From NCBI GenBank assembly GCA_963665845.2, contig OY762492.1, forward strand, positions 1,664,001 through 1,728,000: 64,000 nucleotides of DNA, read 5' to 3'. Positions 1-64,000 of the stretch are shown in pieces. The notes under the pieces are model-generated. The model saw only the letters and a list, made by a program, of their open reading frames with translations, was not told where the DNA came from and ran no database searches. The DNA is from Candidatus Poribacteria bacterium. Its GTDB lineage: Bacteria; Poribacteria; WGA-4E; GCA-2687025. The translations under genes were made by a program, and so were the position numbers. Positions within the stretch are counted from its first letter, which is position 1, and every line of letters begins with the position of its first letter.

Positions 1-266
1 GCCTTGCGCCCGTGTCCGCACAGCTGGATCGGCAGCCCGCGCGCGCGTTCTTTTTCGCCGAGGTTGAACTCGCATGAGGCGCAGTCGCCGCTGTCGCGCA
101 GGAAGCCCGACAGCATTGGGCATGCGACGCAGACGCTCGGTCCGACCTGTTTACGGCGTATTTTGCGCGGGCGCGCCTCAAAAAGCTTCTCGATCAAACG
201 CATTGGAGTGTTCATTTCAAATTGCCGATCTGCATGCGCGCTGCGCCATGCCGCGCCCTCAAACGC

Positions 267-2243
267 TTAACCTTCGCCGCCGATTTTCACTCGTTGATTC
301 AAAATTGCCAGCAGACGCTGCAGCGGTATTCCGTGAATGACCCGCCCGTTTCTGCCTTTCATCGTTTTGCCTGCCGCGACCGCGTTCACGATCGCTTCTT
401 CGGTCGCTTCCACCGCCGCTCGAAACAGGGAGGTCAAATGGGAGTCCGCAAACACAGGGCGCGTATAGGTCGGCTCGTCTGGAAAATGCGGTATCTCCGC
501 CGCTGTTGAAAACGCGGCGACAAAATCTCCGCTGCCATGCGATCCGACCGCCCCGGTACGCGCCAATCCAAAAGCGGCGCGTTTGCAAACCCGTTTCAAC
601 TGACGGGATGTCAATGGAGCGTCGGTCGCAAGAACGATCACAAACGACCCTTCCGACGGACCCCATTCAGGCATGAGGTCAGTGATCATTCGACCCACTG
701 GAACGCCGTCCACGCGAAACTCATGGCGGCGTCCGCCGTTCGCCAAGACCAGCGCGCCCAAAGTGTAGCCGTCGTCGGTCATGCGCGAGGCGGTTCCGAT
801 CCCCGCCTTGAACGAATACGCCCTCATACCCGTCCCCGCGCCGACGGAGCCTTCCGCCACATGCCCGCCCGCCGCCGATTCAATCGCCTGTATCGTGTGC
901 GCTTCGGTAACATAGCGCGCTTGCGCGTCGGTCATTCCAGCGTCGTTGCATTCCATGACAAACGGCAAAACGACATCGTCCCATCGCCCCATATCGGGAT
1001 AATGTTTCGCCGTCCAGCTGACAACGCCGTTGGCGACGCGGGGGACGTTCAAGGTTCCTGTCAACAGAATCGGCGTTTCAAGCCATCCCGATTCGTTCAC
1101 CCAGTGGGCGCCGGTCATGGCTCCGTTGCCGTTGATGTTGAAGGTCGCGGCGGCGACTTTTCGGTTCCAGACATCGTCGCGCGGGACGACGGCGGTTACG
1201 CCGGTGCGCGCCGCGTTTTCTCCTTCGCCGAAGTTGACCGTCACATGCCCGACCTTCACGCCCGCCACGTCTGTGATGGCGTTCAAGGGACCTGTCGGCA
1301 TCATGCCGAGCTCTATGCCAAAATCGCGCAGGCGCGGCGCCGCGCCCTCTTCAGTCGGCTCAGTCGGCTTTGAAAGCGGAAGGTCAGGCTTGCCCGCCCG
1401 TTCCCATGCGGTCAGCCAGAACCGCGCGGACGTTTCCGCCGCTTTGCGTATCTGCGACTCCAGCGTCTCTCCGCTCATTTTCCATAGCCGGTTGAAATAC
1501 TCGTCGTTCTTTTCTAGGTTTCCGGTTAAGCCGCTCCGCGCCCTGCGGTCATGGTTCAACAGCAAAAAATGGAGCGCGTATGAATCCATGACCGCCTCAA
1601 AGACGGCGTCATACGGCTTTTCAACCGTCTGCCCCGCTTCAATCTTGGGGGCGGGCGCCGCTTTCAGTTGCACCTCATACCGCTGCACTAGGTTCCATTC
1701 CCACAGCGCGTCGGCGTGGGGCTGCCCCGTTTTTCTGCCGTTGAAGTTCATGACGCAGTGGTAGGGCTGATACGGCTTGGCGGCGTAAAACGCATGCGCT
1801 CCGAGCGCGGCGGCGATCTTCTCCGAATCGCCCGACTTGAACGCCTGCGTCAGAACATCCAGATAGGAGACAATGCGCCACGGCAAACGTCCATACTTGT
1901 CAAACGTCTCCTCGCCAAACTTCTCGACCGCCGCTTCGTATTCGCGCGGCAGCTCATTGAACGGGTAGGGTCCGAATCCTACATAGTCGATGTCGAAATA
2001 GTGGTTGGCGTGTTCGTTTTGATGTTCAAGGTCTTCGCTTTCGCGCCACAGGTACGGGTCGATGGCATGCTGAACGATCTTGTCCTGGTTTTCGACAAAG
2101 AAGGCGCGGACCGGCTCCGGCATCGCCTCGCACGCTTTTTGGGCGATGAGTCGGTGCGCCTCATGCCCCCACCCATGAGCGACGCCCGCCGCCAACAAGA
2201 ACGCCCCAAACGCCGCCCAACACCGAACTTTCCATCGAATCAT
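267..2243 (-). CDS. Secreted fusion: S1/P1 nuclease (Zn-phospholipase C-like) domain + DmpA/P1-family (S58) aminopeptidase
   Basis: Signal peptide, then WGHEAH...HYFDID...GRLPW (S1/P1-like). The C-terminal half has GPLNAITDVAGVKVGH, EGSVGAGTGM, GS nucleophile site and HGSGD, typical of DmpA. Confidence 0.8.
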   Translation of the reverse strand: MIRWKVRCWAAFGAFLLAAGVAHGWGHEAHRLIAQKACEAMPEPVRAFFVENQDKIVQHAIDPYLWRESEDLEHQNEHANHYFDIDYVGFGPYPFNELPREYEAAVEKFGEETFDKYGRLPWRIVSYLDVLTQAFKSGDSEKIAAALGAHAFYAAKPYQPYHCVMNFNGRKTGQPHADALWEWNLVQRYEVQLKAAPAPKIEAGQTVEKPYDAVFEAVMDSYALHFLLLNHDRRARSGLTGNLEKNDEYFNRLWKMSGETLESQIRKAAETSARFWLTAWERAGKPDLPLSKPTEPTEEGAAPRLRDFGIELGMMPTGPLNAITDVAGVKVGHVTVNFGEGENAARTGVTAVVPRDDVWNRKVAAATFNINGNGAMTGAHWVNESGWLETPILLTGTLNVPRVANGVVSWTAKHYPDMGRWDDVVLPFVMECNDAGMTDAQARYVTEAHTIQAIESAAGGHVAEGSVGAGTGMRAYSFKAGIGTASRMTDDGYTLGALVLANGGRRHEFRVDGVPVGRMITDLMPEWGPSEGSFVIVLATDAPLTSRQLKRVCKRAAFGLARTGAVGSHGSGDFVAAFSTAAEIPHFPDEPTYTRPVFADSHLTSLFRAAVEATEEAIVNAVAAGKTMKGRNGRVIHGIPLQRLLAILNQRVKIGGEG

Positions 2244-2406
2244 ACGCGCCCTCTCTCAAACAGCAAACGCCTATCCGCTTCCTGTTTAGTTTATCCAAAA
2301 ACGGCGGCGGGCGCAAACCTTGCGGCGCCGTTTCGTCTGTAACCCGTTCCCGCTGGACTCGTTTATGTAAGCGCGGCTGTTTTATGGATTGCAAGGAGAA
2401 ATGCGC

Positions 2407-2820
2407 ATGGCGAGCGTTTATCTGTATTTCAACGGCAAGTGCCGAGAAGCGTTTGAGTTTTATCAGTCTGTTTTTGGCGGCGAGTTTTCAGCCTTCTCCG
2501 TCTTCCGCGACGCCCCCATTGAGATGCCCGGCGTTCCCGAAGCGGATATGGACAACATCATGCATGTCTGCTTGCCGGTCGGCGGGGGCGAGCTGATGGG
2601 CAGCGATCTTCCGGAGTCGTTCGATCTGCGCCCCGGCAACAACTTCGCCGTCAACGTCATTCTTGACACGCGGGAGGAGACGGAGGCGGTCTTTGCGGCG
2701 CTGTCGGAGGGCGGCATCGTTTATCAGCCGATGGAAGACGCCTTCTGGGGCGGCGTCTTCGGCGCCTGCGCGGATCAGTTCGGCGTCATGTGGCATATCA
2801 ACTGGGGCGGCGGGTCGTGA
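2407..2820 (+). CDS. VOC/PhnB-family protein
   Basis: YLYFNGKCREAFEFYQSVFGGE, IMH, FWG...DQFGVMW motifs; AAGGAG RBS at 2393-2398. Confidence 0.88.
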   Translation: MASVYLYFNGKCREAFEFYQSVFGGEFSAFSVFRDAPIEMPGVPEADMDNIMHVCLPVGGGELMGSDLPESFDLRPGNNFAVNVILDTREETEAVFAALSEGGIVYQPMEDAFWGGVFGACADQFGVMWHINWGGGS

Positions 2821-2896
2821 GGACGGGCGCGCGGCTTTGACATTGGGTTTTTAGCGGCGGCGCGCGCAGATGGATGATGCGCTATGCCGCGTTTTT

Positions 2897-3964
2897 TCAA
2901 GAAAGGGGCCACCGCTGTACGGCGTCGCAATTCGTCGCCGCGGCGAGCGTCTTGCCGTCCGGCGAAAACGCCACATCCAGGATCGTCAGCATCAACCCGT
3001 CCATCTCGCGGAGCAGCTCCCGAAGCTCCACATCCCACAGCCGCGCGGCGTTGCTGTCGCTGCCGGTCGCAAGCGTTTTGCCGTCCGGCGAAAACGCGAG
3101 CGAAATCACCGCGTCTTTGTTGACGCCCCAAGCGACCGTCTTTGGCGACGGATCGGAGCCTGGAAAAGCCGCCAGCCGCTCTCCCGTCTTGACATCCCAC
3201 AACAGCGCGGCGTTGTCGTTCCCGCCGGACGCCAGCAGCGACCCGTCCGGCGAAAACGCAAGCGAGAGGACATCGTCCGTATGCCCCTCCAATGCTGCTG
3301 TCAGCGTTTCCGTTTCAACGTCCCACAACAGGACGGAGCGGTCATATCCGCCGGCGGCGAGCGTCTTGCCGTCCGGCGACAAGGCGGCGGCGCCGTTTCC
3401 TTCAAAGGTTTTCAACATCTCGGCGGTTTCAACATCCCACAGCCGAACAAGGTTGTCGGCGGCGCCTGTGACCAAACTCTTGCCGTCCGGCGAAAACGCG
3501 AGCATACCGACCGCATCCTCATGCGGCAGGCTCTTCATCAGCGTCGGCGTCTCAACGCTCTGTTGTCGAGCGCTTTTTCCGTCCGGCTTTTCGGTCGTCC
3601 AAACGATGACAACAGGCTCATAGAATTCGGAGTCGACGCTCCATAGATGGACGGCATTATTGACCCCGCCGCCGGCGGCGAGCGTTTTGCCGTCGGGAGA
3701 AAAGGCGACCGCCCGCACAGGCGCATCATGCGTCAGCGATCGGAGATGCGCGCCAGTGTCAGCGTCCCAAAGGCGAACCGACCGATCCCATCCGCCTGTC
3801 GCTAAGAGCGTTCCGTCCGGCGAATACGCGACTGAACAGATATAGCTCGTATGTCCATGAACGGCAACCCCCTCAATATAATGGGGTATATGGTATTTAC
3901 TCCGCTCAACCTGTCGATGCCGCATCTTTTCAAATATGATCGGATTCACTGATCTACCATTCAT
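2897..3964 (-). CDS. WD40 repeat protein
   Basis: Repeated GH...VAFSPDGKTLA...LWD units. Confidence 0.9.
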   Translation of the reverse strand: MNGRSVNPIIFEKMRHRQVERSKYHIPHYIEGVAVHGHTSYICSVAYSPDGTLLATGGWDRSVRLWDADTGAHLRSLTHDAPVRAVAFSPDGKTLAAGGGVNNAVHLWSVDSEFYEPVVIVWTTEKPDGKSARQQSVETPTLMKSLPHEDAVGMLAFSPDGKSLVTGAADNLVRLWDVETAEMLKTFEGNGAAALSPDGKTLAAGGYDRSVLLWDVETETLTAALEGHTDDVLSLAFSPDGSLLASGGNDNAALLWDVKTGERLAAFPGSDPSPKTVAWGVNKDAVISLAFSPDGKTLATGSDSNAARLWDVELRELLREMDGLMLTILDVAFSPDGKTLAAATNCDAVQRWPLS

Positions 3965-4082
3965 TGAGAAATGGGGTCAAAGTATAGAGCCGTCTTATAT
4001 TTAAAATAGAACAAAGGCAAGGGATGGAGTCGTCCTAGGAGGGGCGGGAAAGCGTCCGCAGCTCCCGCCCTTCCGCCGCCTA

Positions 4083-5120
4083 TCAGGAAAGGTCCCAGAG
4101 CTGGACGGTGTCGTAGAAGGTCGCCGCGGCGAGCGTCTTGCCGTCCGGCGAAAACGCGACATCGTAGACCGTCAGCGTCATCCCGTCCAGCTCTCGAAGC
4201 AGCTCCCGGCGCTCCGCATCCCAAAGCCGTATCGTGTCGCCGGCGCCGGTCGCGAGCGTCTTGCTGTCCAGCGAAAACGCAAGCGAGGCGACATAGCCTT
4301 TGTAAGATCCCCATGCGGTTGTTAGCGCCGACGGGTCAGTACCTTCAAAAGACGCCAGCCGTTTGCCCGTCTTGACCTCCCACAACAGCGCGGCGTTGTC
4401 GTTCCCGCCTGACGCCAGCAGCGTTCCGTCCGGCGAAAAGGCGACCGACAGGACATCGTCCGTATGCCCTTCCAAGGTTGCTGTCAATGCTTCCGTTTCA
4501 ACGTCCCACAACAGGACGGAGCGGTCATGTCCGCCGGCTGCGATCGTCTTGCCGTCCGGCGACAAGGCGGCCGCCGCGGTTCCCTCAAAGGTTTTCAACA
4601 GCTCGGCGGTTTCAACATTCCACAGCCGAACAAGATTGTCGGCGGCGCCCGTGACCAGTGTCTTGCCGTCAGAAGAAAAAACGGACGATCTGACCATGCC
4701 CCCATGCGGCAGCATTTCATGACGCTTGATTTCCTCGAAGCTCTTCCGTTCGACGCGCCGTCCATCCGGCTCGGTCGACCATGTAGTGGTGATGGAGCGT
4801 TCAACGGGTTCGTAGTCGACGCTCCATAGCATGACTTCGTTTTCTTCGGAGCCGGCGGCGAGCGTCTTGCTGTCGGGCGAAAAGGCGAGCGTCCAGACGG
4901 AACCTTTCAGCGATGTTGAGCGAATCTGCGCGCCTGTGTCGGCGTCCCACAGCCGAATCGTCTTGTCCCATCCGCCGGTCGCCAACAGCTTCCCGTCCGG
5001 CGAAAAAGCGGCTGAAAAGATGTGGCTGTCATGCCCCAAAATAGCGATGCCGTCTTCATAATGCGGAATCTGGAAGTTGCCCGATTCCAGCTGCCGCGTT
5101 CGCATTTCTTGAAAAGCCAT
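4083..5120 (-). CDS. WD40 repeat protein, tandem paralog of 2897-3964
   Basis: Same repeat pattern, colinear with the neighbour, including the IPHY N-terminus and the loop insertion. Confidence 0.9.
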   Translation of the reverse strand: MAFQEMRTRQLESGNFQIPHYEDGIAILGHDSHIFSAAFSPDGKLLATGGWDKTIRLWDADTGAQIRSTSLKGSVWTLAFSPDSKTLAAGSEENEVMLWSVDYEPVERSITTTWSTEPDGRRVERKSFEEIKRHEMLPHGGMVRSSVFSSDGKTLVTGAADNLVRLWNVETAELLKTFEGTAAAALSPDGKTIAAGGHDRSVLLWDVETEALTATLEGHTDDVLSVAFSPDGTLLASGGNDNAALLWEVKTGKRLASFEGTDPSALTTAWGSYKGYVASLAFSLDSKTLATGAGDTIRLWDAERRELLRELDGMTLTVYDVAFSPDGKTLAAATFYDTVQLWDLS

Positions 5121-5211
5121 TTCGTTGTCCTCCGTTCATCTGAAAGCGGTCTCATCGCATGATTGTCTGTAGAGAATAACATGAGCGCCGAGCTGAGTCA
5201 AGCGGCGCTAA

Positions 5212-5302
5212 AACCCCCCTAGCCCCCCTTTTCAAGGGGGGAATCGGAGAGCGGCCCTTTTCAAGGGGGAATCGGAGGGGCGCCCTTGAAAAGGGGAATC
5301 GG
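5212..5302. repeat. Cluster of REP-like palindromes, family B (CCCCTTGAAAAGGGG). Other copies near 12060, 24325/25600, 31710, 41585, 42680, 49775, 56545, 62906
   Basis: Three hairpin copies here; dispersed intergenic copies read directly. Confidence 0.85.
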
Positions 5303-5406
5303 ACGCGGCGGCTTCCCGCCCGGATGTTGACAGATATGCCGAACGGCGCCATAGTGTTTTGAATCCGCGCAGAGACGCGGCATCAACCTTGCAAGGAGCC
5401 TCGCCG

Positions 5407-6447
5407 ATGTGGACAGACCTCTCCAACCTTTACCTTGACCGAGACGCCGAATCGCGTTCGTTGACCGCCGAAAACCCGACCGGAGCCGTCGGAAAAGGCG
5501 CCATGGACGACCCAAACGGACACGGACCCGCCCGCGAACTGGGCGTCGGATGGAAAGTGACCCCCTGCATTCAACTAGGAGCGGGCGAAACCGCGACCAT
5601 CATGAACAACGAAGGGCCGGGCGTCGTCCGCCATATCTGGCTCACCTTCCCCGAATCGCACTACAGGCGTCTCATCCTGCGCGTCTACTGGGACGGCGAC
5701 GACCAGCCCTCCATCGAAGCGCCCCTCGGCGACTTCATGTGCAACGCATGGAACACGCGCCAAAACATCCTCTCCATCCCCATGAACGTCAACCCGTCCG
5801 GCGGCATGAACTGCTACTTCCCGATGCCGTTTCAAAAGCATGCGAAGATCGCGATTGAAAACGACTCGACGGAAGACCTCAGCCACCTCTTTTATACGAT
5901 CAACTACACTCTGGAATCGGTTCCCGACGACGCGCTCTATTTCCACGCGCAGTGGCGGCGAACCAACCCGCTCCCCTACGGCGAGGAATATCTCATGGCG
6001 GACGGCATCCAAGGGCGCGGGCAGTATGTCGGAACCTTCATGGCGTGGCAACAGAACAACGCCGGCTGGTGGGGCGAAGGCGAGATCAAAATGTATCTGG
6101 ACGGCGACGACCCGCACCCGACCATCTGCGGCACCGGGACGGAAGATTACTTCGGCGGCGCATGGTGCTTCGGCGCCAACTTCAGCGCCCCGTATCTCGG
6201 CTTTGACCAAGTCCATGGCAGGTCGGGCGAGGTCGGCGCGCGGATGACGCTCTACAGGTTCCACGCCCTGGACCCCGTCTATTTCAAGAAAAGCCTGCGC
6301 GTGACGATGCAGGCGCTCGGCTGGCGCTCGGAGGGGCGGTTCCTGCCGCTTCAGGACGACATCTCATCCGTCGTCTACTGGTACCAGACGCTGCCGCATG
6401 CGCCGCTCCCGCCGCTGCCGAGCCGCAACGACCGAGAGATCATCTAA
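5407..6447 (+). CDS. DUF2961 / glycoside hydrolase family 172 protein
   Basis: GPGVVRHIW, NCYFPMPF, WWGEGE, GTGTEDYF motifs; AAGGAG RBS. Confidence 0.9.
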   Translation: MWTDLSNLYLDRDAESRSLTAENPTGAVGKGAMDDPNGHGPARELGVGWKVTPCIQLGAGETATIMNNEGPGVVRHIWLTFPESHYRRLILRVYWDGDDQPSIEAPLGDFMCNAWNTRQNILSIPMNVNPSGGMNCYFPMPFQKHAKIAIENDSTEDLSHLFYTINYTLESVPDDALYFHAQWRRTNPLPYGEEYLMADGIQGRGQYVGTFMAWQQNNAGWWGEGEIKMYLDGDDPHPTICGTGTEDYFGGAWCFGANFSAPYLGFDQVHGRSGEVGARMTLYRFHALDPVYFKKSLRVTMQALGWRSEGRFLPLQDDISSVVYWYQTLPHAPLPPLPSRNDREII

Positions 6448-6456
6448 CAAAGGAGA

Positions 6457-7272
6457 ATGCCCATGCCGATTCAGGTTGTCATCAACGGAGCCGCCGGGAA
6501 AATGGGGCGCATGATCGCCGCCGGCGTCCATCGCCAGGACGATATGCGGGTTGCCGCCGGCGTAGAGGCGCCCGGCTCCCCGTTTGTTGGACAGGACGCG
6601 GGCGAACTGGCGGGCGTCGGGTCTCTGGACGCGCCCATCGTCGAGTCGCTGGAAACGGTCATCGACAAGGCGGACGTTCTGATCGAGTTCACGCGCCCCG
6701 AACCGACGCTCCAGCATCTGCGCATCGCCGCGCGTACCGAAACGCCGTTTGTGATTGCGACCACCGGCTTTGAAGAGAAGGAGCTGGCGGAAATCAACGC
6801 GCTGGCGAAGCAGACGCCGACCGTCATGGCGGCGAATTACAGCGTCGGCGTCAACACGCTCATCAAGGCGGTCGCCCTCGTCGCCGAGACGCTCGGAGAC
6901 GCCTACGACATTGAAATCGTAGAGGCGCACCACAACGAGAAGGTGGACGCGCCCAGCGGAACTGCCGTCGTTCTGGCGGACGCCGCCGCGGAGGCGGTCG
7001 GACGCGCGATGCGCGACTTCGGCGTCTACGGGCGGCATGGGATCGTCGGCGCGCGGACGCCCAAGGAGATCGGAGTCCATGCCGTGCGCGGCGGAGACAT
7101 CGTCGGCGATCACACCGTCATGTTCGCGGGGAAAGGCGAACGGATCGAACTGACACACCGCGCGCAAAGCCGAGAAGCGTTTGCCAGCGGCGCCATCCGA
7201 GCGGCGCGCTGGATCGTCTCGGCGCCGAAGGGGCTGCACAGCTTCAACGACGTTCTCTTCGGGCAAGATTAA
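6457..7272 (+). CDS. dapB: 4-hydroxy-tetrahydrodipicolinate reductase
   Basis: GAAGKMG, EAHHNEKVDAPSGTA, RGGDIVGDH motifs. Confidence 0.97.
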   Translation: MPMPIQVVINGAAGKMGRMIAAGVHRQDDMRVAAGVEAPGSPFVGQDAGELAGVGSLDAPIVESLETVIDKADVLIEFTRPEPTLQHLRIAARTETPFVIATTGFEEKELAEINALAKQTPTVMAANYSVGVNTLIKAVALVAETLGDAYDIEIVEAHHNEKVDAPSGTAVVLADAAAEAVGRAMRDFGVYGRHGIVGARTPKEIGVHAVRGGDIVGDHTVMFAGKGERIELTHRAQSREAFASGAIRAARWIVSAPKGLHSFNDVLFGQD

Positions 7273-7319
7273 CGCTATACTGCGGACGCTGCAAGTTGAA
7301 CGCATGAGAAAGACGGAGC

Positions 7320-10300
7320 ATGCCTGATTTTTTCAAAGAGCCGATACTGAACTCGCCCTATGAGGAGCCGACGCGCCACTGGGAGCTGGACGAAAAAGGG
7401 CAGCCAACGACGGTTATCCAGAAAGGACGTCGAAGAGCGGACTTCATCACGCCGATACCGAAGGCGAGGCGAGAGCAGGCGAGGTTCGCCATTGATGAAG
7501 GGTACGGGCTGACAACCGACGATCAGCATTACCATGCGTCCATCATCAACCGGATACGGGAGAGAGTGGACGAGTGGCGGGCTTTGCCTGACGAGAAGAG
7601 CTGGCGCGTCTCTCCTCATACGGCGGCGCTATTGAAGCATTGGAGGGCGGGACGGTTTATCAGCTTCAGACCCTTCTTCTGTCAAATGGAGGCGGTTGAA
7701 ACGATCATCTGGCTGACGGAGGTTGCGCCAAAGTTTAACAATCGCGCCGTCAAGGAAATACTAGACAATATCAAAAAGGCGAACGAGGAGGCGAATCCGA
7801 ACCTCAACCGCCTCGCGCTCAAAATGGCGACCGGCGCCGGCAAAACGGCCGTCATGGCGATGCTGATCGCATGGCAGACGGTGAACGCTGTTCGGATGTC
7901 TCGAAGCCCCCGGTTCACGAAGGGGTTTTTGGCGGTCGCGCCCGGCATCACCATCAAAGACAGGCTGCGCGTTCTTCTCCCGAACGATCCCGACAACTAC
8001 TATATTCAGCGTCAGCTCGTCCCAGACAGCATGAGAGGCGACATCAAAAAGGCTAAAGTTGTCATCACAAACTACCATGCGTTCAAAAAGAAGGAACGGC
8101 TCGAAATACAAACAGGGGCGCGCAAGCTGCTGGACCGCGGGGCGCGCGTCAACAGGGATGAAACGGACGGGCAGATGCTGCGGCGCATCATGCCTGAACT
8201 CATGAACATGAAAAACATTTTCATCATGAACGACGAGGCGCACCACTGTTACCGAGAAAAGCCTGAAGCGGAAGCGGAACAGAAAGCGCTCAAAGGGGAT
8301 GAAAAGCAGGAAGCGAAGAACAACCGAGAAGCGGCGCGCCTCTGGATCAACGGCCTCGAAGCGGTCGGACGAACGCTCGGTCCGAACCCCGCGCGCGTCA
8401 TCGACCTGTCGGCAACGCCGTTTTTTCTGCGCGGTTCAGGATACGCCGAAGGGACGCTGTTTCCATGGACGATGAGCGACTTCTCGCTCATGGACGCCAT
8501 CGAATGCGGCATTGTGAAGCTGCCGCGCGTTCCCGTTGACGACAACCTGTCTGACGAGATGCCGACGCTGCGAAACCTCTGGGAGCATATCGCCAAGGAT
8601 ATGCCGAAAAAAGGGCGCAGCAGTTCCCAAACTCTTGACCCTCAACGTCTTCCGAACGAACTGCAAACAGCGTTGGAAGCGGTGTACGGGCATTACAGCA
8701 GGACCTTTGATCAGCATAAAGACGCAGAATTCGAGGTTCTGCCATGCTTCATCGTCGTCTGCAGTAACACCGCCTCCTCCAAGCTGGTGTACGACTACAT
8801 CGCGGGGTACTGGCGGGAAGATCAGAACGGCAAGCCTCATTTTACACAGGGCAAGTTCGAACTGCTGCGCAACTACAACGACGAAGGCAGCCCATTTCCG
8901 ACGCCGAATACGCTGCTCATCGACAGCCGCCAGCTGGAGTCGGGCGACGCGCTGACGTCTGAATTCCGCAAAGCAGCCGACGAAGAAATTGAGCGGTTCC
9001 GGCGTGAAATCACGCGCAGAACAGGGCAGCCCGTCTCCAAAAAGAACATCACCGACGCGCAGATACTGCGCGAAGTGATGAACACCGTCGGCAAAAAGGG
9101 GCAGCTCGGCGCCGATATTCGATGCGTCGTCTCCGTCTCCATGCTGACGGAGGGATGGGACGCGAACAACGTCACGCATATTCTGGGCGTCCGCGCCTTC
9201 GGAACGCAGCTGCTCTGCGAGCAGGTGGTCGGGCGCGCCTTGCGAAGGCAGTCGTATGATCTGAACGACAAGGGGCTATTCAACGTTGAATACGCAGACA
9301 TACTGGGCGTGCCGTTCGACTTCACCGCAAAGCCTGTCCCCGCGCCGCTGACTCCCCCGATCAAAACGACGATGATTCAGGCGCAAAGCCCCGAACGAGA
9401 CGCGCTTGAGATACGCTTTCCGCAGGTCATGGGCTACCGCGTCGACAAGCCGAACGACCGGCTAGCGTTTGAGTTCACCGACGAATCGAAGCTGACGCTG
9501 ACGCCTGACATGGTCGGGCCGACCGTCACGCTCAACGAAGGCATTGTCGGCGAGGGAACCGAACTGACCTTGAATCATCTGAAAACGCGCCGCGCGCAGG
9601 AGGTGGAATATAGCTTGACGCACTACATCTTGATGAAGCGATGGCGCGAACAGGGCGAGGACCCTAGAATGCATCTATTCGGGCAGCTGAAGCGGATTGT
9701 GCAAGCATGGATAAACGAATGCTTTGAATGCAAAGGCGGCACGATGCCGGCGCAGTTGATGTGGCGCAGCGTCGCCGACATGGCATACGAGCGCATTGAG
9801 GCGGCCGTCACGCGCGCCAGCGGCGGAGAGAATCAAATCAAGGCGATACTGAACCCTTACAACGCATTCGGCTCCACCGCGGATGTTCAATTCAAGACCG
9901 CCAAAACGGACCTTTACCGGACCGATCCGCGAAAGTGCCATCTGAATTACGCAGTTCTGGATTCGGGTTGGGAGGCGGAGTTTTGCCGCGCCGCCGAGGC
10001 GCATCCGCGCGTCAAAGCGTATGTGAAAAACGCGGGTCTCGGATTTGAAATTCCTTACAGGTCGGGCGGACAGCGGCGCGTCTATCTGCCCGATTATATC
10101 GTCCAGATCGACGACGGGCGGGGAGAAGAGGATCCGCTGAACCTTGTCGTTGAAATCAAAGGGCTGAAACGCGAATCGGACAGAGAGAAGATCGACGCGG
10201 CGAAAACCTACTGGGTTCCGGGCGTCAACAACCGAGGCGGATGCGGACGCTGGGACTTCATTGAGCTGGACGACCTGTTCGAGATAGAAGCGGAGCTGAA

Positions 10301-10328
10301 GCGGTTGATTCAAGAAAAAAGCAGTTGA
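7320..10328 (+). CDS. Type III restriction enzyme Res subunit (DEAD-like helicase + PD-(D/E)xK nuclease)
   Basis: MATGAGKT, DEAHH, SAT, MLTEGWD, EQVVGRALR, and C-terminal YLPDY...VEIKG. Confidence 0.9.
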   Translation: MPDFFKEPILNSPYEEPTRHWELDEKGQPTTVIQKGRRRADFITPIPKARREQARFAIDEGYGLTTDDQHYHASIINRIRERVDEWRALPDEKSWRVSPHTAALLKHWRAGRFISFRPFFCQMEAVETIIWLTEVAPKFNNRAVKEILDNIKKANEEANPNLNRLALKMATGAGKTAVMAMLIAWQTVNAVRMSRSPRFTKGFLAVAPGITIKDRLRVLLPNDPDNYYIQRQLVPDSMRGDIKKAKVVITNYHAFKKKERLEIQTGARKLLDRGARVNRDETDGQMLRRIMPELMNMKNIFIMNDEAHHCYREKPEAEAEQKALKGDEKQEAKNNREAARLWINGLEAVGRTLGPNPARVIDLSATPFFLRGSGYAEGTLFPWTMSDFSLMDAIECGIVKLPRVPVDDNLSDEMPTLRNLWEHIAKDMPKKGRSSSQTLDPQRLPNELQTALEAVYGHYSRTFDQHKDAEFEVLPCFIVVCSNTASSKLVYDYIAGYWREDQNGKPHFTQGKFELLRNYNDEGSPFPTPNTLLIDSRQLESGDALTSEFRKAADEEIERFRREITRRTGQPVSKKNITDAQILREVMNTVGKKGQLGADIRCVVSVSMLTEGWDANNVTHILGVRAFGTQLLCEQVVGRALRRQSYDLNDKGLFNVEYADILGVPFDFTAKPVPAPLTPPIKTTMIQAQSPERDALEIRFPQVMGYRVDKPNDRLAFEFTDESKLTLTPDMVGPTVTLNEGIVGEGTELTLNHLKTRRAQEVEYSLTHYILMKRWREQGEDPRMHLFGQLKRIVQAWINECFECKGGTMPAQLMWRSVADMAYERIEAAVTRASGGENQIKAILNPYNAFGSTADVQFKTAKTDLYRTDPRKCHLNYAVLDSGWEAEFCRAAEAHPRVKAYVKNAGLGFEIPYRSGGQRRVYLPDYIVQIDDGRGEEDPLNLVVEIKGLKRESDREKIDAAKTYWVPGVNNRGGCGRWDFIELDDLFEIEAELKRLIQEKSS

Positions 10329-10354
10329 CAACGCCCAGCGCCGCGTCTCATAAT
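10325..10354 (+). promoter_or_regulatory. Sigma70-type promoter of the antitoxin-PIN cassette
   Basis: TTGACA-N18-CATAAT; related promoters at 15382-15410, 26412-26440, 28003-28032, 28581-28610. Confidence 0.6.
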
Positions 10355-10389
10355 CTAACAGCGCAATAGGGCGGCGATTGGAGGCGGAC

Positions 10390-10926
10390 ATGAGCGAACG
10401 AAGCGGAACGAAACGAAAACAGCATCGAGACCCCTGGCACGAACTGCGCGCCGCGCTGATCCAGGCGCAGGCGCAGCTGGACGCCGAGCATGAATGGCGG
10501 GAAGGATGGGCGGATCTACTCAACGGCGCGTTGGAGGCGGTTGACAGGTTCGAGGCGCGGCAAAAAGACATACGCCGCCTCAACCCCATCGCGGAGCGGC
10601 TGGCGGTGGAGGAATGCCGCGATGTCCGGCTAGAGCTCGCATACGCCTTGAACGAGGCGCTGGATCGATTGAGAGCCTTGACCAAATTTCGGAGCGAAAT
10701 GCGCCGTCATGCGCTCGCTTTAGAATCGTCGGGCAAAGAAAAAAACGGGTTTGCGGCGGCGCTTCTCCGCGTCAGCCGCTCGCTGGAAGCGGCGACGATT
10801 GAAGATGCCTACAAGGTTGTTGATGATATTCAGAGGGAGAATTCGCTCCAAGCCGCCCGCTATCTGGGGACCCAAATCAAAACGGGCGGGCGGACTTTCA
10901 CACGGGATGAAATGAATGAGCGTTGA
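10390..10926 (+). CDS. Putative antitoxin with long helical N-terminal domain (copy 1)
   Basis: C-terminus IKTGGRTFTRDEMNER resembles PIN-associated antitoxin tails; overlaps the PIN start; three paralogs in the window. Confidence 0.7.
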   Translation: MSERSGTKRKQHRDPWHELRAALIQAQAQLDAEHEWREGWADLLNGALEAVDRFEARQKDIRRLNPIAERLAVEECRDVRLELAYALNEALDRLRALTKFRSEMRRHALALESSGKEKNGFAAALLRVSRSLEAATIEDAYKVVDDIQRENSLQAARYLGTQIKTGGRTFTRDEMNER

Positions 10927-11359
10927 CCATTTTTTGGACTCGAACATCGTCATCTACTACTATGACGATCAAAGTCCCAGAAAGAAAGCAAAAGCGAGGC
11001 GCATGGTGAACAGCGCGCTCGATAATGAAAACGGCTGCGTCAGCTTCCAGGTCGTTCAAGAAACAATGTACGTCATCAGGAAAAAGCTACGGGTGGACGA
11101 TAAGGACGCCGAATTCATGCTGAACAACATACTGCTGCAGCTTTGGGAAGCGAATCCCGTGTGGGAAACCGACCCGACGCCGGAAATGTACCAACGCGCC
11201 TTCGATCTCCATAAACGGCGCGGAATCGCCAACTTCTACGACTGCGTCATCGCCGTAAACGCTCTGGACGCCGGATGCGCCACGATCTACACAGAAGACG
11301 CAGGTCTGCTACACGCCCAGCGGGTTGAGGATGTGGACATCGTCAACCCGTTCAATTAA
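10916..11359 (+). CDS. PIN-domain (VapC-like) toxin
   Basis: FLDSNIVIY, QE, FYDCVI, IYTED PIN acidic motifs. Confidence 0.9.
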   Translation: MSVDHFLDSNIVIYYYDDQSPRKKAKARRMVNSALDNENGCVSFQVVQETMYVIRKKLRVDDKDAEFMLNNILLQLWEANPVWETDPTPEMYQRAFDLHKRRGIANFYDCVIAVNALDAGCATIYTEDAGLLHAQRVEDVDIVNPFN

Positions 11360-11394
11360 AATAGAGACTGAACTCAAAAAACGGAGAGCGGGGC

Positions 11395-11931
11395 ATGGCT
11401 GAACGAAGCGGAACGGAACGAAAACAGCATCGAGACCCCTGGAACGAACTGCGCGCCGCGCTGATCCAGGCGCAGGCGCAGCTGGACGCCGAGCATGAAT
11501 GGCGGGAAGGATGGGCGGAGCTACTCAACGGCGCGTTGGAGGCGGTCGACAGGCTCGAGGCGCGGCAAAAAGACATACGCCGCCTCAACCCCATCGCGGA
11601 GCGGCTGGCGGTGGAGGAATGCCGCGATGTCCGGCTAGAGCTTGGATACGCCCTGAACGAGGCGCTGGATCGATTGAGAGCCTTGACCAAATTTCGGAGC
11701 GAAATGCGCCGTCATGCCATAGCTCTAGAATCGTCGGGCGGAGAAAAAAACGGGTTTGCGGCGGCGCTGCTGCGCGTCAGTCGGTCGCTGGAAGCGGCGA
11801 AGATGGAAGACGCCTACAAGGTTGTTAGCGAAATTCGGAAGGAGAATTCGCTCCAGAGCCTTCGGTATCTGGAGACCCGAATCAAAACGGGCGGACGCAC
11901 TTTCACACGGGATGAAATGAATGAGCGTTGA
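11395..11931 (+). CDS. Putative antitoxin with helical N-terminal domain (copy 2)
   Basis: Near-identical paralog of 10390-10926. Confidence 0.7.
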   Translation: MAERSGTERKQHRDPWNELRAALIQAQAQLDAEHEWREGWAELLNGALEAVDRLEARQKDIRRLNPIAERLAVEECRDVRLELGYALNEALDRLRALTKFRSEMRRHAIALESSGGEKNGFAAALLRVSRSLEAAKMEDAYKVVSEIRKENSLQSLRYLETRIKTGGRTFTRDEMNER

Positions 11932-12126
11932 CCATTTTTTGGACTCCAACCCTTTCAATTCCGCCGTCATTCCCGCTTCTCCTCGTCATTCCCGCTTCTC
12001 CTCGTCATTCCCGCGTAAGCGGGAATCTTAAAGCAACGCAGCCGCCGCGCGCGGCGGAAACCCCCCTGCCCCCCTTTTCAAGGGGGGAGTCTGAAGGATG
12101 TTGACATCGTCAACCCGTTCAACTAA
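11921..12126 (+). pseudogene. Internally deleted PIN toxin; the middle is replaced by REP-like repeats
   Basis: Starts MSVDHFLDSN (11921-11950) and ends DVDIVNPFN* (about 12097-12126), as in the intact PIN genes. Confidence 0.8.
11965..12028. repeat. REP/dRS3-like palindrome family A (GTCATTCCCGCnnAAGCGGGAATC). Other copies near 25710, 35435, 38300, 41465, 44567, 45990, 49822, 49965, 50075, 50161, 53277, 56606, 62959
   Basis: ATTCCCGC-N4-GCGGGAAT hairpin repeated more than 12 times, mostly intergenic. Confidence 0.88.
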
Positions 12127-12164
12127 GATAGACCCTGAACTCAAAACGAAGACGGAGAACGAGC

Positions 12165-15100
12165 ATGGCAAAAAAAGCCCGAACGCCCAAAACGGTCGAA
12201 CACACCAAGCACGAGGACGCCAAACGCAAAAACAACCCCACCGCCGAATTCCAAAACCTGGTCTCTGACGAGATCAAGCGGCCCGTGCCTGTCCATATCA
12301 AACGCCCCAACCCCGACCTGGACCCGCAGCTGGTCTGGCACGGAAAAGACGCAAGCAGTCTAGACGAAATGGTCGTCAACGCGCCATCGCTTTACATCCA
12401 AGAAAAAATACAGCCCAAAGCGATCATCGACGGCCTGATGCGCCTCGCCGAGACGAACGCCCCCGACGAAGACCAAGGCGCCCTCTTCGCCGACTTCAAC
12501 GGCGTCCCCGAAAACGCCCAAACCGAGTTCTATCAGCACGACGCAAAATGGTCAAACCGAATGATACTCGGCGACAGCCTGCATGTCATGGCGTCGCTCG
12601 CCGAACGGGAAAACCTGCGCGGACAGGTCCAGTGCGTCTATATCGACCCGCCCTACGGCATCAAGTTCAACTCCAACTTCCAATGGTCAACGCAAACGCG
12701 CGACGTCAAAGACGGCAACGCGGCGCATATCACCCGCGAACCCGAACAGGTGAAAGCGTTCCGCGACACATGGGAAAACGGCGTCCACTCTTACCTCGGA
12801 TACCTGCGCGACAGAATCACCGCCGCCAGAGAGCTTCTGAACGAAACAGGCTCATGCTTCGTTCAGATCGGAGACGAAAACGTTCACCGCGTCCGCGCCA
12901 TCATGGATGAGGTGTTCGGACCTGAAAATTATATTTCATTGATTACATTTACAAAAACATCACCACTTGGCACCAAGCTTATAGCGAATCGCTGCGATTA
13001 CATTGTTTGGTATGCGCGCGATAAAGAAATCGTAAAATATCGTCCTCTTTTTGTTTCAAAAAATGTAGGACGGGGTACCGCATATTCCCACATTGAATTT
13101 CCTGATGGAAGTAAGCGTAGACTATCTTCCAATGACTCGAATCTGCCTAAAAATATAGATTATTTTGTATTAGGAAATTTATTGTCTACAGGATTTACTA
13201 AAACATGCTACTATGACTTTGACTTCGAAGGGCGGACTGTGCCTCAAGGTAGGTATAGCTGGAAAACCACTAAGAACGGCATGGAGCGGCTAATTCGCAT
13301 GGGCAGAGTATATGGTCAAGGATTAAGGCCTGGATACGTACAAAAATTTTCAGACTTTCCTGTCCAAACACTAGATCATTTATGGAACGACACAGGAGGA
13401 GCTCAAAATCGAAGATATGTTGTTGAAACAACCTCCAAGGTAATTCAGCGCTGCATCCTCATGACGACGGACCCAGGCGACCTTGTCCTGGACCCGACCT
13501 GCGGCTCTGGGACGACGGCGTACGTCGCTGAGCAGTGGGGCAGGCGCTGGATCGTTATCGACACGTCGCGCGTCGCGCTGGCTCTGGCGCGTATGCGTCT
13601 CATGGGGGCGCGTTATCCGTATTATCTGCTGTCCGACACGCCTGAAGGTCAACAGAAGGAGGCGGATCTGGAGCGGCGCGCCGTCTCGGAGGCGCCGACC
13701 TACGGCATGATACGGCAGGGGTTCGTCTATGAGCGCGTCCCGCACATCACGCTGAAGGCGATTGCGAACAACCGCGAGATCGACGAGATATGGGAGCGTC
13801 ATGAGGAGCGTTTGCGTCCGCTTCGAGAGGAGCTGTCGTCCGCCGCCGGTTTGGCGGAGCCGCTGGAGGAGTGGGAGGTTCCGCGCGAACTCCCTGACGG
13901 TTGGCATTCGGCGTCGGAGCCGCTGCTGTCCCGCTTTTGGAGGGATCGCGCCGCGCGTCAGAAGGAGATCGACGCGTCCATCGCCGCGGCGGCGGAATAC
14001 GAGCAGCTGTTCGACAAGCCGTTTGAGGACAAGAGGAAGGTTCGGGTCGCGGGTCCGTTCACGGTGGACAGCTTGTCGCCGGTGCGCTCCGTGCCGGTCG
14101 ATTCGAACGGCGATCCGCGTTTGAAGGAGCAGGAAGCGGCGGAAACGAAAGACTTTGCCGAGACGATTTTGGAGGCGCTGCGGGCGTCCGGCGTTCAGCA
14201 GACCGACAAGGCGGACCGCATCAAGTTTGAGTCGCTGGAGCCGTTCGGCGGCAAGTTTATCGCGGCGGAGGGCGTTTATACGGAGGGCGATGAGAAGAAG
14301 ACGGCGGGGGTGTATATCGGGCCGGAGTATAACGCAGTGTCGGACATCGAATTGACGATGGCGGCAAAGGAGGCGGCCGCCGCCATGCATGACGTCCTGA
14401 TTGCATGCGGTTTCAGCTTCGATCCTCAAGCCGCCAAGCGCCTGAATAGAGGGAGGATGCGGATACTTCATGCGCGCATGAACGCCGATCTGCATATGGG
14501 CGCGGATTTGAAGAATACGGGCATCGGAAACCTGTTCATCATCTTCGGCGAGCCGGACATTACAGTGGGCAGTGAAAAGTGGATCGTGGACAGCGAAGGG
14601 AAATGGATCGCGCCTTATGACATCTTTGCGCTCGTATCGGGACTTGATCGTATGGAAGAAGTCAATGGACTTCGCCGTGAAGATTTACACGCTTACGCGC
14701 GGCTTTCCCGCCGACGAGAGATTTGGGATGATCTCGCAGATGCGGCGGGCGTCGTCGTCGATACCGGCGAACATCGCGGAGGGTCAGGCGCGTCGCACAA
14801 CGGGGGAATTTCTACATTCGCTTGGCATTGCGCGGGGGTCTTTAGCGGAGGTCGAGACCTTTCTGATATTGTCGGCGCGATTGGAGATGATCGGCTCCGA
14901 GAGTTTAAAGCGCTTGTTGACCGACTGCGAGGAGATCAGCAAAATGCTTCACGGGCTGATGAAGTCTCTGGCATCCCGCCGATAGACTCTGTCCACTATC
15001 CACTGACGACTGCCCACTTCCACCAGGTAAGGATAAACGGCGTGGACATCTTTGATCCAAGAAAAGGCGAGCCGAAGAGCCATGACATAGACGGCATCGC

Positions 15101-15347
15101 CTGCTGGTTCATCGACACCGATTACAACGGCGAAAGCTTTTTTGTGCGCCATGCCTATTTCATCGGCGCGGACGACCCGTATAAGCAGTTGAAGACGACC
15201 TTGAAAGCGGAGATCAACCAAGAGGCATGGGAGTCCCTGCGCGGCAACCTCTCGCGCCCGTTTCCGCGCCCGTCTTCGGGGATGATCGCCGTCAAGGTCA
15301 TCAACCGCTTCGGCGATGAGGCGATGCGCGAATTCCAGATTGAATAG
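12165..15347 (+). CDS. Type III R-M Mod subunit (site-specific DNA methyltransferase) with an in-frame insertion of about 150 aa
   Basis: DPPY motif IV, DPTCGSGTT motif I, C-terminal IAVKVINRFGDE; paired with the upstream Res. Confidence 0.9.
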   Translation: MAKKARTPKTVEHTKHEDAKRKNNPTAEFQNLVSDEIKRPVPVHIKRPNPDLDPQLVWHGKDASSLDEMVVNAPSLYIQEKIQPKAIIDGLMRLAETNAPDEDQGALFADFNGVPENAQTEFYQHDAKWSNRMILGDSLHVMASLAERENLRGQVQCVYIDPPYGIKFNSNFQWSTQTRDVKDGNAAHITREPEQVKAFRDTWENGVHSYLGYLRDRITAARELLNETGSCFVQIGDENVHRVRAIMDEVFGPENYISLITFTKTSPLGTKLIANRCDYIVWYARDKEIVKYRPLFVSKNVGRGTAYSHIEFPDGSKRRLSSNDSNLPKNIDYFVLGNLLSTGFTKTCYYDFDFEGRTVPQGRYSWKTTKNGMERLIRMGRVYGQGLRPGYVQKFSDFPVQTLDHLWNDTGGAQNRRYVVETTSKVIQRCILMTTDPGDLVLDPTCGSGTTAYVAEQWGRRWIVIDTSRVALALARMRLMGARYPYYLLSDTPEGQQKEADLERRAVSEAPTYGMIRQGFVYERVPHITLKAIANNREIDEIWERHEERLRPLREELSSAAGLAEPLEEWEVPRELPDGWHSASEPLLSRFWRDRAARQKEIDASIAAAAEYEQLFDKPFEDKRKVRVAGPFTVDSLSPVRSVPVDSNGDPRLKEQEAAETKDFAETILEALRASGVQQTDKADRIKFESLEPFGGKFIAAEGVYTEGDEKKTAGVYIGPEYNAVSDIELTMAAKEAAAAMHDVLIACGFSFDPQAAKRLNRGRMRILHARMNADLHMGADLKNTGIGNLFIIFGEPDITVGSEKWIVDSEGKWIAPYDIFALVSGLDRMEEVNGLRREDLHAYARLSRRREIWDDLADAAGVVVDTGEHRGGSGASHNGGISTFAWHCAGVFSGGRDLSDIVGAIGDDRLREFKALVDRLRGDQQNASRADEVSGIPPIDSVHYPLTTAHFHQVRINGVDIFDPRKGEPKSHDIDGIACWFIDTDYNGESFFVRHAYFIGADDPYKQLKTTLKAEINQEAWESLRGNLSRPFPRPSSGMIAVKVINRFGDEAMREFQIE
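14564..15018. mobile_element. Inverted-repeat-bounded insertion carrying a four-helix-bundle gene
   Basis: 14564-14593 AGTGGGCAGTGAAAAGTGGATCGTGGACAG and 14989-15018 CTGTCCACTATCCACTGACGACTGCCCACT are 25/30 reverse complements with 7-nt periodicity. Confidence 0.7.
14617..14985 (+). CDS. Four helix bundle protein (23S rRNA IVS protein / Avd-like fold), nested in the +1 frame of mod
   Basis: SYRDLIVWKKSM...FPADERFGMISQMRRASSSIPANIAEG...FLHSLGIARGSLAEVET, the family signature. Confidence 0.9.
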   Translation: MTSLRSYRDLIVWKKSMDFAVKIYTLTRGFPADERFGMISQMRRASSSIPANIAEGQARRTTGEFLHSLGIARGSLAEVETFLILSARLEMIGSESLKRLLTDCEEISKMLHGLMKSLASRR

Positions 15348-15457
15348 CCTCCTCCCGCAGGCGCTGTCCGCGTCCATCGGTTTGACAACCCCGCCATCGT
15401 GTATCATTCTTTAACAGCGCGTCATAAGGGCGTCGTCGGCAGCGATGGGAGGCGGAC

Positions 15458-16003
15458 ATGACCGAACGAAGCGGAACGGAACGAAAACAGCATCGAGACC
15501 CTTGGAACGAACTGCGCGCCGCTCTCATCCAGGCGCAGGCGCAGCTGGCGCAGTTGGACGTCGAGCCTGAACGGCGGGAGAACTGGACTCCTCTTCTCGA
15601 CGGCGCATTGGAGGCGGTCAACAGGTTCAAGGCGCGTCAAAAAGAGATACCCGGTCTCCGCCGCGCCGCGGAGCGTCTGGCGGTGGAGGAATGCCGCGAC
15701 GCTCGGAGGGCGTTCGGACGCGCCCTGAGCGAGTCGCTGGATCAGTTGAGAACCCTGACCAAGTTTCGAGGCGAGATGCGCCGTCATGCCCTCGCTCTAG
15801 AATCGTCGGGCGGAGAAAAAAACGGGTTTGCGGCGGCGCTTCTCCGCGTCAGTCGGTCGCTGGAAGCGGCGGCGCTTGAGGATGACTACGATACTCTTCT
15901 GAAAGTTCGGGGGGAGAATTCGGTTCAAATCGGCCGCTATCTGCAGACCCGAATCAAAACGGGCGGACGTACCTTCACACGGGATGAAATGAATGAGCGT
16001 TGA
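15458..16003 (+). CDS. Putative antitoxin with helical N-terminal domain (copy 3, more diverged)
   Basis: Paralog of 10390 and 11395 with the same GGRTFTRDEMNER tail. Confidence 0.7.
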   Translation: MTERSGTERKQHRDPWNELRAALIQAQAQLAQLDVEPERRENWTPLLDGALEAVNRFKARQKEIPGLRRAAERLAVEECRDARRAFGRALSESLDQLRTLTKFRGEMRRHALALESSGGEKNGFAAALLRVSRSLEAAALEDDYDTLLKVRGENSVQIGRYLQTRIKTGGRTFTRDEMNER

Positions 16004-16436
16004 TCATTTTTTGGACTCCAACATCGTCATTTACTACTATGACGATCGAAGTCCGGAAAAGAAAGCAAAAGCGACGCTTCTGGTTGACAGCGCGCTTAAA
16101 AATCAAAACGGCTGCATCAGCTACCAGGTCGTTCAAGAGACAATGTATGTCGTCAGGAAAAAGCTGCGGGTGGACGATAATGACGCCGAAACCATGCTGA
16201 ATGACAGACTATTGCCGCTTTGGGAAGCGAATCCCGCGCGGGAGATCGACCCGACGCCGGAAATGTACCTACGCGCTTTTGATCTCCAGAAACGGCGCGG
16301 AATCGCCAATTTCTATGATTGCGTCATCGCCGTGAACGCTCTCGACGCTGGATGCTCAACGCTCTATACAGAAGACGCGGGTCTGCTCCATGCCCAGCGG
16401 GTTGAGGATGTGGACATCGTCAACCCGTTCATCTAA
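15993..16436 (+). CDS. PIN-domain (VapC-like) toxin, paralog of 10916-11359
   Basis: FLDSN, FYD, YTED motifs. Confidence 0.9.
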   Translation: MSVDHFLDSNIVIYYYDDRSPEKKAKATLLVDSALKNQNGCISYQVVQETMYVVRKKLRVDDNDAETMLNDRLLPLWEANPAREIDPTPEMYLRAFDLQKRRGIANFYDCVIAVNALDAGCSTLYTEDAGLLHAQRVEDVDIVNPFI

Positions 16437-16517
16437 AATAGGGCTGGACTTAAAAAACGGAGAGCGGCGCAATTTGACAACGCGTCAAAGGGCGTTGGCG
16501 GTTGAACGGAGAGTAAA

Positions 16518-17033
16518 ATGGCGGCTGTTGCATCCAAGAACGCGGAATTTTATCTCAAACGCGGTCGGCTCTATGCCGACAAGGGCAAACTAGAGCGCGC
16601 CGCTGCGGAATACGCCAAGGCGGTAGAGCTGCAGCCCGACGACCCGACAGCGTATCGTTTCCGCGCAGAAGCGTACCGCGCAGCGGGCGATCTTTGCCGC
16701 GCCCTTGCCGACATCAACAAGGCGGTTGATCTGGACCTTTACGACGCGCAGGCGTTCATGCTCCGCGGGCTGATCTATAAAGACAGGGGCGAGATGGCCG
16801 ATTACGAAGAGGAGTTTCGCGTCGCCGTCCTGCTTGACGGCGAGCTGGTGAACCATGAAACGCATGGGGCGGAATTTGCGCGTATCCTGAAAGCTGACGA
16901 GGAAGAGGAGGCGGAGTGGGACGAACTCGCCAGCCGGCCGGAAGCGAAGGCGCTGTTTGAGGAATGGGAAGCGGAAGCGATGGAGGAGTATCGAGCGGGG
17001 AAAACGAAGCCTTTGGATCCTGAGGATCTATAA
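16518..17033 (+). CDS. TPR protein with C-terminal acidic antitoxin-like tail
   Basis: About three TPRs, then EWDELASR...EEYRAGKTKPLDPEDL; the stop overlaps the toxin start (TAATG). Confidence 0.75.
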   Translation: MAAVASKNAEFYLKRGRLYADKGKLERAAAEYAKAVELQPDDPTAYRFRAEAYRAAGDLCRALADINKAVDLDLYDAQAFMLRGLIYKDRGEMADYEEEFRVAVLLDGELVNHETHGAEFARILKADEEEEAEWDELASRPEAKALFEEWEAEAMEEYRAGKTKPLDPEDL

Positions 17034-17314
17034 TGCGCTCGCGCACATCTTCGCGGTTTCGAAGGCAATTCAGGCGTCTTCCAAAAGAAGTCCGGCAAAA
17101 GGCAAAAGCGGCATACCGCCTATTTGAAACGAACCCCCGCCATCCCGCCTTACAATTTAAAAAATTACGCGGCAGCGACCGCAGATATTCGGTTCGTTTC
17201 TATAAAAAATACCGCGCTCTCGCAAGAAGAACAGATGAGGGCGACCTCGAATGGTATTCTATTGGATCGCATGCGACATACGACCAGGATATAAATAATA
17301 AGAAGTTGGGATAA
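17033..17314 (+). CDS. RelE/ParE-like toxin
   Basis: Basic 93 aa; FRRQFRRLP...NPRHPALQFKKL...YSVR...YRAL...WYSIGSHATYD. Confidence 0.85.
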   Translation: MRSRTSSRFRRQFRRLPKEVRQKAKAAYRLFETNPRHPALQFKKLRGSDRRYSVRFYKKYRALARRTDEGDLEWYSIGSHATYDQDINNKKLG

Positions 17315-17377
17315 ATCCGCATGGTTCTCGCGCCCAAAACCGCTATAATGCGCTCAAACCCATCATGAAAGGCGCCC

Positions 17378-20300
17378 ATGCGCAAACCCGTCATCGACAA
17401 CCAGGACAAGAGCGATACGCTTCTCGACCGCCTCAAGCCCCGTCTCAAGGGCGCGGACGCCTTGCGCGTCGTCTCCGCCTATTTCTCCATCTACGGCTTC
17501 GGCGCGCTCGCCGACCAGCTCCGCCCCCTCAAAGAGACCCGCTTCCTCTACGGCGACCCAGGCTCCATCGACGACATCGACCCCGGCGAAAAAACCGACC
17601 GCGCCTTCTACCTGCACGATGAACGGCTCGCGCCGACCGAAGCGCTGCGCCAAAAAGCGCTCGCCGAACAGTGCGAGAAATGGGTGCGGCAGCGCCGTAC
17701 CAAAATACGCGCCATCGCCCGCTCCAATTTCCTCCACGGCAAAATGTGGCATATCGACAAAAAAGACGCGCCGTTCGCCGTCGTCGGAAGCTCCAACTTC
17801 ACCCAGCGCGGACTCGGCGCCGGCGCGGCGCCGAACATTGAGATCAACCTCGCCGCGGACGACCCGCAAACATGCAAAGAACTGCGCGACTGGTTCGACG
17901 ACCTATGGAACGACGAGACGAAGGTCATAGATGTCAAACTGGAGGTTCTGAAAGCGCTGCGCCGCATCGGGCGCGAATGGGGCGCCGAAAGCGTCTATTT
18001 CAAAACGCTCTATGCGCTGTTCAAAGACGACTGGCAGGCGATCCAAGACAGCGACGCGGAACTCAAAAGCCTCAAACTGACCGACGCGCAGATATGGAAC
18101 GCGCTGTACCAGTTTCAAAAAGACGGCGTCCACAGCATTCTCAAAAGCCTAAATAGCCACAACGGATGCCTGCTCGCCGACAGCGTCGGCCTCGGAAAAA
18201 CGTACGCCGCCCTCGCCGTCATCAAGTATCACGAACTGCGCAATGAGCGCGTCCTCGTGCTCTGTCCGCGCAAACTGCGGGAGCAGTGGGCGTTGTATCT
18301 CAGCGCGGCGGGGCAAGAAGGCAACCCGTTTCTAAAAGACAGGTTCAACTACTCGCTGCTCTCCCATACCGACCTCTCCCGCGACAAAGGAATCGTCGGA
18401 AACATCGATCTCGCCAACTTCAACTGGAGCTCCTTCGATCTGGTCGTCATCGACGAATCGCACAACTTCCGCAACCCGGACGGGAAGCGTTACCAAAAAC
18501 TGATCAAAGAGATCATCAAGGAAAGCGTCAACACAAAAGTGCTGATGCTCTCCGCGACCCCCGTCAACACCTCCCTCATCGACCTGCGCAACCAGATCTA
18601 TCTCATGACCGAAGGGCGCGACGACGCCTTCGCGCCAAGCCTCAACATACACAGCCTCAAACGGACCCTCCGAAACGCCCAAGAGCAGTTCAACGCATGG
18701 AGTCCTGAAGACGGCAAACAGGGGCTTCTGGAGACGCTCGGCGCCGACTTCCAAAGCATTCTCGCCGCCGTCACCGTCTCCCGATCTAGAAAGCAGATCG
18801 AGACCTTTTACAGAGCCGACATGGAACGAGTCGGCGCCTTCCCAACACGCGACGACCCTGTCAACCTCTACCCCCCCACCGACACAGAAAAACAGCTCTC
18901 CTATGAGAAGCTGGCGGAGCAGATTGAGCAGTTCCAGCTCTCCATCTACACCCCCACCAACTATCTCATCAGCCTAGCGAGGCGGGCGGAACTGGACGCG
19001 GAAAAGAAACGGCGCAACTTCAACCAGCAAGACCGAGAACGGTTCCTGATCGGAATGATACGGGTCAACTTCCTCAAACGGCTCGAAAGCGCCCCCCACT
19101 CGCTCAAGTTGACGCTGCAGCGGACGGTCAAAAAAATCAGCGATCTCATCGACAAGATCGACCGTTACAGCGGGCGGCCGTCCAGCGACGCGGAGCTGAA
19201 CGAAGAGACGGCGCCTTACGAAACCGATGTGGAGGAAGACGACGATCTCATCGTCAACAAAGGCAAAAATCCGTTCAAGCTAAGCGAACTGGATGTCCAA
19301 ACATGGCGCGAAGACCTTGTCAAAGACAGGGACATCCTGAACGAAGCGCTGCGTCAGGTGGCGGCGGTCGCGCCCGAACGAGACGGCAAACTGGATGAGA
19401 TCAAGCGGCTGATACGCCGGCGCGCCGAGTACCCGTCCCTCGACCAAAACGGCAAGGAATGCCGCAAGCTGATTGTCTACACCACCTTCAAAGACACGGC
19501 GCTGTATCTCTATCGCCAGCTGGAGCCGCTGACGAAGGAGCTGGGGTTGAAGATGGCGATGGTCGCGGGATCGGAAACGCATACGGAGCATGGCGACAAC
19601 AATTTCCACGCCATACTCAACAACTTCGCCCCCTTCGGACGCAAGGGCGAAGGCGCCGCCGCCGACCCCGACATCGACCTGCTCATCGCCACCGACTGCG
19701 TCTCGGAAGGCATGAACCTCCAAGACTGCGACCGCATCGTCAACTACGACATCCACTGGAACCCGGTGCGCATCATTCAGCGGTTCGGGCGCATCGACCG
19801 CATCGGCAGCAAAAGCCGCTCCATAAAGATGACGAACTTTTGGCCGACCGAGGACATGGAGGTATACCTGAAACTGGAAAGCCGCGTCCGGTCGCGCATG
19901 GCGCTGGCGGACATCGCCGCCACAGGCGAAGACGACCCGCTCGACATCCAAGAGGAGCTGCAACTCGCCGAAAAAGAGCTGACCCTCCGATACAAGCAGC
20001 TGCGCAAAATGAAAGAGGAAGGCGCCTACATAGAGGAGCTGGACGACGCGCCCGCCATGAGCGACTTCTCCTTCGCGCGCTTCGTCGGGCAACTGAACGA
20101 ATACCTGCGCCAACGGCAATACGAGCTGGAGAACATGCCGGACGGCGCCTACGCGGTCGTCAAGCGGGACGAGGGCGCGGAGCCGGGCATCCTCTTCTTC
20201 CTGCGCCAAACAAACGCCGACCCTGAAAACCCAGACAAATCCGCAAGCCCCGTCGCCCCGCATTACGCCGTCTATGTCCAAGACGACGGAACGATACGCC

Positions 20301-20635
20301 ACGGATGCGCCAACGCCCAGCAGATACTCGACATCTTTGAAGCCGCCGCCGTCGGCAAAACGGAACCGATACAGGACATGTGCGACCTGTTCAACATGGA
20401 AACGGAAAACGGACAGAAAATGGCGCGGTACGACGATCTGATCCAAGCCGCGGCAGACGACATCAAAACGGCGTACGCCGCCGCCATTGAAAAAAATATA
20501 GCGGGCGGCGACCGCAACTTCATGCTGCCCGTCTACGAGAACGCGCCGCGAGACCTGAACGACTTTACACTGGTCACATGGCTTGTTATACTGGACGCCG
20601 ATCATGAACGTTATGAAACGGGGTACGGCGTATGA
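17378..20635 (+). CDS. PLD-nuclease domain + SNF2-like helicase
   Basis: LHGK...VVGSSNFT (PLD), LADSVGLGKT, DESHNFR, SAT, SEGMNLQ, QRFGRIDR. Confidence 0.88.
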   Translation: MRKPVIDNQDKSDTLLDRLKPRLKGADALRVVSAYFSIYGFGALADQLRPLKETRFLYGDPGSIDDIDPGEKTDRAFYLHDERLAPTEALRQKALAEQCEKWVRQRRTKIRAIARSNFLHGKMWHIDKKDAPFAVVGSSNFTQRGLGAGAAPNIEINLAADDPQTCKELRDWFDDLWNDETKVIDVKLEVLKALRRIGREWGAESVYFKTLYALFKDDWQAIQDSDAELKSLKLTDAQIWNALYQFQKDGVHSILKSLNSHNGCLLADSVGLGKTYAALAVIKYHELRNERVLVLCPRKLREQWALYLSAAGQEGNPFLKDRFNYSLLSHTDLSRDKGIVGNIDLANFNWSSFDLVVIDESHNFRNPDGKRYQKLIKEIIKESVNTKVLMLSATPVNTSLIDLRNQIYLMTEGRDDAFAPSLNIHSLKRTLRNAQEQFNAWSPEDGKQGLLETLGADFQSILAAVTVSRSRKQIETFYRADMERVGAFPTRDDPVNLYPPTDTEKQLSYEKLAEQIEQFQLSIYTPTNYLISLARRAELDAEKKRRNFNQQDRERFLIGMIRVNFLKRLESAPHSLKLTLQRTVKKISDLIDKIDRYSGRPSSDAELNEETAPYETDVEEDDDLIVNKGKNPFKLSELDVQTWREDLVKDRDILNEALRQVAAVAPERDGKLDEIKRLIRRRAEYPSLDQNGKECRKLIVYTTFKDTALYLYRQLEPLTKELGLKMAMVAGSETHTEHGDNNFHAILNNFAPFGRKGEGAAADPDIDLLIATDCVSEGMNLQDCDRIVNYDIHWNPVRIIQRFGRIDRIGSKSRSIKMTNFWPTEDMEVYLKLESRVRSRMALADIAATGEDDPLDIQEELQLAEKELTLRYKQLRKMKEEGAYIEELDDAPAMSDFSFARFVGQLNEYLRQRQYELENMPDGAYAVVKRDEGAEPGILFFLRQTNADPENPDKSASPVAPHYAVYVQDDGTIRHGCANAQQILDIFEAAAVGKTEPIQDMCDLFNMETENGQKMARYDDLIQAAADDIKTAYAAAIEKNIAGGDRNFMLPVYENAPRDLNDFTLVTWLVILDADHERYETGYGV

Positions 20636-23600
20636 TGCGAGCCAGAATCGAGGCGGGACTGGAAAAGGCGGCGGAGGCGGACAACTTCCACGACGGAGCC
20701 AACCAGCTGCTCAAGACGCTCGGATATGAAAGCGGGCGGCGTGGGCTGACAACCTTCAAACCCAAAAAGTTTGTCGAAGAATTTCCAAATCCGCGCGGCG
20801 CCGGAACGCAAACCGAATTGAGATTTCTGAAGGAGGTACAATCGACCCGCATCCTGTTTCAAATGACCGACGACGAGGTGAACCAAGCCGCCCAGAGACG
20901 AACAGGCGAGATGACGCTATTTGAAAGCGGCGGGTCAGAGATGGACGAGTCGGTCGATAGAAGCTTCTTTTTTGCGTCGGTGGAGCTGAACGGCGAGTCG
21001 TATTCGCGCGGAAAATACGCCGAATTCACCCGCGAACTGAATAAACGGCTCCCCATCGCCACCGTCGCCCTCTTTAGAACGCAAAGCCGCCGCATCTCCA
21101 TCGCGCTAGCGGATCGCCGGGAACATAAAGCCGAGAAAGGAAGAGCCGTACTCGGGCGCGTCTCCCTCCTGCGCGAAATCGACCCCGGCAACATGCGCTC
21201 CGACGCCAACATACTGGAAGACCTGACCCTAAACAATCGAATCGAATGGATGCAAGACCTGGCGAAAAACGCCGAAAAGCGCAACTTCGACGGGCTGCGC
21301 AAAGCATGGCTCGACACGCTCGACACCGAATCGCTCAACAAGCGGTTCTATAAAGAACTGAAAGCATGGTTCGACCGCGTCGTTGAGGAGGCGACGTTCC
21401 CGACGACGAAAACGCAAACGCAGCAGGATCATGCTATCCGCCTCATCACCCGCATGCTGTTCATCTGGTTCATGAAAGAAAAGGGGCTGGTGAACAAGAA
21501 CCTGTTTAATCCAAAGCAGGTCGCGCCGCTGCTGCGGAATTGGAACATCGTCAGCGGGGATTCCTACTACCGAGCCGTCCTCCAAAATCTGTTCTTTGCG
21601 ACGCTCAACACGCCCATTGATCTGCGCGACTTCAGCAGGTTAGACAATTCGACGCGTCACATCCCGAATCCGTACAGGTATGCAGATCTGATGACCGACC
21701 CCGTCGAGCTAAGGGATCTCTTTAAGAAAACGCCCTTTATTAACGGCGGCCTCTTCGAGTGTCTTGACGATCTTGAAGGCGTCAATCCAGGCGGAAAACA
21801 GGTCGACTGCTTCACCGACGATACGGATCAACGCAAAGAGATGTCCGTTCCCGACGATACGGATCAACGCAAAGAGATGTCCGTACCCAACAGCCTCTTC
21901 TTCGACAAAAAGAACGGGCTGTTCAATCTGTTTAAAGGGTATAAGTTCACCGTCGAAGAGAACACGCCGATAGAGCAGGAGGTGGCGCTGGACCCCGAAC
22001 TGTTGGGAAACGTGTTTGAAAACCTGCTGGCGGAGATGAACCCTGAAACGCGCGACACCGCCCGTAAAATGACCGGCTCCTACTACACCCCGCGCGACGT
22101 CGTGAACTACATGACGAAAGAAGCGCTGGCGGCGGCGCTCGCCCAAAAGGTTCAGTCCGACCCCAAAAACGCCGATGACTGGGATGAAAACCTGAACGTA
22201 CTTCTAGACGACGAGAAGGCATGGGACGAAGCGGGAGATCTGTTTTCAGACGGGGAAAAGCGGCGGCTGACGGAAGGCATCGCCGACCTGAAAATACTGG
22301 ATCCTGCTGTCGGGTCCGGCGCCTTTCCGATGGCGGCGCTCCTGAAATTGACGATGGCGCTGCGACGCATAGATCCAAAGAACGAATTATGGGAGGATGT
22401 TCTGCTGAAACGCGCACGCGATCAAGCGGAGAAGGTCATCGGCCAGGAGCAAGATAACGAGCGGTACCATAAACAGATGGGGGAGATCAAGAAGACCTTT
22501 GACAGATTACGAGATTCAGATTACGGGCGGAAGCTGTTTCTCATTCAAAACAACATCTTCGGCGTCGACATTCAGCGCATCGCATGCCAGATCGCCAAGC
22601 TGCGCTTCTTCATCACCCTCGCCATCGAACAGGAATCGAACAAGGACGAGGATAATTATGGCATCAAACCGCTGCCAAACTTGGAGACCCGCTTTGTCGC
22701 CGCCGACGCGCTCCTGTCGCTCCATCCGAAATCCGATAAACCTCAGAAACTGAGATCCGAACTGACCGATCAACTTAAACAGGAAATACATGAGAACCGC
22801 CGGCGGTATTTTCTAGCCAACGAGCACGACGAAAAAAATATCCTCAAAGGCGAAAATGAGATTCTGCGGGGAAAGCTGTCGAAACAGCTGAAAACGATGA
22901 AATGGACGGACATAGCGGCGGAGCGAATCGCCAACTGGGATTCGTTCAGCCAAACAGACGACCCCGCCGACTGGTTCGACCCAGAGTATATGTTCGGCGT
23001 CCGATACGGGTTCGACGTCGTCATCGGCAACCCGCCCTATGTCCAGCTGCAGAAAAACGGCGGAGAGCTGGGGGAAAAATACCAAAACACAGGCAAAGAC
23101 CGAAAAACACGTTTTGAGACCTTCGCCCGCACAGGCGACATCTACTGCCTCTTTTATGAGCAGGCGCTGAACCTGGCGGCGGAGGGCGGATGCGCCTGCC
23201 TCATCACCTCCAATAAATGGATGCGCTCCGACTACGGCAAAAAGCTGCGCGACCTGTTCGTTGAAAAGATAAGCCCCGCCCTGCTGATCGATATGGGTCC
23301 GGGCGTTTTTGAGGCGTCGGTCGATACGAACATTCTGCTATTGAGGAAAGCCGCCCCCCTTCCCAACGCTGTCATAAACAGCGTTGAGATGAAGCCCGAC
23401 TTCAGCCGGCAGCAGGGCGGCGTCGGCGAGTATGTCCGGAAGAACGGCGTTGAGATGCCGGTTCCGGACGCTGGATATCCATGGACGATCGCCTCCGCCG
23501 TTGAGCTGAACATTCTGAAGAAGATGCGCGATGTCGGGACGCCGCTAAAGGAATGGGATGTAAACATCAATCGCGGCGTGACCATCGGATGCAATGACGC

Positions 23601-24303
23601 TTTCATCATTGACGCCGACACGCGCAGTCGTTTAGCGTTTGAAGATCCTAGATCAGACGAGATACTGAAGCAGATTCTGCGCGGACGCGACATACAAAGA
23701 TGGGTTCCAGAATGGGCAGGGCTGTGGTTGATAGATTCTCATAATGGCTTTGGCGATACGCCGCCCATCGATATGGACGACTACCCAGCTGTCAAAGCAT
23801 GGCTAGACCATTTCTACCCTAGACTTGAGAAACGTCAAGATAAAGGGAAGACTCCTTACAACCTCCGCAGCTGCGCTTACCATGAGGCTTTTTCCGAAGA
23901 GAAGCTGATGTGGAAAGATATTGCCACAAGCGGATATTTTACCTACGTCAACGTACCCATGTTTTGCAACAATACCAGTTATATTATGACCGGAACTTCG
24001 CTTAAATACCTATGCGCCGTCTTGAATTCTCGATTGGTAACGTGGTTTATGAGAAAAGCCGCTGCTGGGCTGGGACAGAAAGCGATTCGCTGGATCGCAA
24101 CGTATGTTAATCGCCTGCCCATCCCGCGTCCGCCGACGCCGGAAGTGGAGTCCGCGCTGGTTCTTTTAGTGGACGCAATCTTGTCGAAGAAGGCGTCCGA
24201 TCCAGGGGCGGATGTGTCGCGGTTGGAGGAGAAGATTGACGGCATGGTGTATGATCTTTACGGCTTGACGGAGGAGGAGCGCGCTGCCGTTTCCGGCGGC
24301 TAG
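20632..24303 (+). CDS. Type IIG/Eco57I-like N6-adenine DNA methyltransferase with C-terminal TRD
   Basis: GSYYTP, LDPAVGSGAF, IGNPPY, TaqI-C-like tail VYDLYGLTEEE. Confidence 0.88.
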   Translation: MMRARIEAGLEKAAEADNFHDGANQLLKTLGYESGRRGLTTFKPKKFVEEFPNPRGAGTQTELRFLKEVQSTRILFQMTDDEVNQAAQRRTGEMTLFESGGSEMDESVDRSFFFASVELNGESYSRGKYAEFTRELNKRLPIATVALFRTQSRRISIALADRREHKAEKGRAVLGRVSLLREIDPGNMRSDANILEDLTLNNRIEWMQDLAKNAEKRNFDGLRKAWLDTLDTESLNKRFYKELKAWFDRVVEEATFPTTKTQTQQDHAIRLITRMLFIWFMKEKGLVNKNLFNPKQVAPLLRNWNIVSGDSYYRAVLQNLFFATLNTPIDLRDFSRLDNSTRHIPNPYRYADLMTDPVELRDLFKKTPFINGGLFECLDDLEGVNPGGKQVDCFTDDTDQRKEMSVPDDTDQRKEMSVPNSLFFDKKNGLFNLFKGYKFTVEENTPIEQEVALDPELLGNVFENLLAEMNPETRDTARKMTGSYYTPRDVVNYMTKEALAAALAQKVQSDPKNADDWDENLNVLLDDEKAWDEAGDLFSDGEKRRLTEGIADLKILDPAVGSGAFPMAALLKLTMALRRIDPKNELWEDVLLKRARDQAEKVIGQEQDNERYHKQMGEIKKTFDRLRDSDYGRKLFLIQNNIFGVDIQRIACQIAKLRFFITLAIEQESNKDEDNYGIKPLPNLETRFVAADALLSLHPKSDKPQKLRSELTDQLKQEIHENRRRYFLANEHDEKNILKGENEILRGKLSKQLKTMKWTDIAAERIANWDSFSQTDDPADWFDPEYMFGVRYGFDVVIGNPPYVQLQKNGGELGEKYQNTGKDRKTRFETFARTGDIYCLFYEQALNLAAEGGCACLITSNKWMRSDYGKKLRDLFVEKISPALLIDMGPGVFEASVDTNILLLRKAAPLPNAVINSVEMKPDFSRQQGGVGEYVRKNGVEMPVPDAGYPWTIASAVELNILKKMRDVGTPLKEWDVNINRGVTIGCNDAFIIDADTRSRLAFEDPRSDEILKQILRGRDIQRWVPEWAGLWLIDSHNGFGDTPPIDMDDYPAVKAWLDHFYPRLEKRQDKGKTPYNLRSCAYHEAFSEEKLMWKDIATSGYFTYVNVPMFCNNTSYIMTGTSLKYLCAVLNSRLVTWFMRKAAAGLGQKAIRWIATYVNRLPIPRPPTPEVESALVLLVDAILSKKASDPGADVSRLEEKIDGMVYDLYGLTEEERAAVSGG
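21815..21886 (+). repeat. In-frame 36-bp tandem duplication (DDTDQRKEMSVP x2)
   Basis: Two direct copies differing at one base. Confidence 0.9.
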
Positions 24304-24337
24304 CGCCCTCCCGCGCCCGATTCCCCCCCCTTGAAAA

Positions 24338-25601
24338 GGGTACTACACGTTTGACTAGATAAGCGGATTGCGCTACACTAAAGGGAGATTGAGAAAGGAA
24401 ATTCCAATGCAGTCTACCAGTATCTACGAGATTTTTGAAAAATATCCCGATGAAAAAAGCGCCGCCCGATTCTTTGAAGAAAGCCGATGGACGAATGGCA
24501 TCTGCTGCCCCCGATGCGATTCCAAAAACATCGCCCGAGTGAAAAACGCCAAACCGATGCCGCTCAGATGCCGAACATGCCGCAAGTATTTCAGCGTCCG
24601 CACGGGAACAATCATGGAGAAAAGCAAAATCCCCCTCCATATGTGGCTTCTGGCGCTCTATTTGTTCCTGACGTTTAAGAAGGGCGTATCGAGCGTTACG
24701 ATGGGTAAGCTACTGGGCATAAGGCAGGACTCCGCATGGTCCCTAGGCCACCGCATCCGAGCCTCGATGGTAAGCGACGACGAAATGCTGAGCGGAACCG
24801 TGGAGATAGACGAGGTCTACGTCGGCGGCAAAGAGGGTAGTAAGCATCGCAGAAAAAAGCTGGGCGTCGGAAGCGGAACCCGCGGCAAGCAGACCGTGAT
24901 CGGCATGCGTCAAAGAAACGGCGAAATCCGCGCGTTTCTGCTGGACAATATGAAGATAAAAACGGTTCATGGCGCTGTAAGGGCGAATGTGGCGCCTGGG
25001 TCAACCGTTTATACCGACGCTCTCCCGACCTACAAGGGCATGGAGGAATACGCGCATGCCGCTGTCTCGCATCAGAAAGGCGAGTATGTTCGCGGCGATG
25101 TTCACACCAACAGCATCGAGTCGTTCTGGGCCGTCCTGAAACGCGGGTACCGCGGCGTTTACCATTACATGTCGTTTAAACACCTGGGTTTATACGTCAA
25201 AGAATTCGTCTACCGGTTCAATGTTGGAAACGACAACCGCATCGAAACGCTTGCCAAGATTGTTCCGCGCATGGTCGGTAAACGCCTTACTTACGCGGAT
25301 CTGGTGAAATAAAGCGGTTGCAGTTCTAAAACCTGTGAGGCAGGATACATGCAGGCATCGTGCGTATGGTTGCAGCGGTAGATTGTGCCGAATGCGCCAA
25401 AACAAGCGCGAAAGCGGAAATAACATCGGCAGTTCTAGGAGATGAAATGAAATGGGCTGGCAGTGTTGCGTCCAACGCAACGCCGCCAGCCCGAGATGAG
25501 TCGTAAGCAACGAATTACGGCAAGAAAAAACGTAAAAAAAAACGCAACGCTGAAAACAATGGCGGGGTATATGCCTCTGGCAAATCAAACGTGTAGTTCC
25601 C
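24338..25601 (+). mobile_element. Complete IS1595-family element
   Basis: 17-bp TIRs GGGTACTACACGTTTGA / TCAAACGTGTAGTTCCC (1 mismatch); 8-bp TSD CTTGAAAA at 24330-24337 and 25602-25609. Confidence 0.93.
24407..25312 (+). CDS. IS1595-family transposase
   Basis: Zn ribbon CPRC..CRTC, VEIDE, VYTD, HTNSIESFW. Confidence 0.95.
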   Translation: MQSTSIYEIFEKYPDEKSAARFFEESRWTNGICCPRCDSKNIARVKNAKPMPLRCRTCRKYFSVRTGTIMEKSKIPLHMWLLALYLFLTFKKGVSSVTMGKLLGIRQDSAWSLGHRIRASMVSDDEMLSGTVEIDEVYVGGKEGSKHRRKKLGVGSGTRGKQTVIGMRQRNGEIRAFLLDNMKIKTVHGAVRANVAPGSTVYTDALPTYKGMEEYAHAAVSHQKGEYVRGDVHTNSIESFWAVLKRGYRGVYHYMSFKHLGLYVKEFVYRFNVGNDNRIETLAKIVPRMVGKRLTYADLVK

Positions 25602-25629
25602 CTTGAAAAGGGGGGCTAGGGGGGTTTAG

Positions 25630-25689
25630 CGCGTCTACAACCCTTACGGCTTGACGCCCGACGAAATCGCCGCCATCTCCGGCGGATAA
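25630..25689 (+). pseudogene. Orphan copy of the 3' end of the type IIG-like gene
   Basis: Translates RVYNPYGLTPDEIAAISGG*. Confidence 0.75.
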
Positions 25690-25808
25690 GGCTGTCGCGC
25701 CCCATTCCGTCATTCCCGCGTAAGCGGGAATCCAGAGACGCTGCAGAAGCCGTCAGCACTCCCATGCCGACATGTCGCAACTAAACCCTTAAGGTCATCG
25801 CTTTGGAG

Positions 25809-25838
25809 TTGACACTTTGCCCGATCATACGTTATACT
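25809..25838 (+). promoter_or_regulatory. Sigma70-type promoter
   Basis: TTGACA-N18-TATACT. Confidence 0.6.
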
Positions 25839-26001
25839 ACTGTAGGAGACGATTCCAGAGGATGAATGAAGGAGGTCGAGGATGAAACGGGCACGGTTCG
25901 ATATTCGTAGACTCGAAAACAAAAGGAGATGGCGTCGTCGCCCGGCTGTCAGTGACGTACGACATCTAAATAACAGACAGCGAAGAGGAAGGAAAAGGAG
26001 C

Positions 26002-26274
26002 ATGAGCCGCAATAACAGCAGACAAACCTTGACAATTGAGCGCATTGAGCGCATTGGACGCGTTGAACGCATTGAGCGCATCGAAATCCCCCTTGGTTTC
26101 AACCCCTTTGATGAGATAACCATCAAGGCGCGCGAGGAGCCGATCATACCGTTTAAAAAACGCGAAGAGTGTTCCAAAGGTTCATTCAAAGCATGCAAGC
26201 GGTGCGAAGTCATAACTCAGATTCTCAAACTCTTGCGCTGGCTATTGATATTCTTGGGTTTCCCTTCTTGCTGA
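26002..26274 (+). CDS. Small hypothetical protein (alternative in-frame start at 25882)
   Basis: AGGAG RBS, upstream promoter, IER tripeptide repeats, Cys cluster, hydrophobic C-terminus. Confidence 0.5.
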   Translation: MSRNNSRQTLTIERIERIGRVERIERIEIPLGFNPFDEITIKAREEPIIPFKKREECSKGSFKACKRCEVITQILKLLRWLLIFLGFPSC

Positions 26275-26280
26275 ACAAGA

Positions 26281-26400
26281 TCGAAGAAAGCGTCCGATCC
26301 GTCGGCGAACGTCTCGGCGTTGGAGGCGCAGATCGACGAGCGCGTCTACGCCCTTTACGGCTTGACGGACGCGGAGCGCGCCGTCGTTTCCGTCGGCTAA
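26281..26400 (+). pseudogene. Second orphan copy of the 3' end of the type IIG-like gene
   Basis: SKKASDPSANVSALEAQIDERVYALYGLTDAERAVVSVG* versus native SKKASDPGADVSRLEEKIDGMVYDLYGLTEEERAAVSGG*. Confidence 0.85.
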
Positions 26401-26480
26401 CGCCCTCCCGCTTGACAATGCAGTACGCATCGTCTACACTTTCTGAAAGATTCGCTGGCAGGGTTGAATGGAGCGAGTAA

Positions 26481-27566
26481 ATGGCGGTTGTGGGCGTTGA
26501 GACGCTTAGCGGATGGGATAACCCCGTGGACCTGCGTTCCCTGGTCGATCCCGATCATCTGAGAAGTAAAATGTCGGGCGCCCAAACGGATAGCGCGGCA
26601 ATCGCTCTCATTCGCGGCATCGACAGCTTCGAAAAAGGCGATCTTGACGACGCGCTGGAGAAGGTGAACGCCGCCATAAAGCAGTTGCGCGATTATGCGC
26701 CGGCTTACGTTGTTCGTGGCTGGATCTACTTGTCAAAGGGCGATCTTAAGCGCGCATTGGCGGATTGCGTATCGGCGATAAAGCTGGACCCGAACGATGC
26801 GCATCCTTATTTCACCCGCGCTTGGATTCACTCGCGACAAGGCCGTTTCGACCTTTCCCTGGCAGACCTCTCAAAGGCGATAGAGAAGCAGCCTGATTTT
26901 GCAAAGGCGTATTCTATTCGCGCCGCTCTTCATAGACGCAACGGCGACCATAACGACGCGATCGCCGACCTCGACAAGGCGATAGAGCTGCAGCCTAATT
27001 ATCCGATGGCATATATCTTCCGCGCCATGGTGTGTCGGGAAATGGGCGATCTTGACAGTGGGATCGCCGACCTCAATAGGTCGATAGAGCTGAAGTCCGA
27101 TGATCCGACGGCGTATATGAACAGAGCCGCCCTGTACCGCGCAAAGGGCGACCTTGCTACAGCCCTTGCCGACATGAACAAGGCGGCGGAGCTCAACATG
27201 GACATCCCGCAGATCTTATTGCGGCGAGGGGGTCTTTACGCTGAAATGGGCGATCTCGACAGCTCCATCGCGGACTACACCAAGGCGGTTGAGCTGCAGC
27301 CCGATTTTGCGGAGGCGTATATCCATCGCGCCGAGATCTATCGGGCAATGGGAAACCCAGGGCGCGCCAACGAAGACATGGCAAAAGTCGCGCTGCTGAA
27401 TCCGCCCAACTACGCCCCATCGATCCCGCTGCCCGATCCGTACGGCAAAAAGAAGAAAATGACCATGTCCGCCGCAGGAAGCTGGAAAGGTCTCATTGAC
27501 GGCGAGAAGTTAATACGCGAAATCTATGAAGCGCGGAAAAACAGCCTTCGCGCGTATAAACCGTAG
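26481..27566 (+). CDS. TPR protein (about 8 repeats) with C-terminal VapB-like antitoxin tail
   Basis: 34-aa repeats; tail AAGSWKGLIDGEKLIREIYEAR; lies 3 nt upstream of vapC. Confidence 0.78.
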   Translation: MAVVGVETLSGWDNPVDLRSLVDPDHLRSKMSGAQTDSAAIALIRGIDSFEKGDLDDALEKVNAAIKQLRDYAPAYVVRGWIYLSKGDLKRALADCVSAIKLDPNDAHPYFTRAWIHSRQGRFDLSLADLSKAIEKQPDFAKAYSIRAALHRRNGDHNDAIADLDKAIELQPNYPMAYIFRAMVCREMGDLDSGIADLNRSIELKSDDPTAYMNRAALYRAKGDLATALADMNKAAELNMDIPQILLRRGGLYAEMGDLDSSIADYTKAVELQPDFAEAYIHRAEIYRAMGNPGRANEDMAKVALLNPPNYAPSIPLPDPYGKKKKMTMSAAGSWKGLIDGEKLIREIYEARKNSLRAYKP

Positions 27567-27569
27567 CCC

Positions 27570-27980
27570 ATGCAGTATCTGATCGATACGGATTGGGCGA
27601 TCCACTATTTAAGGGGCGCGCCGGCTGTGATTGAGCGTGTGAACGAGCTTCTGGACGACGGCATCGGAATCAGCGTCATCGCGCTTGTTGAACTTTACAG
27701 GGGCGTTCCTGCCGCACGCGATCCCCAGAGCGCTAAGCAGCATATTGAGCAGTTTGTTGCGCGCCTTGAGGTCGTCCCGCTAGACAAGCCCGCTTGCGAG
27801 ATATTTGCGAGTGAGTCCGTGAGGTTAAAATCCGCCAACAATCTCATAGACGATTATGACCTGTTGATCGGCGCGACCGCATTGAGCCGCGGCTTGACGC
27901 TGTTGACAAACAACCGCCGACACTTTAAGCGGATAGAGGGCTTGAGTATCGTTTCGGTCGATAAGCCTACCTCCTCTTGA
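27570..27980 (+). CDS. vapC: VapC PIN toxin
   Basis: YLIDTD, ELYRG, DYDLLIGATAL, LLTNNRRHFKRI. Confidence 0.92.
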   Translation: MQYLIDTDWAIHYLRGAPAVIERVNELLDDGIGISVIALVELYRGVPAARDPQSAKQHIEQFVARLEVVPLDKPACEIFASESVRLKSANNLIDDYDLLIGATALSRGLTLLTNNRRHFKRIEGLSIVSVDKPTSS

Positions 27981-28069
27981 ACGGCGCCGCCCCTCCCGCT
28001 TCTTGACAACGCATAGCCGCGTCCGGCACACTTTAGGCAGCGTCGGCAAGGTTGAATGGAGGGAGTACC

Positions 28070-28594
28070 ATGGCGGTGTCAGCATCCAAGGACGCAGAAT
28101 TCTATCTGAAACGCGGTCGGCTCTACGCCGACAAGGGCAAACTGGCGCGCGCCGCCGCAGAATACGCCAAGGCGATAAAGCTGCTACCCGACGACCCGAA
28201 GGCGTATCGTCTCCGCGCAGAGGCGTATCGGGAAAAGGGCGACCTTGACCGCGCCCTTGACGACATGAACAAGGCGGCGGAGCTCAACATCTACGATGCG
28301 CAGACATTTTTACGAAGAGGACTGCTTCACAAGGAAATGGGAAGGACAGCGGACTATGAGGAAGATTTTCGAATCGCCGTTTTGCTCAACCGCGAACTGG
28401 TCAACCATGAAACGCATGGGGCGGAGTTTGCGCGTATCCTGAAAGCTGACGAGGAAGAGGAGGCGAAATGGGAAGAGACGTTCAAGCTGCCCGAATCGCA
28501 AGCCTTCTTGAAAGAGATGGCGGAAGAGGCGTTGGAGGCGCACCGTCAGGGCAAAACGAAGCCGCTTGAGTTAGAGGATTTTGACAACGCCTAG
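28070..28594 (+). CDS. TPR-antitoxin paralog of 16518-17033, with no toxin downstream
   Basis: Same architecture; tail EAHRQGKTKPLELEDF. Confidence 0.78.
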   Translation: MAVSASKDAEFYLKRGRLYADKGKLARAAAEYAKAIKLLPDDPKAYRLRAEAYREKGDLDRALDDMNKAAELNIYDAQTFLRRGLLHKEMGRTADYEEDFRIAVLLNRELVNHETHGAEFARILKADEEEEAKWEETFKLPESQAFLKEMAEEALEAHRQGKTKPLELEDFDNA

Positions 28595-28647
28595 GCGCGT
28601 CTGGCATACTTTCGGCAGCGTCGGCAAGGTTGAATGGAGAGAGTACC

Positions 28648-29337
28648 ATGGCGGTGTCGGCATCCAAGGACGCAGAATTCTATCTGAAACGCGGTCGGCT
28701 CTACGCCGACAAGGGCAAACTGGAGCGCGCCCTCGCCGATTTTGACAAGGCGATAGAGCTGCAGCCTAATTATCCGATGGCATATATCTTCCGCGCCATG
28801 GTGTATCGGGAAATGGGCGACCTTGACAGCGGGATCGCCGACCTCGACAGGTCGATAGAGCTGCAGTCCGATGATCCGACGGCGTATATGAACAGAGCCG
28901 CCCTGTACCGCGCAAAGGGCGACCTTGCTACAGCCCTTGCCGACATGAACAAGGCGGCGGAGCTCAACATGGACATCCCGCAGATCTTATTGCGGCGGGG
29001 AGGGCTTTACGCTGAAATGGGCGATCTCGACAGCTCCATCGCGGACTACACCAAGGCGGTTGAGCTGCAGCCCGATTTTGCGGAGGCGTATATCCATCGC
29101 GCCGAGATCTATCGGGCAATGGGAAACCCTGAGCGCGCCAACGAAGACATGGCAAAAGTCGCGCTGCTGAATCCGCCCAACTACGCCCCGTCGATCCCGC
29201 TGCCCGATCCGTACGGCAAAAAGAAGAAAATGACCATGTCCGCCGCAGGAAGCTGGAAAGGTCTCATTGACGGCGAGAAGTTGATACGCGAAATCTACGA
29301 AGCGCGGAAAAACAGCCTTCGCGCGTATAAACCGTAG
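28648..29337 (+). CDS. Chimeric TPR-antitoxin (N-terminus of the 28070 type, remainder of the 26481 type)
   Basis: First ~25 aa match 28070; about 28744-29340 is near-identical to 26973-27569. Confidence 0.8.
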   Translation: MAVSASKDAEFYLKRGRLYADKGKLERALADFDKAIELQPNYPMAYIFRAMVYREMGDLDSGIADLDRSIELQSDDPTAYMNRAALYRAKGDLATALADMNKAAELNMDIPQILLRRGGLYAEMGDLDSSIADYTKAVELQPDFAEAYIHRAEIYRAMGNPERANEDMAKVALLNPPNYAPSIPLPDPYGKKKKMTMSAAGSWKGLIDGEKLIREIYEARKNSLRAYKP

Positions 29338-29340
29338 CCC

Positions 29341-29409
29341 ATGCGCTATCTGATCGATACGGAATATAGACAAGGCAAAACGAAGCCGCTTAAGTTAGAA
29401 GACCTGTAA
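29341..29409 (+). pseudogene. Fused relics: vapC 5' end (MRYLIDT) + antitoxin 3' end (QGKTKPLKLEDL*)
   Basis: Direct similarity to the 27570 start and the 28070/16518 ends. Confidence 0.75.
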
Positions 29410-29420
29410 AGCGGAACCCG

Positions 29421-30482
29421 TCAAGGCGCATCGGCGAGAATCGTTTCAAACGGGTTTTCTTTGTTTTCAAGCGGAAGCGGCGCGATGCGGCGTATGCGCG
29501 ACGACTCATACGCCGCCATGAGTATCTCCAGCGCCGCCCGCGCGTTCTCGCCGTTCAACGGATGCGCCTCGCCGCTTTCTAGGCACTCCAGCAGATGTAT
29601 CTGCGGAGAAACGCCGCCCCGCCAGCCGCGCTCTATCGGGACAACCTCTCTCTCGGCGCCGCGCGCGATCTGCAGCTGGGGCTGACCCTCCAGCGGCGCG
29701 TCCCCGTAAATGTCCATGCGCCCCGTCTCGCCATGGAGCGCGATGTGATGGTAATTGCCGACCAGAGCCGACCCAAGCGGGCATTTCTCCGACGCAAAGC
29801 CGCCGCCCGATGTCAAACGCGCCTGAACGCCCGTCTCAAAACCGACGCGGTAGAGCGCCGCATCCTCCACCGCATGCCCCCACGCATGCCGCCCCGTGTG
29901 CGTGTCGATCTGTCCAAAAACCCACAGCGCCGCAGGGTCGCCCGCAAAATAACGAACCAGATCGATGGTGTGCGTCCCGTCCGCCAGGAGGTGCGAGCGC
30001 GGATGTCCAGACGCCGCGATCTCGCGCAGCTCCCCGATCTCCCCCGCCAGAAGCCGATCCCGCGCCGCCGCATACAGCTCCTGATACCGCCGCTGATGAC
30101 CGATGATGAGCCGAAGCCCGCGTTCTCGGCAAGCGTCCAGCATCGCGTCCGCCTCGCGCAGACACATCGCCATCGGCTTTTCACAGACGACGGCGCGCGA
30201 CACATGGGACGCCGCCAAAATCGTCATCTCGGCATGCAGCGTCTCGTTTGTACAGACGACCGCGATGTCCAAACCTTCTCGCTGAAGCATCGTCTCAAAG
30301 TCGGCGTACTGCGCGTCGGGCGGAATGCCGAACGCGGCGCCGAAACCGCTCAACGCCTCCGGGACGATGTCGCAGCAGGCGGCGAGGCGGACGCGCGCGT
30401 CTCGGGCGAATTCGCGGGCGTGGTAATACGCAATGCGCATTCCGCCCACGCCCACAAATCCGACGCGCAAGGGGGCGGACAT
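29421..30482 (-). CDS. Gfo/Idh/MocA oxidoreductase
   Basis: VGFVGVGG, CEKPMA, DGTHTID. Confidence 0.9.
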   Translation of the reverse strand: MSAPLRVGFVGVGGMRIAYYHAREFARDARVRLAACCDIVPEALSGFGAAFGIPPDAQYADFETMLQREGLDIAVVCTNETLHAEMTILAASHVSRAVVCEKPMAMCLREADAMLDACRERGLRLIIGHQRRYQELYAAARDRLLAGEIGELREIAASGHPRSHLLADGTHTIDLVRYFAGDPAALWVFGQIDTHTGRHAWGHAVEDAALYRVGFETGVQARLTSGGGFASEKCPLGSALVGNYHHIALHGETGRMDIYGDAPLEGQPQLQIARGAEREVVPIERGWRGGVSPQIHLLECLESGEAHPLNGENARAALEILMAAYESSRIRRIAPLPLENKENPFETILADAP

Positions 30483-30498
30483 CTTCAACCCCCTCGGT

Positions 30499-31608
30499 TC
30501 AGTCTTCTTCAGGCGGCAGCGGATGCGGAATGACCAGCTCACCGCCTTTTTCATGCGACTCGATGGCGGCGAAGGTGTACTCCAGCGCGGCGAGCGCGTC
30601 CCGCCCCGACCCGCGCAGCTGACTCTTCGGAACGCCGTTCGTCACATCTTCCAAAAAGGCATGGATGCGGTTTGGAAAAGTGCTGCCGAAGTCGGTCGTG
30701 CCGGAATGCGACACAACGGGCGCGCCGTTCTCTCCTTCAGCGATCTCCGCCGGACGCCCCGGTCCGCGCGGGTTATGCGCCTTCCAGTAGCTCACCTTTT
30801 CGACGCAGTTTTCCACAAAGAAGGAGCCTTTCGTCCCGCCGACTTCGATGCTCCACCAGCCGCCGGGGCCGTGCGAGGCGTCCCCGCGCTGGCTCAACAG
30901 GTAGCCGACCCCCTTGTTCGCAAAACGAACGTGGATGCTGACCGTTGAGAGGACAGGGTCGTTCACCTCTTCTCTGAAGGTCGGGCGGTCAAGATACGCC
31001 TGAACATGCGTGATGTCGCCGCAGAAGTGCCGCATGACGCTGAACGGATGCGTCATAAACGCCTTCATATGAAAATACGGGAAGCCGCCTGTGTTGCCGC
31101 CTGCCGCGGGCGTGTATTTGCTTTCGCCGCCCTGGAAGCCCATCTTTGCGACGCAGAAGACCAGCTCGCCGACCTCGCCGTCGTCGATATACTGCTTGGC
31201 GCGTTCGCAGGGCTGAGTGAAGAAATGGTTGACGTTGCATGCGAGATAGACGCCTTTTTCGGTCGCTTTGGCGACCATCAAGCGCCCTTCTTCGATCTCG
31301 TTGGAGAGCGGTTTTTCGACAAGGACATGCTTGCCCGCTTCGAGCGCTTCCATTGCAGGTTCAAAGTGCCAGCCGCCGTTTTCGGGTCCGCCTGTGCAGA
31401 CATCGACGATGTCCAGGTCCGGTTCGCCGTCCAGCATGTCCTGAACGGAGTAGTACGCCTTGACGCCGTGCCGTTCGGCGGCGGCGTCGGCGCGGTCTTT
31501 GACGATGTCGCAGACGGCTTGGAGGTTCGCCAGTTCGTTGTTGCTGTGCGCGTTGGCGTGGGAGCCTCCGATGCCCCGCATCCCGACAACGCCTACATTC
31601 AATGCCAT
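30499..31608 (-). CDS. Gfo/Idh/MocA oxidoreductase
   Basis: VGVVGMRGIG, GKHVLVEKPL. Confidence 0.9.
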   Translation of the reverse strand: MALNVGVVGMRGIGGSHANAHSNNELANLQAVCDIVKDRADAAAERHGVKAYYSVQDMLDGEPDLDIVDVCTGGPENGGWHFEPAMEALEAGKHVLVEKPLSNEIEEGRLMVAKATEKGVYLACNVNHFFTQPCERAKQYIDDGEVGELVFCVAKMGFQGGESKYTPAAGGNTGGFPYFHMKAFMTHPFSVMRHFCGDITHVQAYLDRPTFREEVNDPVLSTVSIHVRFANKGVGYLLSQRGDASHGPGGWWSIEVGGTKGSFFVENCVEKVSYWKAHNPRGPGRPAEIAEGENGAPVVSHSGTTDFGSTFPNRIHAFLEDVTNGVPKSQLRGSGRDALAALEYTFAAIESHEKGGELVIPHPLPPEED

Positions 31609-31893
31609 TCGAATCCTTTCGCGTTGTGATTATTGAGCATATCGTATCGATTTGGGAGCGGCGCGTCAAGTAACCCAATGACGGCGGGTAGGGCGCGAGG
31701 TTTCTGGACTCCCCCCTTGAAAAGGGGGGCTGGGGGGGTTTTGGCTCCGCGCCTGGAATGACGAGGCGCCGATTCAAACAGGATTTTCGTACATCATCGC
31801 CTATAGAGACTGTCCGCCGGCGCAACCCCTTGACTTTGCGCCCCATTGTCGATACACTTATGCAACGACATCACACGCGAGAATAATCCATGA

Positions 31894-33486
31894 ATGCAGC
31901 CCGCAATGACGCATGAGGACGCCTGCAAAGTCTTAGGCATACCTGTTGACGCCAATCTCAACACGGCGAGAGCGGCGTATCGGAAACTTGCAAGACAGCA
32001 TCATCCCGACGCCAATCCGCTCACTGGCGGCAATCCTCATCTATTTCGGCTGGCTGTTGACGCATGGGAATGCGTTCAAAAAACCATTATCGAACGTCAA
32101 TCCCAAGAAGAACAGCGGAAACGACAAGAAGAGGAGCGGCAGGCGCAAGAAGAAGAGCGGCGGAAACGGGAGGAAGAGGAGCGACAGGCGCAAGAAGAAC
32201 GGCGGAAACGGGAGGAAGAGGAAAAGCAGCGAAAAGAGGAAGAGGAACGAAGAAAACGGCAGGAAGAAGAGGAGCGGCAGCGACGGGAGCGGGAGCAGGC
32301 GGAAGAGGAAATCAGGAAACGAGCGCAAGAAAAACAGCGGCAAGAAGCAGAAGAAGAGGAGTGCAGGCGCAAGGAAGAGAAAAAGATAAAGGACGCCTTC
32401 AGTCTTTTGGAAATCACGCCCGAAACATCGTGGGAAGACGCCAACAAACGCTACACGTTTCTAGCATCGGAATTTAAGGACAGGCATACCCACGCTCAAA
32501 TCCTTGAGGACGCATGGAGGCTCATCAGCGAAACGCCGAAATACAAACGAGCCAGAGAAGAAGAGCAACAACCGAAAGCGTCGGGCGAAGGCAAACGCGC
32601 CGCAAAAGAGTATGACAAGCCTCGAAAAACGCTGACAGCGCATGTGGATGGAGTTGACTGTGTTGCTTTTTCGCTTGATGGTCGGATGCTTGCCAGCGTT
32701 TCTCCCAAGACTATGATACTTTGGGACGCGCAGACCGGAGCTCGCCGTCTAGAGGAGGAGATACGCGCTAAATCCGTTGCTTTTTCGCCTGATGGTCGGA
32801 CGCTTGCTGTCCTTGGTCGTTTGGAGATACAACTTTGGAATGTGCACATCGGATCACATCTCCGAACGCTCACTCGAAATTTGGAATACATCGACTCCAT
32901 GGCGTATTCTCCGGATGGTCAGACTATTGTCAGTGGACACGCCGACAAGAGCATTTGTATCTGGGATGCGCAGACAAGGAAGCTTGTTCGAACGCTCACA
33001 GGACATAGGGAAAGGGTCAACGCAGTGGCATATTCTCCGAACGGTCGAACGCTCGCCAGTGGAGGCTGGGACAAGAATATTTGTATCTGGGACGCTCAAA
33101 CCGGCGCGTATCTCCGAACGCTCATGGGACACGAGGAGAGTGTCTCTTCCGTGGCATATTCTCCGAACGGTCGAACGCTCGCCAGCGGAGGCTGGGACAA
33201 GAATATTTGTATCTGGGATGCGCAGACCGGCGAGCTTCTTCGAAAGCTCACAGGACATAGGCAAACGGTCAAATCCGTGGCATATTCGCCGGACGATCGA
33301 ACGCTCGCCAGCGGCAGCTATGACAGAACGGTTCGGATCTGGGATGCGCAGACCGGCGAGCTTCTTCGAAAGCTCACAGGACATAGGCACGTAGTCAAGT
33401 CCGTGGCATATTCGCCGGGCGGTCGAACGCTCGCCAGCGGGGGCCTGGACGGCCCCATCATGCTATGGGACGTCTCTGATCTGTAA
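31894..33486 (+). CDS. J-domain + charged coiled coil + WD40 propeller protein
   Basis: AYRKLARQHHPD, E/R/Q/K-rich helix, about 7 WD40 repeats. Confidence 0.88.
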   Translation: MQPAMTHEDACKVLGIPVDANLNTARAAYRKLARQHHPDANPLTGGNPHLFRLAVDAWECVQKTIIERQSQEEQRKRQEEERQAQEEERRKREEEERQAQEERRKREEEEKQRKEEEERRKRQEEEERQRREREQAEEEIRKRAQEKQRQEAEEEECRRKEEKKIKDAFSLLEITPETSWEDANKRYTFLASEFKDRHTHAQILEDAWRLISETPKYKRAREEEQQPKASGEGKRAAKEYDKPRKTLTAHVDGVDCVAFSLDGRMLASVSPKTMILWDAQTGARRLEEEIRAKSVAFSPDGRTLAVLGRLEIQLWNVHIGSHLRTLTRNLEYIDSMAYSPDGQTIVSGHADKSICIWDAQTRKLVRTLTGHRERVNAVAYSPNGRTLASGGWDKNICIWDAQTGAYLRTLMGHEESVSSVAYSPNGRTLASGGWDKNICIWDAQTGELLRKLTGHRQTVKSVAYSPDDRTLASGSYDRTVRIWDAQTGELLRKLTGHRHVVKSVAYSPGGRTLASGGLDGPIMLWDVSDL

Positions 33487-33642
33487 AGCGCCGACATAGA
33501 GCGCCGCCCGTCCGCGTCCGGCGCCTCGTCCCCCGCTTCCGCGAGGACATGCATTTCCGCGCAAGCGGCGGCGGTTGTCAAATGTACCGCCTTAGGTTAT
33601 GATTATAGGAGCGATGAGATACAGGGCGGATGGAGACGGACG

Positions 33643-34767
33643 ATGCTGAACAGCTTGAAGATTCAAAATTTCAGAGGCTTCCGTTGTTTAGAAATAAACG
33701 ACCTGGGAGCGGTGAACATCATCGGCGGAAGAAACAACGCTGGGAAAACGAGCCTGCTGGAAGCGATCGCTCTGTTGTCAAGCGGCGGAAATGCCGCCAA
33801 GGCGCTCAATCCCCAGGTGCTTCGTCTTCCCTCCTATGTCTCTAAAGATATTCTGTATTATACGCCTCGCCCTTACCCGACAGTGTCACGGAATCCTCGA
33901 AATGTTGCTCAAGCACTAGAAGCTTTTTTTGAGCCGCTATTTCATGATCATAATTTGCAGAATGCTATCGAGATTGGAAGCGTCTTTGCGCGTAGCGAAA
34001 AAAGTCAAAAGAGAGCAACTTTAAAACTTTCCATAGATCGGCAGCCAGTCGAGACTTTGTTTGTAGACACGGACGAAGCCATATCTGAAAGCATATTTTA
34101 CAACCGGTCAATCAAACTTGAGTTCGACAGTTCGAGAAACTATGTGCCATACACGAATTATTTATGGCTTGAGGATAACAGGATCATAACAAGACCAAGA
34201 GACAGCGCCAAACAATTGTTTGCTTCAACGCTTCTCAAAAGCGGGGACAGCGGAGACGGACCAGAATATGCGCAGCAGCTGGCAGAGTTGAGAAGACGTA
34301 AGGAGGATCAGGTCGTCTTGGATGCGCTCAAGATCATTGAACCGAGGCTGGAAAGCGTCTCGGACATCTCGCTTACCGGCAATTCTTTGATCGTCGGGGA
34401 CATTGGGTTAGACAAATTGATTCCGTTGGCGGCGATGGGAGACGGCATGAATCAGATTGCCCGCATCATTCTCAAAATGGTTTCGGCGCAGGACGGCGTC
34501 GCGCTCATTGATGAGGTGGAGAACGGATTTCACTACTCCATTCAGGAGAATGTGTGGAGGGCGATTGATGAGACGGCGCGCCGGTCCAACATCCAGGTCT
34601 TCGCCGCGACGCACAGCCGAGAGTGCGTCTTATCGGCTCACGAGGCGATCAAGCCGGAGCGGCTTCGCTATCATCGGTTGGAGCAGATTGACAGCGAGAT
34701 TCGTTGCCGAACCTACAGCCCGGATATTCTTGAGTCTGCATTTGAGTTCAATTTTGAGGTGCGCTAG
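33643..34767 (+). CDS. AAA/ABC-type ATPase (AAA_15/AAA_21-like)
   Basis: IQNFRGF, GRNNAGKT, MGDG, LIDEVENGFH, ATHS. Confidence 0.88.
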   Translation: MLNSLKIQNFRGFRCLEINDLGAVNIIGGRNNAGKTSLLEAIALLSSGGNAAKALNPQVLRLPSYVSKDILYYTPRPYPTVSRNPRNVAQALEAFFEPLFHDHNLQNAIEIGSVFARSEKSQKRATLKLSIDRQPVETLFVDTDEAISESIFYNRSIKLEFDSSRNYVPYTNYLWLEDNRIITRPRDSAKQLFASTLLKSGDSGDGPEYAQQLAELRRRKEDQVVLDALKIIEPRLESVSDISLTGNSLIVGDIGLDKLIPLAAMGDGMNQIARIILKMVSAQDGVALIDEVENGFHYSIQENVWRAIDETARRSNIQVFAATHSRECVLSAHEAIKPERLRYHRLEQIDSEIRCRTYSPDILESAFEFNFEVR

Positions 34768-34769
34768 GT

Positions 34770-35456
34770 ATGGCGGATGAATCCAACAGAAGCATTGAGG
34801 TTACTGCGCCGACGCAGATTCTTGTGGAGGGTAAGTACGACAAAATATTTTTTAAAGCGTTTATCAGGCATGCTTTGGGCAAAGAGAAATGCAGCAACAT
34901 TCAGGTTCACAGCTACGATGGTACGCGAAAATTCAAAAAATTTCTGAAATCTTTCCAGGCTGTGTCAAAATTTGTCGGGATTCAAAGCGTCGGCATCGTT
35001 CGAGACGCGGATGAGAGCGAAGCAAGCGCGTTTCAGAGCCTTCGAGACTCCTTGAAATCGATGGATTTTAATTGGGAGATTCCAGACGAAATGAACGTCC
35101 CCGCTCAAGGAACGCCTTCAGTAACGGCGCTCATACTACCTGGCGACGGGCGGCCCGGGGCTCTTGAAACGCTGCTGTGCGACACCTTGACAGACGAACT
35201 GACGGTGTGCGTTGACGAGTATTTTAAATGCGCGGAACGCTGTATTAAGGAGACCGGCAGCCATAACACAGCAAAGCGGGCCAAGGCGCGCGCCAGGGTT
35301 TATCTTGCGGCGCATAAACCTCCAGACACAGATTTCAGAGATTCATTTTATAAAAAGTATGATTATTGGAATCTGGAACATCCTGCGCTCGGAATCGTCC
35401 GCGAGTTTTTAGAGGTCGTTAGCGGCGCCTCTGGATTCCCGCTTGCGCGGGAATGA
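34770..35456 (+). CDS. DUF3226-like TOPRIM-related protein
   Basis: ILVEGKYD, IVRDAD, ILPG...GALETL; coupled to the ATPase. Confidence 0.72.
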   Translation: MADESNRSIEVTAPTQILVEGKYDKIFFKAFIRHALGKEKCSNIQVHSYDGTRKFKKFLKSFQAVSKFVGIQSVGIVRDADESEASAFQSLRDSLKSMDFNWEIPDEMNVPAQGTPSVTALILPGDGRPGALETLLCDTLTDELTVCVDEYFKCAERCIKETGSHNTAKRAKARARVYLAAHKPPDTDFRDSFYKKYDYWNLEHPALGIVREFLEVVSGASGFPLARE

Positions 35457-35500
35457 CCCCCGTTTTCACGGGGGCAGGCTATGAGGGGGCATGGCGGAAA

Positions 35501-36379
35501 TCAAGCCTCCCGCGTCGGCGCGCCGTCGGCGTTTTTGTTGACCCATACCAGCCCATAGGGGCGCATCCGCCGCACGATCGTCTCCACGGCGGAGGGGTTG
35601 TTGTCGACCAGTATCGAAGACCGCCCATGCAGCGCCGCCGCCTCGCCGAAGGTTCCGCTGCCGGCAAAAAAATCGAGCAGCGTGTCGCCTGGGGACGAAT
35701 GCGCCTTGACGATCCTGTTCAGGACGCCGAGCGGTTTTTGCGTCGGGTAGCCTGTCCTCTCCCGCCCGTTCGTCGCGACGATCGTATGCCACCACACATC
35801 GGTGGGCGTTTTGCCGCGCGCCGCTTTCTCTTGGCTCACCAGACCCGGCGCCATATACGGTATGCGGTCCAGCTCCTCATAATTAAAGGTGTATCGCTTC
35901 GGATTTTTGGCGTACCAGAAAATGTTGTCATGCTTGGCGGGCCAGCGCGACTTGGAGCGCCCGCCGTAATCGTACGCCCAGATGATCTCGTTCATGAACG
36001 ACGCGCGCCCAAACAGCTCATCCAGCATGACCTTGCAATAGTGCGATTCTCGATAGTCGATATGCAGAAAAAAGCTGCCCTCTGGATGCAGAACGCGGCG
36101 CGCCTCCTCAAAACGCGGGCGCAAAAAACGCAGATACGCCTCCGAGCTTTCAAAGGCGTCCTCATACTGCGCCGCGCCGCCCGCTTGCGTCCGATACCGC
36201 CGACCCTGAAAACCGACGCGCCCGCCCTCCGGGTCCTGCGCGACCTGCAGTTGAACATGGCGCCGCCGCTTCCCCGTGTTGAAGGGCGGGTCGATGTAGA
36301 TGAGATGGACGCTCTCGTCCGGCAGATGCGTTCGCAGAATGTCGAGATTGTCGCCGAAGTAAAGTTGATGTTTGGGCAT
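35501..36379 (-). CDS. Orphan site-specific DNA methyltransferase (beta class)
   Basis: GDNL, IDPPF, YPTQKP, LDFFAGSGT. Confidence 0.92.
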   Translation of the reverse strand: MPKHQLYFGDNLDILRTHLPDESVHLIYIDPPFNTGKRRRHVQLQVAQDPEGGRVGFQGRRYRTQAGGAAQYEDAFESSEAYLRFLRPRFEEARRVLHPEGSFFLHIDYRESHYCKVMLDELFGRASFMNEIIWAYDYGGRSKSRWPAKHDNIFWYAKNPKRYTFNYEELDRIPYMAPGLVSQEKAARGKTPTDVWWHTIVATNGRERTGYPTQKPLGVLNRIVKAHSSPGDTLLDFFAGSGTFGEAAALHGRSSILVDNNPSAVETIVRRMRPYGLVWVNKNADGAPTREA

Positions 36380-36574
36380 TAGCCTCTCTCCGCCTGCATC
36401 GTATAGACGGGCGGGCGGAAAGTCAAGCGGGGGACATCTGACCTCACGTCTTAAGTTGGGACATGTCGGCATGCGAACGCGGAATGACGACCCGGCGGGC
36501 GGAGCCTTTTCCCAAAAAGAAGCCGTTGTTCATCCAAATATCCCAATTTTATGCGCAAGATCGGGCATTTTCAT

Positions 36575-36604
36575 TTGACATCCCCGCCCGCCCCATGTTA
36601 TAGT
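36575..36604 (+). promoter_or_regulatory. tRNA promoter
   Basis: TTGACA-N18-TATAGT with extended -10 TG. Confidence 0.7.
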
Positions 36605-36616
36605 CTTTAGCGGTGA

Positions 36617-36692
36617 TCCGGCGTAGCTCAATTGGCAGAGCGGGTGGCTGTTAACCACTAGGTCGTAGGTTCGAGTCCTACCGCCGGAACCA
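36617..36692 (+). tRNA. tRNA-Asn(GTT)
   Basis: 76-nt cloverleaf, acceptor TCCGGCG/CGCCGGA, anticodon loop CTGTTAA, GTTCGAGT T-loop, encoded CCA. Confidence 0.97.
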
Positions 36693-36767
36693 CCCCTTCT
36701 TTACGCCGCCCTTCACAGCAAGATCCCGCTGACATCGCCGCATTCGCTTCTGAATAGGGAGTTTTCA

Positions 36768-38207
36768 TTGAAAACGCTGGTTCTCTATCGACAAGACGCC
36801 CTTGAAAAAACCTATCGAAACGACGCGCCGCGCCTGCTGGAAGCCATCGAGTCGTTTGCGCGCCGCCGATCCGCAAAAACGCTGGAGGTCGGCTCCATTT
36901 GCCGAAAACTGCAGGACGCACCCGACAACGCATGCGCAAAGCAGCTCAAAAAAGCGGCGCAGGCGGAAACGAACGCGCCGCTGGACGCGCTCGTTCTGAT
37001 TGGCGACGAAAACATTCTTCCGATGTGGACGGTCAATGTCAGCGGCATGGCTGTTCACACCGACGCTTTCTATAGCGCGCCCGACACGCCCGTGTCGCGC
37101 GTCATGGGAAACGCGGACGCGGTTGTCCGCCAGCTGAACGGCGATACGGCGCAGGGGCTGGAGGCGGCAATCTTATGCTCGGAGGACACGCGCATCCACC
37201 TTGAAACGCAGCGGTTTCTGGAGGCGCTCTCGCAGAACGGACACCGCGCCGACGTCATCGGGCGGATGAAGGAGGCGGGCGGGCAGGAGCGTTTAGACCA
37301 GTACGACCTGATCATCCATTTTGGGCATGGGTCGGCGCGTTCCATATCGAACCGCTGGGGCGAGGATTTTGCGACATCCAAAGGGCTGCCGGCGCTGCCC
37401 CGCCGTCCGATTGCGATTGTGGACGGATGCGCGACGACGCCTCCAGGATCGCCGCTGCTGCGCGCGTTTTTGAACAACGGATGCCGCGCCTATATCGGAA
37501 GCGGCGCGACCGTGTTCGGCATGACGCCGGCGCGCTACACGAACCAGCTGGTCATGCATTTTCTGGACGCTTACGAGAAAAACCCCGATTGGACGGTTGC
37601 GCGGCTGCTGACGGCGTCGCGGGCGCAGTACGCGCGCGTGAACCGCCTCGAGGAGCCGCTGGCGGAGCTGGAGAAGAGAGGCAAGATCCGCGCGGACGGC
37701 GAGATGAACCCCCATCTGGCGACATTCTTAGGATGGGGGGCGTACGGGTCGCCGTTCGCGCGCTTGGGCAGGGGGGAGGCGCGCCCCGTATTTAAAAAGC
37801 GGCCGCTTGTGAAGGAACCGCGCGTTCTAAAAGCGCCGGGCGGGCATGTGGAGACCGCGTTTCAACAAGAATCGCCGGCTCAACAGCCGATACTCTTTTT
37901 GCGGGCGGACTGGCGGAGGGAGGCGTCATCGGGGCTTGTCGTCCGCGTGTCGCAGAACGGAAAGGTTCTGCATGAGCTGCATGGCGGCGCGGAGATCGTG
38001 TATCAGCATCTGGAGGACATCTGCGTCGGCGGATACGAGGACGGGGACGCCTACCGCGCTTACTGGCTTCTGCCGTTGGAAAGCGCCGCCGAAATCCAGC
38101 GGCTGCGCGTGGAGCTGGCTTTCTCCGAGGGAGAGGCGGCGGTATTGACCGAGTCGGCGGTGGAGCTGTGGCCGGAATGGGAGGTCGTTGAGCCGCCTGC
38201 GGATTAG
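36768..38207 (+). CDS. Putative C25 (gingipain-like) cysteine peptidase domain protein
   Basis: LVLIGD...TDAFY, IHFGHG, IVDGC (His/Cys dyad pattern), AYIGS. Confidence 0.55.
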   Translation: MKTLVLYRQDALEKTYRNDAPRLLEAIESFARRRSAKTLEVGSICRKLQDAPDNACAKQLKKAAQAETNAPLDALVLIGDENILPMWTVNVSGMAVHTDAFYSAPDTPVSRVMGNADAVVRQLNGDTAQGLEAAILCSEDTRIHLETQRFLEALSQNGHRADVIGRMKEAGGQERLDQYDLIIHFGHGSARSISNRWGEDFATSKGLPALPRRPIAIVDGCATTPPGSPLLRAFLNNGCRAYIGSGATVFGMTPARYTNQLVMHFLDAYEKNPDWTVARLLTASRAQYARVNRLEEPLAELEKRGKIRADGEMNPHLATFLGWGAYGSPFARLGRGEARPVFKKRPLVKEPRVLKAPGGHVETAFQQESPAQQPILFLRADWRREASSGLVVRVSQNGKVLHELHGGAEIVYQHLEDICVGGYEDGDAYRAYWLLPLESAAEIQRLRVELAFSEGEAAVLTESAVELWPEWEVVEPPAD

Positions 38208-38221
38208 CGTTGGTCGGTACG

Positions 38222-38387
38222 CTGACCTCATGTCGCCCGTTGGGACAGCTGAACGAACAAACCCTTTATCCATGAATAAAGGGTTCGCCAACCATACCGT
38301 CATTCCCGCGTAAGCGGGAATCCAGAGGCGTCGCAGAAGACGTCCGCGTTCGTCCGCCGCCGTGTCCAACTATAGACATAAGGTCAG
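38222..38387 (-). mobile_element. MITE-like element of about 168 bp (family C), reverse copy
   Basis: Imperfect TIR CTGACCTCA...TTGGGACA / TGTCCCAAC...AGGTCAG with an internal family A hairpin. Confidence 0.7.
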
Positions 38388-38398
38388 AGACGAGATCA

Positions 38399-41314
38399 TT
38401 AGACAGCGAAGGGCGCGTCAGGGCGGGACTTGCCGCCGCGGACGGAAGGCTCCGCAGCCCACTTCGTCGACAACTCCCGCGCGGCGGCATAAACCGACTC
38501 ATCCAAACCAAGCAGCTCGCACAGGACAGCGCGGTCCAGATCGGCGCGCGCTTGGTCAAGGTCGGCGATATACGCCGGCTTGAAATCGCGCTCTCGGAAG
38601 CGGTTGAAGATCGCCTCGGCGAGCGACAGCTGATCGTCCGACAAGGCGCGCAGGTCTAGCGTCGGCAACGTTTTGGCGGTTGAGACTGTTATGATGCTTC
38701 GCCCCGGCTGTTGACGACTTCCACGCCACCAGTGCATGAGCAAACCTAGAGAGCTGTTGCCCCAGAGCGCAAAGGCATAGTCAAAACGCTCATCGCCAAA
38801 AATGACGTTCGGCCATGCGCGCCCGCCAATCGTTTTATTCTCGGTGAAGGCGACAGCAAGCGGTTGGGATCCCAACGTAAAATCTAAATTCTGATGACAT
38901 CGGCTGGCTGTTGCCCAGATTTTAGCAGCCTGTATTTCCATGCCTTGCCTCACTTGCAATTCTGAATCGGGTTGACAAACGATTCGCGTTTCTTTTAAGG
39001 CGTCATGGCTCCAAAGCGATGGATAGGTCGCTGTCGGGCTATACGGAAGCTTATCGAACGGACCTAGGGGCGGTTTGCCCGTATCTCGTCCAGGAGAAGG
39101 GCCTGTGATTGCGCGATGAACATAGCCTACTTTTCCGATATGGCTTACCGTTGTTGTTTTCAGCGTGAACGACTCAAGTAAACCTGGCAGCCATAACGTA
39201 GAATTCGTCAGCGCAAAGGCGGCTTGCGCAACCGAATAATCCACAATACGCGAGAGCCCCCAGGCGTCGCCGTCTACGCTGATAGGTCCAAGAAGCGCAT
39301 CGCCCGCTCGTTCACCGCCAATAGACACAGGCGCGCCGCCGTAAGGGCCGTCCTCCAAACGCCTCGCGTTGTCCGCATTTTCCAGATGCTTTGCGATCTC
39401 CGCCGCATGCGCAAAACTCGCTGGCCGTCGGCGTAAAGAAATGAAACGCGCCTCCTGGAACGCATTTTGGACGTGCCGGGCGTTATTTTTGCGGGCGATA
39501 ATTAAGCATTCCGCCATGCCTGTATCTGCAGAAAAAGAAACCTGGTCTGTCCTTTCAGCAGCGATGCTGAGAACGTCTATATCGCTGTACTTCTCGGCGA
39601 ACATCTGTCTCATCTTTTGCCATGACGTTCCAGAAACAGCGGTCAGCGGCAACACGAGAGCCATGACGCCGCCCGGCTTCAGCTTTTGATCGCCCAGCGC
39701 CGCGAACGCCGATCCCATCCCCGCGCTTCCATGGTAGCAGGTCGCTTTACACATCTCTTTCATTTTGTCCCGCATGTCGTTCATGTCCTCTGCAGTGGCG
39801 TTGAACGCCGCAAAAGCGGGATTGATTACATTCGCATGAGCGCCCGCATGATTCGTTGATGTCGTGAACGGCGGATTCATGATGACAAGGTCGAACGACT
39901 CATCCTTCATCTCAACGTTGATGCGCGCCGCCGTCTCTTCGCCGTGTCTGCCAGCGCTTTTGCCGGGGTCGGTCGTGTTGAAGAGTGTGTCGACGCTGCT
40001 GTTCGTCAACAGCTCCAGCGAGCCGAGTTTGACCGTGTTGTCGGCCTGTCTGCCGTAGGGCATTGTGTAGACGCGCGAGTCGCCGTAGTCGATGTCGGGT
40101 CTGGCGCCGGACAGCGTCGCGCTTGTAATATGAACGGCGGACGGCATGACATCGGCGCCGTGCAGTACCTTCTCCATCATGACAGGGTGGAGGTTGTCGA
40201 GCGTTCCGCCGGCGCGTTCATGGAGCGCGGCGATTCGGTCGTAGACGGCGGAGAGCAGCGCGCCCGTTCCGCATGCGAAGTCGGCGATCTTGAGCCGTTC
40301 TATCGATTCGCGGAATTTCCATTCGACGCCGCGCAGTTTGCCGACAGCGAGCCTTGCAAGCAGGGCGGCGGAATAGGGGCGCGTGTAGAAGGTGGCGAGG
40401 TATTTGCGGTCGGAGATAAGCCGCTGAAAGACGCGCCCTGTCAGCTCATGCGCGTTCGTCATATGGGCGCCTTGAGCGGCGCGCCGCAGCGCGAACAGGA
40501 GGTTTTTGGCAAGGTCGGACGGCAGCCGCGTCAAGATGTCTTTTGCGATGGCGAAGATCGGGTAGTAGTTGATGTCGAGTATCTGTTTCCACATCTCCAG
40601 CATGGCGCTTTGCGGGTTGAGCGCGCCGCAAACCAGCTCAAGGGGGCGGATGCCGTCCTGCATGCTGGCGATGCGTTCATGAAACGTGAGCGCGTTGGCG
40701 AGGATGGCGCATGCCATGCGGCGCGTTTGCGGCACGTTCGACATGCTGAGCAGGCGCGCCGTTTCTTTGGAGATTTCGGGGCGTGTTTGGGCGTCTTCGT
40801 CCATGACGACAGCGGCGGTTTCGATGCCGCTTTCCAACGCTTCGGCGGCTCTGTCCACCTCTTTTTGCGGTACGGAGATCATGCGAACCATGTCGGACAG
40901 ATCCTCCGCCGTTCCTTCCAGCCATCCGGTTTCGGGAAAGCGTATCGACAAGCGCGCGTCTTCTTGAAAGAAGCAATACTTCAGCGCGGCTTGACGCAGC
41001 TCCGCCTTGACGCTGTCGGCCGTTTTCAGCGTTTCTGGATAGATCAGCGCGACGACCGCCTCGACAGGGCGATTCTGTCCTTCCGGTCGGGCGCCGAGGC
41101 GCTGCATGGCGTCCTCTTCGACGGTCCGCGCGGGTTCATATTCCGCCTCGATGATGACGGGGGATCGTCCGCTTGCCGCGATCAGTATGTCGGGTCTCCG
41201 CGCTTTGTCGCGCAGTACATCGGTGTTTTCCGCTTTCATGACGCTCTTCGGCGCCATCTCCTGTAGGATGTCGGCGAGGGCGCTGTTCAGGTTCGTTTCG
41301 GCGTGGCGCGCCAT
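38399..41314 (-). CDS. Single-chain restriction-modification-like enzyme (N-terminal nuclease-like domain + N6-MTase + TRD)
   Basis: RPDILI...IIEAE, FYTRP, ADFACGTGALL, VIMNPPF. Confidence 0.8.
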   Translation of the reverse strand: MARHAETNLNSALADILQEMAPKSVMKAENTDVLRDKARRPDILIAASGRSPVIIEAEYEPARTVEEDAMQRLGARPEGQNRPVEAVVALIYPETLKTADSVKAELRQAALKYCFFQEDARLSIRFPETGWLEGTAEDLSDMVRMISVPQKEVDRAAEALESGIETAAVVMDEDAQTRPEISKETARLLSMSNVPQTRRMACAILANALTFHERIASMQDGIRPLELVCGALNPQSAMLEMWKQILDINYYPIFAIAKDILTRLPSDLAKNLLFALRRAAQGAHMTNAHELTGRVFQRLISDRKYLATFYTRPYSAALLARLAVGKLRGVEWKFRESIERLKIADFACGTGALLSAVYDRIAALHERAGGTLDNLHPVMMEKVLHGADVMPSAVHITSATLSGARPDIDYGDSRVYTMPYGRQADNTVKLGSLELLTNSSVDTLFNTTDPGKSAGRHGEETAARINVEMKDESFDLVIMNPPFTTSTNHAGAHANVINPAFAAFNATAEDMNDMRDKMKEMCKATCYHGSAGMGSAFAALGDQKLKPGGVMALVLPLTAVSGTSWQKMRQMFAEKYSDIDVLSIAAERTDQVSFSADTGMAECLIIARKNNARHVQNAFQEARFISLRRRPASFAHAAEIAKHLENADNARRLEDGPYGGAPVSIGGERAGDALLGPISVDGDAWGLSRIVDYSVAQAAFALTNSTLWLPGLLESFTLKTTTVSHIGKVGYVHRAITGPSPGRDTGKPPLGPFDKLPYSPTATYPSLWSHDALKETRIVCQPDSELQVRQGMEIQAAKIWATASRCHQNLDFTLGSQPLAVAFTENKTIGGRAWPNVIFGDERFDYAFALWGNSSLGLLMHWWRGSRQQPGRSIITVSTAKTLPTLDLRALSDDQLSLAEAIFNRFRERDFKPAYIADLDQARADLDRAVLCELLGLDESVYAAARELSTKWAAEPSVRGGKSRPDAPFAV

Positions 41315-41397
41315 GCGTTTCTCCGCGTTGTCTGCGTTTGCCTGCGGTAAAATATGCGTCTTTTGCGCCGTTTCGTCAAGGGCGAACGTTCTGGACT

Positions 41398-41565
41398 CTG
41401 ACCTAACGTCTTAAGTTGGGACATGTCGGCATGCGAACGCGGACGTCTTCTGCGGCGCCTCTGGATTCCCGCTTACGCGGGAATGACGGTTTGGTTGGCG
41501 ACGCCTTTTTCCCATGAATAAAGGCTCTGCGCGTCTAACTGTCCCAACTTTATGCATGAGGTCAG
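41398..41565 (+). mobile_element. MITE-like element family C
   Basis: TIRs plus internal hairpin; near-identical to 49899-50066. Confidence 0.75.
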
Positions 41566-41598
41566 GGCTGGGGGGATTTCTGGACTCCCCCTTGAAAA

Positions 41599-42620
41599 GG
41601 GGACTACTTACTTAACTAACCTCGCGTTTTGCGCTAGTATACATGCTAGTCATGGCACAAGGAGCGATCCGATGCAGTTTAGCAGCCTTTACGATTTATT
41701 CGAGCAGATTCCAAACGAGAAAGCAGCCGCGCGGTTCTTTGAGCAGCATCGCTGGCCGGACGGCAGATGCTGTCCCAAATGCGACTCCAAAAACACGATG
41801 CGCGTCCAAAATGCGAAACCGATGCCGTTCCGATGCCGAACCTGCCGCAAGCATTTTAGCGTCCGGACCGAAACCTTGATGGCGAGCAGCAGGCTCGCGC
41901 TGCGCAAGTGGGTCCTAGCGATTTACCTGATGCATACCTCGCGCATGGGCATCTCCAGCGTTGAGATGGCAAAGCAGATCGGAACGACGCAGAAGACGGC
42001 ATGGTCCCTAGGCCACCGCATTCGAGCCGCAATGGTGAGCGACGACGAAATGCTGAGCGGCATCGTGGAGGCGGACGAGACCTACATCGGCGGCATCGAG
42101 ACAAAAAAGCATCGCAGGAAAAAGCTGGGCGTCGGAAGCGGAACCAGCGGGAAGCAGCCTGTGATGGGCATGCGTCAAAGAAACGGCGAGATCCGCGCAT
42201 TTCTGCTGGACAATGAGCTCAAGAAAACGCTGCAGGATGCTGTAAGGGCGAACGTGGCGTCCGGTTCGTCCCTTTATACCGACGCTCTTTCGTCTTACCA
42301 GGGCATGCTGGAATACAGGCATGCCTATGTCTCGCATCAGAAAGGCGAGTATGTTCGCGGCGATGTTCACACCAACAGCATCGAGTCGTTCTGGGCCGTG
42401 CTGAAACGCGGGTATCGCGGCGTTTACCATTTCATGTCGTTTAAACATCTGGGTCGCTACGTCAGCGAATTTGTGTATCGTTTCAATGTTGGCGTCGACA
42501 ACAGCTTGGACACGATCGGCAAGCTGATTCCGCGCATGGTTGGCAAATGCCTTACTTACGCGGAGCTGAAAGGAGAAGGCGGCGTAAACGACAGCAAATG
42601 GCTATCTAGGGATATAGGCC
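41599..42620 (+). mobile_element. IS1595-family element with the right end apparently lost
   Basis: Begins GGGGACTACTTAC straight after CTTGAAAA; no matching right TIR or TSD seen; right boundary approximate. Confidence 0.75.
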
Positions 42621-42838
42621 CCCACGCAAGCGGGAATCTTAAGGCATCGCAGCCGCCGCGCCCGTCCTTTAAACCCCCTGGTTCCCCCTTTTCAAGGGGA
42701 ATACTGCTTAGTCGCTTTTCAAGACTCCCCATCGGACAGCGAGCTTGCCCCTGGATTCAACCGACAAGAAGGCGCGCGCGTCGTCTTCCATCTCGGCGCG
42801 CGTCAAGGATGCGTTGTAGATGCGCAGCTCTTCGATGA
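41672..42838 (+). CDS. IS1595 transposase (homology ends near 42570; the ORF reads on into flanking DNA)
   Basis: CPKC..CRTC, VEADETY, LYTD, HTNSIESFW; paralog of 24407. Confidence 0.88.
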   Translation: MQFSSLYDLFEQIPNEKAAARFFEQHRWPDGRCCPKCDSKNTMRVQNAKPMPFRCRTCRKHFSVRTETLMASSRLALRKWVLAIYLMHTSRMGISSVEMAKQIGTTQKTAWSLGHRIRAAMVSDDEMLSGIVEADETYIGGIETKKHRRKKLGVGSGTSGKQPVMGMRQRNGEIRAFLLDNELKKTLQDAVRANVASGSSLYTDALSSYQGMLEYRHAYVSHQKGEYVRGDVHTNSIESFWAVLKRGYRGVYHFMSFKHLGRYVSEFVYRFNVGVDNSLDTIGKLIPRMVGKCLTYAELKGEGGVNDSKWLSRDIGPHASGNLKASQPPRPSFKPPGSPFSRGILLSRFSRLPIGQRACPWIQPTRRRARRLPSRRASRMRCRCAALR

Positions 42839-43508
42839 CGCCTCCAAAATGGTCGGTGAGGCTGCCGGCTCCGCCGTTGTCATGAAAGACGACGTTTTGA
42901 ACGACAGCTCCGATGCCGTTGTCGTCCCCATGGGCATGGAGCTGTCCGCCCGAACGCTTTTCGACAAGCGAGCCGTCCAGCCACATCTCAAACTTTCCGT
43001 TTTCAACCTCCCCCTTGGCGTCTCGAATGAGAAGCGCGACATGGTGCCATCGGTTCGACTGTACCGCCGCGCTGATCCATTCGCCCTGCCAATTATACTC
43101 CGCGCGGTTCCATGCGCCGACATAGACCTCGCCGCCGAAGACGTAGATGACGGCTCCGCGTGTTCGTCCGCCCTCTTCAAAGATCACCTGCTTGCGGCTT
43201 GAAATGCTGGCGTCGTCCACTTTAAAGATGGCGACGATGGTGCGTCTCGGAAACGGACCGGTCGTATTGATGAGCGGCGAGTCGGGCGCTCTGAGATAGC
43301 CGCTTTTGCCGTCCAGCAGAGCGCCTCCGTCGACAGGCGTCGCTGTCCAGTCGACGCCGTGGACTGTCGCGTGGACTTTGTCCTTTTGGGAGTCGTTTCC
43401 GAGGTCGCCTTTGTCGTTGAACAGCCACTCAATGTCCGGCGTCGCCGCCGGGAGAACAGTCGCGGCGGCAAACCACAGAGCCGCCGCGCAGAACATCGCC
43501 CTCCGCAT
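42708..43508 (-). CDS. Secreted LamG/concanavalin-like domain protein
   Basis: Signal peptide, WHHVA, FGGVIEELRIYNASL, C-terminal VESRGKLAVRWGVLK. Confidence 0.85.
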   Translation of the reverse strand: MRRAMFCAAALWFAAATVLPAATPDIEWLFNDKGDLGNDSQKDKVHATVHGVDWTATPVDGGALLDGKSGYLRAPDSPLINTTGPFPRRTIVAIFKVDDASISSRKQVIFEEGGRTRGAVIYVFGGEVYVGAWNRAEYNWQGEWISAAVQSNRWHHVALLIRDAKGEVENGKFEMWLDGSLVEKRSGGQLHAHGDDNGIGAVVQNVVFHDNGGAGSLTDHFGGVIEELRIYNASLTRAEMEDDARAFLSVESRGKLAVRWGVLKSD

Positions 43509-43579
43509 GCGTTTTCTCCTTTCTATGCTGCGAAGGGTCGGGGCGCCGTTGGCGGTACCCCGACCTTTCAGACTGCGCC

Positions 43580-44389
43580 TTATCGATTCGATTTGAGCGA
43601 ACCCCATTGAAGGGCGAGTTTACCGGCAGGATCCACAGAGGTGGCGCGCTGCATGAGCGCCTCTGGGAGCAGGGCGACGTTCCAGACGCTGATTTCGTCG
43701 ATTTCGCCGGCGAAATAGTCGCGGTTGGTGCCGCTTCCGTCGTCGTCATGGAACACGGTATTCTGGTTCGTGTGTCCGACGCCGGTGTCGTCGCCATGGG
43801 CGAAGAGCTGCCCGCCGGGGAGCGAGGCGACCAGTTCGCCGTCCGCCCACATTTCAAATCGGTTCTCTTCAACGGCGTTGATCGCGTCTCGGATCACAAA
43901 CGCGGCGGCGTGCCACTGGTTGTTCCGGACGGGAGCCATCGGGAATTCGCCCGCCCATTGATACTCGGCGCGGTTCCATGCCGCGACATACACGTGTCCA
44001 TCGAACACATAGATGACGGCTCCGCGCGTTCGTCCGCCTTCATCGAAGATGACCTGTTTGGTGTCGCTGTTGTTGGCGTCGGTCGGTTTGAAGATCGCCA
44101 CAACGGTGCGGTTCAGAAACGGGCCGGTGGTGTTGATGAGCGGGGAGTCGGGAAATTTGACGCCGGCAGAAACGCCGTCGAAGATCATGGTTCCGTTGCC
44201 CCAGGCGTAGTCGCCGGACGCTGTGCCATGGACTTCGCCGATAGAGTCGCTGACGACATCGCCTTCGCCTTCGTCAAAGAGCCACGAGACATCGGGGTCG
44301 GGGATTCCGACGCCGGCAGCCGCCGTCCCCGCCCAGAGCAGAGCCGCCGCAACAGCAGCCAGCGGCAACCATTGAGACCTGTAAAACAT
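43580..44389 (-). CDS. Secreted LamG domain protein, tandem paralog
   Basis: WLFDEGEG, FAGEIDEISVWNVAL, C-terminal VDPAGKLALQWGSLK. Confidence 0.85.
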   Translation of the reverse strand: MFYRSQWLPLAAVAAALLWAGTAAAGVGIPDPDVSWLFDEGEGDVVSDSIGEVHGTASGDYAWGNGTMIFDGVSAGVKFPDSPLINTTGPFLNRTVVAIFKPTDANNSDTKQVIFDEGGRTRGAVIYVFDGHVYVAAWNRAEYQWAGEFPMAPVRNNQWHAAAFVIRDAINAVEENRFEMWADGELVASLPGGQLFAHGDDTGVGHTNQNTVFHDDDGSGTNRDYFAGEIDEISVWNVALLPEALMQRATSVDPAGKLALQWGSLKSNR

Positions 44390-44689
44390 AAACGCCTCCT
44401 TCAAAAGTTGAGATTGACGCGCCCAGTATAGCGCATTTTTCAAAAATAACATACAGGCATAAAACATTATGCCATCGATTCCCGATCAGCGCAACCGGCG
44501 CGTCCATTTGGAAGTCTCTACAAGCGATGACGTTCATTTTTGCGCGGCAGCCCGCCGATCCAAACCGTCATTCCCGCGCAAGCGGGAATCCAGAGTTTTT
44601 CCAGACAGCCTCCGCATTCTAAAACGACGCTCTAAAAATCGAAATCATCGTCTATAGAGACTGCCGTCCATTTGGGACATTTGTAGAAT

Positions 44690-44970
44690 TTTATTTGACG
44701 GGTATTTGATTGAGGACGCGCCGAAACAGGTGGATACGCCCCAAAAGCCGCTCATAGCCTAGCTTCCTTTTATTTGACGGGTATTTGATCGAAGACCCGC
44801 CAAAACGGACGGACACGCCTCAAAAGCCGCTAACGGCGCAGGTTCATGCCTATTGACGGGCTATTGATCGAAGACCCTCCAAAACGGACGGACACGCCTC
44901 AAAAGCCGCTAACGGCGCAGGTTCATGCCTATTGACAGGTATTTGATCGAAGACGCCAAAACGGACGAAT
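44690..44970. repeat. 79-bp tandem repeat, about 3.5 copies
   Basis: TTGAC anchors at 44695, 44774, 44853, 44932. Confidence 0.9.
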
Positions 44971-45887
44971 CAACCTCTTCTGCGCCCGTAAACAACCCGC
45001 TCAACCCCAGCCGTATCCAGCGCCGTCTCCGCCGATTCAAACAGCGTGGACGCCTCAAACAGCGCGAGCGCCTGCTCCGCCTGACCCTTCCCCACCTCAA
45101 ACGCCGCAAATCCGCCCGGCTTTAAAAACGCCCCGACGCCTGAAATGAACGGACGCAGCGCCGCGAACCCGTCCGCCCCGCCGTCCAGCGCCTCGCGCGG
45201 CTCATACAAACGCGACTCCGGCGGAAGACGCTCCAGATCTGCCGTCCGAACATACGGCGGATTCGACACGATCGCATCGAACCGCTCACCCGCATGAAAA
45301 ACGGAGAGGCCGTCCCCCAAACGAAACTCCATGCATCCGCCGACGCCCGCCGATTCAGCGTTGCGTCTTGCCGTCTCCAGCGCCGCCTCGTAGATGTCGG
45401 TTGAGACGACCGCCGCGCCGTCCTTTTGAAGCGCATGCGCCAGCGCGATCCCTATTGCCCCGCTCCCGCAGCCGATGTCCGCCAGCATGACGCGCTCCTC
45501 GGTTCCGTTCTCGGCAACCTTGAGGCTTTTTCGCTCCTCCGAGCGCAGCCGCTCCAGCGCCAGTTCGACCAGCGTCTCCGTCTCTGGGCGCGGAATGAGC
45601 GTCCCGCGGTTCACCTCAAAGGAGAGCGACATGAACTCGCGCCGACCCGTCAAATAGGCGACCGGCTCCCGCGCATGGCGGCGCTGCACCAGCTCCCGAT
45701 AGGCGTCCAAAGCCCGCCCCGACACCGCATATTCATAGTTGAGATAGAGCCACATGCGGTTCTGGTTCAGCGCATGCGCGAGAAGCAGCTCGGCGTCCAA
45801 ACGGGGGGAGGGGATGCCGGCGCGTTCAAAGTAACCCGCCGTCCATTCGATCAGCTCTAGCGCCTTCCATGTTTTTTGAGCGCTCAT
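44970..45887 (-). CDS. prmC: Release factor glutamine methyltransferase
   Basis: REPVAYL, LIPRPETE, DIGCGSG, SNPPY. Confidence 0.96.
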   Translation of the reverse strand: MSAQKTWKALELIEWTAGYFERAGIPSPRLDAELLLAHALNQNRMWLYLNYEYAVSGRALDAYRELVQRRHAREPVAYLTGRREFMSLSFEVNRGTLIPRPETETLVELALERLRSEERKSLKVAENGTEERVMLADIGCGSGAIGIALAHALQKDGAAVVSTDIYEAALETARRNAESAGVGGCMEFRLGDGLSVFHAGERFDAIVSNPPYVRTADLERLPPESRLYEPREALDGGADGFAALRPFISGVGAFLKPGGFAAFEVGKGQAEQALALFEASTLFESAETALDTAGVERVVYGRRRG

Positions 45888-45924
45888 TCGGTTACGCCTA
45901 CGATGACGTTGAGTCTAAGATTCC

Positions 45925-46078
45925 CTGACCTCATGTCTTTAGTTGGGACATGCCGGCGGGCGGACGCGGACGTCGTCTGCGGCGCCTCTGGATTCCCGCT
46001 TGCGCGGGAATGACGGCGGGACATGCGGGAATGACGGTGGGGCATGCGGGAATGACGGCGGGGCATGCGGGAATGACG
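45925..46078. repeat. Partial family C element followed by four 21-bp units GCGGGAATGACGGCGGGRCAT
   Basis: Read directly; similar half-palindrome amplification at 62970-63065. Confidence 0.75.
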
Positions 46079-46107
46079 TTTGGAAAGGCGCCATGTTTTT
46101 TGAAAGC

Positions 46108-47190
46108 TCATTCGGTCAATGTGGACTGCAGCTTCGCCGTTTGATCCGCCTCAATCAACGGGTCGATGAGCGCGTCCAAGCCCCCGTCTAAGATCGTCTC
46201 CAGCTGATACAACGTCAAGCCGATGCGGTGGTCGGTGACCCGCCGTTCCAAGAAATTATAGGTGCGTATCTTTTCGCTGCGGTCTCCGGAGCCGACCATC
46301 AACTTGCGGGCGTCGGTGCGTTCGGCGTTCTGCTCGCGCATTTTATGGTCGTAAAGCCGCGCGAGGAGCGCCTTTTCTGCCTTCGCCCGATTTTTATGCT
46401 GCGAACGCTCATCCCGGCAAACGACGACGATGCCGGTCGGAACATGCGTCAAGCGCACCGCCGAGTCGGTCATATTCGCGTGTTGACCGCCCGGTCCGCC
46501 GGAACGAAAACGCTCCATCTTCACATCGTTCGGGTCCAGGTCCACATCGACCGCCTCCGCCTCCGGCAGCGCCGCAACCGTGACCGCGGAGGTGTGGATG
46601 CGTCCGCTCGACTCGGTTTCAGGGACGCGCTGAACGCGGTGAATGCCGCTCTCAAACTTCAGACGGCTATAGACGCGCTCGCCCGATACGGACACAATCG
46701 CCTCCCGAAAACCGCCCAGCTCCGTTTCGTTGGAGCTGACCGTCTCGACCGCCCATCCGATCCGCTCGGCGTAACGGGCGTACATTCGAAGCAGGTCCGC
46801 CGCGAAGAGCGCCGCTTCCAGCCCGCCCGTGCCAGACCGAATTTCCAGCATGATGTTCTTGTCGTCGTTCGCGTCTTTTGGCAAAAAAAGCGTCTTCAGC
46901 CGAAGCTCCAGCGTTTCCACCGCCGCCGCCATCTCCGCCGCCTCCGCCTGCGCAAGCGCCTGCCACTCCTCGCTGTCGTCCAGTTCGAGAGCCTCGCGCG
47001 CCTGTTGAAGCCCCTCCAGCGCCTTTTCATACTCGGCGCCGGTTTCCACAATCGGCTCCAGCTCCGCCCGCAGTTTGCCGAGCCGTTCCGCTTCGCCCTG
47101 CTGCGCATACACCTTCGGGTCGGACAGCTGCGCCTCAACCTCCTGAAAACGCGCCGCCGCGTCGGACAATTTTTCTTTAAGAAACGACAC
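46108..47190 (-). CDS. prfA: Peptide chain release factor 1
   Basis: PET motif, GGQ motif, adjacent to prmC. Confidence 0.97.
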   Translation of the reverse strand: MSFLKEKLSDAAARFQEVEAQLSDPKVYAQQGEAERLGKLRAELEPIVETGAEYEKALEGLQQAREALELDDSEEWQALAQAEAAEMAAAVETLELRLKTLFLPKDANDDKNIMLEIRSGTGGLEAALFAADLLRMYARYAERIGWAVETVSSNETELGGFREAIVSVSGERVYSRLKFESGIHRVQRVPETESSGRIHTSAVTVAALPEAEAVDVDLDPNDVKMERFRSGGPGGQHANMTDSAVRLTHVPTGIVVVCRDERSQHKNRAKAEKALLARLYDHKMREQNAERTDARKLMVGSGDRSEKIRTYNFLERRVTDHRIGLTLYQLETILDGGLDALIDPLIEADQTAKLQSTLTE

Positions 47191-47854
47191 GCGGCTCGCT
47201 CCAGATCAGATAGCTCAATCCGACCGCCGCAGCGCCTAGCACGACATAGATCGTGTTCCATCCCAGCGCCGCCATGGCGATGAATGAAAGCGCAAACACC
47301 GCCAGCGCGCGCCAGTCCGAAAGCAGATAGTCCTCCTTGCCGCTCATCATGCGCATTCCGACCAGCAGGAGAACCGCGCCCACGGCGACCGCGCACAGCG
47401 GCAGCAAGTGACTCCACAGGTTTTGCCCCTTAGGAAACGTGACGCCCGTATAGCCCAAAAACGCTTCCAGCAGGATCGCCAGCACCGCCGGCTTGATGCC
47501 TTTCACTGCGGACTTCAGCCCTGTCACGAGCTTGCCGACAAAGCCTTCGCCGCCGCCCTGATACATCAGCGCCGCCGCTAGCGCTGTCATTCCCGCGGCG
47601 GACGGCAACAGGTACGCCGTCACCGCCACCGCCGCGCCCAGAACGCCCGCCACCTCATAGCCTGTATAAACGACCACCTTCGGCGCGATGGGACCGGGCA
47701 GCGCGTTCCCGACCGCCCATCCGTCCTGAAACTGCTCCGGCGACAGCCATTCCTGCTTATCCACAATCTCTTTCTGCATGGCTTGCGCGAGCGCATGCCC
47801 AGAGCCGAAGATAAAGGTACCCATCTTCAAAAATGTAAGAAAAAGAGATAGCAC
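47177..47854 (-). CDS. Chromate transporter (single-domain ChrA family)
   Basis: FLKMGTFIFGSG, WLSPEQF, LPGPI. Confidence 0.85.
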   Translation of the reverse strand: MLSLFLTFLKMGTFIFGSGHALAQAMQKEIVDKQEWLSPEQFQDGWAVGNALPGPIAPKVVVYTGYEVAGVLGAAVAVTAYLLPSAAGMTALAAALMYQGGGEGFVGKLVTGLKSAVKGIKPAVLAILLEAFLGYTGVTFPKGQNLWSHLLPLCAVAVGAVLLLVGMRMMSGKEDYLLSDWRALAVFALSFIAMAALGWNTIYVVLGAAAVGLSYLIWSEPRVVS

Positions 47855-47896
47855 AACAGCCGCCTTTCTTTCCGTTCCTGTTTTCTGACAGGCAGG

Positions 47897-48124
47897 CTAC
47901 GAGGATTCCTGCGCTTGACGTTCGCGGAAGCGGCGGTATTTCTGTTCAAACTTCTCCACGCGCCCCTCTGTGTCAACGACGCGCCGCTGCCCCGTGAAAA
48001 ACGGATGGCAACTGGCGCAGATCTCCACGCGCGTGTTGCCCGCCGTCGAGATGGTCTTGTACGAGGCGCCGCATACGCACTGGATTTCCGCCTCGTTCAC
48101 CTCTGGATGGATTCCTTTTTTCAT
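47897..48124 (-). CDS. rpmE: 50S ribosomal protein L31
   Basis: MKKGIHP, CxCG, CASCHPFFTG, GRVEKF. Confidence 0.97.
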   Translation of the reverse strand: MKKGIHPEVNEAEIQCVCGASYKTISTAGNTRVEICASCHPFFTGQRRVVDTEGRVEKFEQKYRRFRERQAQESS

Positions 48125-48127
48125 TGA

Positions 48128-49459
48128 TCAGCCTTTCCGCATGGATTCTAAAAACTCTTCGTTCGTTTCCGTTTTGCGCATCTGCTCCTGAAACAGCTCA
48201 ATGCATTCCGCCGGCGGCAGTTTATTCAGGTACTGCCGCAGGACCCAAATCTTATTCAACGCCGCCGGGTCAAGCAACAGCTCCTCGCGCCGCGTCTTCG
48301 ACTGCTTCACATTCAACGGCGGGAAACGGCGCATTTCAAACAGCTCGCGATCGAGATGAATCTCCGAATTCGCCGTCCCTTTAAACTCTTCGTACACATA
48401 CTCGTCCATTCGGCTGCCGGTCTCAACCAGCACCGTCGCGAGTATCGTCAAGCTTCCGCCCTCTTCAAGATTGCGGGCGGCGCCCAAGAAGCGGCGCGGT
48501 CCCATCATGGCGCCGGCGTCGATTCCGCCGGAGAGCGTCTTGCCGGTGTGCGGCGCAATCAGGTTGTAGGCGCGGGCGAGGCGGGTCAGGCTGTCCAGCA
48601 GGACGACCACATCGCCGCCAAATTCCACTTCGCGCTTCGCCCGTTCGATGACAATCTCGGAAACCGCCACGTGCCGATCCGGCGGTTCGTCAAAGGTGGA
48701 GCTGACGACTTCGCCATGGACGGTGCGCTCCATTTCGGTCACTTCTTCAGGCCGTTCGCCGATGAGCAGGACAATCAGTTTCGCCGACGGATGATTTTTT
48801 TCGATGCCGTGGGCGATGTCGCGCAGCAGGTGCGTCTTGCCGCCGAACGGCGGGGCGACAATCAAGGAGCGCTGCCCCGCGCCGACGGGAGCCATCAGGT
48901 CGACGATGCGCGTTGAGAGCGTCGTTCTGGAGGAGGCGAGCGCGAACTGCTGCGTCGGATGAATCGGGGTGAGGTTGTCGTAAAGCGGCGTTTCTTTCAC
49001 CGCTTCAGGCTCCCGCCCGTTCACCGATTCGATCTTCAGGAGGGCGAAAAACCGCTCCCCTTTGTCATGATCGCCGCGCCGCTTCGGGGGGCGTATCGGT
49101 CCGCGCACCACATGCCCTGGACGCAAGCCGTACCGCCGAATTTGCGTCGCGGCGACATAGATGTCCTCTTGGCTCTGGAGGTAGTTGTAGTTGACGGAGC
49201 GCAGGAAGCCGTACTGGTCGGGTAGGATTTCCAGAACGCCTTCGCCTTCCAGCAGTTCGCCGCCTTCGCTTTGCGCCTCCATGATGCGCGCGATGAGGCG
49301 CTGCTTCGGCAGTCCGCTGTATCCGGGGATTTTCAGGTTGCGCGCGATGGCGTAAAGTTCCTGAACCGTCTTTTCATGCAACTGCGTCACATCCAGCCGC
49401 GGCGCGTCCTTTTCATACGTCTCCGGCGACGAAGAACGCCCTCTTTGGTATTTTCTCAT
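48128..49459 (-). CDS. rho: Transcription termination factor Rho
   Basis: [48 protein letters not shown]. Confidence 0.96.
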
Positions 49460-49898
49460 TTCATGTGCCTTGCCTGACGATTGACCTATGTTGAGCGGAA
49501 ACCGCGCGCCGCCGACTGCGGACGCAACACGGAACGGGAATATCCAAAATATGCAGCGAAGCCAAGAAGGGGGCTTCGAGAACGCTCCTGAAGCCTGCCT
49601 GAACATTCAAAACTGAAGCCGATGCGCCAAGTAAAAACGAACGCGCCCTGTCGACCAAGAATAATCATATACCCGCTTTTCGCTGGGGTCAAGCAAAATG
49701 TTCCCTGACCTCATGGCTTTCGTTGGGCATGTCGGCATGACCTCTTACTGCAAGGGCGCGGATTTCTTTCTAGACTCCCCCCTTGAAAAGGGGGGCTGGG
49801 GGGGTTTTTGCAATGCCTTAAGATTCCCGCTTGCGCGGGAATGACGATCCGCCATGCAAATCTTAGTTCAGACAGCGGACGGTTTCGAGGCGGACTCT

Positions 49899-50066
49899 CT
49901 GACCTCACGTCTTAAGTTGGGACATGCCGGCGGGCGAACGCGGACGTCTTCTGAGGCGCCTCTAGATTCCCGCTTACGCGGGAATGACGGTTTGGTTGGC
50001 GGCGCCTTTTTCCCATGAATAGAGCGGTCGTCAGTTCAAATGTCCCAACTTTATGCATGAGGTCAG
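49899..50066 (+). mobile_element. MITE-like element family C, in a repeat-dense intergenic region (49700-50190)
   Basis: TIRs CTGACCTCACGTCTTAAGTTGGGACA / TGTCCCAACTTTATGCATGAGGTCAG. Confidence 0.78.
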
Positions 50067-50313
50067 GGACTCTGGATTCCCGCTTGCGCGGGAATGACGA
50101 TCTGATTGGCGAAGCCTTTTCCCGTCAATATGGACGCGGACAGCGGCTGCAATGCCTTAAGATTCCCGCTTGCGCGGGAATGACAGCATGGACCAATGGG
50201 CCGCCGCGCAAAATGAAATACATCGCATGGGCGTACAACCGCCTAAGATTTCCCTTCAACAAAACCGCCGTTTGCGTTATACTGCCGACACATCTTAAAA
50301 CGATGGGAGTCGC

Positions 50314-51846
50314 ATGGTCGCCGTTATACGCAGCAGCGCTGTCATGGGCGTGGACGCCTTTATTGTGCAGATCGAGACGGACCTCGCCAACGGGCTGCCG
50401 GGCATCACGTTCGCGGGCTTGCCGGACGCGTCGGTGCGCGAAAGCCGCGAGCGCGTCACGGTCGCCATCCGCAATTCAGGCTTCGCCCTGCCGCCCAAAC
50501 GGATCACGGTCAACCTGGCTCCCGCCGACATACGCAAAGAAGGCTCCGCGTTCGACCTCGGCATCGCGCTCTCCATTCTCGGCGCCTCGGAACAGATACG
50601 GATGTCCGCCAGCCATGAGACGCTCGCGCTGGGCGAACTCTCGCTCGAAGGCGCCTTGAGACCGATACGCGGGGCGGTCGCCATCGCCGCGGACGCCGCA
50701 AAACATGGCGTCAAAGCGATCATACTCCCAAAAGAGAACGCCGAAGAAGCCGCTGTCATTGAGGGCATCGACGTGTTCGGCGCCGAAACGCTGGTGGAAG
50801 CGGCGCGGCAATTCAACGACCGCAGCGGTTTTGAACCGACGCATGTCGACCTGGAAAACAAGTTTGACAACTCGGACCGCGCCTTGCCCGATATGGCGGA
50901 TGTGCGCGGACAGGAGCTTGCCAAGAGAGCGTTGGAGGTGGCGGCCGCCGGCGGACACAATATTCTGCTCATCGGTCCGCCGGGTTCCGGCAAGACAATG
51001 CTGGCGAAGCGGCTGCCGTCGATCCTGCCGCGCCTCACCTTTGACGAATCGTTTGAAACGACGAAGATCCATTCCATCGCCGGCGTTTTGGAGCCAGGGT
51101 CGCCGCTGGTGACGACGCGCCCGTTCCGCAGCCCGCACCATTCCACCTCGATGGCGGGTCTCATCGGCGGGGGAAGGATACCGACGCCCGGCGAGATCAG
51201 CCTCGCGCACAACGGCGTGCTGTTCATGGACGAGCTGCCTGAATTCTCTCGAAACGCTCTGGAGGCGCTGCGTCAGCCGTTGGAGAACGGCACCTCTACG
51301 ATTGCCCGCGCTTGGGGGTCGCTCACTTTTCCTTCCCGCGCGATGGTCGTCGCCGCGATGAACCCCTGCCCATGCGGATACTTCGGAGACGCGAAGCGGG
51401 TTTGCTCCTGCTCGCAGTCGTCGCTGACGCGGTATCAGGCGCGCATCAGCGGTCCGCTGCTAGACCGCATCGACCTTCATGTATCCGCGCCCGCCGTTCC
51501 GTTTGAAAAAATGAAAGACCCTGTTGACGGCGAGCCGTCCTCCGAGGCGCGCCAAAGGGTTCAAAAGGCGCGCGACGCCCAGCGGGAACGTTTCAAAAAT
51601 ACGAACATCTACTGCAACGCGATGATGCGCTCAAAGGAGACTCGTCAGACGTGCATTCTGACAGAAGAGGCGGAGGAGGTGTTTGGGGATATTCTCCGCC
51701 GTTTGGGTTTAAGCGGGAGAGGTTATACGCAGATATTAAAGGTGTCTCGAACCATCGCCGACATGCGCCGCTCGGATAAGATTGAGAAGGAGCATATCGC
51801 CGAGGCGGTGCAGTTCCGCTGCCTTGATCGGCAGTATCTCGGCTAG
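50314..51846 (+). CDS. comM: YifB/ComM Mg-chelatase-like AAA+ ATPase
   Basis: ITVNLAPAD, GPPGSGKTMLA, RPFRSPHH, LAHNGVLFMDE, NPCPCG. Confidence 0.93.
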   Translation: MVAVIRSSAVMGVDAFIVQIETDLANGLPGITFAGLPDASVRESRERVTVAIRNSGFALPPKRITVNLAPADIRKEGSAFDLGIALSILGASEQIRMSASHETLALGELSLEGALRPIRGAVAIAADAAKHGVKAIILPKENAEEAAVIEGIDVFGAETLVEAARQFNDRSGFEPTHVDLENKFDNSDRALPDMADVRGQELAKRALEVAAAGGHNILLIGPPGSGKTMLAKRLPSILPRLTFDESFETTKIHSIAGVLEPGSPLVTTRPFRSPHHSTSMAGLIGGGRIPTPGEISLAHNGVLFMDELPEFSRNALEALRQPLENGTSTIARAWGSLTFPSRAMVVAAMNPCPCGYFGDAKRVCSCSQSSLTRYQARISGPLLDRIDLHVSAPAVPFEKMKDPVDGEPSSEARQRVQKARDAQRERFKNTNIYCNAMMRSKETRQTCILTEEAEEVFGDILRRLGLSGRGYTQILKVSRTIADMRRSDKIEKEHIAEAVQFRCLDRQYLG

Positions 51847-52005
51847 CCCCGCGCCTTCTTTCATATCGTCATTCACGCGCAAGCCATGTCCTTGTGAAAA
51901 CGGGGAACAGGGAGGAAATCTTAAAAGCAAGCGTCCAAAGCCTTTTCAGAAAAAACTGCTAAAAAACGACGCCCTCGTACATCATAGGTGTAGAAAGGCA
52001 GACGC

Positions 52006-53193
52006 ATGAACATGAAAACGACCGACCCGTTCAACTTTGACGCCGCCGCCCTCTCGCAGATGGAGAATATCCGACGCATCGGTTTGCGCCGCCTGCGCAA
52101 CCGAAACGAGATTGACGACTTCGTACAAGAGACGCTGCTGCGCGCTTACGCCAAACGCGAACAACTGCGCGACGAGGAGAAGTTTGACCGGTGGGTCGCC
52201 GTCATCGCGCGGAATCTAGCCGCTGAATGGAACCGTAGAAGGCGCGAGGACTCTATCGACGAAATTCCCGAAACGCCCGACTTTAGAACGCCCCATGACG
52301 CTCTAGAGGAAGCGGAGGAACGGGCGCGGCTCCACAAAGCGATGGGGCGTCTCAACGAGGACGACAGGGAAATGCTGCGCGCCCGTTATTTTGACGAGGC
52401 GTCGTATGAGGAACTTCAAGAGCGGCATGGGTTGTCCTATTCAGCGGTCGGCTTTCGTCTTCATCGGGCGAAGGCGCGTCTGCGCAAACTGCTCGCATCA
52501 ACCGCCGCCGCGTTTCTTGCCGCCTTCGCTGGGCTTGGACGCGCGGCATGGGGAGGAACACTGCTCATGACCAAAACAACGAAAATCGCCGTCGGAGCCG
52601 CCGCCGTCGCCGCGGGCGTCTTGATTGGCGGATACATCTGGATCAACAGCGCCGATGAAAAAACTGACGCGCCGAACGACAACCCCTTGACGATTGAAGA
52701 GCAAAGCCCGCGCATCGCTCCGCTTTCCGGTCAAAAATCGACCGACAGCCAGAGCGGGACCGAACGCGCGAATCGTCCGTCTGAAGCGGTTGAATCCCGC
52801 GGCGACTCCGACGCGCCGGCGCCGAGCTCCGATGTCGAATCTCAAACGGCTGACTCCATCGGCGAAACCGAGACTTCCGATGCGCCGGCGCCGGACAGCG
52901 AAGCGATCAACGCCGAGACGAAGAGCGGCGCGGAAGTTTATGAACCTCCCATGCGCTATCGATACGACGGTATGGATATTGTCGCTGACGTCGAAGTGCC
53001 GTATGAACTTGCCCTAAACGGCGGCAAAGTGCATTACAAACATCCCGACGGCAGCATGTCATGGACGGTCGAATTCCCTGCCGGGTCGCTTTTAAAGCAT
53101 CCCAAACAATTTCTCACGGAGGAGGGGTTAGGTCTCACCGACGGGGACAAAACAGGCGATTTCATCGTCGGCATTACGGTCGGCGGCAAATAA
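52006..53193 (+). CDS. ECF sigma factor fused to TM helix and extracytoplasmic domain (1 of 5)
   Basis: DDFVQETLLRAY (region 2), SYEEL...VGFRLHRAKARL (region 4), hydrophobic helix; the C-terminus resembles a DnaJ C-terminal domain. Confidence 0.88.
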   Translation: MNMKTTDPFNFDAAALSQMENIRRIGLRRLRNRNEIDDFVQETLLRAYAKREQLRDEEKFDRWVAVIARNLAAEWNRRRREDSIDEIPETPDFRTPHDALEEAEERARLHKAMGRLNEDDREMLRARYFDEASYEELQERHGLSYSAVGFRLHRAKARLRKLLASTAAAFLAAFAGLGRAAWGGTLLMTKTTKIAVGAAAVAAGVLIGGYIWINSADEKTDAPNDNPLTIEEQSPRIAPLSGQKSTDSQSGTERANRPSEAVESRGDSDAPAPSSDVESQTADSIGETETSDAPAPDSEAINAETKSGAEVYEPPMRYRYDGMDIVADVEVPYELALNGGKVHYKHPDGSMSWTVEFPAGSLLKHPKQFLTEEGLGLTDGDKTGDFIVGITVGGK

Positions 53194-53198
53194 GTTCT

Positions 53199-53366
53199 CT
53201 GATCTCATACCTAAAGTGGAGACGTTTAAATAGACGATGGCTCTATTCATGGGAAAAAGGCGCCGCAAACCAGGCCGTCATTCCCGCGCAAGCGGGAATC
53301 CAGAGTCTACCCCGAAGCCGTTCGCGTTCACAACCAGAATTGTCCCGACTCTAAGGGCGAGGTCAG
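53199..53366 (-). mobile_element. MITE-like element family C, reverse diverged copy
   Basis: Degenerate TIRs, internal family A hairpin. Confidence 0.65.
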
Positions 53367-53444
53367 GGACTCCCGCTGCCTTTTTCTGCAAAAGCGCTAA
53401 AATACGGAGCGCCCATTCGTCATATAGTGTAGAAAGGCAGGCGT

Positions 53445-54761
53445 ATGAAAGCGAAGCGACCGTTCAACTTTGACGAAGCCGCCCTCTCGCAGATGGAGAA
53501 CATCCGCCGCATCGGTCTGCGCCGCCTGCGCAACCGAAACGAGATTGACGACTTCGTCCAAGAGACGCTGCTGCGCGCTTACGCCAAACGCGACCAGCTG
53601 CGCGACGAAACGAAGTTTGACCGCTGGATCGCCGCCATTGCGAACAACTTGGCGCGCGACTGGAACAGCGCATTTTACCGCAAGGGTCAAGAAGAGCCGA
53701 TCGATGAGCTGCCCGATATACCTGACGAGAGAACGCCGCATGACATCCTAGAGCAAGAGGAAGAGCGGCGGGAACTCCATCAAGCGATGGGCAGGCTCAA
53801 CGAGGACGATCGGGAAATGCTGCGCGCCCGTTATTTTGAGGACGCTTCATATGGGGAGCTTCAGCAGAAATATGGGTTGTCCTATTCGGCGGTCGGCTTT
53901 CGTCTGCATCGCGCGAAGGCGCGCCTGAAAAAGATATTGACATCAACCGCCGCCGCGTTCATTGCCGTCTTCGGGGGCATGCAACGCTCGGCATGGGGAG
54001 GCATATTGATCATGACGAAAACAACGAAAATCATCGTCGGCGCTGCCGTTGCCGCCGCAGGAATTCTGATTGGCGGGTATCTCTGGCTCAACGCCGGCGC
54101 GGAGCCTGAATCTGCCGAGAGCGCGTTGACAATCGAAGAGCAAAGCCCGCGCTTGAAACCGCTCTCTGCGGTGAAATCGACCGGCGGCGAGAGCGCGTCC
54201 GACGGCGCAAGCGATCAATCCGAGGCTGTCCAAATCGACAGCGAAGCGTCCGCGGCGCCGCAGGTCTCCAACGCCGACCTGGAAACGACAGAGGCGGCGT
54301 CCGTTGAAACGGAAACGGAAGAAGACGCCGAGGAGGCGGATAAGCAAGCGGCGATCGCTGCCTTCATAGCGTTTGAGGATGCGATGATGGCGTTAGATAT
54401 AGAAAAAGCGCTGAGCATGGCGCGCGGCCAAGCGCATGCTGTCCTAGACACGCTTGCGCAAACGCTTGCTACTAGGGGCGATGCAAATATCACGACCCCG
54501 CCGCCGGAGCAGCGGCTGGGCCATAAGTTTGTCTATGCGGACGGCGAGCTGCGCGCCACATCCAACGGCGACAACGTAGATGTCCCTGTCATCCTGCGCA
54601 AAACGGACGGCAAATGGTATGTGGAATCGATACCTGCATTCGTTTCCGTATCCAAAACGATCAGGGATGAGCAAGGGAACGTTCTGGAACATGTCGACAC
54701 AGGGGAACTTCCCTTGACCCCTGAAAACATTGAGTTGACCGAGAAAATCTCGGAACGTTGA
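53445..54761 (+). CDS. TM-fused ECF sigma factor (2 of 5)
   Basis: Same sigma2/sigma4/TM layout, different C-terminal domain. Confidence 0.88.
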   Translation: MKAKRPFNFDEAALSQMENIRRIGLRRLRNRNEIDDFVQETLLRAYAKRDQLRDETKFDRWIAAIANNLARDWNSAFYRKGQEEPIDELPDIPDERTPHDILEQEEERRELHQAMGRLNEDDREMLRARYFEDASYGELQQKYGLSYSAVGFRLHRAKARLKKILTSTAAAFIAVFGGMQRSAWGGILIMTKTTKIIVGAAVAAAGILIGGYLWLNAGAEPESAESALTIEEQSPRLKPLSAVKSTGGESASDGASDQSEAVQIDSEASAAPQVSNADLETTEAASVETETEEDAEEADKQAAIAAFIAFEDAMMALDIEKALSMARGQAHAVLDTLAQTLATRGDANITTPPPEQRLGHKFVYADGELRATSNGDNVDVPVILRKTDGKWYVESIPAFVSVSKTIRDEQGNVLEHVDTGELPLTPENIELTEKISER

Positions 54762-55928
54762 ATGAAAACGCAGCGACCGTTCAACTTTGACGAAGCCGCC
54801 CTCTCGCAGATGGAGAACATCCGCCGCATCGGTATGCGCCGCCTGCATAACCGAAGCGAGATCGACGACTTCGTCCAAGAAACGCTGCTGCGCGCTTACG
54901 CCAAACGCGACCAGCTGCGCGACGAGACGAAGTTTGACCGCTGGATCGCCGCCATCGCAAACAACCTGGCGCGCGATTGGAACAGCGCATTTTACCGCAA
55001 AGGGCGGGAAGAGCCGATCGATGAGCTGCCCGACATACCGGACGAGAGAACGCCGCATGACATCCTAGAGCGAGAAGAGGAGCGGCGGGAACTCCATCAG
55101 GCGATGGGCAGGCTCAACGAAGACGACAGGGAGATGCTGCGCGCCCGTTATTTTGAAGACGCCTCGTATCAGGAGCTTCAAGAGCGGCATGGGCTGTCCT
55201 ATTCGGCGGTCGGCTTTCGTCTGCATCGCGCAAAGGCGCGCCTGAAAAAGATATTGACATCAACCGCCGCCGCGTTCATTGCCGCCTTCGCAGGTATGAA
55301 ACGCGCGGCATGGGGAGGCGTACTGCTCATGACAAAAACAACAACGATTGCCGTTGGAACCGCCATTGTCGTTGCAGGCATCCTGACAGGCGGATACATC
55401 TGGATCAACAGCGCCGGCGAAGAGACCAACGCGCCGAACGACAGCCCCTTGACGATCGAAGAGCAAAGCCCCCGCATCACGCCGCTTTCCAATCAGAAGT
55501 CAACCAGCGGCATACCTTCCACCGAAACGGCGCCCAACGCCGACGCCTCCAACCCATCTGAACATACGCAAACGGACAGCGGCGAAGGCGCAAACGCCGA
55601 TATGGAGCCATCGACAGAGGCGCTGTCTGAAACGATCCCTTCCGAGGTCGTTGACGATGTCCAGAATCCCAAAGAAACGACCGTTCAAAACGCGGAGGAG
55701 TCTAACATGACACAACAAGACCTGCTGGACACATACGCATTCTGGGAGTCCACGGACACTATCAAATATCTTGGAATTTGGCGAGGAGACAGGGTGTCAA
55801 ATAACTTTGAAACCGTTCTGGATGACGGAACCATCCTCAAATACTGGCGTGACGAGAAAGGCGATATCATTCGTGAAACGACACATCCAGACGGCGCAGT
55901 AGAAACGACGATTGTCGTACTTCAGTAA
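54762..55928 (+). CDS. TM-fused ECF sigma factor (3 of 5)
   Basis: Sigma part near-identical to copy 2; unrelated C-terminus. Confidence 0.88.
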   Translation: MKTQRPFNFDEAALSQMENIRRIGMRRLHNRSEIDDFVQETLLRAYAKRDQLRDETKFDRWIAAIANNLARDWNSAFYRKGREEPIDELPDIPDERTPHDILEREEERRELHQAMGRLNEDDREMLRARYFEDASYQELQERHGLSYSAVGFRLHRAKARLKKILTSTAAAFIAAFAGMKRAAWGGVLLMTKTTTIAVGTAIVVAGILTGGYIWINSAGEETNAPNDSPLTIEEQSPRITPLSNQKSTSGIPSTETAPNADASNPSEHTQTDSGEGANADMEPSTEALSETIPSEVVDDVQNPKETTVQNAEESNMTQQDLLDTYAFWESTDTIKYLGIWRGDRVSNNFETVLDDGTILKYWRDEKGDIIRETTHPDGAVETTIVVLQ

Positions 55929-56035
55929 GCGAAATGCGCGGTGGGATGAACGATGCGCCGTCCGCCCCGCAGCGCTATCATAAACAAACATCATGAAGCG
56001 CAGCGCCGGCGGCTAACGGAAAGAGAGAGACAGCG

Positions 56036-56518
56036 ATGGCAAATTGGAAACAGCGGTTCACACGCGGCAAGAAAAAAACGGGAACCAACTGGACAAGCAG
56101 CGAACATTCTTCAGAAAAGGCTTTCGAAAGCTCCAAATCCGGCGGCATCTTCAAAGCCTCCACAACCTTTGAATTCAAAAAACCTGACGGGATCGAAAAG
56201 ATCGACATGCGCGCTCCGTATCTTTCGGAGTTCGGCGGTCCCATCCGCGGCTCTGTTCGCATTGAGCGTCATGGCGGCGGCGAAGTCCGCATCTCCATGA
56301 AAGGAGCCTTGGAGTGCGGCAACGAGAACGAGGAGGGAGAAAAGTTCTTTGAACAGATCATCCCAAACGTTGAGGCTGACGGCAATACGGCGGAGCTTCA
56401 ACATGCGTTCGCCGAGTTGACAGAGCTTCCAGAGCATATCCGATCGGTCAGCATCGATTTTGAAGTCCGCGCGCCTGAAAACGTGGAGATCGCGCTTTCT
56501 GAAAAGGCGCCCGACTAA
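56036..56518 (+). CDS. Hypothetical protein
   Basis: 160-aa ORF with purine-rich RBS and protein-like composition. Confidence 0.6.
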   Translation: MANWKQRFTRGKKKTGTNWTSSEHSSEKAFESSKSGGIFKASTTFEFKKPDGIEKIDMRAPYLSEFGGPIRGSVRIERHGGGEVRISMKGALECGNENEEGEKFFEQIIPNVEADGNTAELQHAFAELTELPEHIRSVSIDFEVRAPENVEIALSEKAPD

Positions 56519-57147
56519 ATCGGCAAAACGCGCCGCGTCCAATTCCCCTTGAAAAGGGGGTTAGGGGGGTTTAAAGGGCGGGATGACGGTTTTGCTGGGA
56601 CTCTGGATTCCCGCTTGCGCGGGAATGACGACCAGTGGCGCGAACGCTCTAGGGTCAAATGAAATCCCCGCATGGGCGTACCGCCGGGCGCGATGAATGA
56701 TGCGCTGTCCGCCCCGTAGCGCCATTATAAACAAACATCATGAAGCGCAGCGTCGACGGCTAACGGAAAGCGAGCCGTTGAAAAAAATCGCCTCAAACTG
56801 CAATGTTTATGCGGCTCAATCGTATAACGTTATGAATGCGGACGAGACGCTTGTATTCGGCAAGAGAGGTTGCGGCAAAGATCGTGAATGAACGCAGGAA
56901 AACGAACGGGACGCAGAAACGGAATCGCAAGGCTTTTGCCAAAGATGCGGGATTGGTCGGTCGCGTCGGCTCTCCTGCAGATTTTTGCCATGTTCGACCG
57001 ATGGCGTCCGGTTGCGGAAGTGCTGACGCTGAAACCGACGACAATCACGACAGACAATCATGCGCGAACAGACGCGCAACATACAAACGCAAACCGCGTT
57101 GGGCGACCAAAGGCGCGGCGAAGCAAAACACTGAGAGGAACCGACGA

Positions 57148-57882
57148 ATGAAACGAATCCTGAACGCCCTGACGACGAAACTTGCCGGACGAGTCAACCC
57201 TTTCCTGAACATCCCGAGTCGTAAACATTTCAACATCCGCAGTCTTCTCATTTTGGTCTCTGCTGTTTTTGTGATTGGGCTGGCCACCCCGCATTCTGCC
57301 CGTTCATCTGGCTTTTACTTCCCCCGTTACGCCTCAGCATCCGTATCCCAAAGCAAGACATGGCTCGGTAAGCCGATTCCGTGCGAATTGACAGCAAAAG
57401 CTCGGGCGGGAGGCAACCACGGTTGGCATCAGGCGATATGGAAATTGATCATACCCGTAGTTAATCACACCCATGAGGGAAGCTATTTTGCAATGGCAAG
57501 CGTCGCAGGTAACGTTAGCATGACAAAACATTCTTGGGGGGTTTGGCCGTGGAGAAAAACTGTGTATGGTCCAAGGACATATAAATTTTCTGTGGGGCCA
57601 AACCCTCCTCCAGCTCCTTGGATTCTCAACTTCCGTACGTCTGTCCGCGAATCGGGAGATGCCTGTATCGGAGGTAGCGCAATTGCAACAACTTCTGACA
57701 ACATTGAAACTCCGAGTACGCTAGCAGATTCTGATAGCGGAAACGACCCCGACTGTTGCGACCCTTCCCCTCCACCAGGCAGCTCTAGTTCTTCTTCATC
57801 TTCGGGTCATGGGGAGACCGGCTCTGTTTACTGGGCAGATCGATGGGCGTCTGCTGTCCCATTTGCCCCAACTACTTACTGA
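57148..57882 (+). CDS. Hypothetical secreted protein (lower GC)
   Basis: GAGAGG RBS, signal-like segment ending in ARS, Ser/Pro-rich tail. Confidence 0.6.
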   Translation: MKRILNALTTKLAGRVNPFLNIPSRKHFNIRSLLILVSAVFVIGLATPHSARSSGFYFPRYASASVSQSKTWLGKPIPCELTAKARAGGNHGWHQAIWKLIIPVVNHTHEGSYFAMASVAGNVSMTKHSWGVWPWRKTVYGPRTYKFSVGPNPPPAPWILNFRTSVRESGDACIGGSAIATTSDNIETPSTLADSDSGNDPDCCDPSPPPGSSSSSSSSGHGETGSVYWADRWASAVPFAPTTY

Positions 57883-57896
57883 TGAAAGGTCGGCAG

Positions 57897-58973
57897 ATGT
57901 CCAAGAGCCGAGGATACTACATCGCCATTCCGTTTTTCCTGATCAGTCTGGCGATACTCCTTTATGTTCTGGTTTTAGACAGGGCGCCTAAAGTTCCCGC
58001 TAACGCAAGCAGCGGCGTGTCGCAGCAGACGGTTGCTGAACCAAACGCTTCGTCCCGTTCCCTCGCAAGCGGACGCAGCGGAGCGGCGTTAGAATCCAGT
58101 CTAGAGTCGCCTGTCCAGAGCGCGTCGGGCAGCTCCGATCATACGCACGACGCGTCAGGCAGACATGAGCATGGCGCGTCTGACGGCCTTCCGAGTTATG
58201 CGTACCGTCCCAAAACGCCGACCGACATGTCGCGCGAGGAGCGCGTCCAACGATACAAGGAGCTCTTGGAGAGCCAGTATGATCATCCAAATGCGGTCGG
58301 AGCGATCGCCTTAGGAGGTCGCACTTTCGAGATGATCCCGAACACGGCGTATCGTCTGTTAGAGTACGGGTTCAATGAGAAGGGATATATTTACTACACG
58401 GAAGAAATTTTTGGAACCTACGTTCCGCTTGAAGACGGACGCATTAGCCCAGGAACCCGCGTGATAGATTTGGACGAAAATCTTGAGGTTGTTAGGGAAT
58501 TCACTTCGACCGGAGACGAGATGACTGAGGAGGAGGTCTGGTCGTTTCTGCAATTCTTAGCCGATGAGGAGCATATTCCCGAACTAGCCGCGCCGCGCGG
58601 CGTTCATGCAAACGACCCGCCGCACCTAGAATCGTCGCGTTCTATTCCAGCGCCGCAGGATCCACATCAAAGCGGCGAGACAAACCCTTTGCCCGTCAAG
58701 GCGGATCGCCCCGACAGCCCTGTTGATGTATCAACGCGGGAACAAGAGCAGATGTTGCGCGCTGTCATGGAGCTTGTGTTCGTCGCGCAAGGCGGCGACA
58801 TGGAAGCGGGCATTCTGGAGCTTCGCCGCTCTGATCCGGAAACGATGGAGCTGCTGGAGCGGCATTTGGGATCGCTTGAGGCGGTCATGGAGCGTGTTCA
58901 CTCTGCGCGGCAGATCAGAAAAGCAGAGAAAGAGGAAGATCTGCTGCGTCAACATAACTCGGAGACTCAATGA
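57897..58973 (+). CDS. Hypothetical membrane-anchored protein
   Basis: N-terminal TM, Ser-rich linker; alternative start 57882. Confidence 0.65.
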   Translation: MSKSRGYYIAIPFFLISLAILLYVLVLDRAPKVPANASSGVSQQTVAEPNASSRSLASGRSGAALESSLESPVQSASGSSDHTHDASGRHEHGASDGLPSYAYRPKTPTDMSREERVQRYKELLESQYDHPNAVGAIALGGRTFEMIPNTAYRLLEYGFNEKGYIYYTEEIFGTYVPLEDGRISPGTRVIDLDENLEVVREFTSTGDEMTEEEVWSFLQFLADEEHIPELAAPRGVHANDPPHLESSRSIPAPQDPHQSGETNPLPVKADRPDSPVDVSTREQEQMLRAVMELVFVAQGGDMEAGILELRRSDPETMELLERHLGSLEAVMERVHSARQIRKAEKEEDLLRQHNSETQ

Positions 58974-59641
58974 TGCGCAGCGTTTTTTCACGAGGTCCTC
59001 TGATCATAATTGCGGCAGGCGTTGCAGTTCTTGCGATTGCGGCGGCGATTCTTTTTAAAAAGGGCGGCGAACAGGCTGCAGATATAGACGGGCAAGAACG
59101 CAGCATTTCGCAGCCAACCCGCCCGCCTGTCATGGACGAAGAAGGCGTTTCTGAAGAAACATCCCAGCAGCCAACCGCTCCATCATCGGAAGCGGCGAAA
59201 GAGGCGCAGCAGGAGGAAAACGACATCGCCGCGACCGACCCAATCGCGATGGAGCTGCGGGAGAATGTCGCGGCGACAAAAGAATGGCTGGAGGCGTTCA
59301 AGGCTGAATTTCCTGACGTCCCATGGGTGGAAGAATACGCTGAGATATACTTGAAGAATGTGGTTGCCGTGCAGACACACTATGCATCGCTGTTGCGTGA
59401 AGACATCCCAGAAGAGGAACTCTTTAAGCGCATCGTTGATTTTATCTTTGATCTCCGCGCTAAGACGGAGCCTGACTTGCAACGCAATTCGAAACGCCAA
59501 GATGAGTTTGAGCGAGAGCATACGGAGCGCGCCTTGGATGTTCACGACTACACCCATACCTACCCGCCGCCGGATCCGCCGCCGCTCTTTACTGAAAAAA
59601 CGGAACCCTACTACCGCGAGAAGATGGGTCTGGGGCAGTAA
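58970..59641 (+). CDS. Hypothetical membrane-anchored protein
   Basis: ATGA overlap, N-terminal TM, linker, helical domain. Confidence 0.65.
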   Translation: MMRSVFSRGPLIIIAAGVAVLAIAAAILFKKGGEQAADIDGQERSISQPTRPPVMDEEGVSEETSQQPTAPSSEAAKEAQQEENDIAATDPIAMELRENVAATKEWLEAFKAEFPDVPWVEEYAEIYLKNVVAVQTHYASLLREDIPEEELFKRIVDFIFDLRAKTEPDLQRNSKRQDEFEREHTERALDVHDYTHTYPPPDPPPLFTEKTEPYYREKMGLGQ

Positions 59642-59747
59642 GCGCAAAATAAACGCCCCGCCCGCAGCCGACTTAGAATCCAAAAAATCGCAAAATGCGC
59701 TAAAATGATCCTCCCCTACGCAACAAATAACGTAGAGGAGATGAACT

Positions 59748-61100
59748 ATGAACGCATCCGACAAGTTCGATTTTGACGAAGCCGTCCTCGCCCAGATGGA
59801 GAATATCCGGCGGGTCGCCCGCCGTTTTCTGCGCAACCGCGAGGAAGTGGACGACCTCGTCCAGGAAACCATTCTGAAAGCGTATGCGGGCAGGCATCGC
59901 CTCCGCGACGAGACGAAATTCGACCGCTGGATCGCCGGCATCGCCCGCAACACAGCGCGCGAATGGAACCGCCGCGCCTTTTACCGAAATGAGCGCGAAG
60001 AGCCGATGGACGAGCTGCCCGACATACCCGATGAGCGAACGCCGCATGACGCCCTAGAAGAAAAGGAGGAGCGGGAGCAGCTCCACAGGGCGATGGGGCG
60101 GCTCAACGAGGATGACCGGGAAATGCTGCGCGCCCGTTATTTTGATGAAGCCTCCTATGGGGAGCTTCAAGAGAAGCATGGGCTGTCCTATTCGGCGGTC
60201 GGCTTTCGCCTGCATCGGGCGAAGGCGCGTCTTCGCAAGCTGCTCACATCAACCGCCGCCGCGTTCGCTGCCGCCTTTGCCGGCTTTGGACGCGCGGCAT
60301 GGGGAGGAATACTGCTGATGTCTCAAACTACGAAAATCGCTGTCGGCGCTGCTGTCGCCGCGGCGGGAATTCTGATTGGCGGGTATCTCTGGCTCAACGC
60401 CGGCGCCGAGCCTGAATCTGCCGAGAGCGCCTTGACCATCGAAGAGCAAAGCCCGCGTTTGAAACCGCTCTCCGCCGTGAAATCGACCGGCGGCGAGAGC
60501 GCGTCCGGCAGCGCAAACACTCAACCTGAAGCTGTCCAAGTCGACAGCGAAGCGTCCGCCGCGGCGCTGATCTCCAACGCCGATCAGGAAACGGCGGCGA
60601 TGGCGTCCGTTGAAACGGAAACGGAAGAAGACGCCGCCGAGGAGGCGGACAAGCAAGCGGCAATCGACACTTTCAATGCGTTTCAGGACGCAATGTCAAC
60701 GTTCGATTTAGAAACTGCGCTCAGCATGGCGCGCGGCGAGGCGTATGAGTCCCTAAGTCTGTTTGCGCAGCTAATTGATCAGGCAGACAATCTCAAGGTC
60801 CAACCGCCGGAGGAACCGCCGGTCAACAAGTTTATCTATGCGGACGGCGAGCTGCGCGTCGTCAGCGGCGGCGACGGCGGCAACGGTCTCGGCCTCACTC
60901 CCACCATCCTGCGCAAAACGGGCGACAAATGGTATGTGGAATCGATGCCTGTCGGCATTTCCACCTCCAAAACGGTCAAGGACGAACATGGGAACGTTCT
61001 GGACCATGTCGAAACTGGGACCCTTCCCTTGACTGCTGAAAGCCTTGATGTGATCACGGAAGTCTCGGAAATCCCGGGGGTGGACTCGACCTCGGAATAA
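59748..61100 (+). CDS. TM-fused ECF sigma factor (4 of 5)
   Basis: DDLVQETILKAY, region 4, TM; C-terminal domain homologous to copies 2 and 5. Confidence 0.88.
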   Translation: MNASDKFDFDEAVLAQMENIRRVARRFLRNREEVDDLVQETILKAYAGRHRLRDETKFDRWIAGIARNTAREWNRRAFYRNEREEPMDELPDIPDERTPHDALEEKEEREQLHRAMGRLNEDDREMLRARYFDEASYGELQEKHGLSYSAVGFRLHRAKARLRKLLTSTAAAFAAAFAGFGRAAWGGILLMSQTTKIAVGAAVAAAGILIGGYLWLNAGAEPESAESALTIEEQSPRLKPLSAVKSTGGESASGSANTQPEAVQVDSEASAAALISNADQETAAMASVETETEEDAAEEADKQAAIDTFNAFQDAMSTFDLETALSMARGEAYESLSLFAQLIDQADNLKVQPPEEPPVNKFIYADGELRVVSGGDGGNGLGLTPTILRKTGDKWYVESMPVGISTSKTVKDEHGNVLDHVETGTLPLTAESLDVITEVSEIPGVDSTSE

Positions 61101-61530
61101 GGCGCATCGCGGCGCGGGCGGGGCTGCGTAAACCTACTCCGCCTGCGCTCCTGCGCAAGATGGGGCAGTCTTAACTCTTGGGGATTATACGCTGCGCGAT
61201 CCTTATTACAGAGCAGAATGAAAATGCCAAATCGCTCCCCTGTCCGCGTATATACGCTATACTCTTACGGACACAGCAACTGGAGCAGTAATATGCAACG
61301 CATCCGACCACCTCTCCCCGCCACCTCTCCCCGCCACCTCCCGTCTCGCCCATAAGGCTAGTCTGAAACGCCGGGCGTTTCAAGTTTTTTCAGCCTCCGC
61401 TTGCGCCCTTGCGCGCTCCGAAGACGCCCGTTATTGGGTACTGCCAATCTTCGCTTTTTCAAAATCTAAAATTGAAAATGCGCTAAAACATCTCTCCTTT
61501 ACGCAACAAACAACGTAGGGGAGATGAACA

Positions 61531-62880
61531 ATGAGCTTATCCGACAAGTTCGACTTTGACGCAGCCGTCCTATCGCAGATGGAGAATATCCGGCAGGTCG
61601 CGCGCCGCTGTCTACACAACCAAAATGAGATCGACGACCTGGTCCAAGAAACTGTTCTGAAAGCGTACGCCGGCAGGGACAGCCTCCGCGACGAGAAAAA
61701 ATTCAACCGCTGGATCGCCGGCATCGCCTACAAGACGGCGCTGGACTGGAACCGCAACGCGCTTTACCAAAATGAGCGCGAAGCGCCGATGGACGAGCTG
61801 ATCGAACTGCCCGACTTTAGAACGCTCCGCTTTACATCGCTCCACGACGCCCTAGAAGAAGCGGAGGAGCGGGAACAGCTCCACACGGCGATGGGGCGGC
61901 TCAACAGCGAAGATCGGGAGATGCTGCGCGCCCGTTATTTTGACGAGGCGTCCTATGGCGAGCTTCAACAGAAATACGGGCTCTCCTATTCGGCGGTCGG
62001 CTTTCGTCTGCATCGGGCGAAGGCGCGCCTGAAAAAGATACTCACATCAACCGCCGCAATGTTGATTGTCCTCTTCGCGGGCATGAAACGCGCGGCATGG
62101 GGAGGAACACTGCTCATGGCTAAAACAACGAAAATCGCCGCCGCCGCGTCTGCAGCCGCCGCGGCGGGAATCTTGATTGGCGGATACATCTGGCTCAACA
62201 ACGCCGGCGCCGAATCTGAATCTGCTGTCCGCGCGTGGACGGTCGAAGAGCAAAGCCCGCGCGTGAGGCCGCTTTCCGCGGTGAAATCGACCGGCGCCAA
62301 GAGCGCGCCCGACAGCCTGACCGTTCAACCTGAAACCGTCCAGATCGACAACGAAGCGCCCGCGGCTCCGATCTCCAACGCCGACCATGAAACGACGGCA
62401 ATGGCGTCCGTTGAAGCGGAAACGCAAGAAGACGCCGAGGAGGCGGAGAAACAAGCGGCCATCGATTCCTTCAATACGTTTCAGGACGCCATGACGGCGT
62501 TCGATTTTGAAGCAGCGCTCAGCATGGCGCGCGGCGAAGCGCATGAAACCCTAAGCCTGTTTGCGCAACTGCTTGACCAAGCGGACAATTTCACGGTCAT
62601 ACCGCCGGAGAAACCGCCGGTCAACCAGTTTATTTATGCGGACGGCGAGCTGCGCGTCGTCAGCGACGGCGGTCTCGGTCTCCCGACCATCCTGCGCAAA
62701 ACGGACGGACAATGGTATGTGGAATCGATGCCCGCCGGCATTTCCACCTCCAAAACGATCAAGGACGAATATGGGAACGTTCTGGACCATTTCGACACCG
62801 GGACGCTTCCTTTGAGCGCTGAAAGCCTTGACCTGATCGAGGAAATCGCGGTTGAAAACGCTGACCCTGTCTCAAAATAA
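61531..62880 (+). CDS. TM-fused ECF sigma factor (5 of 5)
   Basis: As copy 4. Confidence 0.88.
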   Translation: MSLSDKFDFDAAVLSQMENIRQVARRCLHNQNEIDDLVQETVLKAYAGRDSLRDEKKFNRWIAGIAYKTALDWNRNALYQNEREAPMDELIELPDFRTLRFTSLHDALEEAEEREQLHTAMGRLNSEDREMLRARYFDEASYGELQQKYGLSYSAVGFRLHRAKARLKKILTSTAAMLIVLFAGMKRAAWGGTLLMAKTTKIAAAASAAAAAGILIGGYIWLNNAGAESESAVRAWTVEEQSPRVRPLSAVKSTGAKSAPDSLTVQPETVQIDNEAPAAPISNADHETTAMASVEAETQEDAEEAEKQAAIDSFNTFQDAMTAFDFEAALSMARGEAHETLSLFAQLLDQADNFTVIPPEKPPVNQFIYADGELRVVSDGGLGLPTILRKTDGQWYVESMPAGISTSKTIKDEYGNVLDHFDTGTLPLSAESLDLIEEIAVENADPVSK

Positions 62881-63120
62881 GGCGCAACCGCGGCGCGACA
62901 TCCGATTCCCCCTTGAAAAGGGGGGCTAGGGGGGTTTAAGGGCGCAAGCGGCGGCTAAGATTCCCGCTTACGCGGGAATGACAGAAAGGAGAGGCGCGGA
63001 AATGACAGAGCGGAGGGGCGCGGGAATGACGAGGAGGGGCGCGGGAATGACGAGGAGGGGCGCGGGCAACGGCTGCATAAGCCGACTCGTCCGCGCTTCA
63101 TTCTGTCGCATTATCCCGCC

Positions 63121-64000
63121 TCATTCTACCGCAAGCCGCGCCCATTTGATCGTATTCGCGCGCGGGCTGCCTTGATGCGAGCTGTAGACAACATGCAGCG
63201 ATTCGTCCGCCGCCTGAATGATGGACGGGTAGGAGCTGCGCGCCCCTTCGTCCTGTTCAAGATGCAGCGTTTGCGTCCATGACGCCCCCTCATCCTCCGA
63301 AAACGAAACGGCAAGGCTGTGCCGCTCCCGCTCTGTGTCGTTATACGCCAACGCCCACCGCCCGTCCGACAGCGTGACGACATCCGCGCCCGACCCTGGA
63401 TTCGGCAGCTCCGAGTCGATCACGCCGCTCCATGTCATGCCGTTGTCGGTCGATTCGGCGTAGTGCAGCCGTTTCGGGGGAGGTCCGTTGTCGCGCATAT
63501 AGGCGGCGAGCGTTCCGTCCGCTTTGACGGCAATGCTTGGCTGAATGCTTCCCGCGCCGACCAGCGGCTCGCTGAACTGCCATGTTTCGCCGCTGTCGTC
63601 CGAGATCGCCATGAGCGAAAAGCTGAACCCGTCCGAATAGAGCGGCAGGATGAGACGCCCGCCGTTCACCTCGCCGTTCACCCCGCCGTTCACAATGACC
63701 GCCTTATTTTTTGTTTGCCAGCCCATGCGCCGAAAATACGGGTAGCCGATGTAGGTCGGCGTTTCGGTACCGTCCTTGTTTTTTAAAATGCCGCGGCGCG
63801 TCATCGGTTCGCCGGCGGCGTTGGCGATCATCCGCGCGCTCCATTCTTTCCATCGGGTCTGCAGTTCAGGGTCGCCCCCCAGCCGCTTTCCGTACGATTC
63901 CGCTTGCCGCTTCACCGACATTAAAAAGCGGTCGTTTGGCTGAACGCCTTTCTGCGCCGGGCTGCCGGGCTTCACAAAAATGGTCTTCTGCCAGTCCCAT
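63121..64000 (-). CDS. Sialidase-family (BNR/Asp-box) protein, 5' part outside the window
   Basis: SDDSGETW, STDNGMTW, SEDEGASW Asp-boxes; SYPSIIQ. Confidence 0.85.
   Translation of the reverse strand, partial: WDWQKTIFVKPGSPAQKGVQPNDRFLMSVKRQAESYGKRLGGDPELQTRWKEWSARMIANAAGEPMTRRGILKNKDGTETPTYIGYPYFRRMGWQTKNKAVIVNGGVNGEVNGGRLILPLYSDGFSFSLMAISDDSGETWQFSEPLVGAGSIQPSIAVKADGTLAAYMRDNGPPPKRLHYAESTDNGMTWSGVIDSELPNPGSGADVVTLSDGRWALAYNDTERERHSLAVSFSEDEGASWTQTLHLEQDEGARSSYPSIIQAADESLHVVYSSHQGSPRANTIKWARLAVE

Follow-up and report, generated by a model that had tools for sequence, protein, structure and literature searches.

One architecture, in which a type II antitoxin tail ends a TPR array or another larger protein, spans five antitoxin families in a single genome of Candidatus Poribacteria and recurs across the phylum. 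We assign a probability of about 0.5 to the reading that these fused antitoxins are trip-wires, which would let a toxin go once phage attack leaves the carrier bound or destroyed. The window analyzed is a stretch of 64,000 nt (OY762492.1 of GCA_963665845.2, positions 1,664,001 to 1,728,000) from the genome under study (G000; completeness, 90%). The island lies at window positions 10390..29409, and all features below are on the + strand. An earlier, sequence-only reading had described seven fused genes (here A1 to A3, B1, B2, C1, and C2) and three tails, which an ORF and sequence check recovered in place. Pfam bore out the domains: TPRs in the genes starting at 16518, 26481, 28070, and 28648, PIN in those at 10916, 15993, and 27570, and ParE_like (PF24732) in that at 17033.

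The layout at 26.3 to 29.5 kb was matched by contigs of three of four sequencing runs, with one piece across the B2/C2 junction and none covering the whole stretch alone. Assembly artefact is dismissed because similar fusions are present in other assemblies. All four intact toxins in the window stand directly behind a fused gene, with stop and start overlapping or abutting, and a two-gene operon with coupled translation is found in 4 of 7 window cassettes and 15 of 26 in G000. An intact toxin follows the fused gene in four cassettes and is missing from three (A2, B2, and C2). The TTGACA motifs proposed as promoters were found ≤150 nt upstream of six of the seven cassettes in the window and of 17 of the 26 in the whole genome, compared with 139 of 2,231 long ORFs, a rough background since it includes shadow and operon-internal ORFs. 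Complete −35/−10 matches exist for A1, C1, and C2.

Family A joins a helical bundle to a C-terminal RHH-type VapB tail. Downstream of a sigma-70-like promoter candidate (10325..10354; 11/12 consensus matches), A1 (10390..10926) encodes a 178-aa antitoxin, a helical bundle in the AF2 model (pLDDT 81), whose tail aligns with RHH antitoxins across 31 columns (hhalign E 8.7e-6). It precedes PIN1, an intact PIN/VapC-type toxin (10916..11359; PF01850, E 1.7e-11). A3 (15458..16003; 181 aa; 73% identity to A1; TTGACA at 15382) precedes another intact PIN toxin, PIN3 (15993..16436; PF01850, E 8.8e-11), which has 84% identity to PIN1 (dN/dS 0.24). Four acidic residues (D8, E49, D109, and D128) are unchanged among the three PIN copies. 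A2 (11395..11931; 90% identity to A1) is an orphan: of the PIN gene behind it (remnant at 11921..12126), 10 codons from the start and 9 from the end survive on either side of 146 nt of palindromic repeats, and the junction recurs as a loose contig end in three runs. A1 has TPR-fused relatives (P0010, P0011, and a 674-aa paralog in G000) and is a TPR-less derivative of that form; the TPR count is 0 in six of seven family-A copies. Family A as a whole derives from family B, and the two are not independent, since long A forms bear B-type TPRs and the start of the B tail. The idea of three unrelated families in the island was therefore abandoned, C2 also being a B/C chimera.

The best structural match to the A1 bundle, a designed bundle (VIA Z 12.5, rmsd 3.7, 146 aligned), was set aside as a likeness among generic helical bundles; Foldseek gave no match to the A1 model at E ≤ 0.001, and the ESM Atlas search gave no usable one. 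These searches place the bundle in no family and exclude none. A relationship of the bundle to ∼160-aa helical partners of ParE-like toxins (G004, G005, and G014), suspected by eye, found no support (hhalign probability 0.3).

In family B, the 72-aa antitoxin that partners ParE-like toxins aligns over its full length within the fusion, and its first helix doubles as the last TPR helix. B1 (16518..17033) has three TPRs and precedes an intact ParE-like (RelE-fold) toxin (17033..17314; PF24732, E 5.3e-10), in which R61, W74, G78, and H80 are constant in 24 relatives and which weakly matches RelE3 (3bpq; E 0.0047). B2 (28070..28594; 70% identity to B1; TTGACA at 28003) is an orphan without a downstream toxin, C2 coming directly next. 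At 16 of 18 loci from other genera, the 72-aa partner precedes the same toxin family, and every one of the 30 longer proteins with a B antitoxin is a TPR fusion. Among 149 class genomes beyond G000 and G001, none yielded a B-type fusion, with up to 33 candidates scored per genome; that search gave two weak matches, one TPR-only in range.

The predicted complex of B1 with its toxin scored 0.89, the best of three controls scoring 0.00; the score mark used is attained by 116 of 157 solved pairs versus 2 of 215 mismatched pairs. Contact agreement between runs was at least 96% and partner pLDDT at least 92. The interface comprises chiefly residues 130 to 171 plus the last TPR helix, and B1 is thus predicted to bind the toxin mainly via its tail. 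TPR1 and TPR2 may be free, because the confident part of the interface starts no earlier than residue 74.

C1 (26481..27566), behind a promoter candidate (26412..26440; 10/12 matches), has eight TPRs, a flexible Pro/Lys-rich linker, and a C-terminal AF2212-like (DUF104) tail; in the AF2 model, pLDDT is >90 in the TPR blocks and mostly <50 at residues 309 to 338. The intact VapC toxin that follows (27570..27980; PF01850, E 9.6e-14) resembles tRNA(fMet)-specific VapC structures (E 1.3e-12). C2 (28648..29337; promoter candidate at 28581..28610, 10/12 matches, with TG) is an orphan chimera of a B-type N terminus, C-type TPRs, and a C tail identical at the protein level to that of C1. Behind it lies a 22-codon deletion scar (29341..29409), in which the first 7 VapC codons are fused to the last 15 of a B tail. 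The cassettes are set among genes for a type III restriction subunit (7320..10328; Pfam ResIII, PADLOC REase_III), a type III methyltransferase (12165..15347; PADLOC MTase_III), a PLD/HKD-SNF2 helicase (17378..20635), whose homologue in two other genomes bears a MazE tail, a type IIG restriction-modification enzyme (20632..24303), and an IS1595-family transposase (24368..25312).

That the tails are antitoxin C termini was corroborated by their match to stand-alone antitoxins preceding the same toxin families (RHH antitoxins at 14 of 14 loci for family A; AF2212-like antitoxins, 5 of 5, for family C), and UPF0175 and MazE tails have such stand-alone counterparts as well. Replacement of the DNA-binding domain, as had been claimed, applies to family A, which lacks the RHH domain, and family C, which lacks the AF2212 domain, but not to family B or a fourth family, UPF0175 (family D), which retains the full antitoxin in fusion. 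Pfam detects no DNA-binding domain in B or in its small 72-aa relative; a small antitoxin with an N-terminal DNA-binding domain is typical of, rather than obligatory for, type II TA.

The fusion pattern extends far beyond the island where it was first noticed. G000 holds 26 fused genes in five families, and all 15 intact TA toxins found stand behind a fused antitoxin, a count limited to the families searched. Toxins by domain match are PIN, ParE_like, DUF3368, and PemK; ParE_toxin, HicA, BrnT, HigB-like, and PIN_3 were looked for and not found in this 90% complete genome. Three frameshifted PINs were verified by short-read contigs. In G001, PIN PF01850, A-type PIN, and C-type VapC were not found. 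Family D, outside the window, matches both component models of the PADLOC candidate system PDC-S70 (DUF3368/UPF0175; toxin E 1.6e-44, antitoxin E 4.1e-7), a model match that by itself establishes no function. TPR fusions make up 18 of 23 longer UPF0175 proteins and occur phylum-wide, homologues with names being Ca. Poribacteria. All eight long UPF0175 frames examined have 7 to 28 TPRs and an intact toxin, three with TIR-like heads and one with an FRG-like head; three D copies have ∼1.5 TPRs. MazE tails are fused as well, without a DNA-binding domain, and 7 of 15 MazF partners have neither an evident AbrB head nor a large carrier. Some carriers are TPR-free (a DUF4209 protein and an R-M helicase), and TPR blocks have been exchanged between tails (C2, P0011, and P0023). 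When 1.84 billion representatives were searched by profile, TPR proteins flooded the results, which are uninformative on other taxa: seven of the best 150 matches cover the TPR+tail profile, and of four candidates viewed, three belong to the TPR+tail family and one (P0168) is a plain TPR protein. A metagenome scan gave six weak TPR loci.

The TPR fold, tail, and toxin are under purifying selection. Pooled dN/dS between G000 and G001, a second species with fused genes, was 0.43 for TPRs, 0.26 for tails, and 0.45 for toxins (8/11 pairs). Toxin values between species ranged from 0.13 to 0.61 with catalytic-type residues invariant, the roles of these residues being taken from family knowledge. Fold positions (0.21) resembled those of housekeeping TPRs (0.19), while groove positions were ∼2-fold higher (0.54 [0.35 to 0.79] versus 0.23 [0.10 to 0.38]). 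The remaining TPR surface gave 0.38 (0.27 to 0.51). With groove dN/dS <1 and an interval that overlaps the one for the remaining surface, the data fit relaxed constraint no less than an arms race. Groove values for D4 (1.88) and C1/C2 (0.88) were discarded, the repeats perhaps being out of register or chimeric.

The type II antitoxins here sit at the C terminus of TPR arrays or of further proteins from defence islands. Under the trip-wire reading, the tail would bind an RNase toxin, as modelled for B1, and restrain it. Phage infection would lead to the carrier being bound, cleaved, or lost, freeing the toxin and aborting the cell. Coupling is probably not alike in all families: that in B would be rigid, the last TPR helix being modelled in contact with the toxin, and that in C would run through a flexible, possibly cleavable linker. 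Toxicity, neutralization, trigger, release, and any phage protection we infer. Against trip-wires are the highly plastic TPR number (0 up to 28), the small size of 2 to 3 TPRs relative to known sensors, the loss or breakage of 11 of 26 toxins, the TPR-free carriers, the carrier-less MazF partners, and the many B copies among housekeeping genes, outside defence islands. A wider version, to which we give somewhat less credence, is a modular innate-immune repertoire of Poribacteria, with antitoxins grafted repeatedly onto swappable TPR arrays (2 to 28 repeats, in some cases with a TIR or FRG head) and restriction proteins. Ligand-binding or guard events would each free a ready-made RNase toxin, forming an NTPase-free, two-gene analogue of Avs/NLR systems in which recombination would reshuffle sensors and warheads.

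The strongest alternative, which we consider a real but lesser prospect, is that the carriers are passive. Deletions in TA islands would join tails in frame to common upstream genes, which in Poribacteria often encode TPRs, and what the carrier would contribute is a promoter, a ribosome site, and a stably folded body. The TA would then be constitutive, stabilized, selfish or domesticated, and free of sensing; the toxin would police carrier integrity, as misfolding or truncation would kill. The variety of carriers, the tail-only MazE forms, the loss of TPRs in family A and their collapse in short D copies, the recent deletion scars in the window, and the lost or broken toxins are all consistent with this, as are constrained fold positions with a groove indistinguishable from other surface and graft junctions at points where TPR ends look like antitoxin starts. 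A stable, unregulated antitoxin should, however, permit decay, yet the toxins are conserved; five families are all fused in one genome while relatives retain plain forms; and the 7- to 28-TPR arrays with TIR or FRG heads are kept in many species, partly at syntenic loci.

It is unlikely that the fusions are addiction tags or sensors of host state rather than of phage. As a tag, the tail would make a costly defence gene (TIR-TPR, FRG-TPR, the DUF4209 protein, or the R-M helicase) unlosable, and tails do occur on PADLOC-type defence proteins (PDC-S39, HKD+SNF2, and TIR), but no effector head in need of protection is present on the B and C carriers of the window. As a host-state sensor, the TPR would bind a host chaperone or protease adaptor, and proteotoxic or symbiotic stress would free the toxin, comparable to chaperone addiction; TAC offers a precedent, its appended element making a TA chaperone dependent (PMC5105189). 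A fixed host ligand nevertheless predicts a groove as conserved as in housekeeping TPRs, contrary to the values above, and the window cassettes lack a dedicated chaperone gene.

A check for tails made from internal starts found no conserved start that accounts for them. In five of seven family-A copies, an in-frame ATG lies 75 aa before the end, but its modest SD (approximately −5.8 kcal/mol) falls between the 10th (−6.6) and 25th (−5.0) percentiles of ordinary internal ATGs, all scored with a generic anti-SD motif that may not be this genome's 16S sequence; the 5′ SD value of B8, whose start was misplaced, is left out. It is thus very improbable that the tails are separate small proteins or the cassettes decaying debris, despite the many broken toxins: M93 of B1 aligns with the small antitoxin's first Met, but none of the 11 further B genes in G000 shares it, internal Mets of family C score weakly (−1.7 and −2.0), and the upstream bodies are under purifying selection.

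The literature searched holds no description of TPR-fused antitoxins, although supplements of cited papers may list them. Canonical pairs in the main texts of Makarova 2009 (PMC2701414) and the 2017 PIN-domain classification (PMC5499597), where "TPR" occurs 0 times, include RHH-VapBC (PIN PF01850), AF2212/COG2880-PIN, UPF0175/COG2886-DUF3368/COG2405, ParE_like PF24732 with a 72-aa partner, and MazEF. Like canonical type II TA, the fused systems have an antitoxin-then-toxin operon, coupled stop and start, the same toxin families, and homologous, putatively neutralizing tails. They differ in antitoxin length (155 to 1,346 aa versus 70 to 100 aa), in the N-terminal TPR or other carrier, and in the missing DNA-binding domain of A, C, and the MazE fusions.

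CapRel is a single chain with a toxSAS toxin. As in CapRel-SJ46, the antitoxin part may double as a phage-protein sensor, but here there are two separate ORFs, toxins of RNase type, and a repeat module that stands apart and can be swapped, whereas the CapRel sensor is the antitoxin domain itself. In that system, engagement of the sensing antitoxin part by a phage protein frees the toxin, according to PMC11578894. An added transferable module controls TA via protein binding in HigBAC/CmdTAC (bioRxiv 10.1101/2024.02.24.581848) and in Mtb TAC (PMC5105189), as presented there, and our cassettes may likewise be standard TA with a transferable module, sensor and warhead being modular. Unlike TAC, they have no SecB-like third gene in or beside the window cassettes and carry an N-terminal folded TPR array instead of a destabilizing C-terminal ChAD; fused antitoxins finish as stand-alone antitoxins do, with no ChAD. 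A precedent in favour of the trip-wire reading comes from Avs proteins, whose TPR repeats are proven to sense phage proteins (PMC13581612). The likeness to Avs/STAND would lie in such repeats tied to a toxic output, but the fused antitoxins scanned have no STAND NTPase or oligomerization module, and their output would consist in setting a separate toxin free. Single-gene conflict proteins of the TPR-GreA/B-C-PIN (TGP) type, reportedly described by Kaur et al. in 2021, also combine TPR with a PIN RNase in what is predicted to be a defence system; TGP has both in one chain, whereas here the TPR is on the antitoxin.

When type II antitoxins release their toxins is an old question, answered in few systems (CapRel and TAC). 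In this phylum, a scaffold for protein recognition has been joined, time and again, to no fewer than four unrelated antitoxin families. As plain, fused, and sensor-swapped natural versions exist side by side, small genes expressed in E. coli can address the question directly. Should the TPRs gate release, toxin switches could be programmed by a general route, and an uncultured lineage known mostly from sponges would have a defence strategy of this kind. Should they be carriers only, some "eukaryote-like" TPR genes in these organisms would be TA modules rather than factors of host interaction.

The window region is a defence island of type III restriction-modification (R-M) genes, a PLD-SNF2 helicase, a type IIG enzyme and an IS1595 element, interspersed with seven antitoxin-like forward-strand genes, so that the embedding among R-M genes described in the sequence-only reading is borne out. 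Intact toxins follow four of these: family-A antitoxins A1 (10390..10926) and A3 (15458..16003) precede PIN toxins (10916..11359 and 15993..16436), the TPR-B antitoxin B1 (16518..17033) precedes a ParE-like toxin (17033..17314), and the TPR-C antitoxin C1 (26481..27566) precedes VapC (27570..27980). The same reading placed the fused genes before PIN, RelE/ParE-like and VapC toxins, which fails for three orphans: A2 (11395..11931), followed by a PIN remnant of the first 10 and last 9 codons only; B2 (28070..28594), with no toxin; and C2 (28648..29337), followed by a 22-codon scar in which a VapC start runs into the end of a B tail. Contigs from three of four runs match the B2/C2 layout, with no single piece covering the whole stretch. 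TTGACA lies upstream of six of the seven cassettes, in agreement with the promoters first noticed. Within the type III methyltransferase gene, in a different frame, lies a 23S_rRNA_IVP/Avd-like four-helix ORF (14572-14985; Pfam E 1.4e-39), over which the methyltransferase frame stays open, and a 130-aa ORF (25882-26274), single copy in the genome and without a Pfam or NCBIfam match, has a strong TTGACA/TATACT promoter candidate upstream.

As judged by sequence comparison, the tails of the fused genes are antitoxin parts, as had been suspected. Relatives of the family-A PIN toxins in other taxa have, at 14 of 14 loci, a 72-78-aa partner without a Pfam or NCBIfam match, which we take from its sequence pattern to have an RHH fold; the C-terminal 14 residues of one are nearly identical to those of family A. 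Only the last 31 columns of family A align to these partners (profile comparison, E 8.7e-6), and the RHH head is therefore gone; outside the tail, A1 is a generic helical bundle. B-type toxins at 18 loci of other genera have a small partner (16), a ∼160-aa helical partner (1) or none evident (1), and never a TPR partner. A whole 72-aa small antitoxin aligns to the C-terminal end of B, its first helix aligned with the last TPR helix. The family C tail is common to five small partners of related VapCs; all three small VapC partners scanned have an AF2212-like domain, which is absent from C1. In the AF2 model of C1 the TPR array is predicted with confidence and the linker with low confidence, and the chain closes with a helix. 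Family D (TPR-UPF0175 fusions upstream of DUF3368 PIN toxins) retains the whole UPF0175 antitoxin. Replacement of a DNA-binding domain thus fits A and C1 but not B. In G004, G005 and G014 (L018, L140-L142, L144, L145 and L149) the partner that precedes ParE-like toxins is all-helical, ∼160 aa long and free of TPRs, and its tail is acidic and B-like; hhalign gives no support for homology of these partners to family A.

The modelled complex of B1 with its ParE-like toxin scored 0.89 (best control, 0.00); 116 of 157 solved pairs attain the mark applied, as do 2 of 215 mismatched pairs, counts that hold roughly, as alignments were user supplied. At least 96% of contacts were shared between runs, partner pLDDT was ≥92, and the tail region dominates the predicted interface (residues 130-171, plus 74-75 and 94-106). 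Because the nearest solved toxin is RelE3 (E 0.0047), the pass may reflect memory of like complexes; binding is a prediction for this one family.

The architecture is not confined to the window island. Fused antitoxin genes number 26 in the genome (G000), with 7 in family A, 12 in B, 2 in C, 4 in D and 1 DUF4209-MazE tail; 15 have intact toxins (A 3, B 7, C 1, D 3, MazE 1), and each intact TA toxin found among the families searched sits downstream of a fused gene; five further families (ParE_toxin, HicA, BrnT, HigB-like and PIN_3) gave no hits. TPR-plus-tail fusions do recur in relatives: 11 B fusions occur in G001, with none among the candidates listed from 149 other genomes of the class, and of 41 genomes 18 have the D toxin, 13 of them with D fusions and 5 with plain forms only. 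TPRs are present in 30/30 longer database proteins bearing the B antitoxin, and the named homologues are Ca. Poribacteria, which suggests that lineage for G000. Of 121 genomes of the phylum, 107 contain UPF0175; some 70 of the matches listed, counted by hand (135 more lie outside the count), fall in frames of ≥200 codons. All eight frames sampled (chosen by hand across genera, mostly long) have 7-28 TPRs and an intact toxin, with heads judged from sequence to be TIR-like in three and FRG-like in one; Pfam confirms such heads in proteins P0046 and P0051. Family D is widespread across the phylum and shows synteny between several species, with arrays of ∼1.5 to 28 repeats (G000:C1:1300781-1310761 [L021]; L129-L139, L176-L183). 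Stand-alone TPR and TIR-TPR proteins (G000:C1:347741-348667, 1244204-1245316 and 2362999-2363394; L132, L135) end in a motif matching the UPF0175 N terminus and may be truncated fusions or a fusion landing site.

MazE tails form a fifth family, fused to a 637-aa DUF4209/PDC-S39 protein upstream of MazF in G000 (G000:C1:2243337-2245597; L033) and, in two other genomes (G028 and G019; L134, L135), to a PLD-SNF2 restriction-associated helicase homologous to that at 17378-20635; both are candidate “guard” fusions. At 15 MazF loci the partner is plain MazE in 5 and lacks an evident AbrB head in 7 (L114, L115, L117, L119-L122), several consisting of the MazE tail helix repeated in tandem.

The three families of the sequence-only reading are not all independent: a 674-aa G000 paralog, P0010 and P0011 run from TPRs through the start of a B tail to the A bundle and tail, an order by which family A is a derivative of B. 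TPR blocks also shift between tails (C2; P0023). Because of both, we count at least three independent TPR grafts (B, C and D), plus later RHH-tail capture and non-TPR MazE grafts, a history read from architectures without a tree. In a second family-A array (G000:C1:3609022-3612252; L022) three antitoxins are intact and each of the three PIN genes carries a frameshift, in two cases at the same A-run, with short-read contigs in agreement. After the PIN gene of the 674-aa cassette lies a degenerate PIN-like gene (G000:C1:3496055-3496585) missing the first catalytic-type Asp.

G000-G001 gene pairs were matched by similarity and neighbourhood, and 8 of 11 (>60% identity) were pooled. TPRs gave a dN/dS of 0.43 (0.36-0.50), tails one of 0.26 (0.18-0.35) and toxins one of 0.45 (0.37-0.57; six pairs); two housekeeping neighbours gave 0.10 and 0.07. 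With position classes from the TPR literature, fold positions gave 0.21 in fused (7/7 pairs) versus 0.19 in housekeeping-like proteins (8/10 pairs), groove positions 0.54 (0.35-0.79) versus 0.23 (0.10-0.38), and other positions 0.38 versus 0.28; five syntenic long D genes gave the same order (groove 0.30, other 0.23, fold 0.14). The TPR fold is kept while the groove drifts or diversifies, short of proof of positive selection. In two pairs of the stand-alone proteins groove dN/dS is near 1 (0.98; CI, 0.58-1.48).

We propose, at a probability of about 0.5, that the fused antitoxins act as a trip-wire: the toxin would be held by an antitoxin whose carrier is folded and presents a variable binding surface, and some specific event would free it. 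Three things make such release probable: the toxins have been kept, several families have lost autoregulation, and the carrier surface is variable. Against this, TPR number ranges from 0 to 28; of the 26 fused genes, 11 have a toxin that is missing or disrupted, three of them by frameshifts that short-read contigs confirm; not every carrier is a TPR array; numerous B copies sit among housekeeping genes; and no carrier ligand emerged. A passive carrier, fused without any sensing, explains all five points well and is the nearest, somewhat less probable, competitor. An addiction tag or host-stress sensing is unlikely. Production of tails from internal starts, or cassettes as debris, is most improbable: scoring with a generic anti-SD gave no internal start in A, B or C that is both strong and conserved, the family-A ATG 75 aa before the end (modest SD in 5/7 copies) lies within a predicted helix, B1 M93, aligned with the small protein's start, is absent from the other 11 B genes, and C Mets lack an SD.

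Canonical type II TA parts, as treated in PMC2701414 and PMC5499597, are the building blocks of these cassettes; “TPR” occurs in neither main text. The trip-wire would work like CapRel (PMC11578894) and TAC (10.1101/2024.02.24.581848, PMC5105189) and would use the sensor class (TPR) of Avs (PMC13581612), but the cassettes belong to none of the three. No description of TPR-fused antitoxins was found in the largely open-access literature searched. Carrier-fused antitoxins are a genuine type II TA variant that runs through the lineage and seems not to have been described before; grafting has occurred repeatedly, and the variant is simple to approach by experiment.

Follow-up and report, generated by a model that had tools for sequence, protein, structure and literature searches.

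A four-helix-bundle gene lies within an open mod gene

The window analysed here (the whole stretch of 64,000 nucleotides of Candidatus Poribacteria contig OY762492.1) encodes on its forward strand a type III-like restriction–modification system of the BPTD_3080 type. It comprises a res gene (7320..10328, forward strand), the product of which scores 1254 bits against the BPTD_3080-family model NF046055 (cut-off 800), and a linked N6_N4 methyltransferase gene, mod (12165..15347, forward strand). The 1060-aa mod product, read from an open frame spanning the cassette described below, matches PF01555 over residues 155–474 in a profile search, and what we take to be its DPPY and SAM-binding motifs are both intact. 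An AT-rich block of mod at about 12920–13450 is unlike the corresponding sequence of a close relative (P0003), as is expected of a swapped target-recognition domain. Three diverged copies of an ORF of about 180 aa flank mod (10370–12146 and 15438–16456; 81–96% identity over 300 nt); they have no Pfam match, two of them precede a PIN-like gene, and such direct repeats on either side of mod could permit its deletion or exchange. Further downstream (17378–24303) are a 1085-aa helicase-like and a 1223-aa methyltransferase-like ORF, both recognised by eye only.

As an earlier sequence-only reading had noticed, a second gene (14617..14985, forward strand; 122 aa from an ATG) is nested in the +1 frame of mod. 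Its assignment to the four-helix-bundle family is borne out by scores well over the cut-offs of PF05635 (135.6 bits, cut-off 33.8) and TIGR02436 (133.6 bits, cut-off 24), while the protein falls below those of the Avd models NF033474 (24.7 versus 80 bits) and PF22296 (29.5 versus 40 bits). PDB entry 2GSC (XCC0516; five chains) is a sequence relative (E 3e-22). The nested gene is the sole PF05635/TIGR02436 member found in the window genome, and a search of that genome for a free-standing source copy returned none.

The inner gene is enclosed by two complementary heptamer arms (14564..14593 and 14989..15018, forward strand) with a predicted duplex energy of −46.6 kcal/mol. The arms pair at 25 of 30 positions, as the sequence-only reading had counted, and this exceeds every one of 60 codon shuffles of the surrounding kilobase (best 30-nt score 23); the region folds with z = −3.6. 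Ahead of the inner ATG lies a purine-rich stretch (14595..14613, forward strand). In the family this site is Shine–Dalgarno-like (mean −8.2 kcal/mol versus −4.2 in control windows), and it is weak in the window copy (−5.5 kcal/mol, with 6 of 18 control windows equally strong).

Searches for other functions within the cassette were negative. A Pfam scan of the mod-frame translation of 14565–15017 found no family and hence no intein Hint domain, an Rfam search of 14200–15400 gave no match at E <= 1, intron models included, and profile searches of the cassette detected no nuclease, recombinase or reverse transcriptase domain. No internal promoter or terminator stood out above chance. Misassembly is ruled out, given that contigs from four runs (three samples of one study, possibly the source of the assembly) are identical to the window over 13400–15119. 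Another run (X5) contains an approximately 97% identical strain with five changes crowded into the 3′ arm (15008–15016), perhaps the sign of a hotspot of mutation or recombination.

Empty alleles delimit the cassette

We compared the window with Mod relatives from genomes (the best 80 of 571) and with 97 metagenomic loci collected by a junction pattern that fixes insert codons 2 and 4 and so samples only alleles with such arms and frame. Both conserved anchors are present in 151 of these 178 loci, of which 94 are filled and 57 empty; the other 27 were dropped for want of an anchor, mostly through too little DNA, and at least three of them (L128, L150, L154) reach stops soon past the junction. 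The cassette occupies one position in all 94 filled loci. As judged by record titles, filled genome loci include members of Chloroflexota, Planctomycetota, Gamma- and Deltaproteobacteria, Lentisphaerales, Cyanobacteria and Poribacteria. The 57 relatives without the insert rule out that it is a conserved Mod domain.

In the window, the mod-frame segment between the anchors (14562..15038, forward strand) is 159 aa long. Empty alleles have 14–33 residues there, 15 in 45 of the 57, and open filled alleles differ among themselves by 21 nt (456 versus 477). A contig from RNA run X7 (one contig, depth 3.1) is an empty allele of the window's own Mod lineage: it differs at 3 positions over the 91 nt downstream and has 31 other letters between 14560 and 15024, which encode the usual empty-allele loop. 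Delimited against this closely related allele, the cassette spans 14561..15023 on the forward strand, with a net gain of 432 nt. The boundaries proposed from the window alone were narrower. Removal of 14565–15017 does take out 453 nt in frame, as computed before, but would leave 8 residues between the anchors, fewer than in any of the empty alleles; the heptamer cores also reach farther out on the 3′ side in the family than in the window copy. The target-site duplication that had been put forward for checking is absent: no direct repeat was found at the cassette ends, and the alignment of filled with empty alleles shows that the cassette replaces loop codons.

AlphaFold2 models, both of middling quality (mean pLDDT 64 and 58), place the insertion site at the predicted tip of a β-hairpin in the Mod C-terminal domain. 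The flanking strands are modelled at residues 54–60 and 64–75 of the empty allele and at 51–64 and 204–220 of the filled one, with pLDDT of 81–92 at the insert ends and mostly 29–59 mid-insert. The arm-coded peptides, that of the 5′ arm among them, are predicted to lengthen both strands, with a disordered passenger loop of ~85 residues in the middle. A Foldseek search with the filled domain gave no match at E <= 0.001.

The Mod frame avoids stops and the inner protein is under purifying selection

Of the 94 filled loci, 86 have an open mod frame, as do 72 of 77 clusters formed at 90% identity; neither loci nor clusters are independent, given the relatedness of the genomes. Under synonymous recoding of the inner gene, the mean chance of an open mod frame is 0.09–0.13 per allele. 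The reservation that high GC3 makes such a frame less improbable was therefore right for the window copy taken alone, the chance of which is about 12%, and the case depends on its relatives. Among the eight broken filled loci, two owe the break to a heptamer slip and one to a point stop; small indels account for the others. Counted in open alleles only, a T precedes AA, AG or GA at 0 of 1123 sites, as compared to 905 of 3806 elsewhere. This frame relation is the cheap one, because stops in the −1 frame need a T at the third codon position of the inner gene.

The inner gene is intact in 64 of the 72 open clusters (57 by pattern, 7 by inspection); in the remaining eight it has been lost by deletion or a stop, with mod still in frame. 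All 17 type A alleles have its ATG at the same position, and so do 36 of the 38 type B alleles; the other two begin with TTG. Between the members of 12 disjoint close pairs, changes that leave the inner protein as it is, while altering Mod, have a rate of 0.22 per site, and those that alter the inner protein a rate of 0.03–0.05, so the constrained product is the inner protein, which is under purifying selection. The Mod-frame peptide is near neutral save for stops (rates of 0.22 and, from only 8 changes, 0.24 per site), and is mostly a passenger obliged to avoid them. Where the cassette extends beyond the inner gene, at its two ends, type B alleles keep mod-frame residues G5, F146, P147 and L148 constant or nearly so while their synonymous codons vary freely, which points to translation. 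Elsewhere in the arms the nucleotide is kept regardless of the residue: the Val9 codon is GTG in 55 of 55 alleles and the third position of codon 156 is A in 37 of 38, pointing to selection on the heptamer itself. Codon 15 of the inner gene, a four-fold degenerate Ser, is TCA in all 55 type A and B alleles, reflecting either a Mod-frame Asn or a nucleotide motif.

Cassettes and their flanks have different ancestries

The mobility proposed on the basis of the window alone is supported, between alleles, by mismatched ancestry. Types A, B and C each form a single group on the inner-protein tree, while they are dispersed over the Mod-flank tree (20 of 21 and 33 of 42 changes required). Support for the latter tree is weak, with stars on 18 of its 116 branches, and those branches by themselves force only five changes each for A and B. 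Three pairs of loci (L091/L118, L002/L010 and L181/L185) are 92–94% identical in their flanks and 61–67% in their cassettes, the drop being located at the cassette ends; conversely, the window cassette is 80% identical to that of L002, with flanks at 67%. The compared alleles differ at other variable blocks too, and ordinary recombination in the conserved flanks therefore suffices. We infer that this is how the cassette moves among mod alleles, as do the other variable blocks that these genes contain.

Cargo-less mini-hairpins and heptamer arrays accompany the cassette

Of 71 filled loci, 36 (28 of 58 clusters) contain mini-hairpins built from the cassette heptamer and lacking cargo, as does 1 of 51 empty ones; these counts ignore kinship. 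The mini-hairpins occupy about five recurring mod loops upstream of the cassette, and mod is open from mini-hairpin through to cassette in 71 of 74 cases. Part of this link could stem from inheritance with the allele. A second full cassette at other mod loops was found in none of the 151 loci, and no mini-hairpin was found in the window mod.

Elsewhere in the window genome there is one lone arm, intergenic (L296:2322-2356; G000:C1 near 2453825). This heptamer run has neither a partner arm nor a four-helix-bundle gene, and lies upstream of a small ORF on the opposite strand. In four genomes, 22 of 24, 8 of 8, 5 of 6 and 2 of 5 triple-heptamer matches lie on the cassette contig, although these matches overlap and count the cassette's own arms, and the pattern reads identically backwards, which renders the built-in control uninformative. 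The fifth genome, G061, which carries L002, has 231 such matches chromosome-wide, many in one 25-kb cluster, and its nested gene is the only family gene found. Arm arrays thus concentrate at the cassette in three of the five genomes; the nested copy is the only family copy in two of the five.

Nested cassettes occur in other host genes in a single frame

The proposed survey for four-helix-bundle genes nested in other coding sequences showed the frame relation of the window cassette in three further host genes. Among 96 full-length family genes, chosen by inner protein and with the seven already known nested loci excluded, the −1 frame is open across the gene in 12 and the +1 frame in none. Flanks match as inverted repeats (at least 18 of 24 positions; raw count) in 70. 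Seven of the 96 lie inside a host ORF that reaches at least 60 residues beyond both sides: two in this Mod family, three in a second Mod subfamily, at an equivalent site, one in an Eco57I-like methyltransferase (L221) and one in the error-prone polymerase DnaE2 (L227). All seven are same-strand and share the single frame in which stops are silently removable. The L221 cassette adjoins the SAM-binding region and is kin to the mod-nested group; the nested genes of the three methyltransferase hosts cluster on the tree (support 90). The DnaE2-nested gene, in the same frame relation and with a different heptamer, lies elsewhere on it, and a second DnaE2 (P0122) carries the insert of the first at 62% identity.

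Three antisense frames are also open across surveyed genes; the one that was scanned has no family match. No match to the inner family was found in 50,697 phage records. There are 47 matching plasmid records, and among the 40 matches listed none has a second annotated gene beneath the match. A profile of the passenger peptide hit 186 proteins at E <= 1e-5; those listed, 120 in number, have either PF01555 or no assigned domain and add no further hosts.

Probable dual coding and its alternatives

The cassette, consisting of an arm, a four-helix-bundle gene and a complementary arm, is lodged inside a type III-like mod gene. We consider it likely that both frames are used: ribosomes would read Mod straight through the IVS-like cassette, giving Mod a passenger loop of about 150 residues, and synthesis of the inner protein would begin at a start of its own, in the +1 frame. 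Of the several routes suggested from the sequence by which a unit with no transposase or reverse transcriptase could sit in protein genes without breaking them, dual coding agrees with the stop avoidance in the mod frame and with the purifying selection on the inner protein. RNA-level removal, ribosome bypass and precise DNA excision are not supported: removal needs no open frame, and the host frame is kept stop-free, with lengths in multiples of three, across the family. The least certain part of this reading concerns the inner protein. By homology a pentamer, it might bind the heptamer hairpin and help to place arm copies in nearby loops; such an activity would explain why the inner gene is retained.

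That the cassette is cut from the mRNA and the ends rejoined, or that the ribosome hops over the hairpin, so that Mod lacks the insert, appears very improbable. A strong terminal stem, heptamer cores kept as nucleotides (the invariant Val9 GTG) and type B arms whose pairing weakens when partners are swapped (from −37.5 to −35.2 kcal/mol; 0 of 300) would suit this reading, although in type A the swap makes no significant difference (93 of 300). Neither the shunning of stops and frameshifts within the insert nor the 8 residues left by a cut, too few to rebuild the empty loop, is expected of it, and there is no Rfam match. Contigs contain no joined form of the window's own strain, and the sole joined RNA contig with a readable middle, that of run X7, is ruled out as a splice product: its 31 middle letters are foreign to the cassette and code for the usual loop. 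In bypass of the T4 gene 60 type, a stop or unreadable codon directly after the take-off site closes the host frame; here that frame is open in 72 of 77 clusters. Another reading, on which the insertion was a one-off, the frame opened by chance through high GC3 and the gene is dead or dying, draws on the 12% chance for the window copy. The family data refute it, and we give it next to no credence: some alleles in the open clusters have a GC3 near 0.5, selection acts on the inner protein and the nesting recurs in other hosts.

The remaining alternatives concern what else the cassette might do. RNase III might cut the stem without re-ligation, lowering mod mRNA and releasing a small RNA with the inner gene, and this can coexist with read-through of uncut mRNA. 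We regard it as possible, if not the expected outcome. The Coxiella IVS, of like anatomy, is RNase III-cut according to the excerpts of PMC4990558. The longest contigs that three metatranscriptomes contain from a close strain fall between the arms (14598–14980, 14596–14937 and 14745–14964), while a DNA contig extends to 15117. However, that DNA contig likewise begins inside the 5′ arm (14577), one of the RNA contigs has a loose end at 14961, the material consists of contigs rather than reads, from a related strain in one study, patterns of this kind are graded by the search tool as less than a weak hint, and efficient cutting would silence an open and conserved mod. The between-arm contigs are a lead only, fitting stable or excised loop RNA and, equally, assembly breaks at the arms; insert versus flank RNA coverage was not taken as evidence of levels, the contigs coming from one study. 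Somewhat more doubtful is the view of the cassette as a selfish element that homes actively, in which the inner protein would direct both its copying into empty mod alleles and the writing of arm copies in the vicinity. The intact inner gene in 64 of 72 open clusters, the sharp exchange boundaries, the near-restriction of mini-hairpins to filled alleles, the concentration of arm arrays at the cassette and the grouping of the nested genes of three methyltransferase hosts are all consistent with homing. On the other hand, the cassette has no nuclease, recombinase or reverse transcriptase domain and no target-site duplication, differences in other variable blocks make ordinary recombination enough, no second full cassette occurs at other loops, and mini-hairpins at recurring loops may be inherited with the allele. 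The suggested switch on restriction–modification activity, by which one or two slipped heptamers turn Mod off and three restore it, we deem unlikely. It gains slight support from 3 of 97 filled loci in which mod is broken by gain or loss of whole units (L020, −7; L121, +7; L181, −14), from the open state of L014, a cluster mate of L121, and from open alleles 21 nt apart. Against it, three loci are few, the units are imperfect and not numerous, and the window strain has no length variant in four runs, the contigs of which would drop rare variants.

Beyond dual coding, one may speculate, with less confidence than in the hairpin-binding role itself, that one lineage of the cassettes has become specialised for DNA-methyltransferase genes as insertion-made overlapping genes, and that its pentameric protein, bound to heptamer hairpins, copies these into neighbouring DNA with no transposase or reverse transcriptase of its own. 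If this were true, the copying protein would be the missing source of bacteria's dispersed heptamer repeats and a route to new loops in host proteins. The near-exclusive link between cassette and mini-hairpins offers a direct test of both the role of PF05635 and the origin of heptamer repeats.

Comparison with known systems

To our knowledge, long same-strand nested genes in bacteria with both frames under selection are rarely documented. The window presents a case in which the nested gene arose by insertion of a ready-made gene, and the frame of nesting is predictable. Annotation pipelines report the outer ORF only, which makes the inner gene invisible. In the openly accessible papers and preprint texts covered, we found no description of four-helix-bundle genes nested in protein genes.

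Type III mod genes vary by swapping of target-recognition domains and by phase variation through slippage of in-gene repeats. The cassette resembles this in that variable blocks are exchanged between conserved flanks and slippage breaks the frame; it differs in what is exchanged, a hairpin that bears a gene and lies in the C-terminal domain, and in having repeats that are short, imperfect and inverted.

PF05635 proteins are known from rRNA inserts (excerpts of 10.1101/2024.02.27.582315) and as relatives of Avd (PMC10053308, in part), and the portion of PMC8700078 considered merely lists such genes. Avd itself is described in the available parts of 10.1101/2023.10.23.563531 and PMC10053308 as a pentameric barrel binding a DGR RNA element; unlike it, the inner protein is under the Avd cut-offs and there is no reverse transcriptase inside the cassette. 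Dispersed bacterial heptamer repeats are, in the passages drawn from PMC4679880, tandem 7-nt units of unknown origin, thought to have spread horizontally by a mechanism that is not evident. The cassette arrays, in contrast, are tied to a four-helix-bundle gene, and neither 'helix bundle' nor 'intervening' occurs in that paper.

The closest likenesses are to two kinds of element. As summarised in excerpts of PMC4990558, 23S rRNA IVSs (Coxiella, Leptospira) share with the cassette a length of about 430–460 nt, a terminal stem with a PF05635 ORF in the loop and heptamer repeats of variable copy number in the arm; that of Coxiella has a 28-bp stem, heptamers and an S23p ORF. However, the host of the cassette is a protein-coding gene, mod, not an rRNA gene. 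The IVSs are excised by RNase III and not re-ligated, whereas the cassette's host frame stays open, and the Coxiella ORF is reported as decaying, whereas in the cassette the start of the inner gene is conserved and purifying selection acts on it. Rickettsia palindromic elements (RPEs) are, in the sections of PMC2229807 consulted, multi-copy, 105–146 bp long and without a gene of their own. Like the cassette, RPEs and MITEs form hairpins and are fused in frame, translated within the host protein and tolerated, and the cargo-less mini-hairpins are the same kind of thing as RPEs. Taking RPEs and MITEs to be gene-less elements of 100–200 bp with many genomic copies, we find in the cassette the terminal inverted repeats and the in-frame fusion to host genes, but a length of about 460 nt, a conserved gene of its own in another frame and a single copy in the window genome. 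The cassette is thus built like an S23p-bearing rRNA IVS and tolerated like an RPE, and is a member of neither class.
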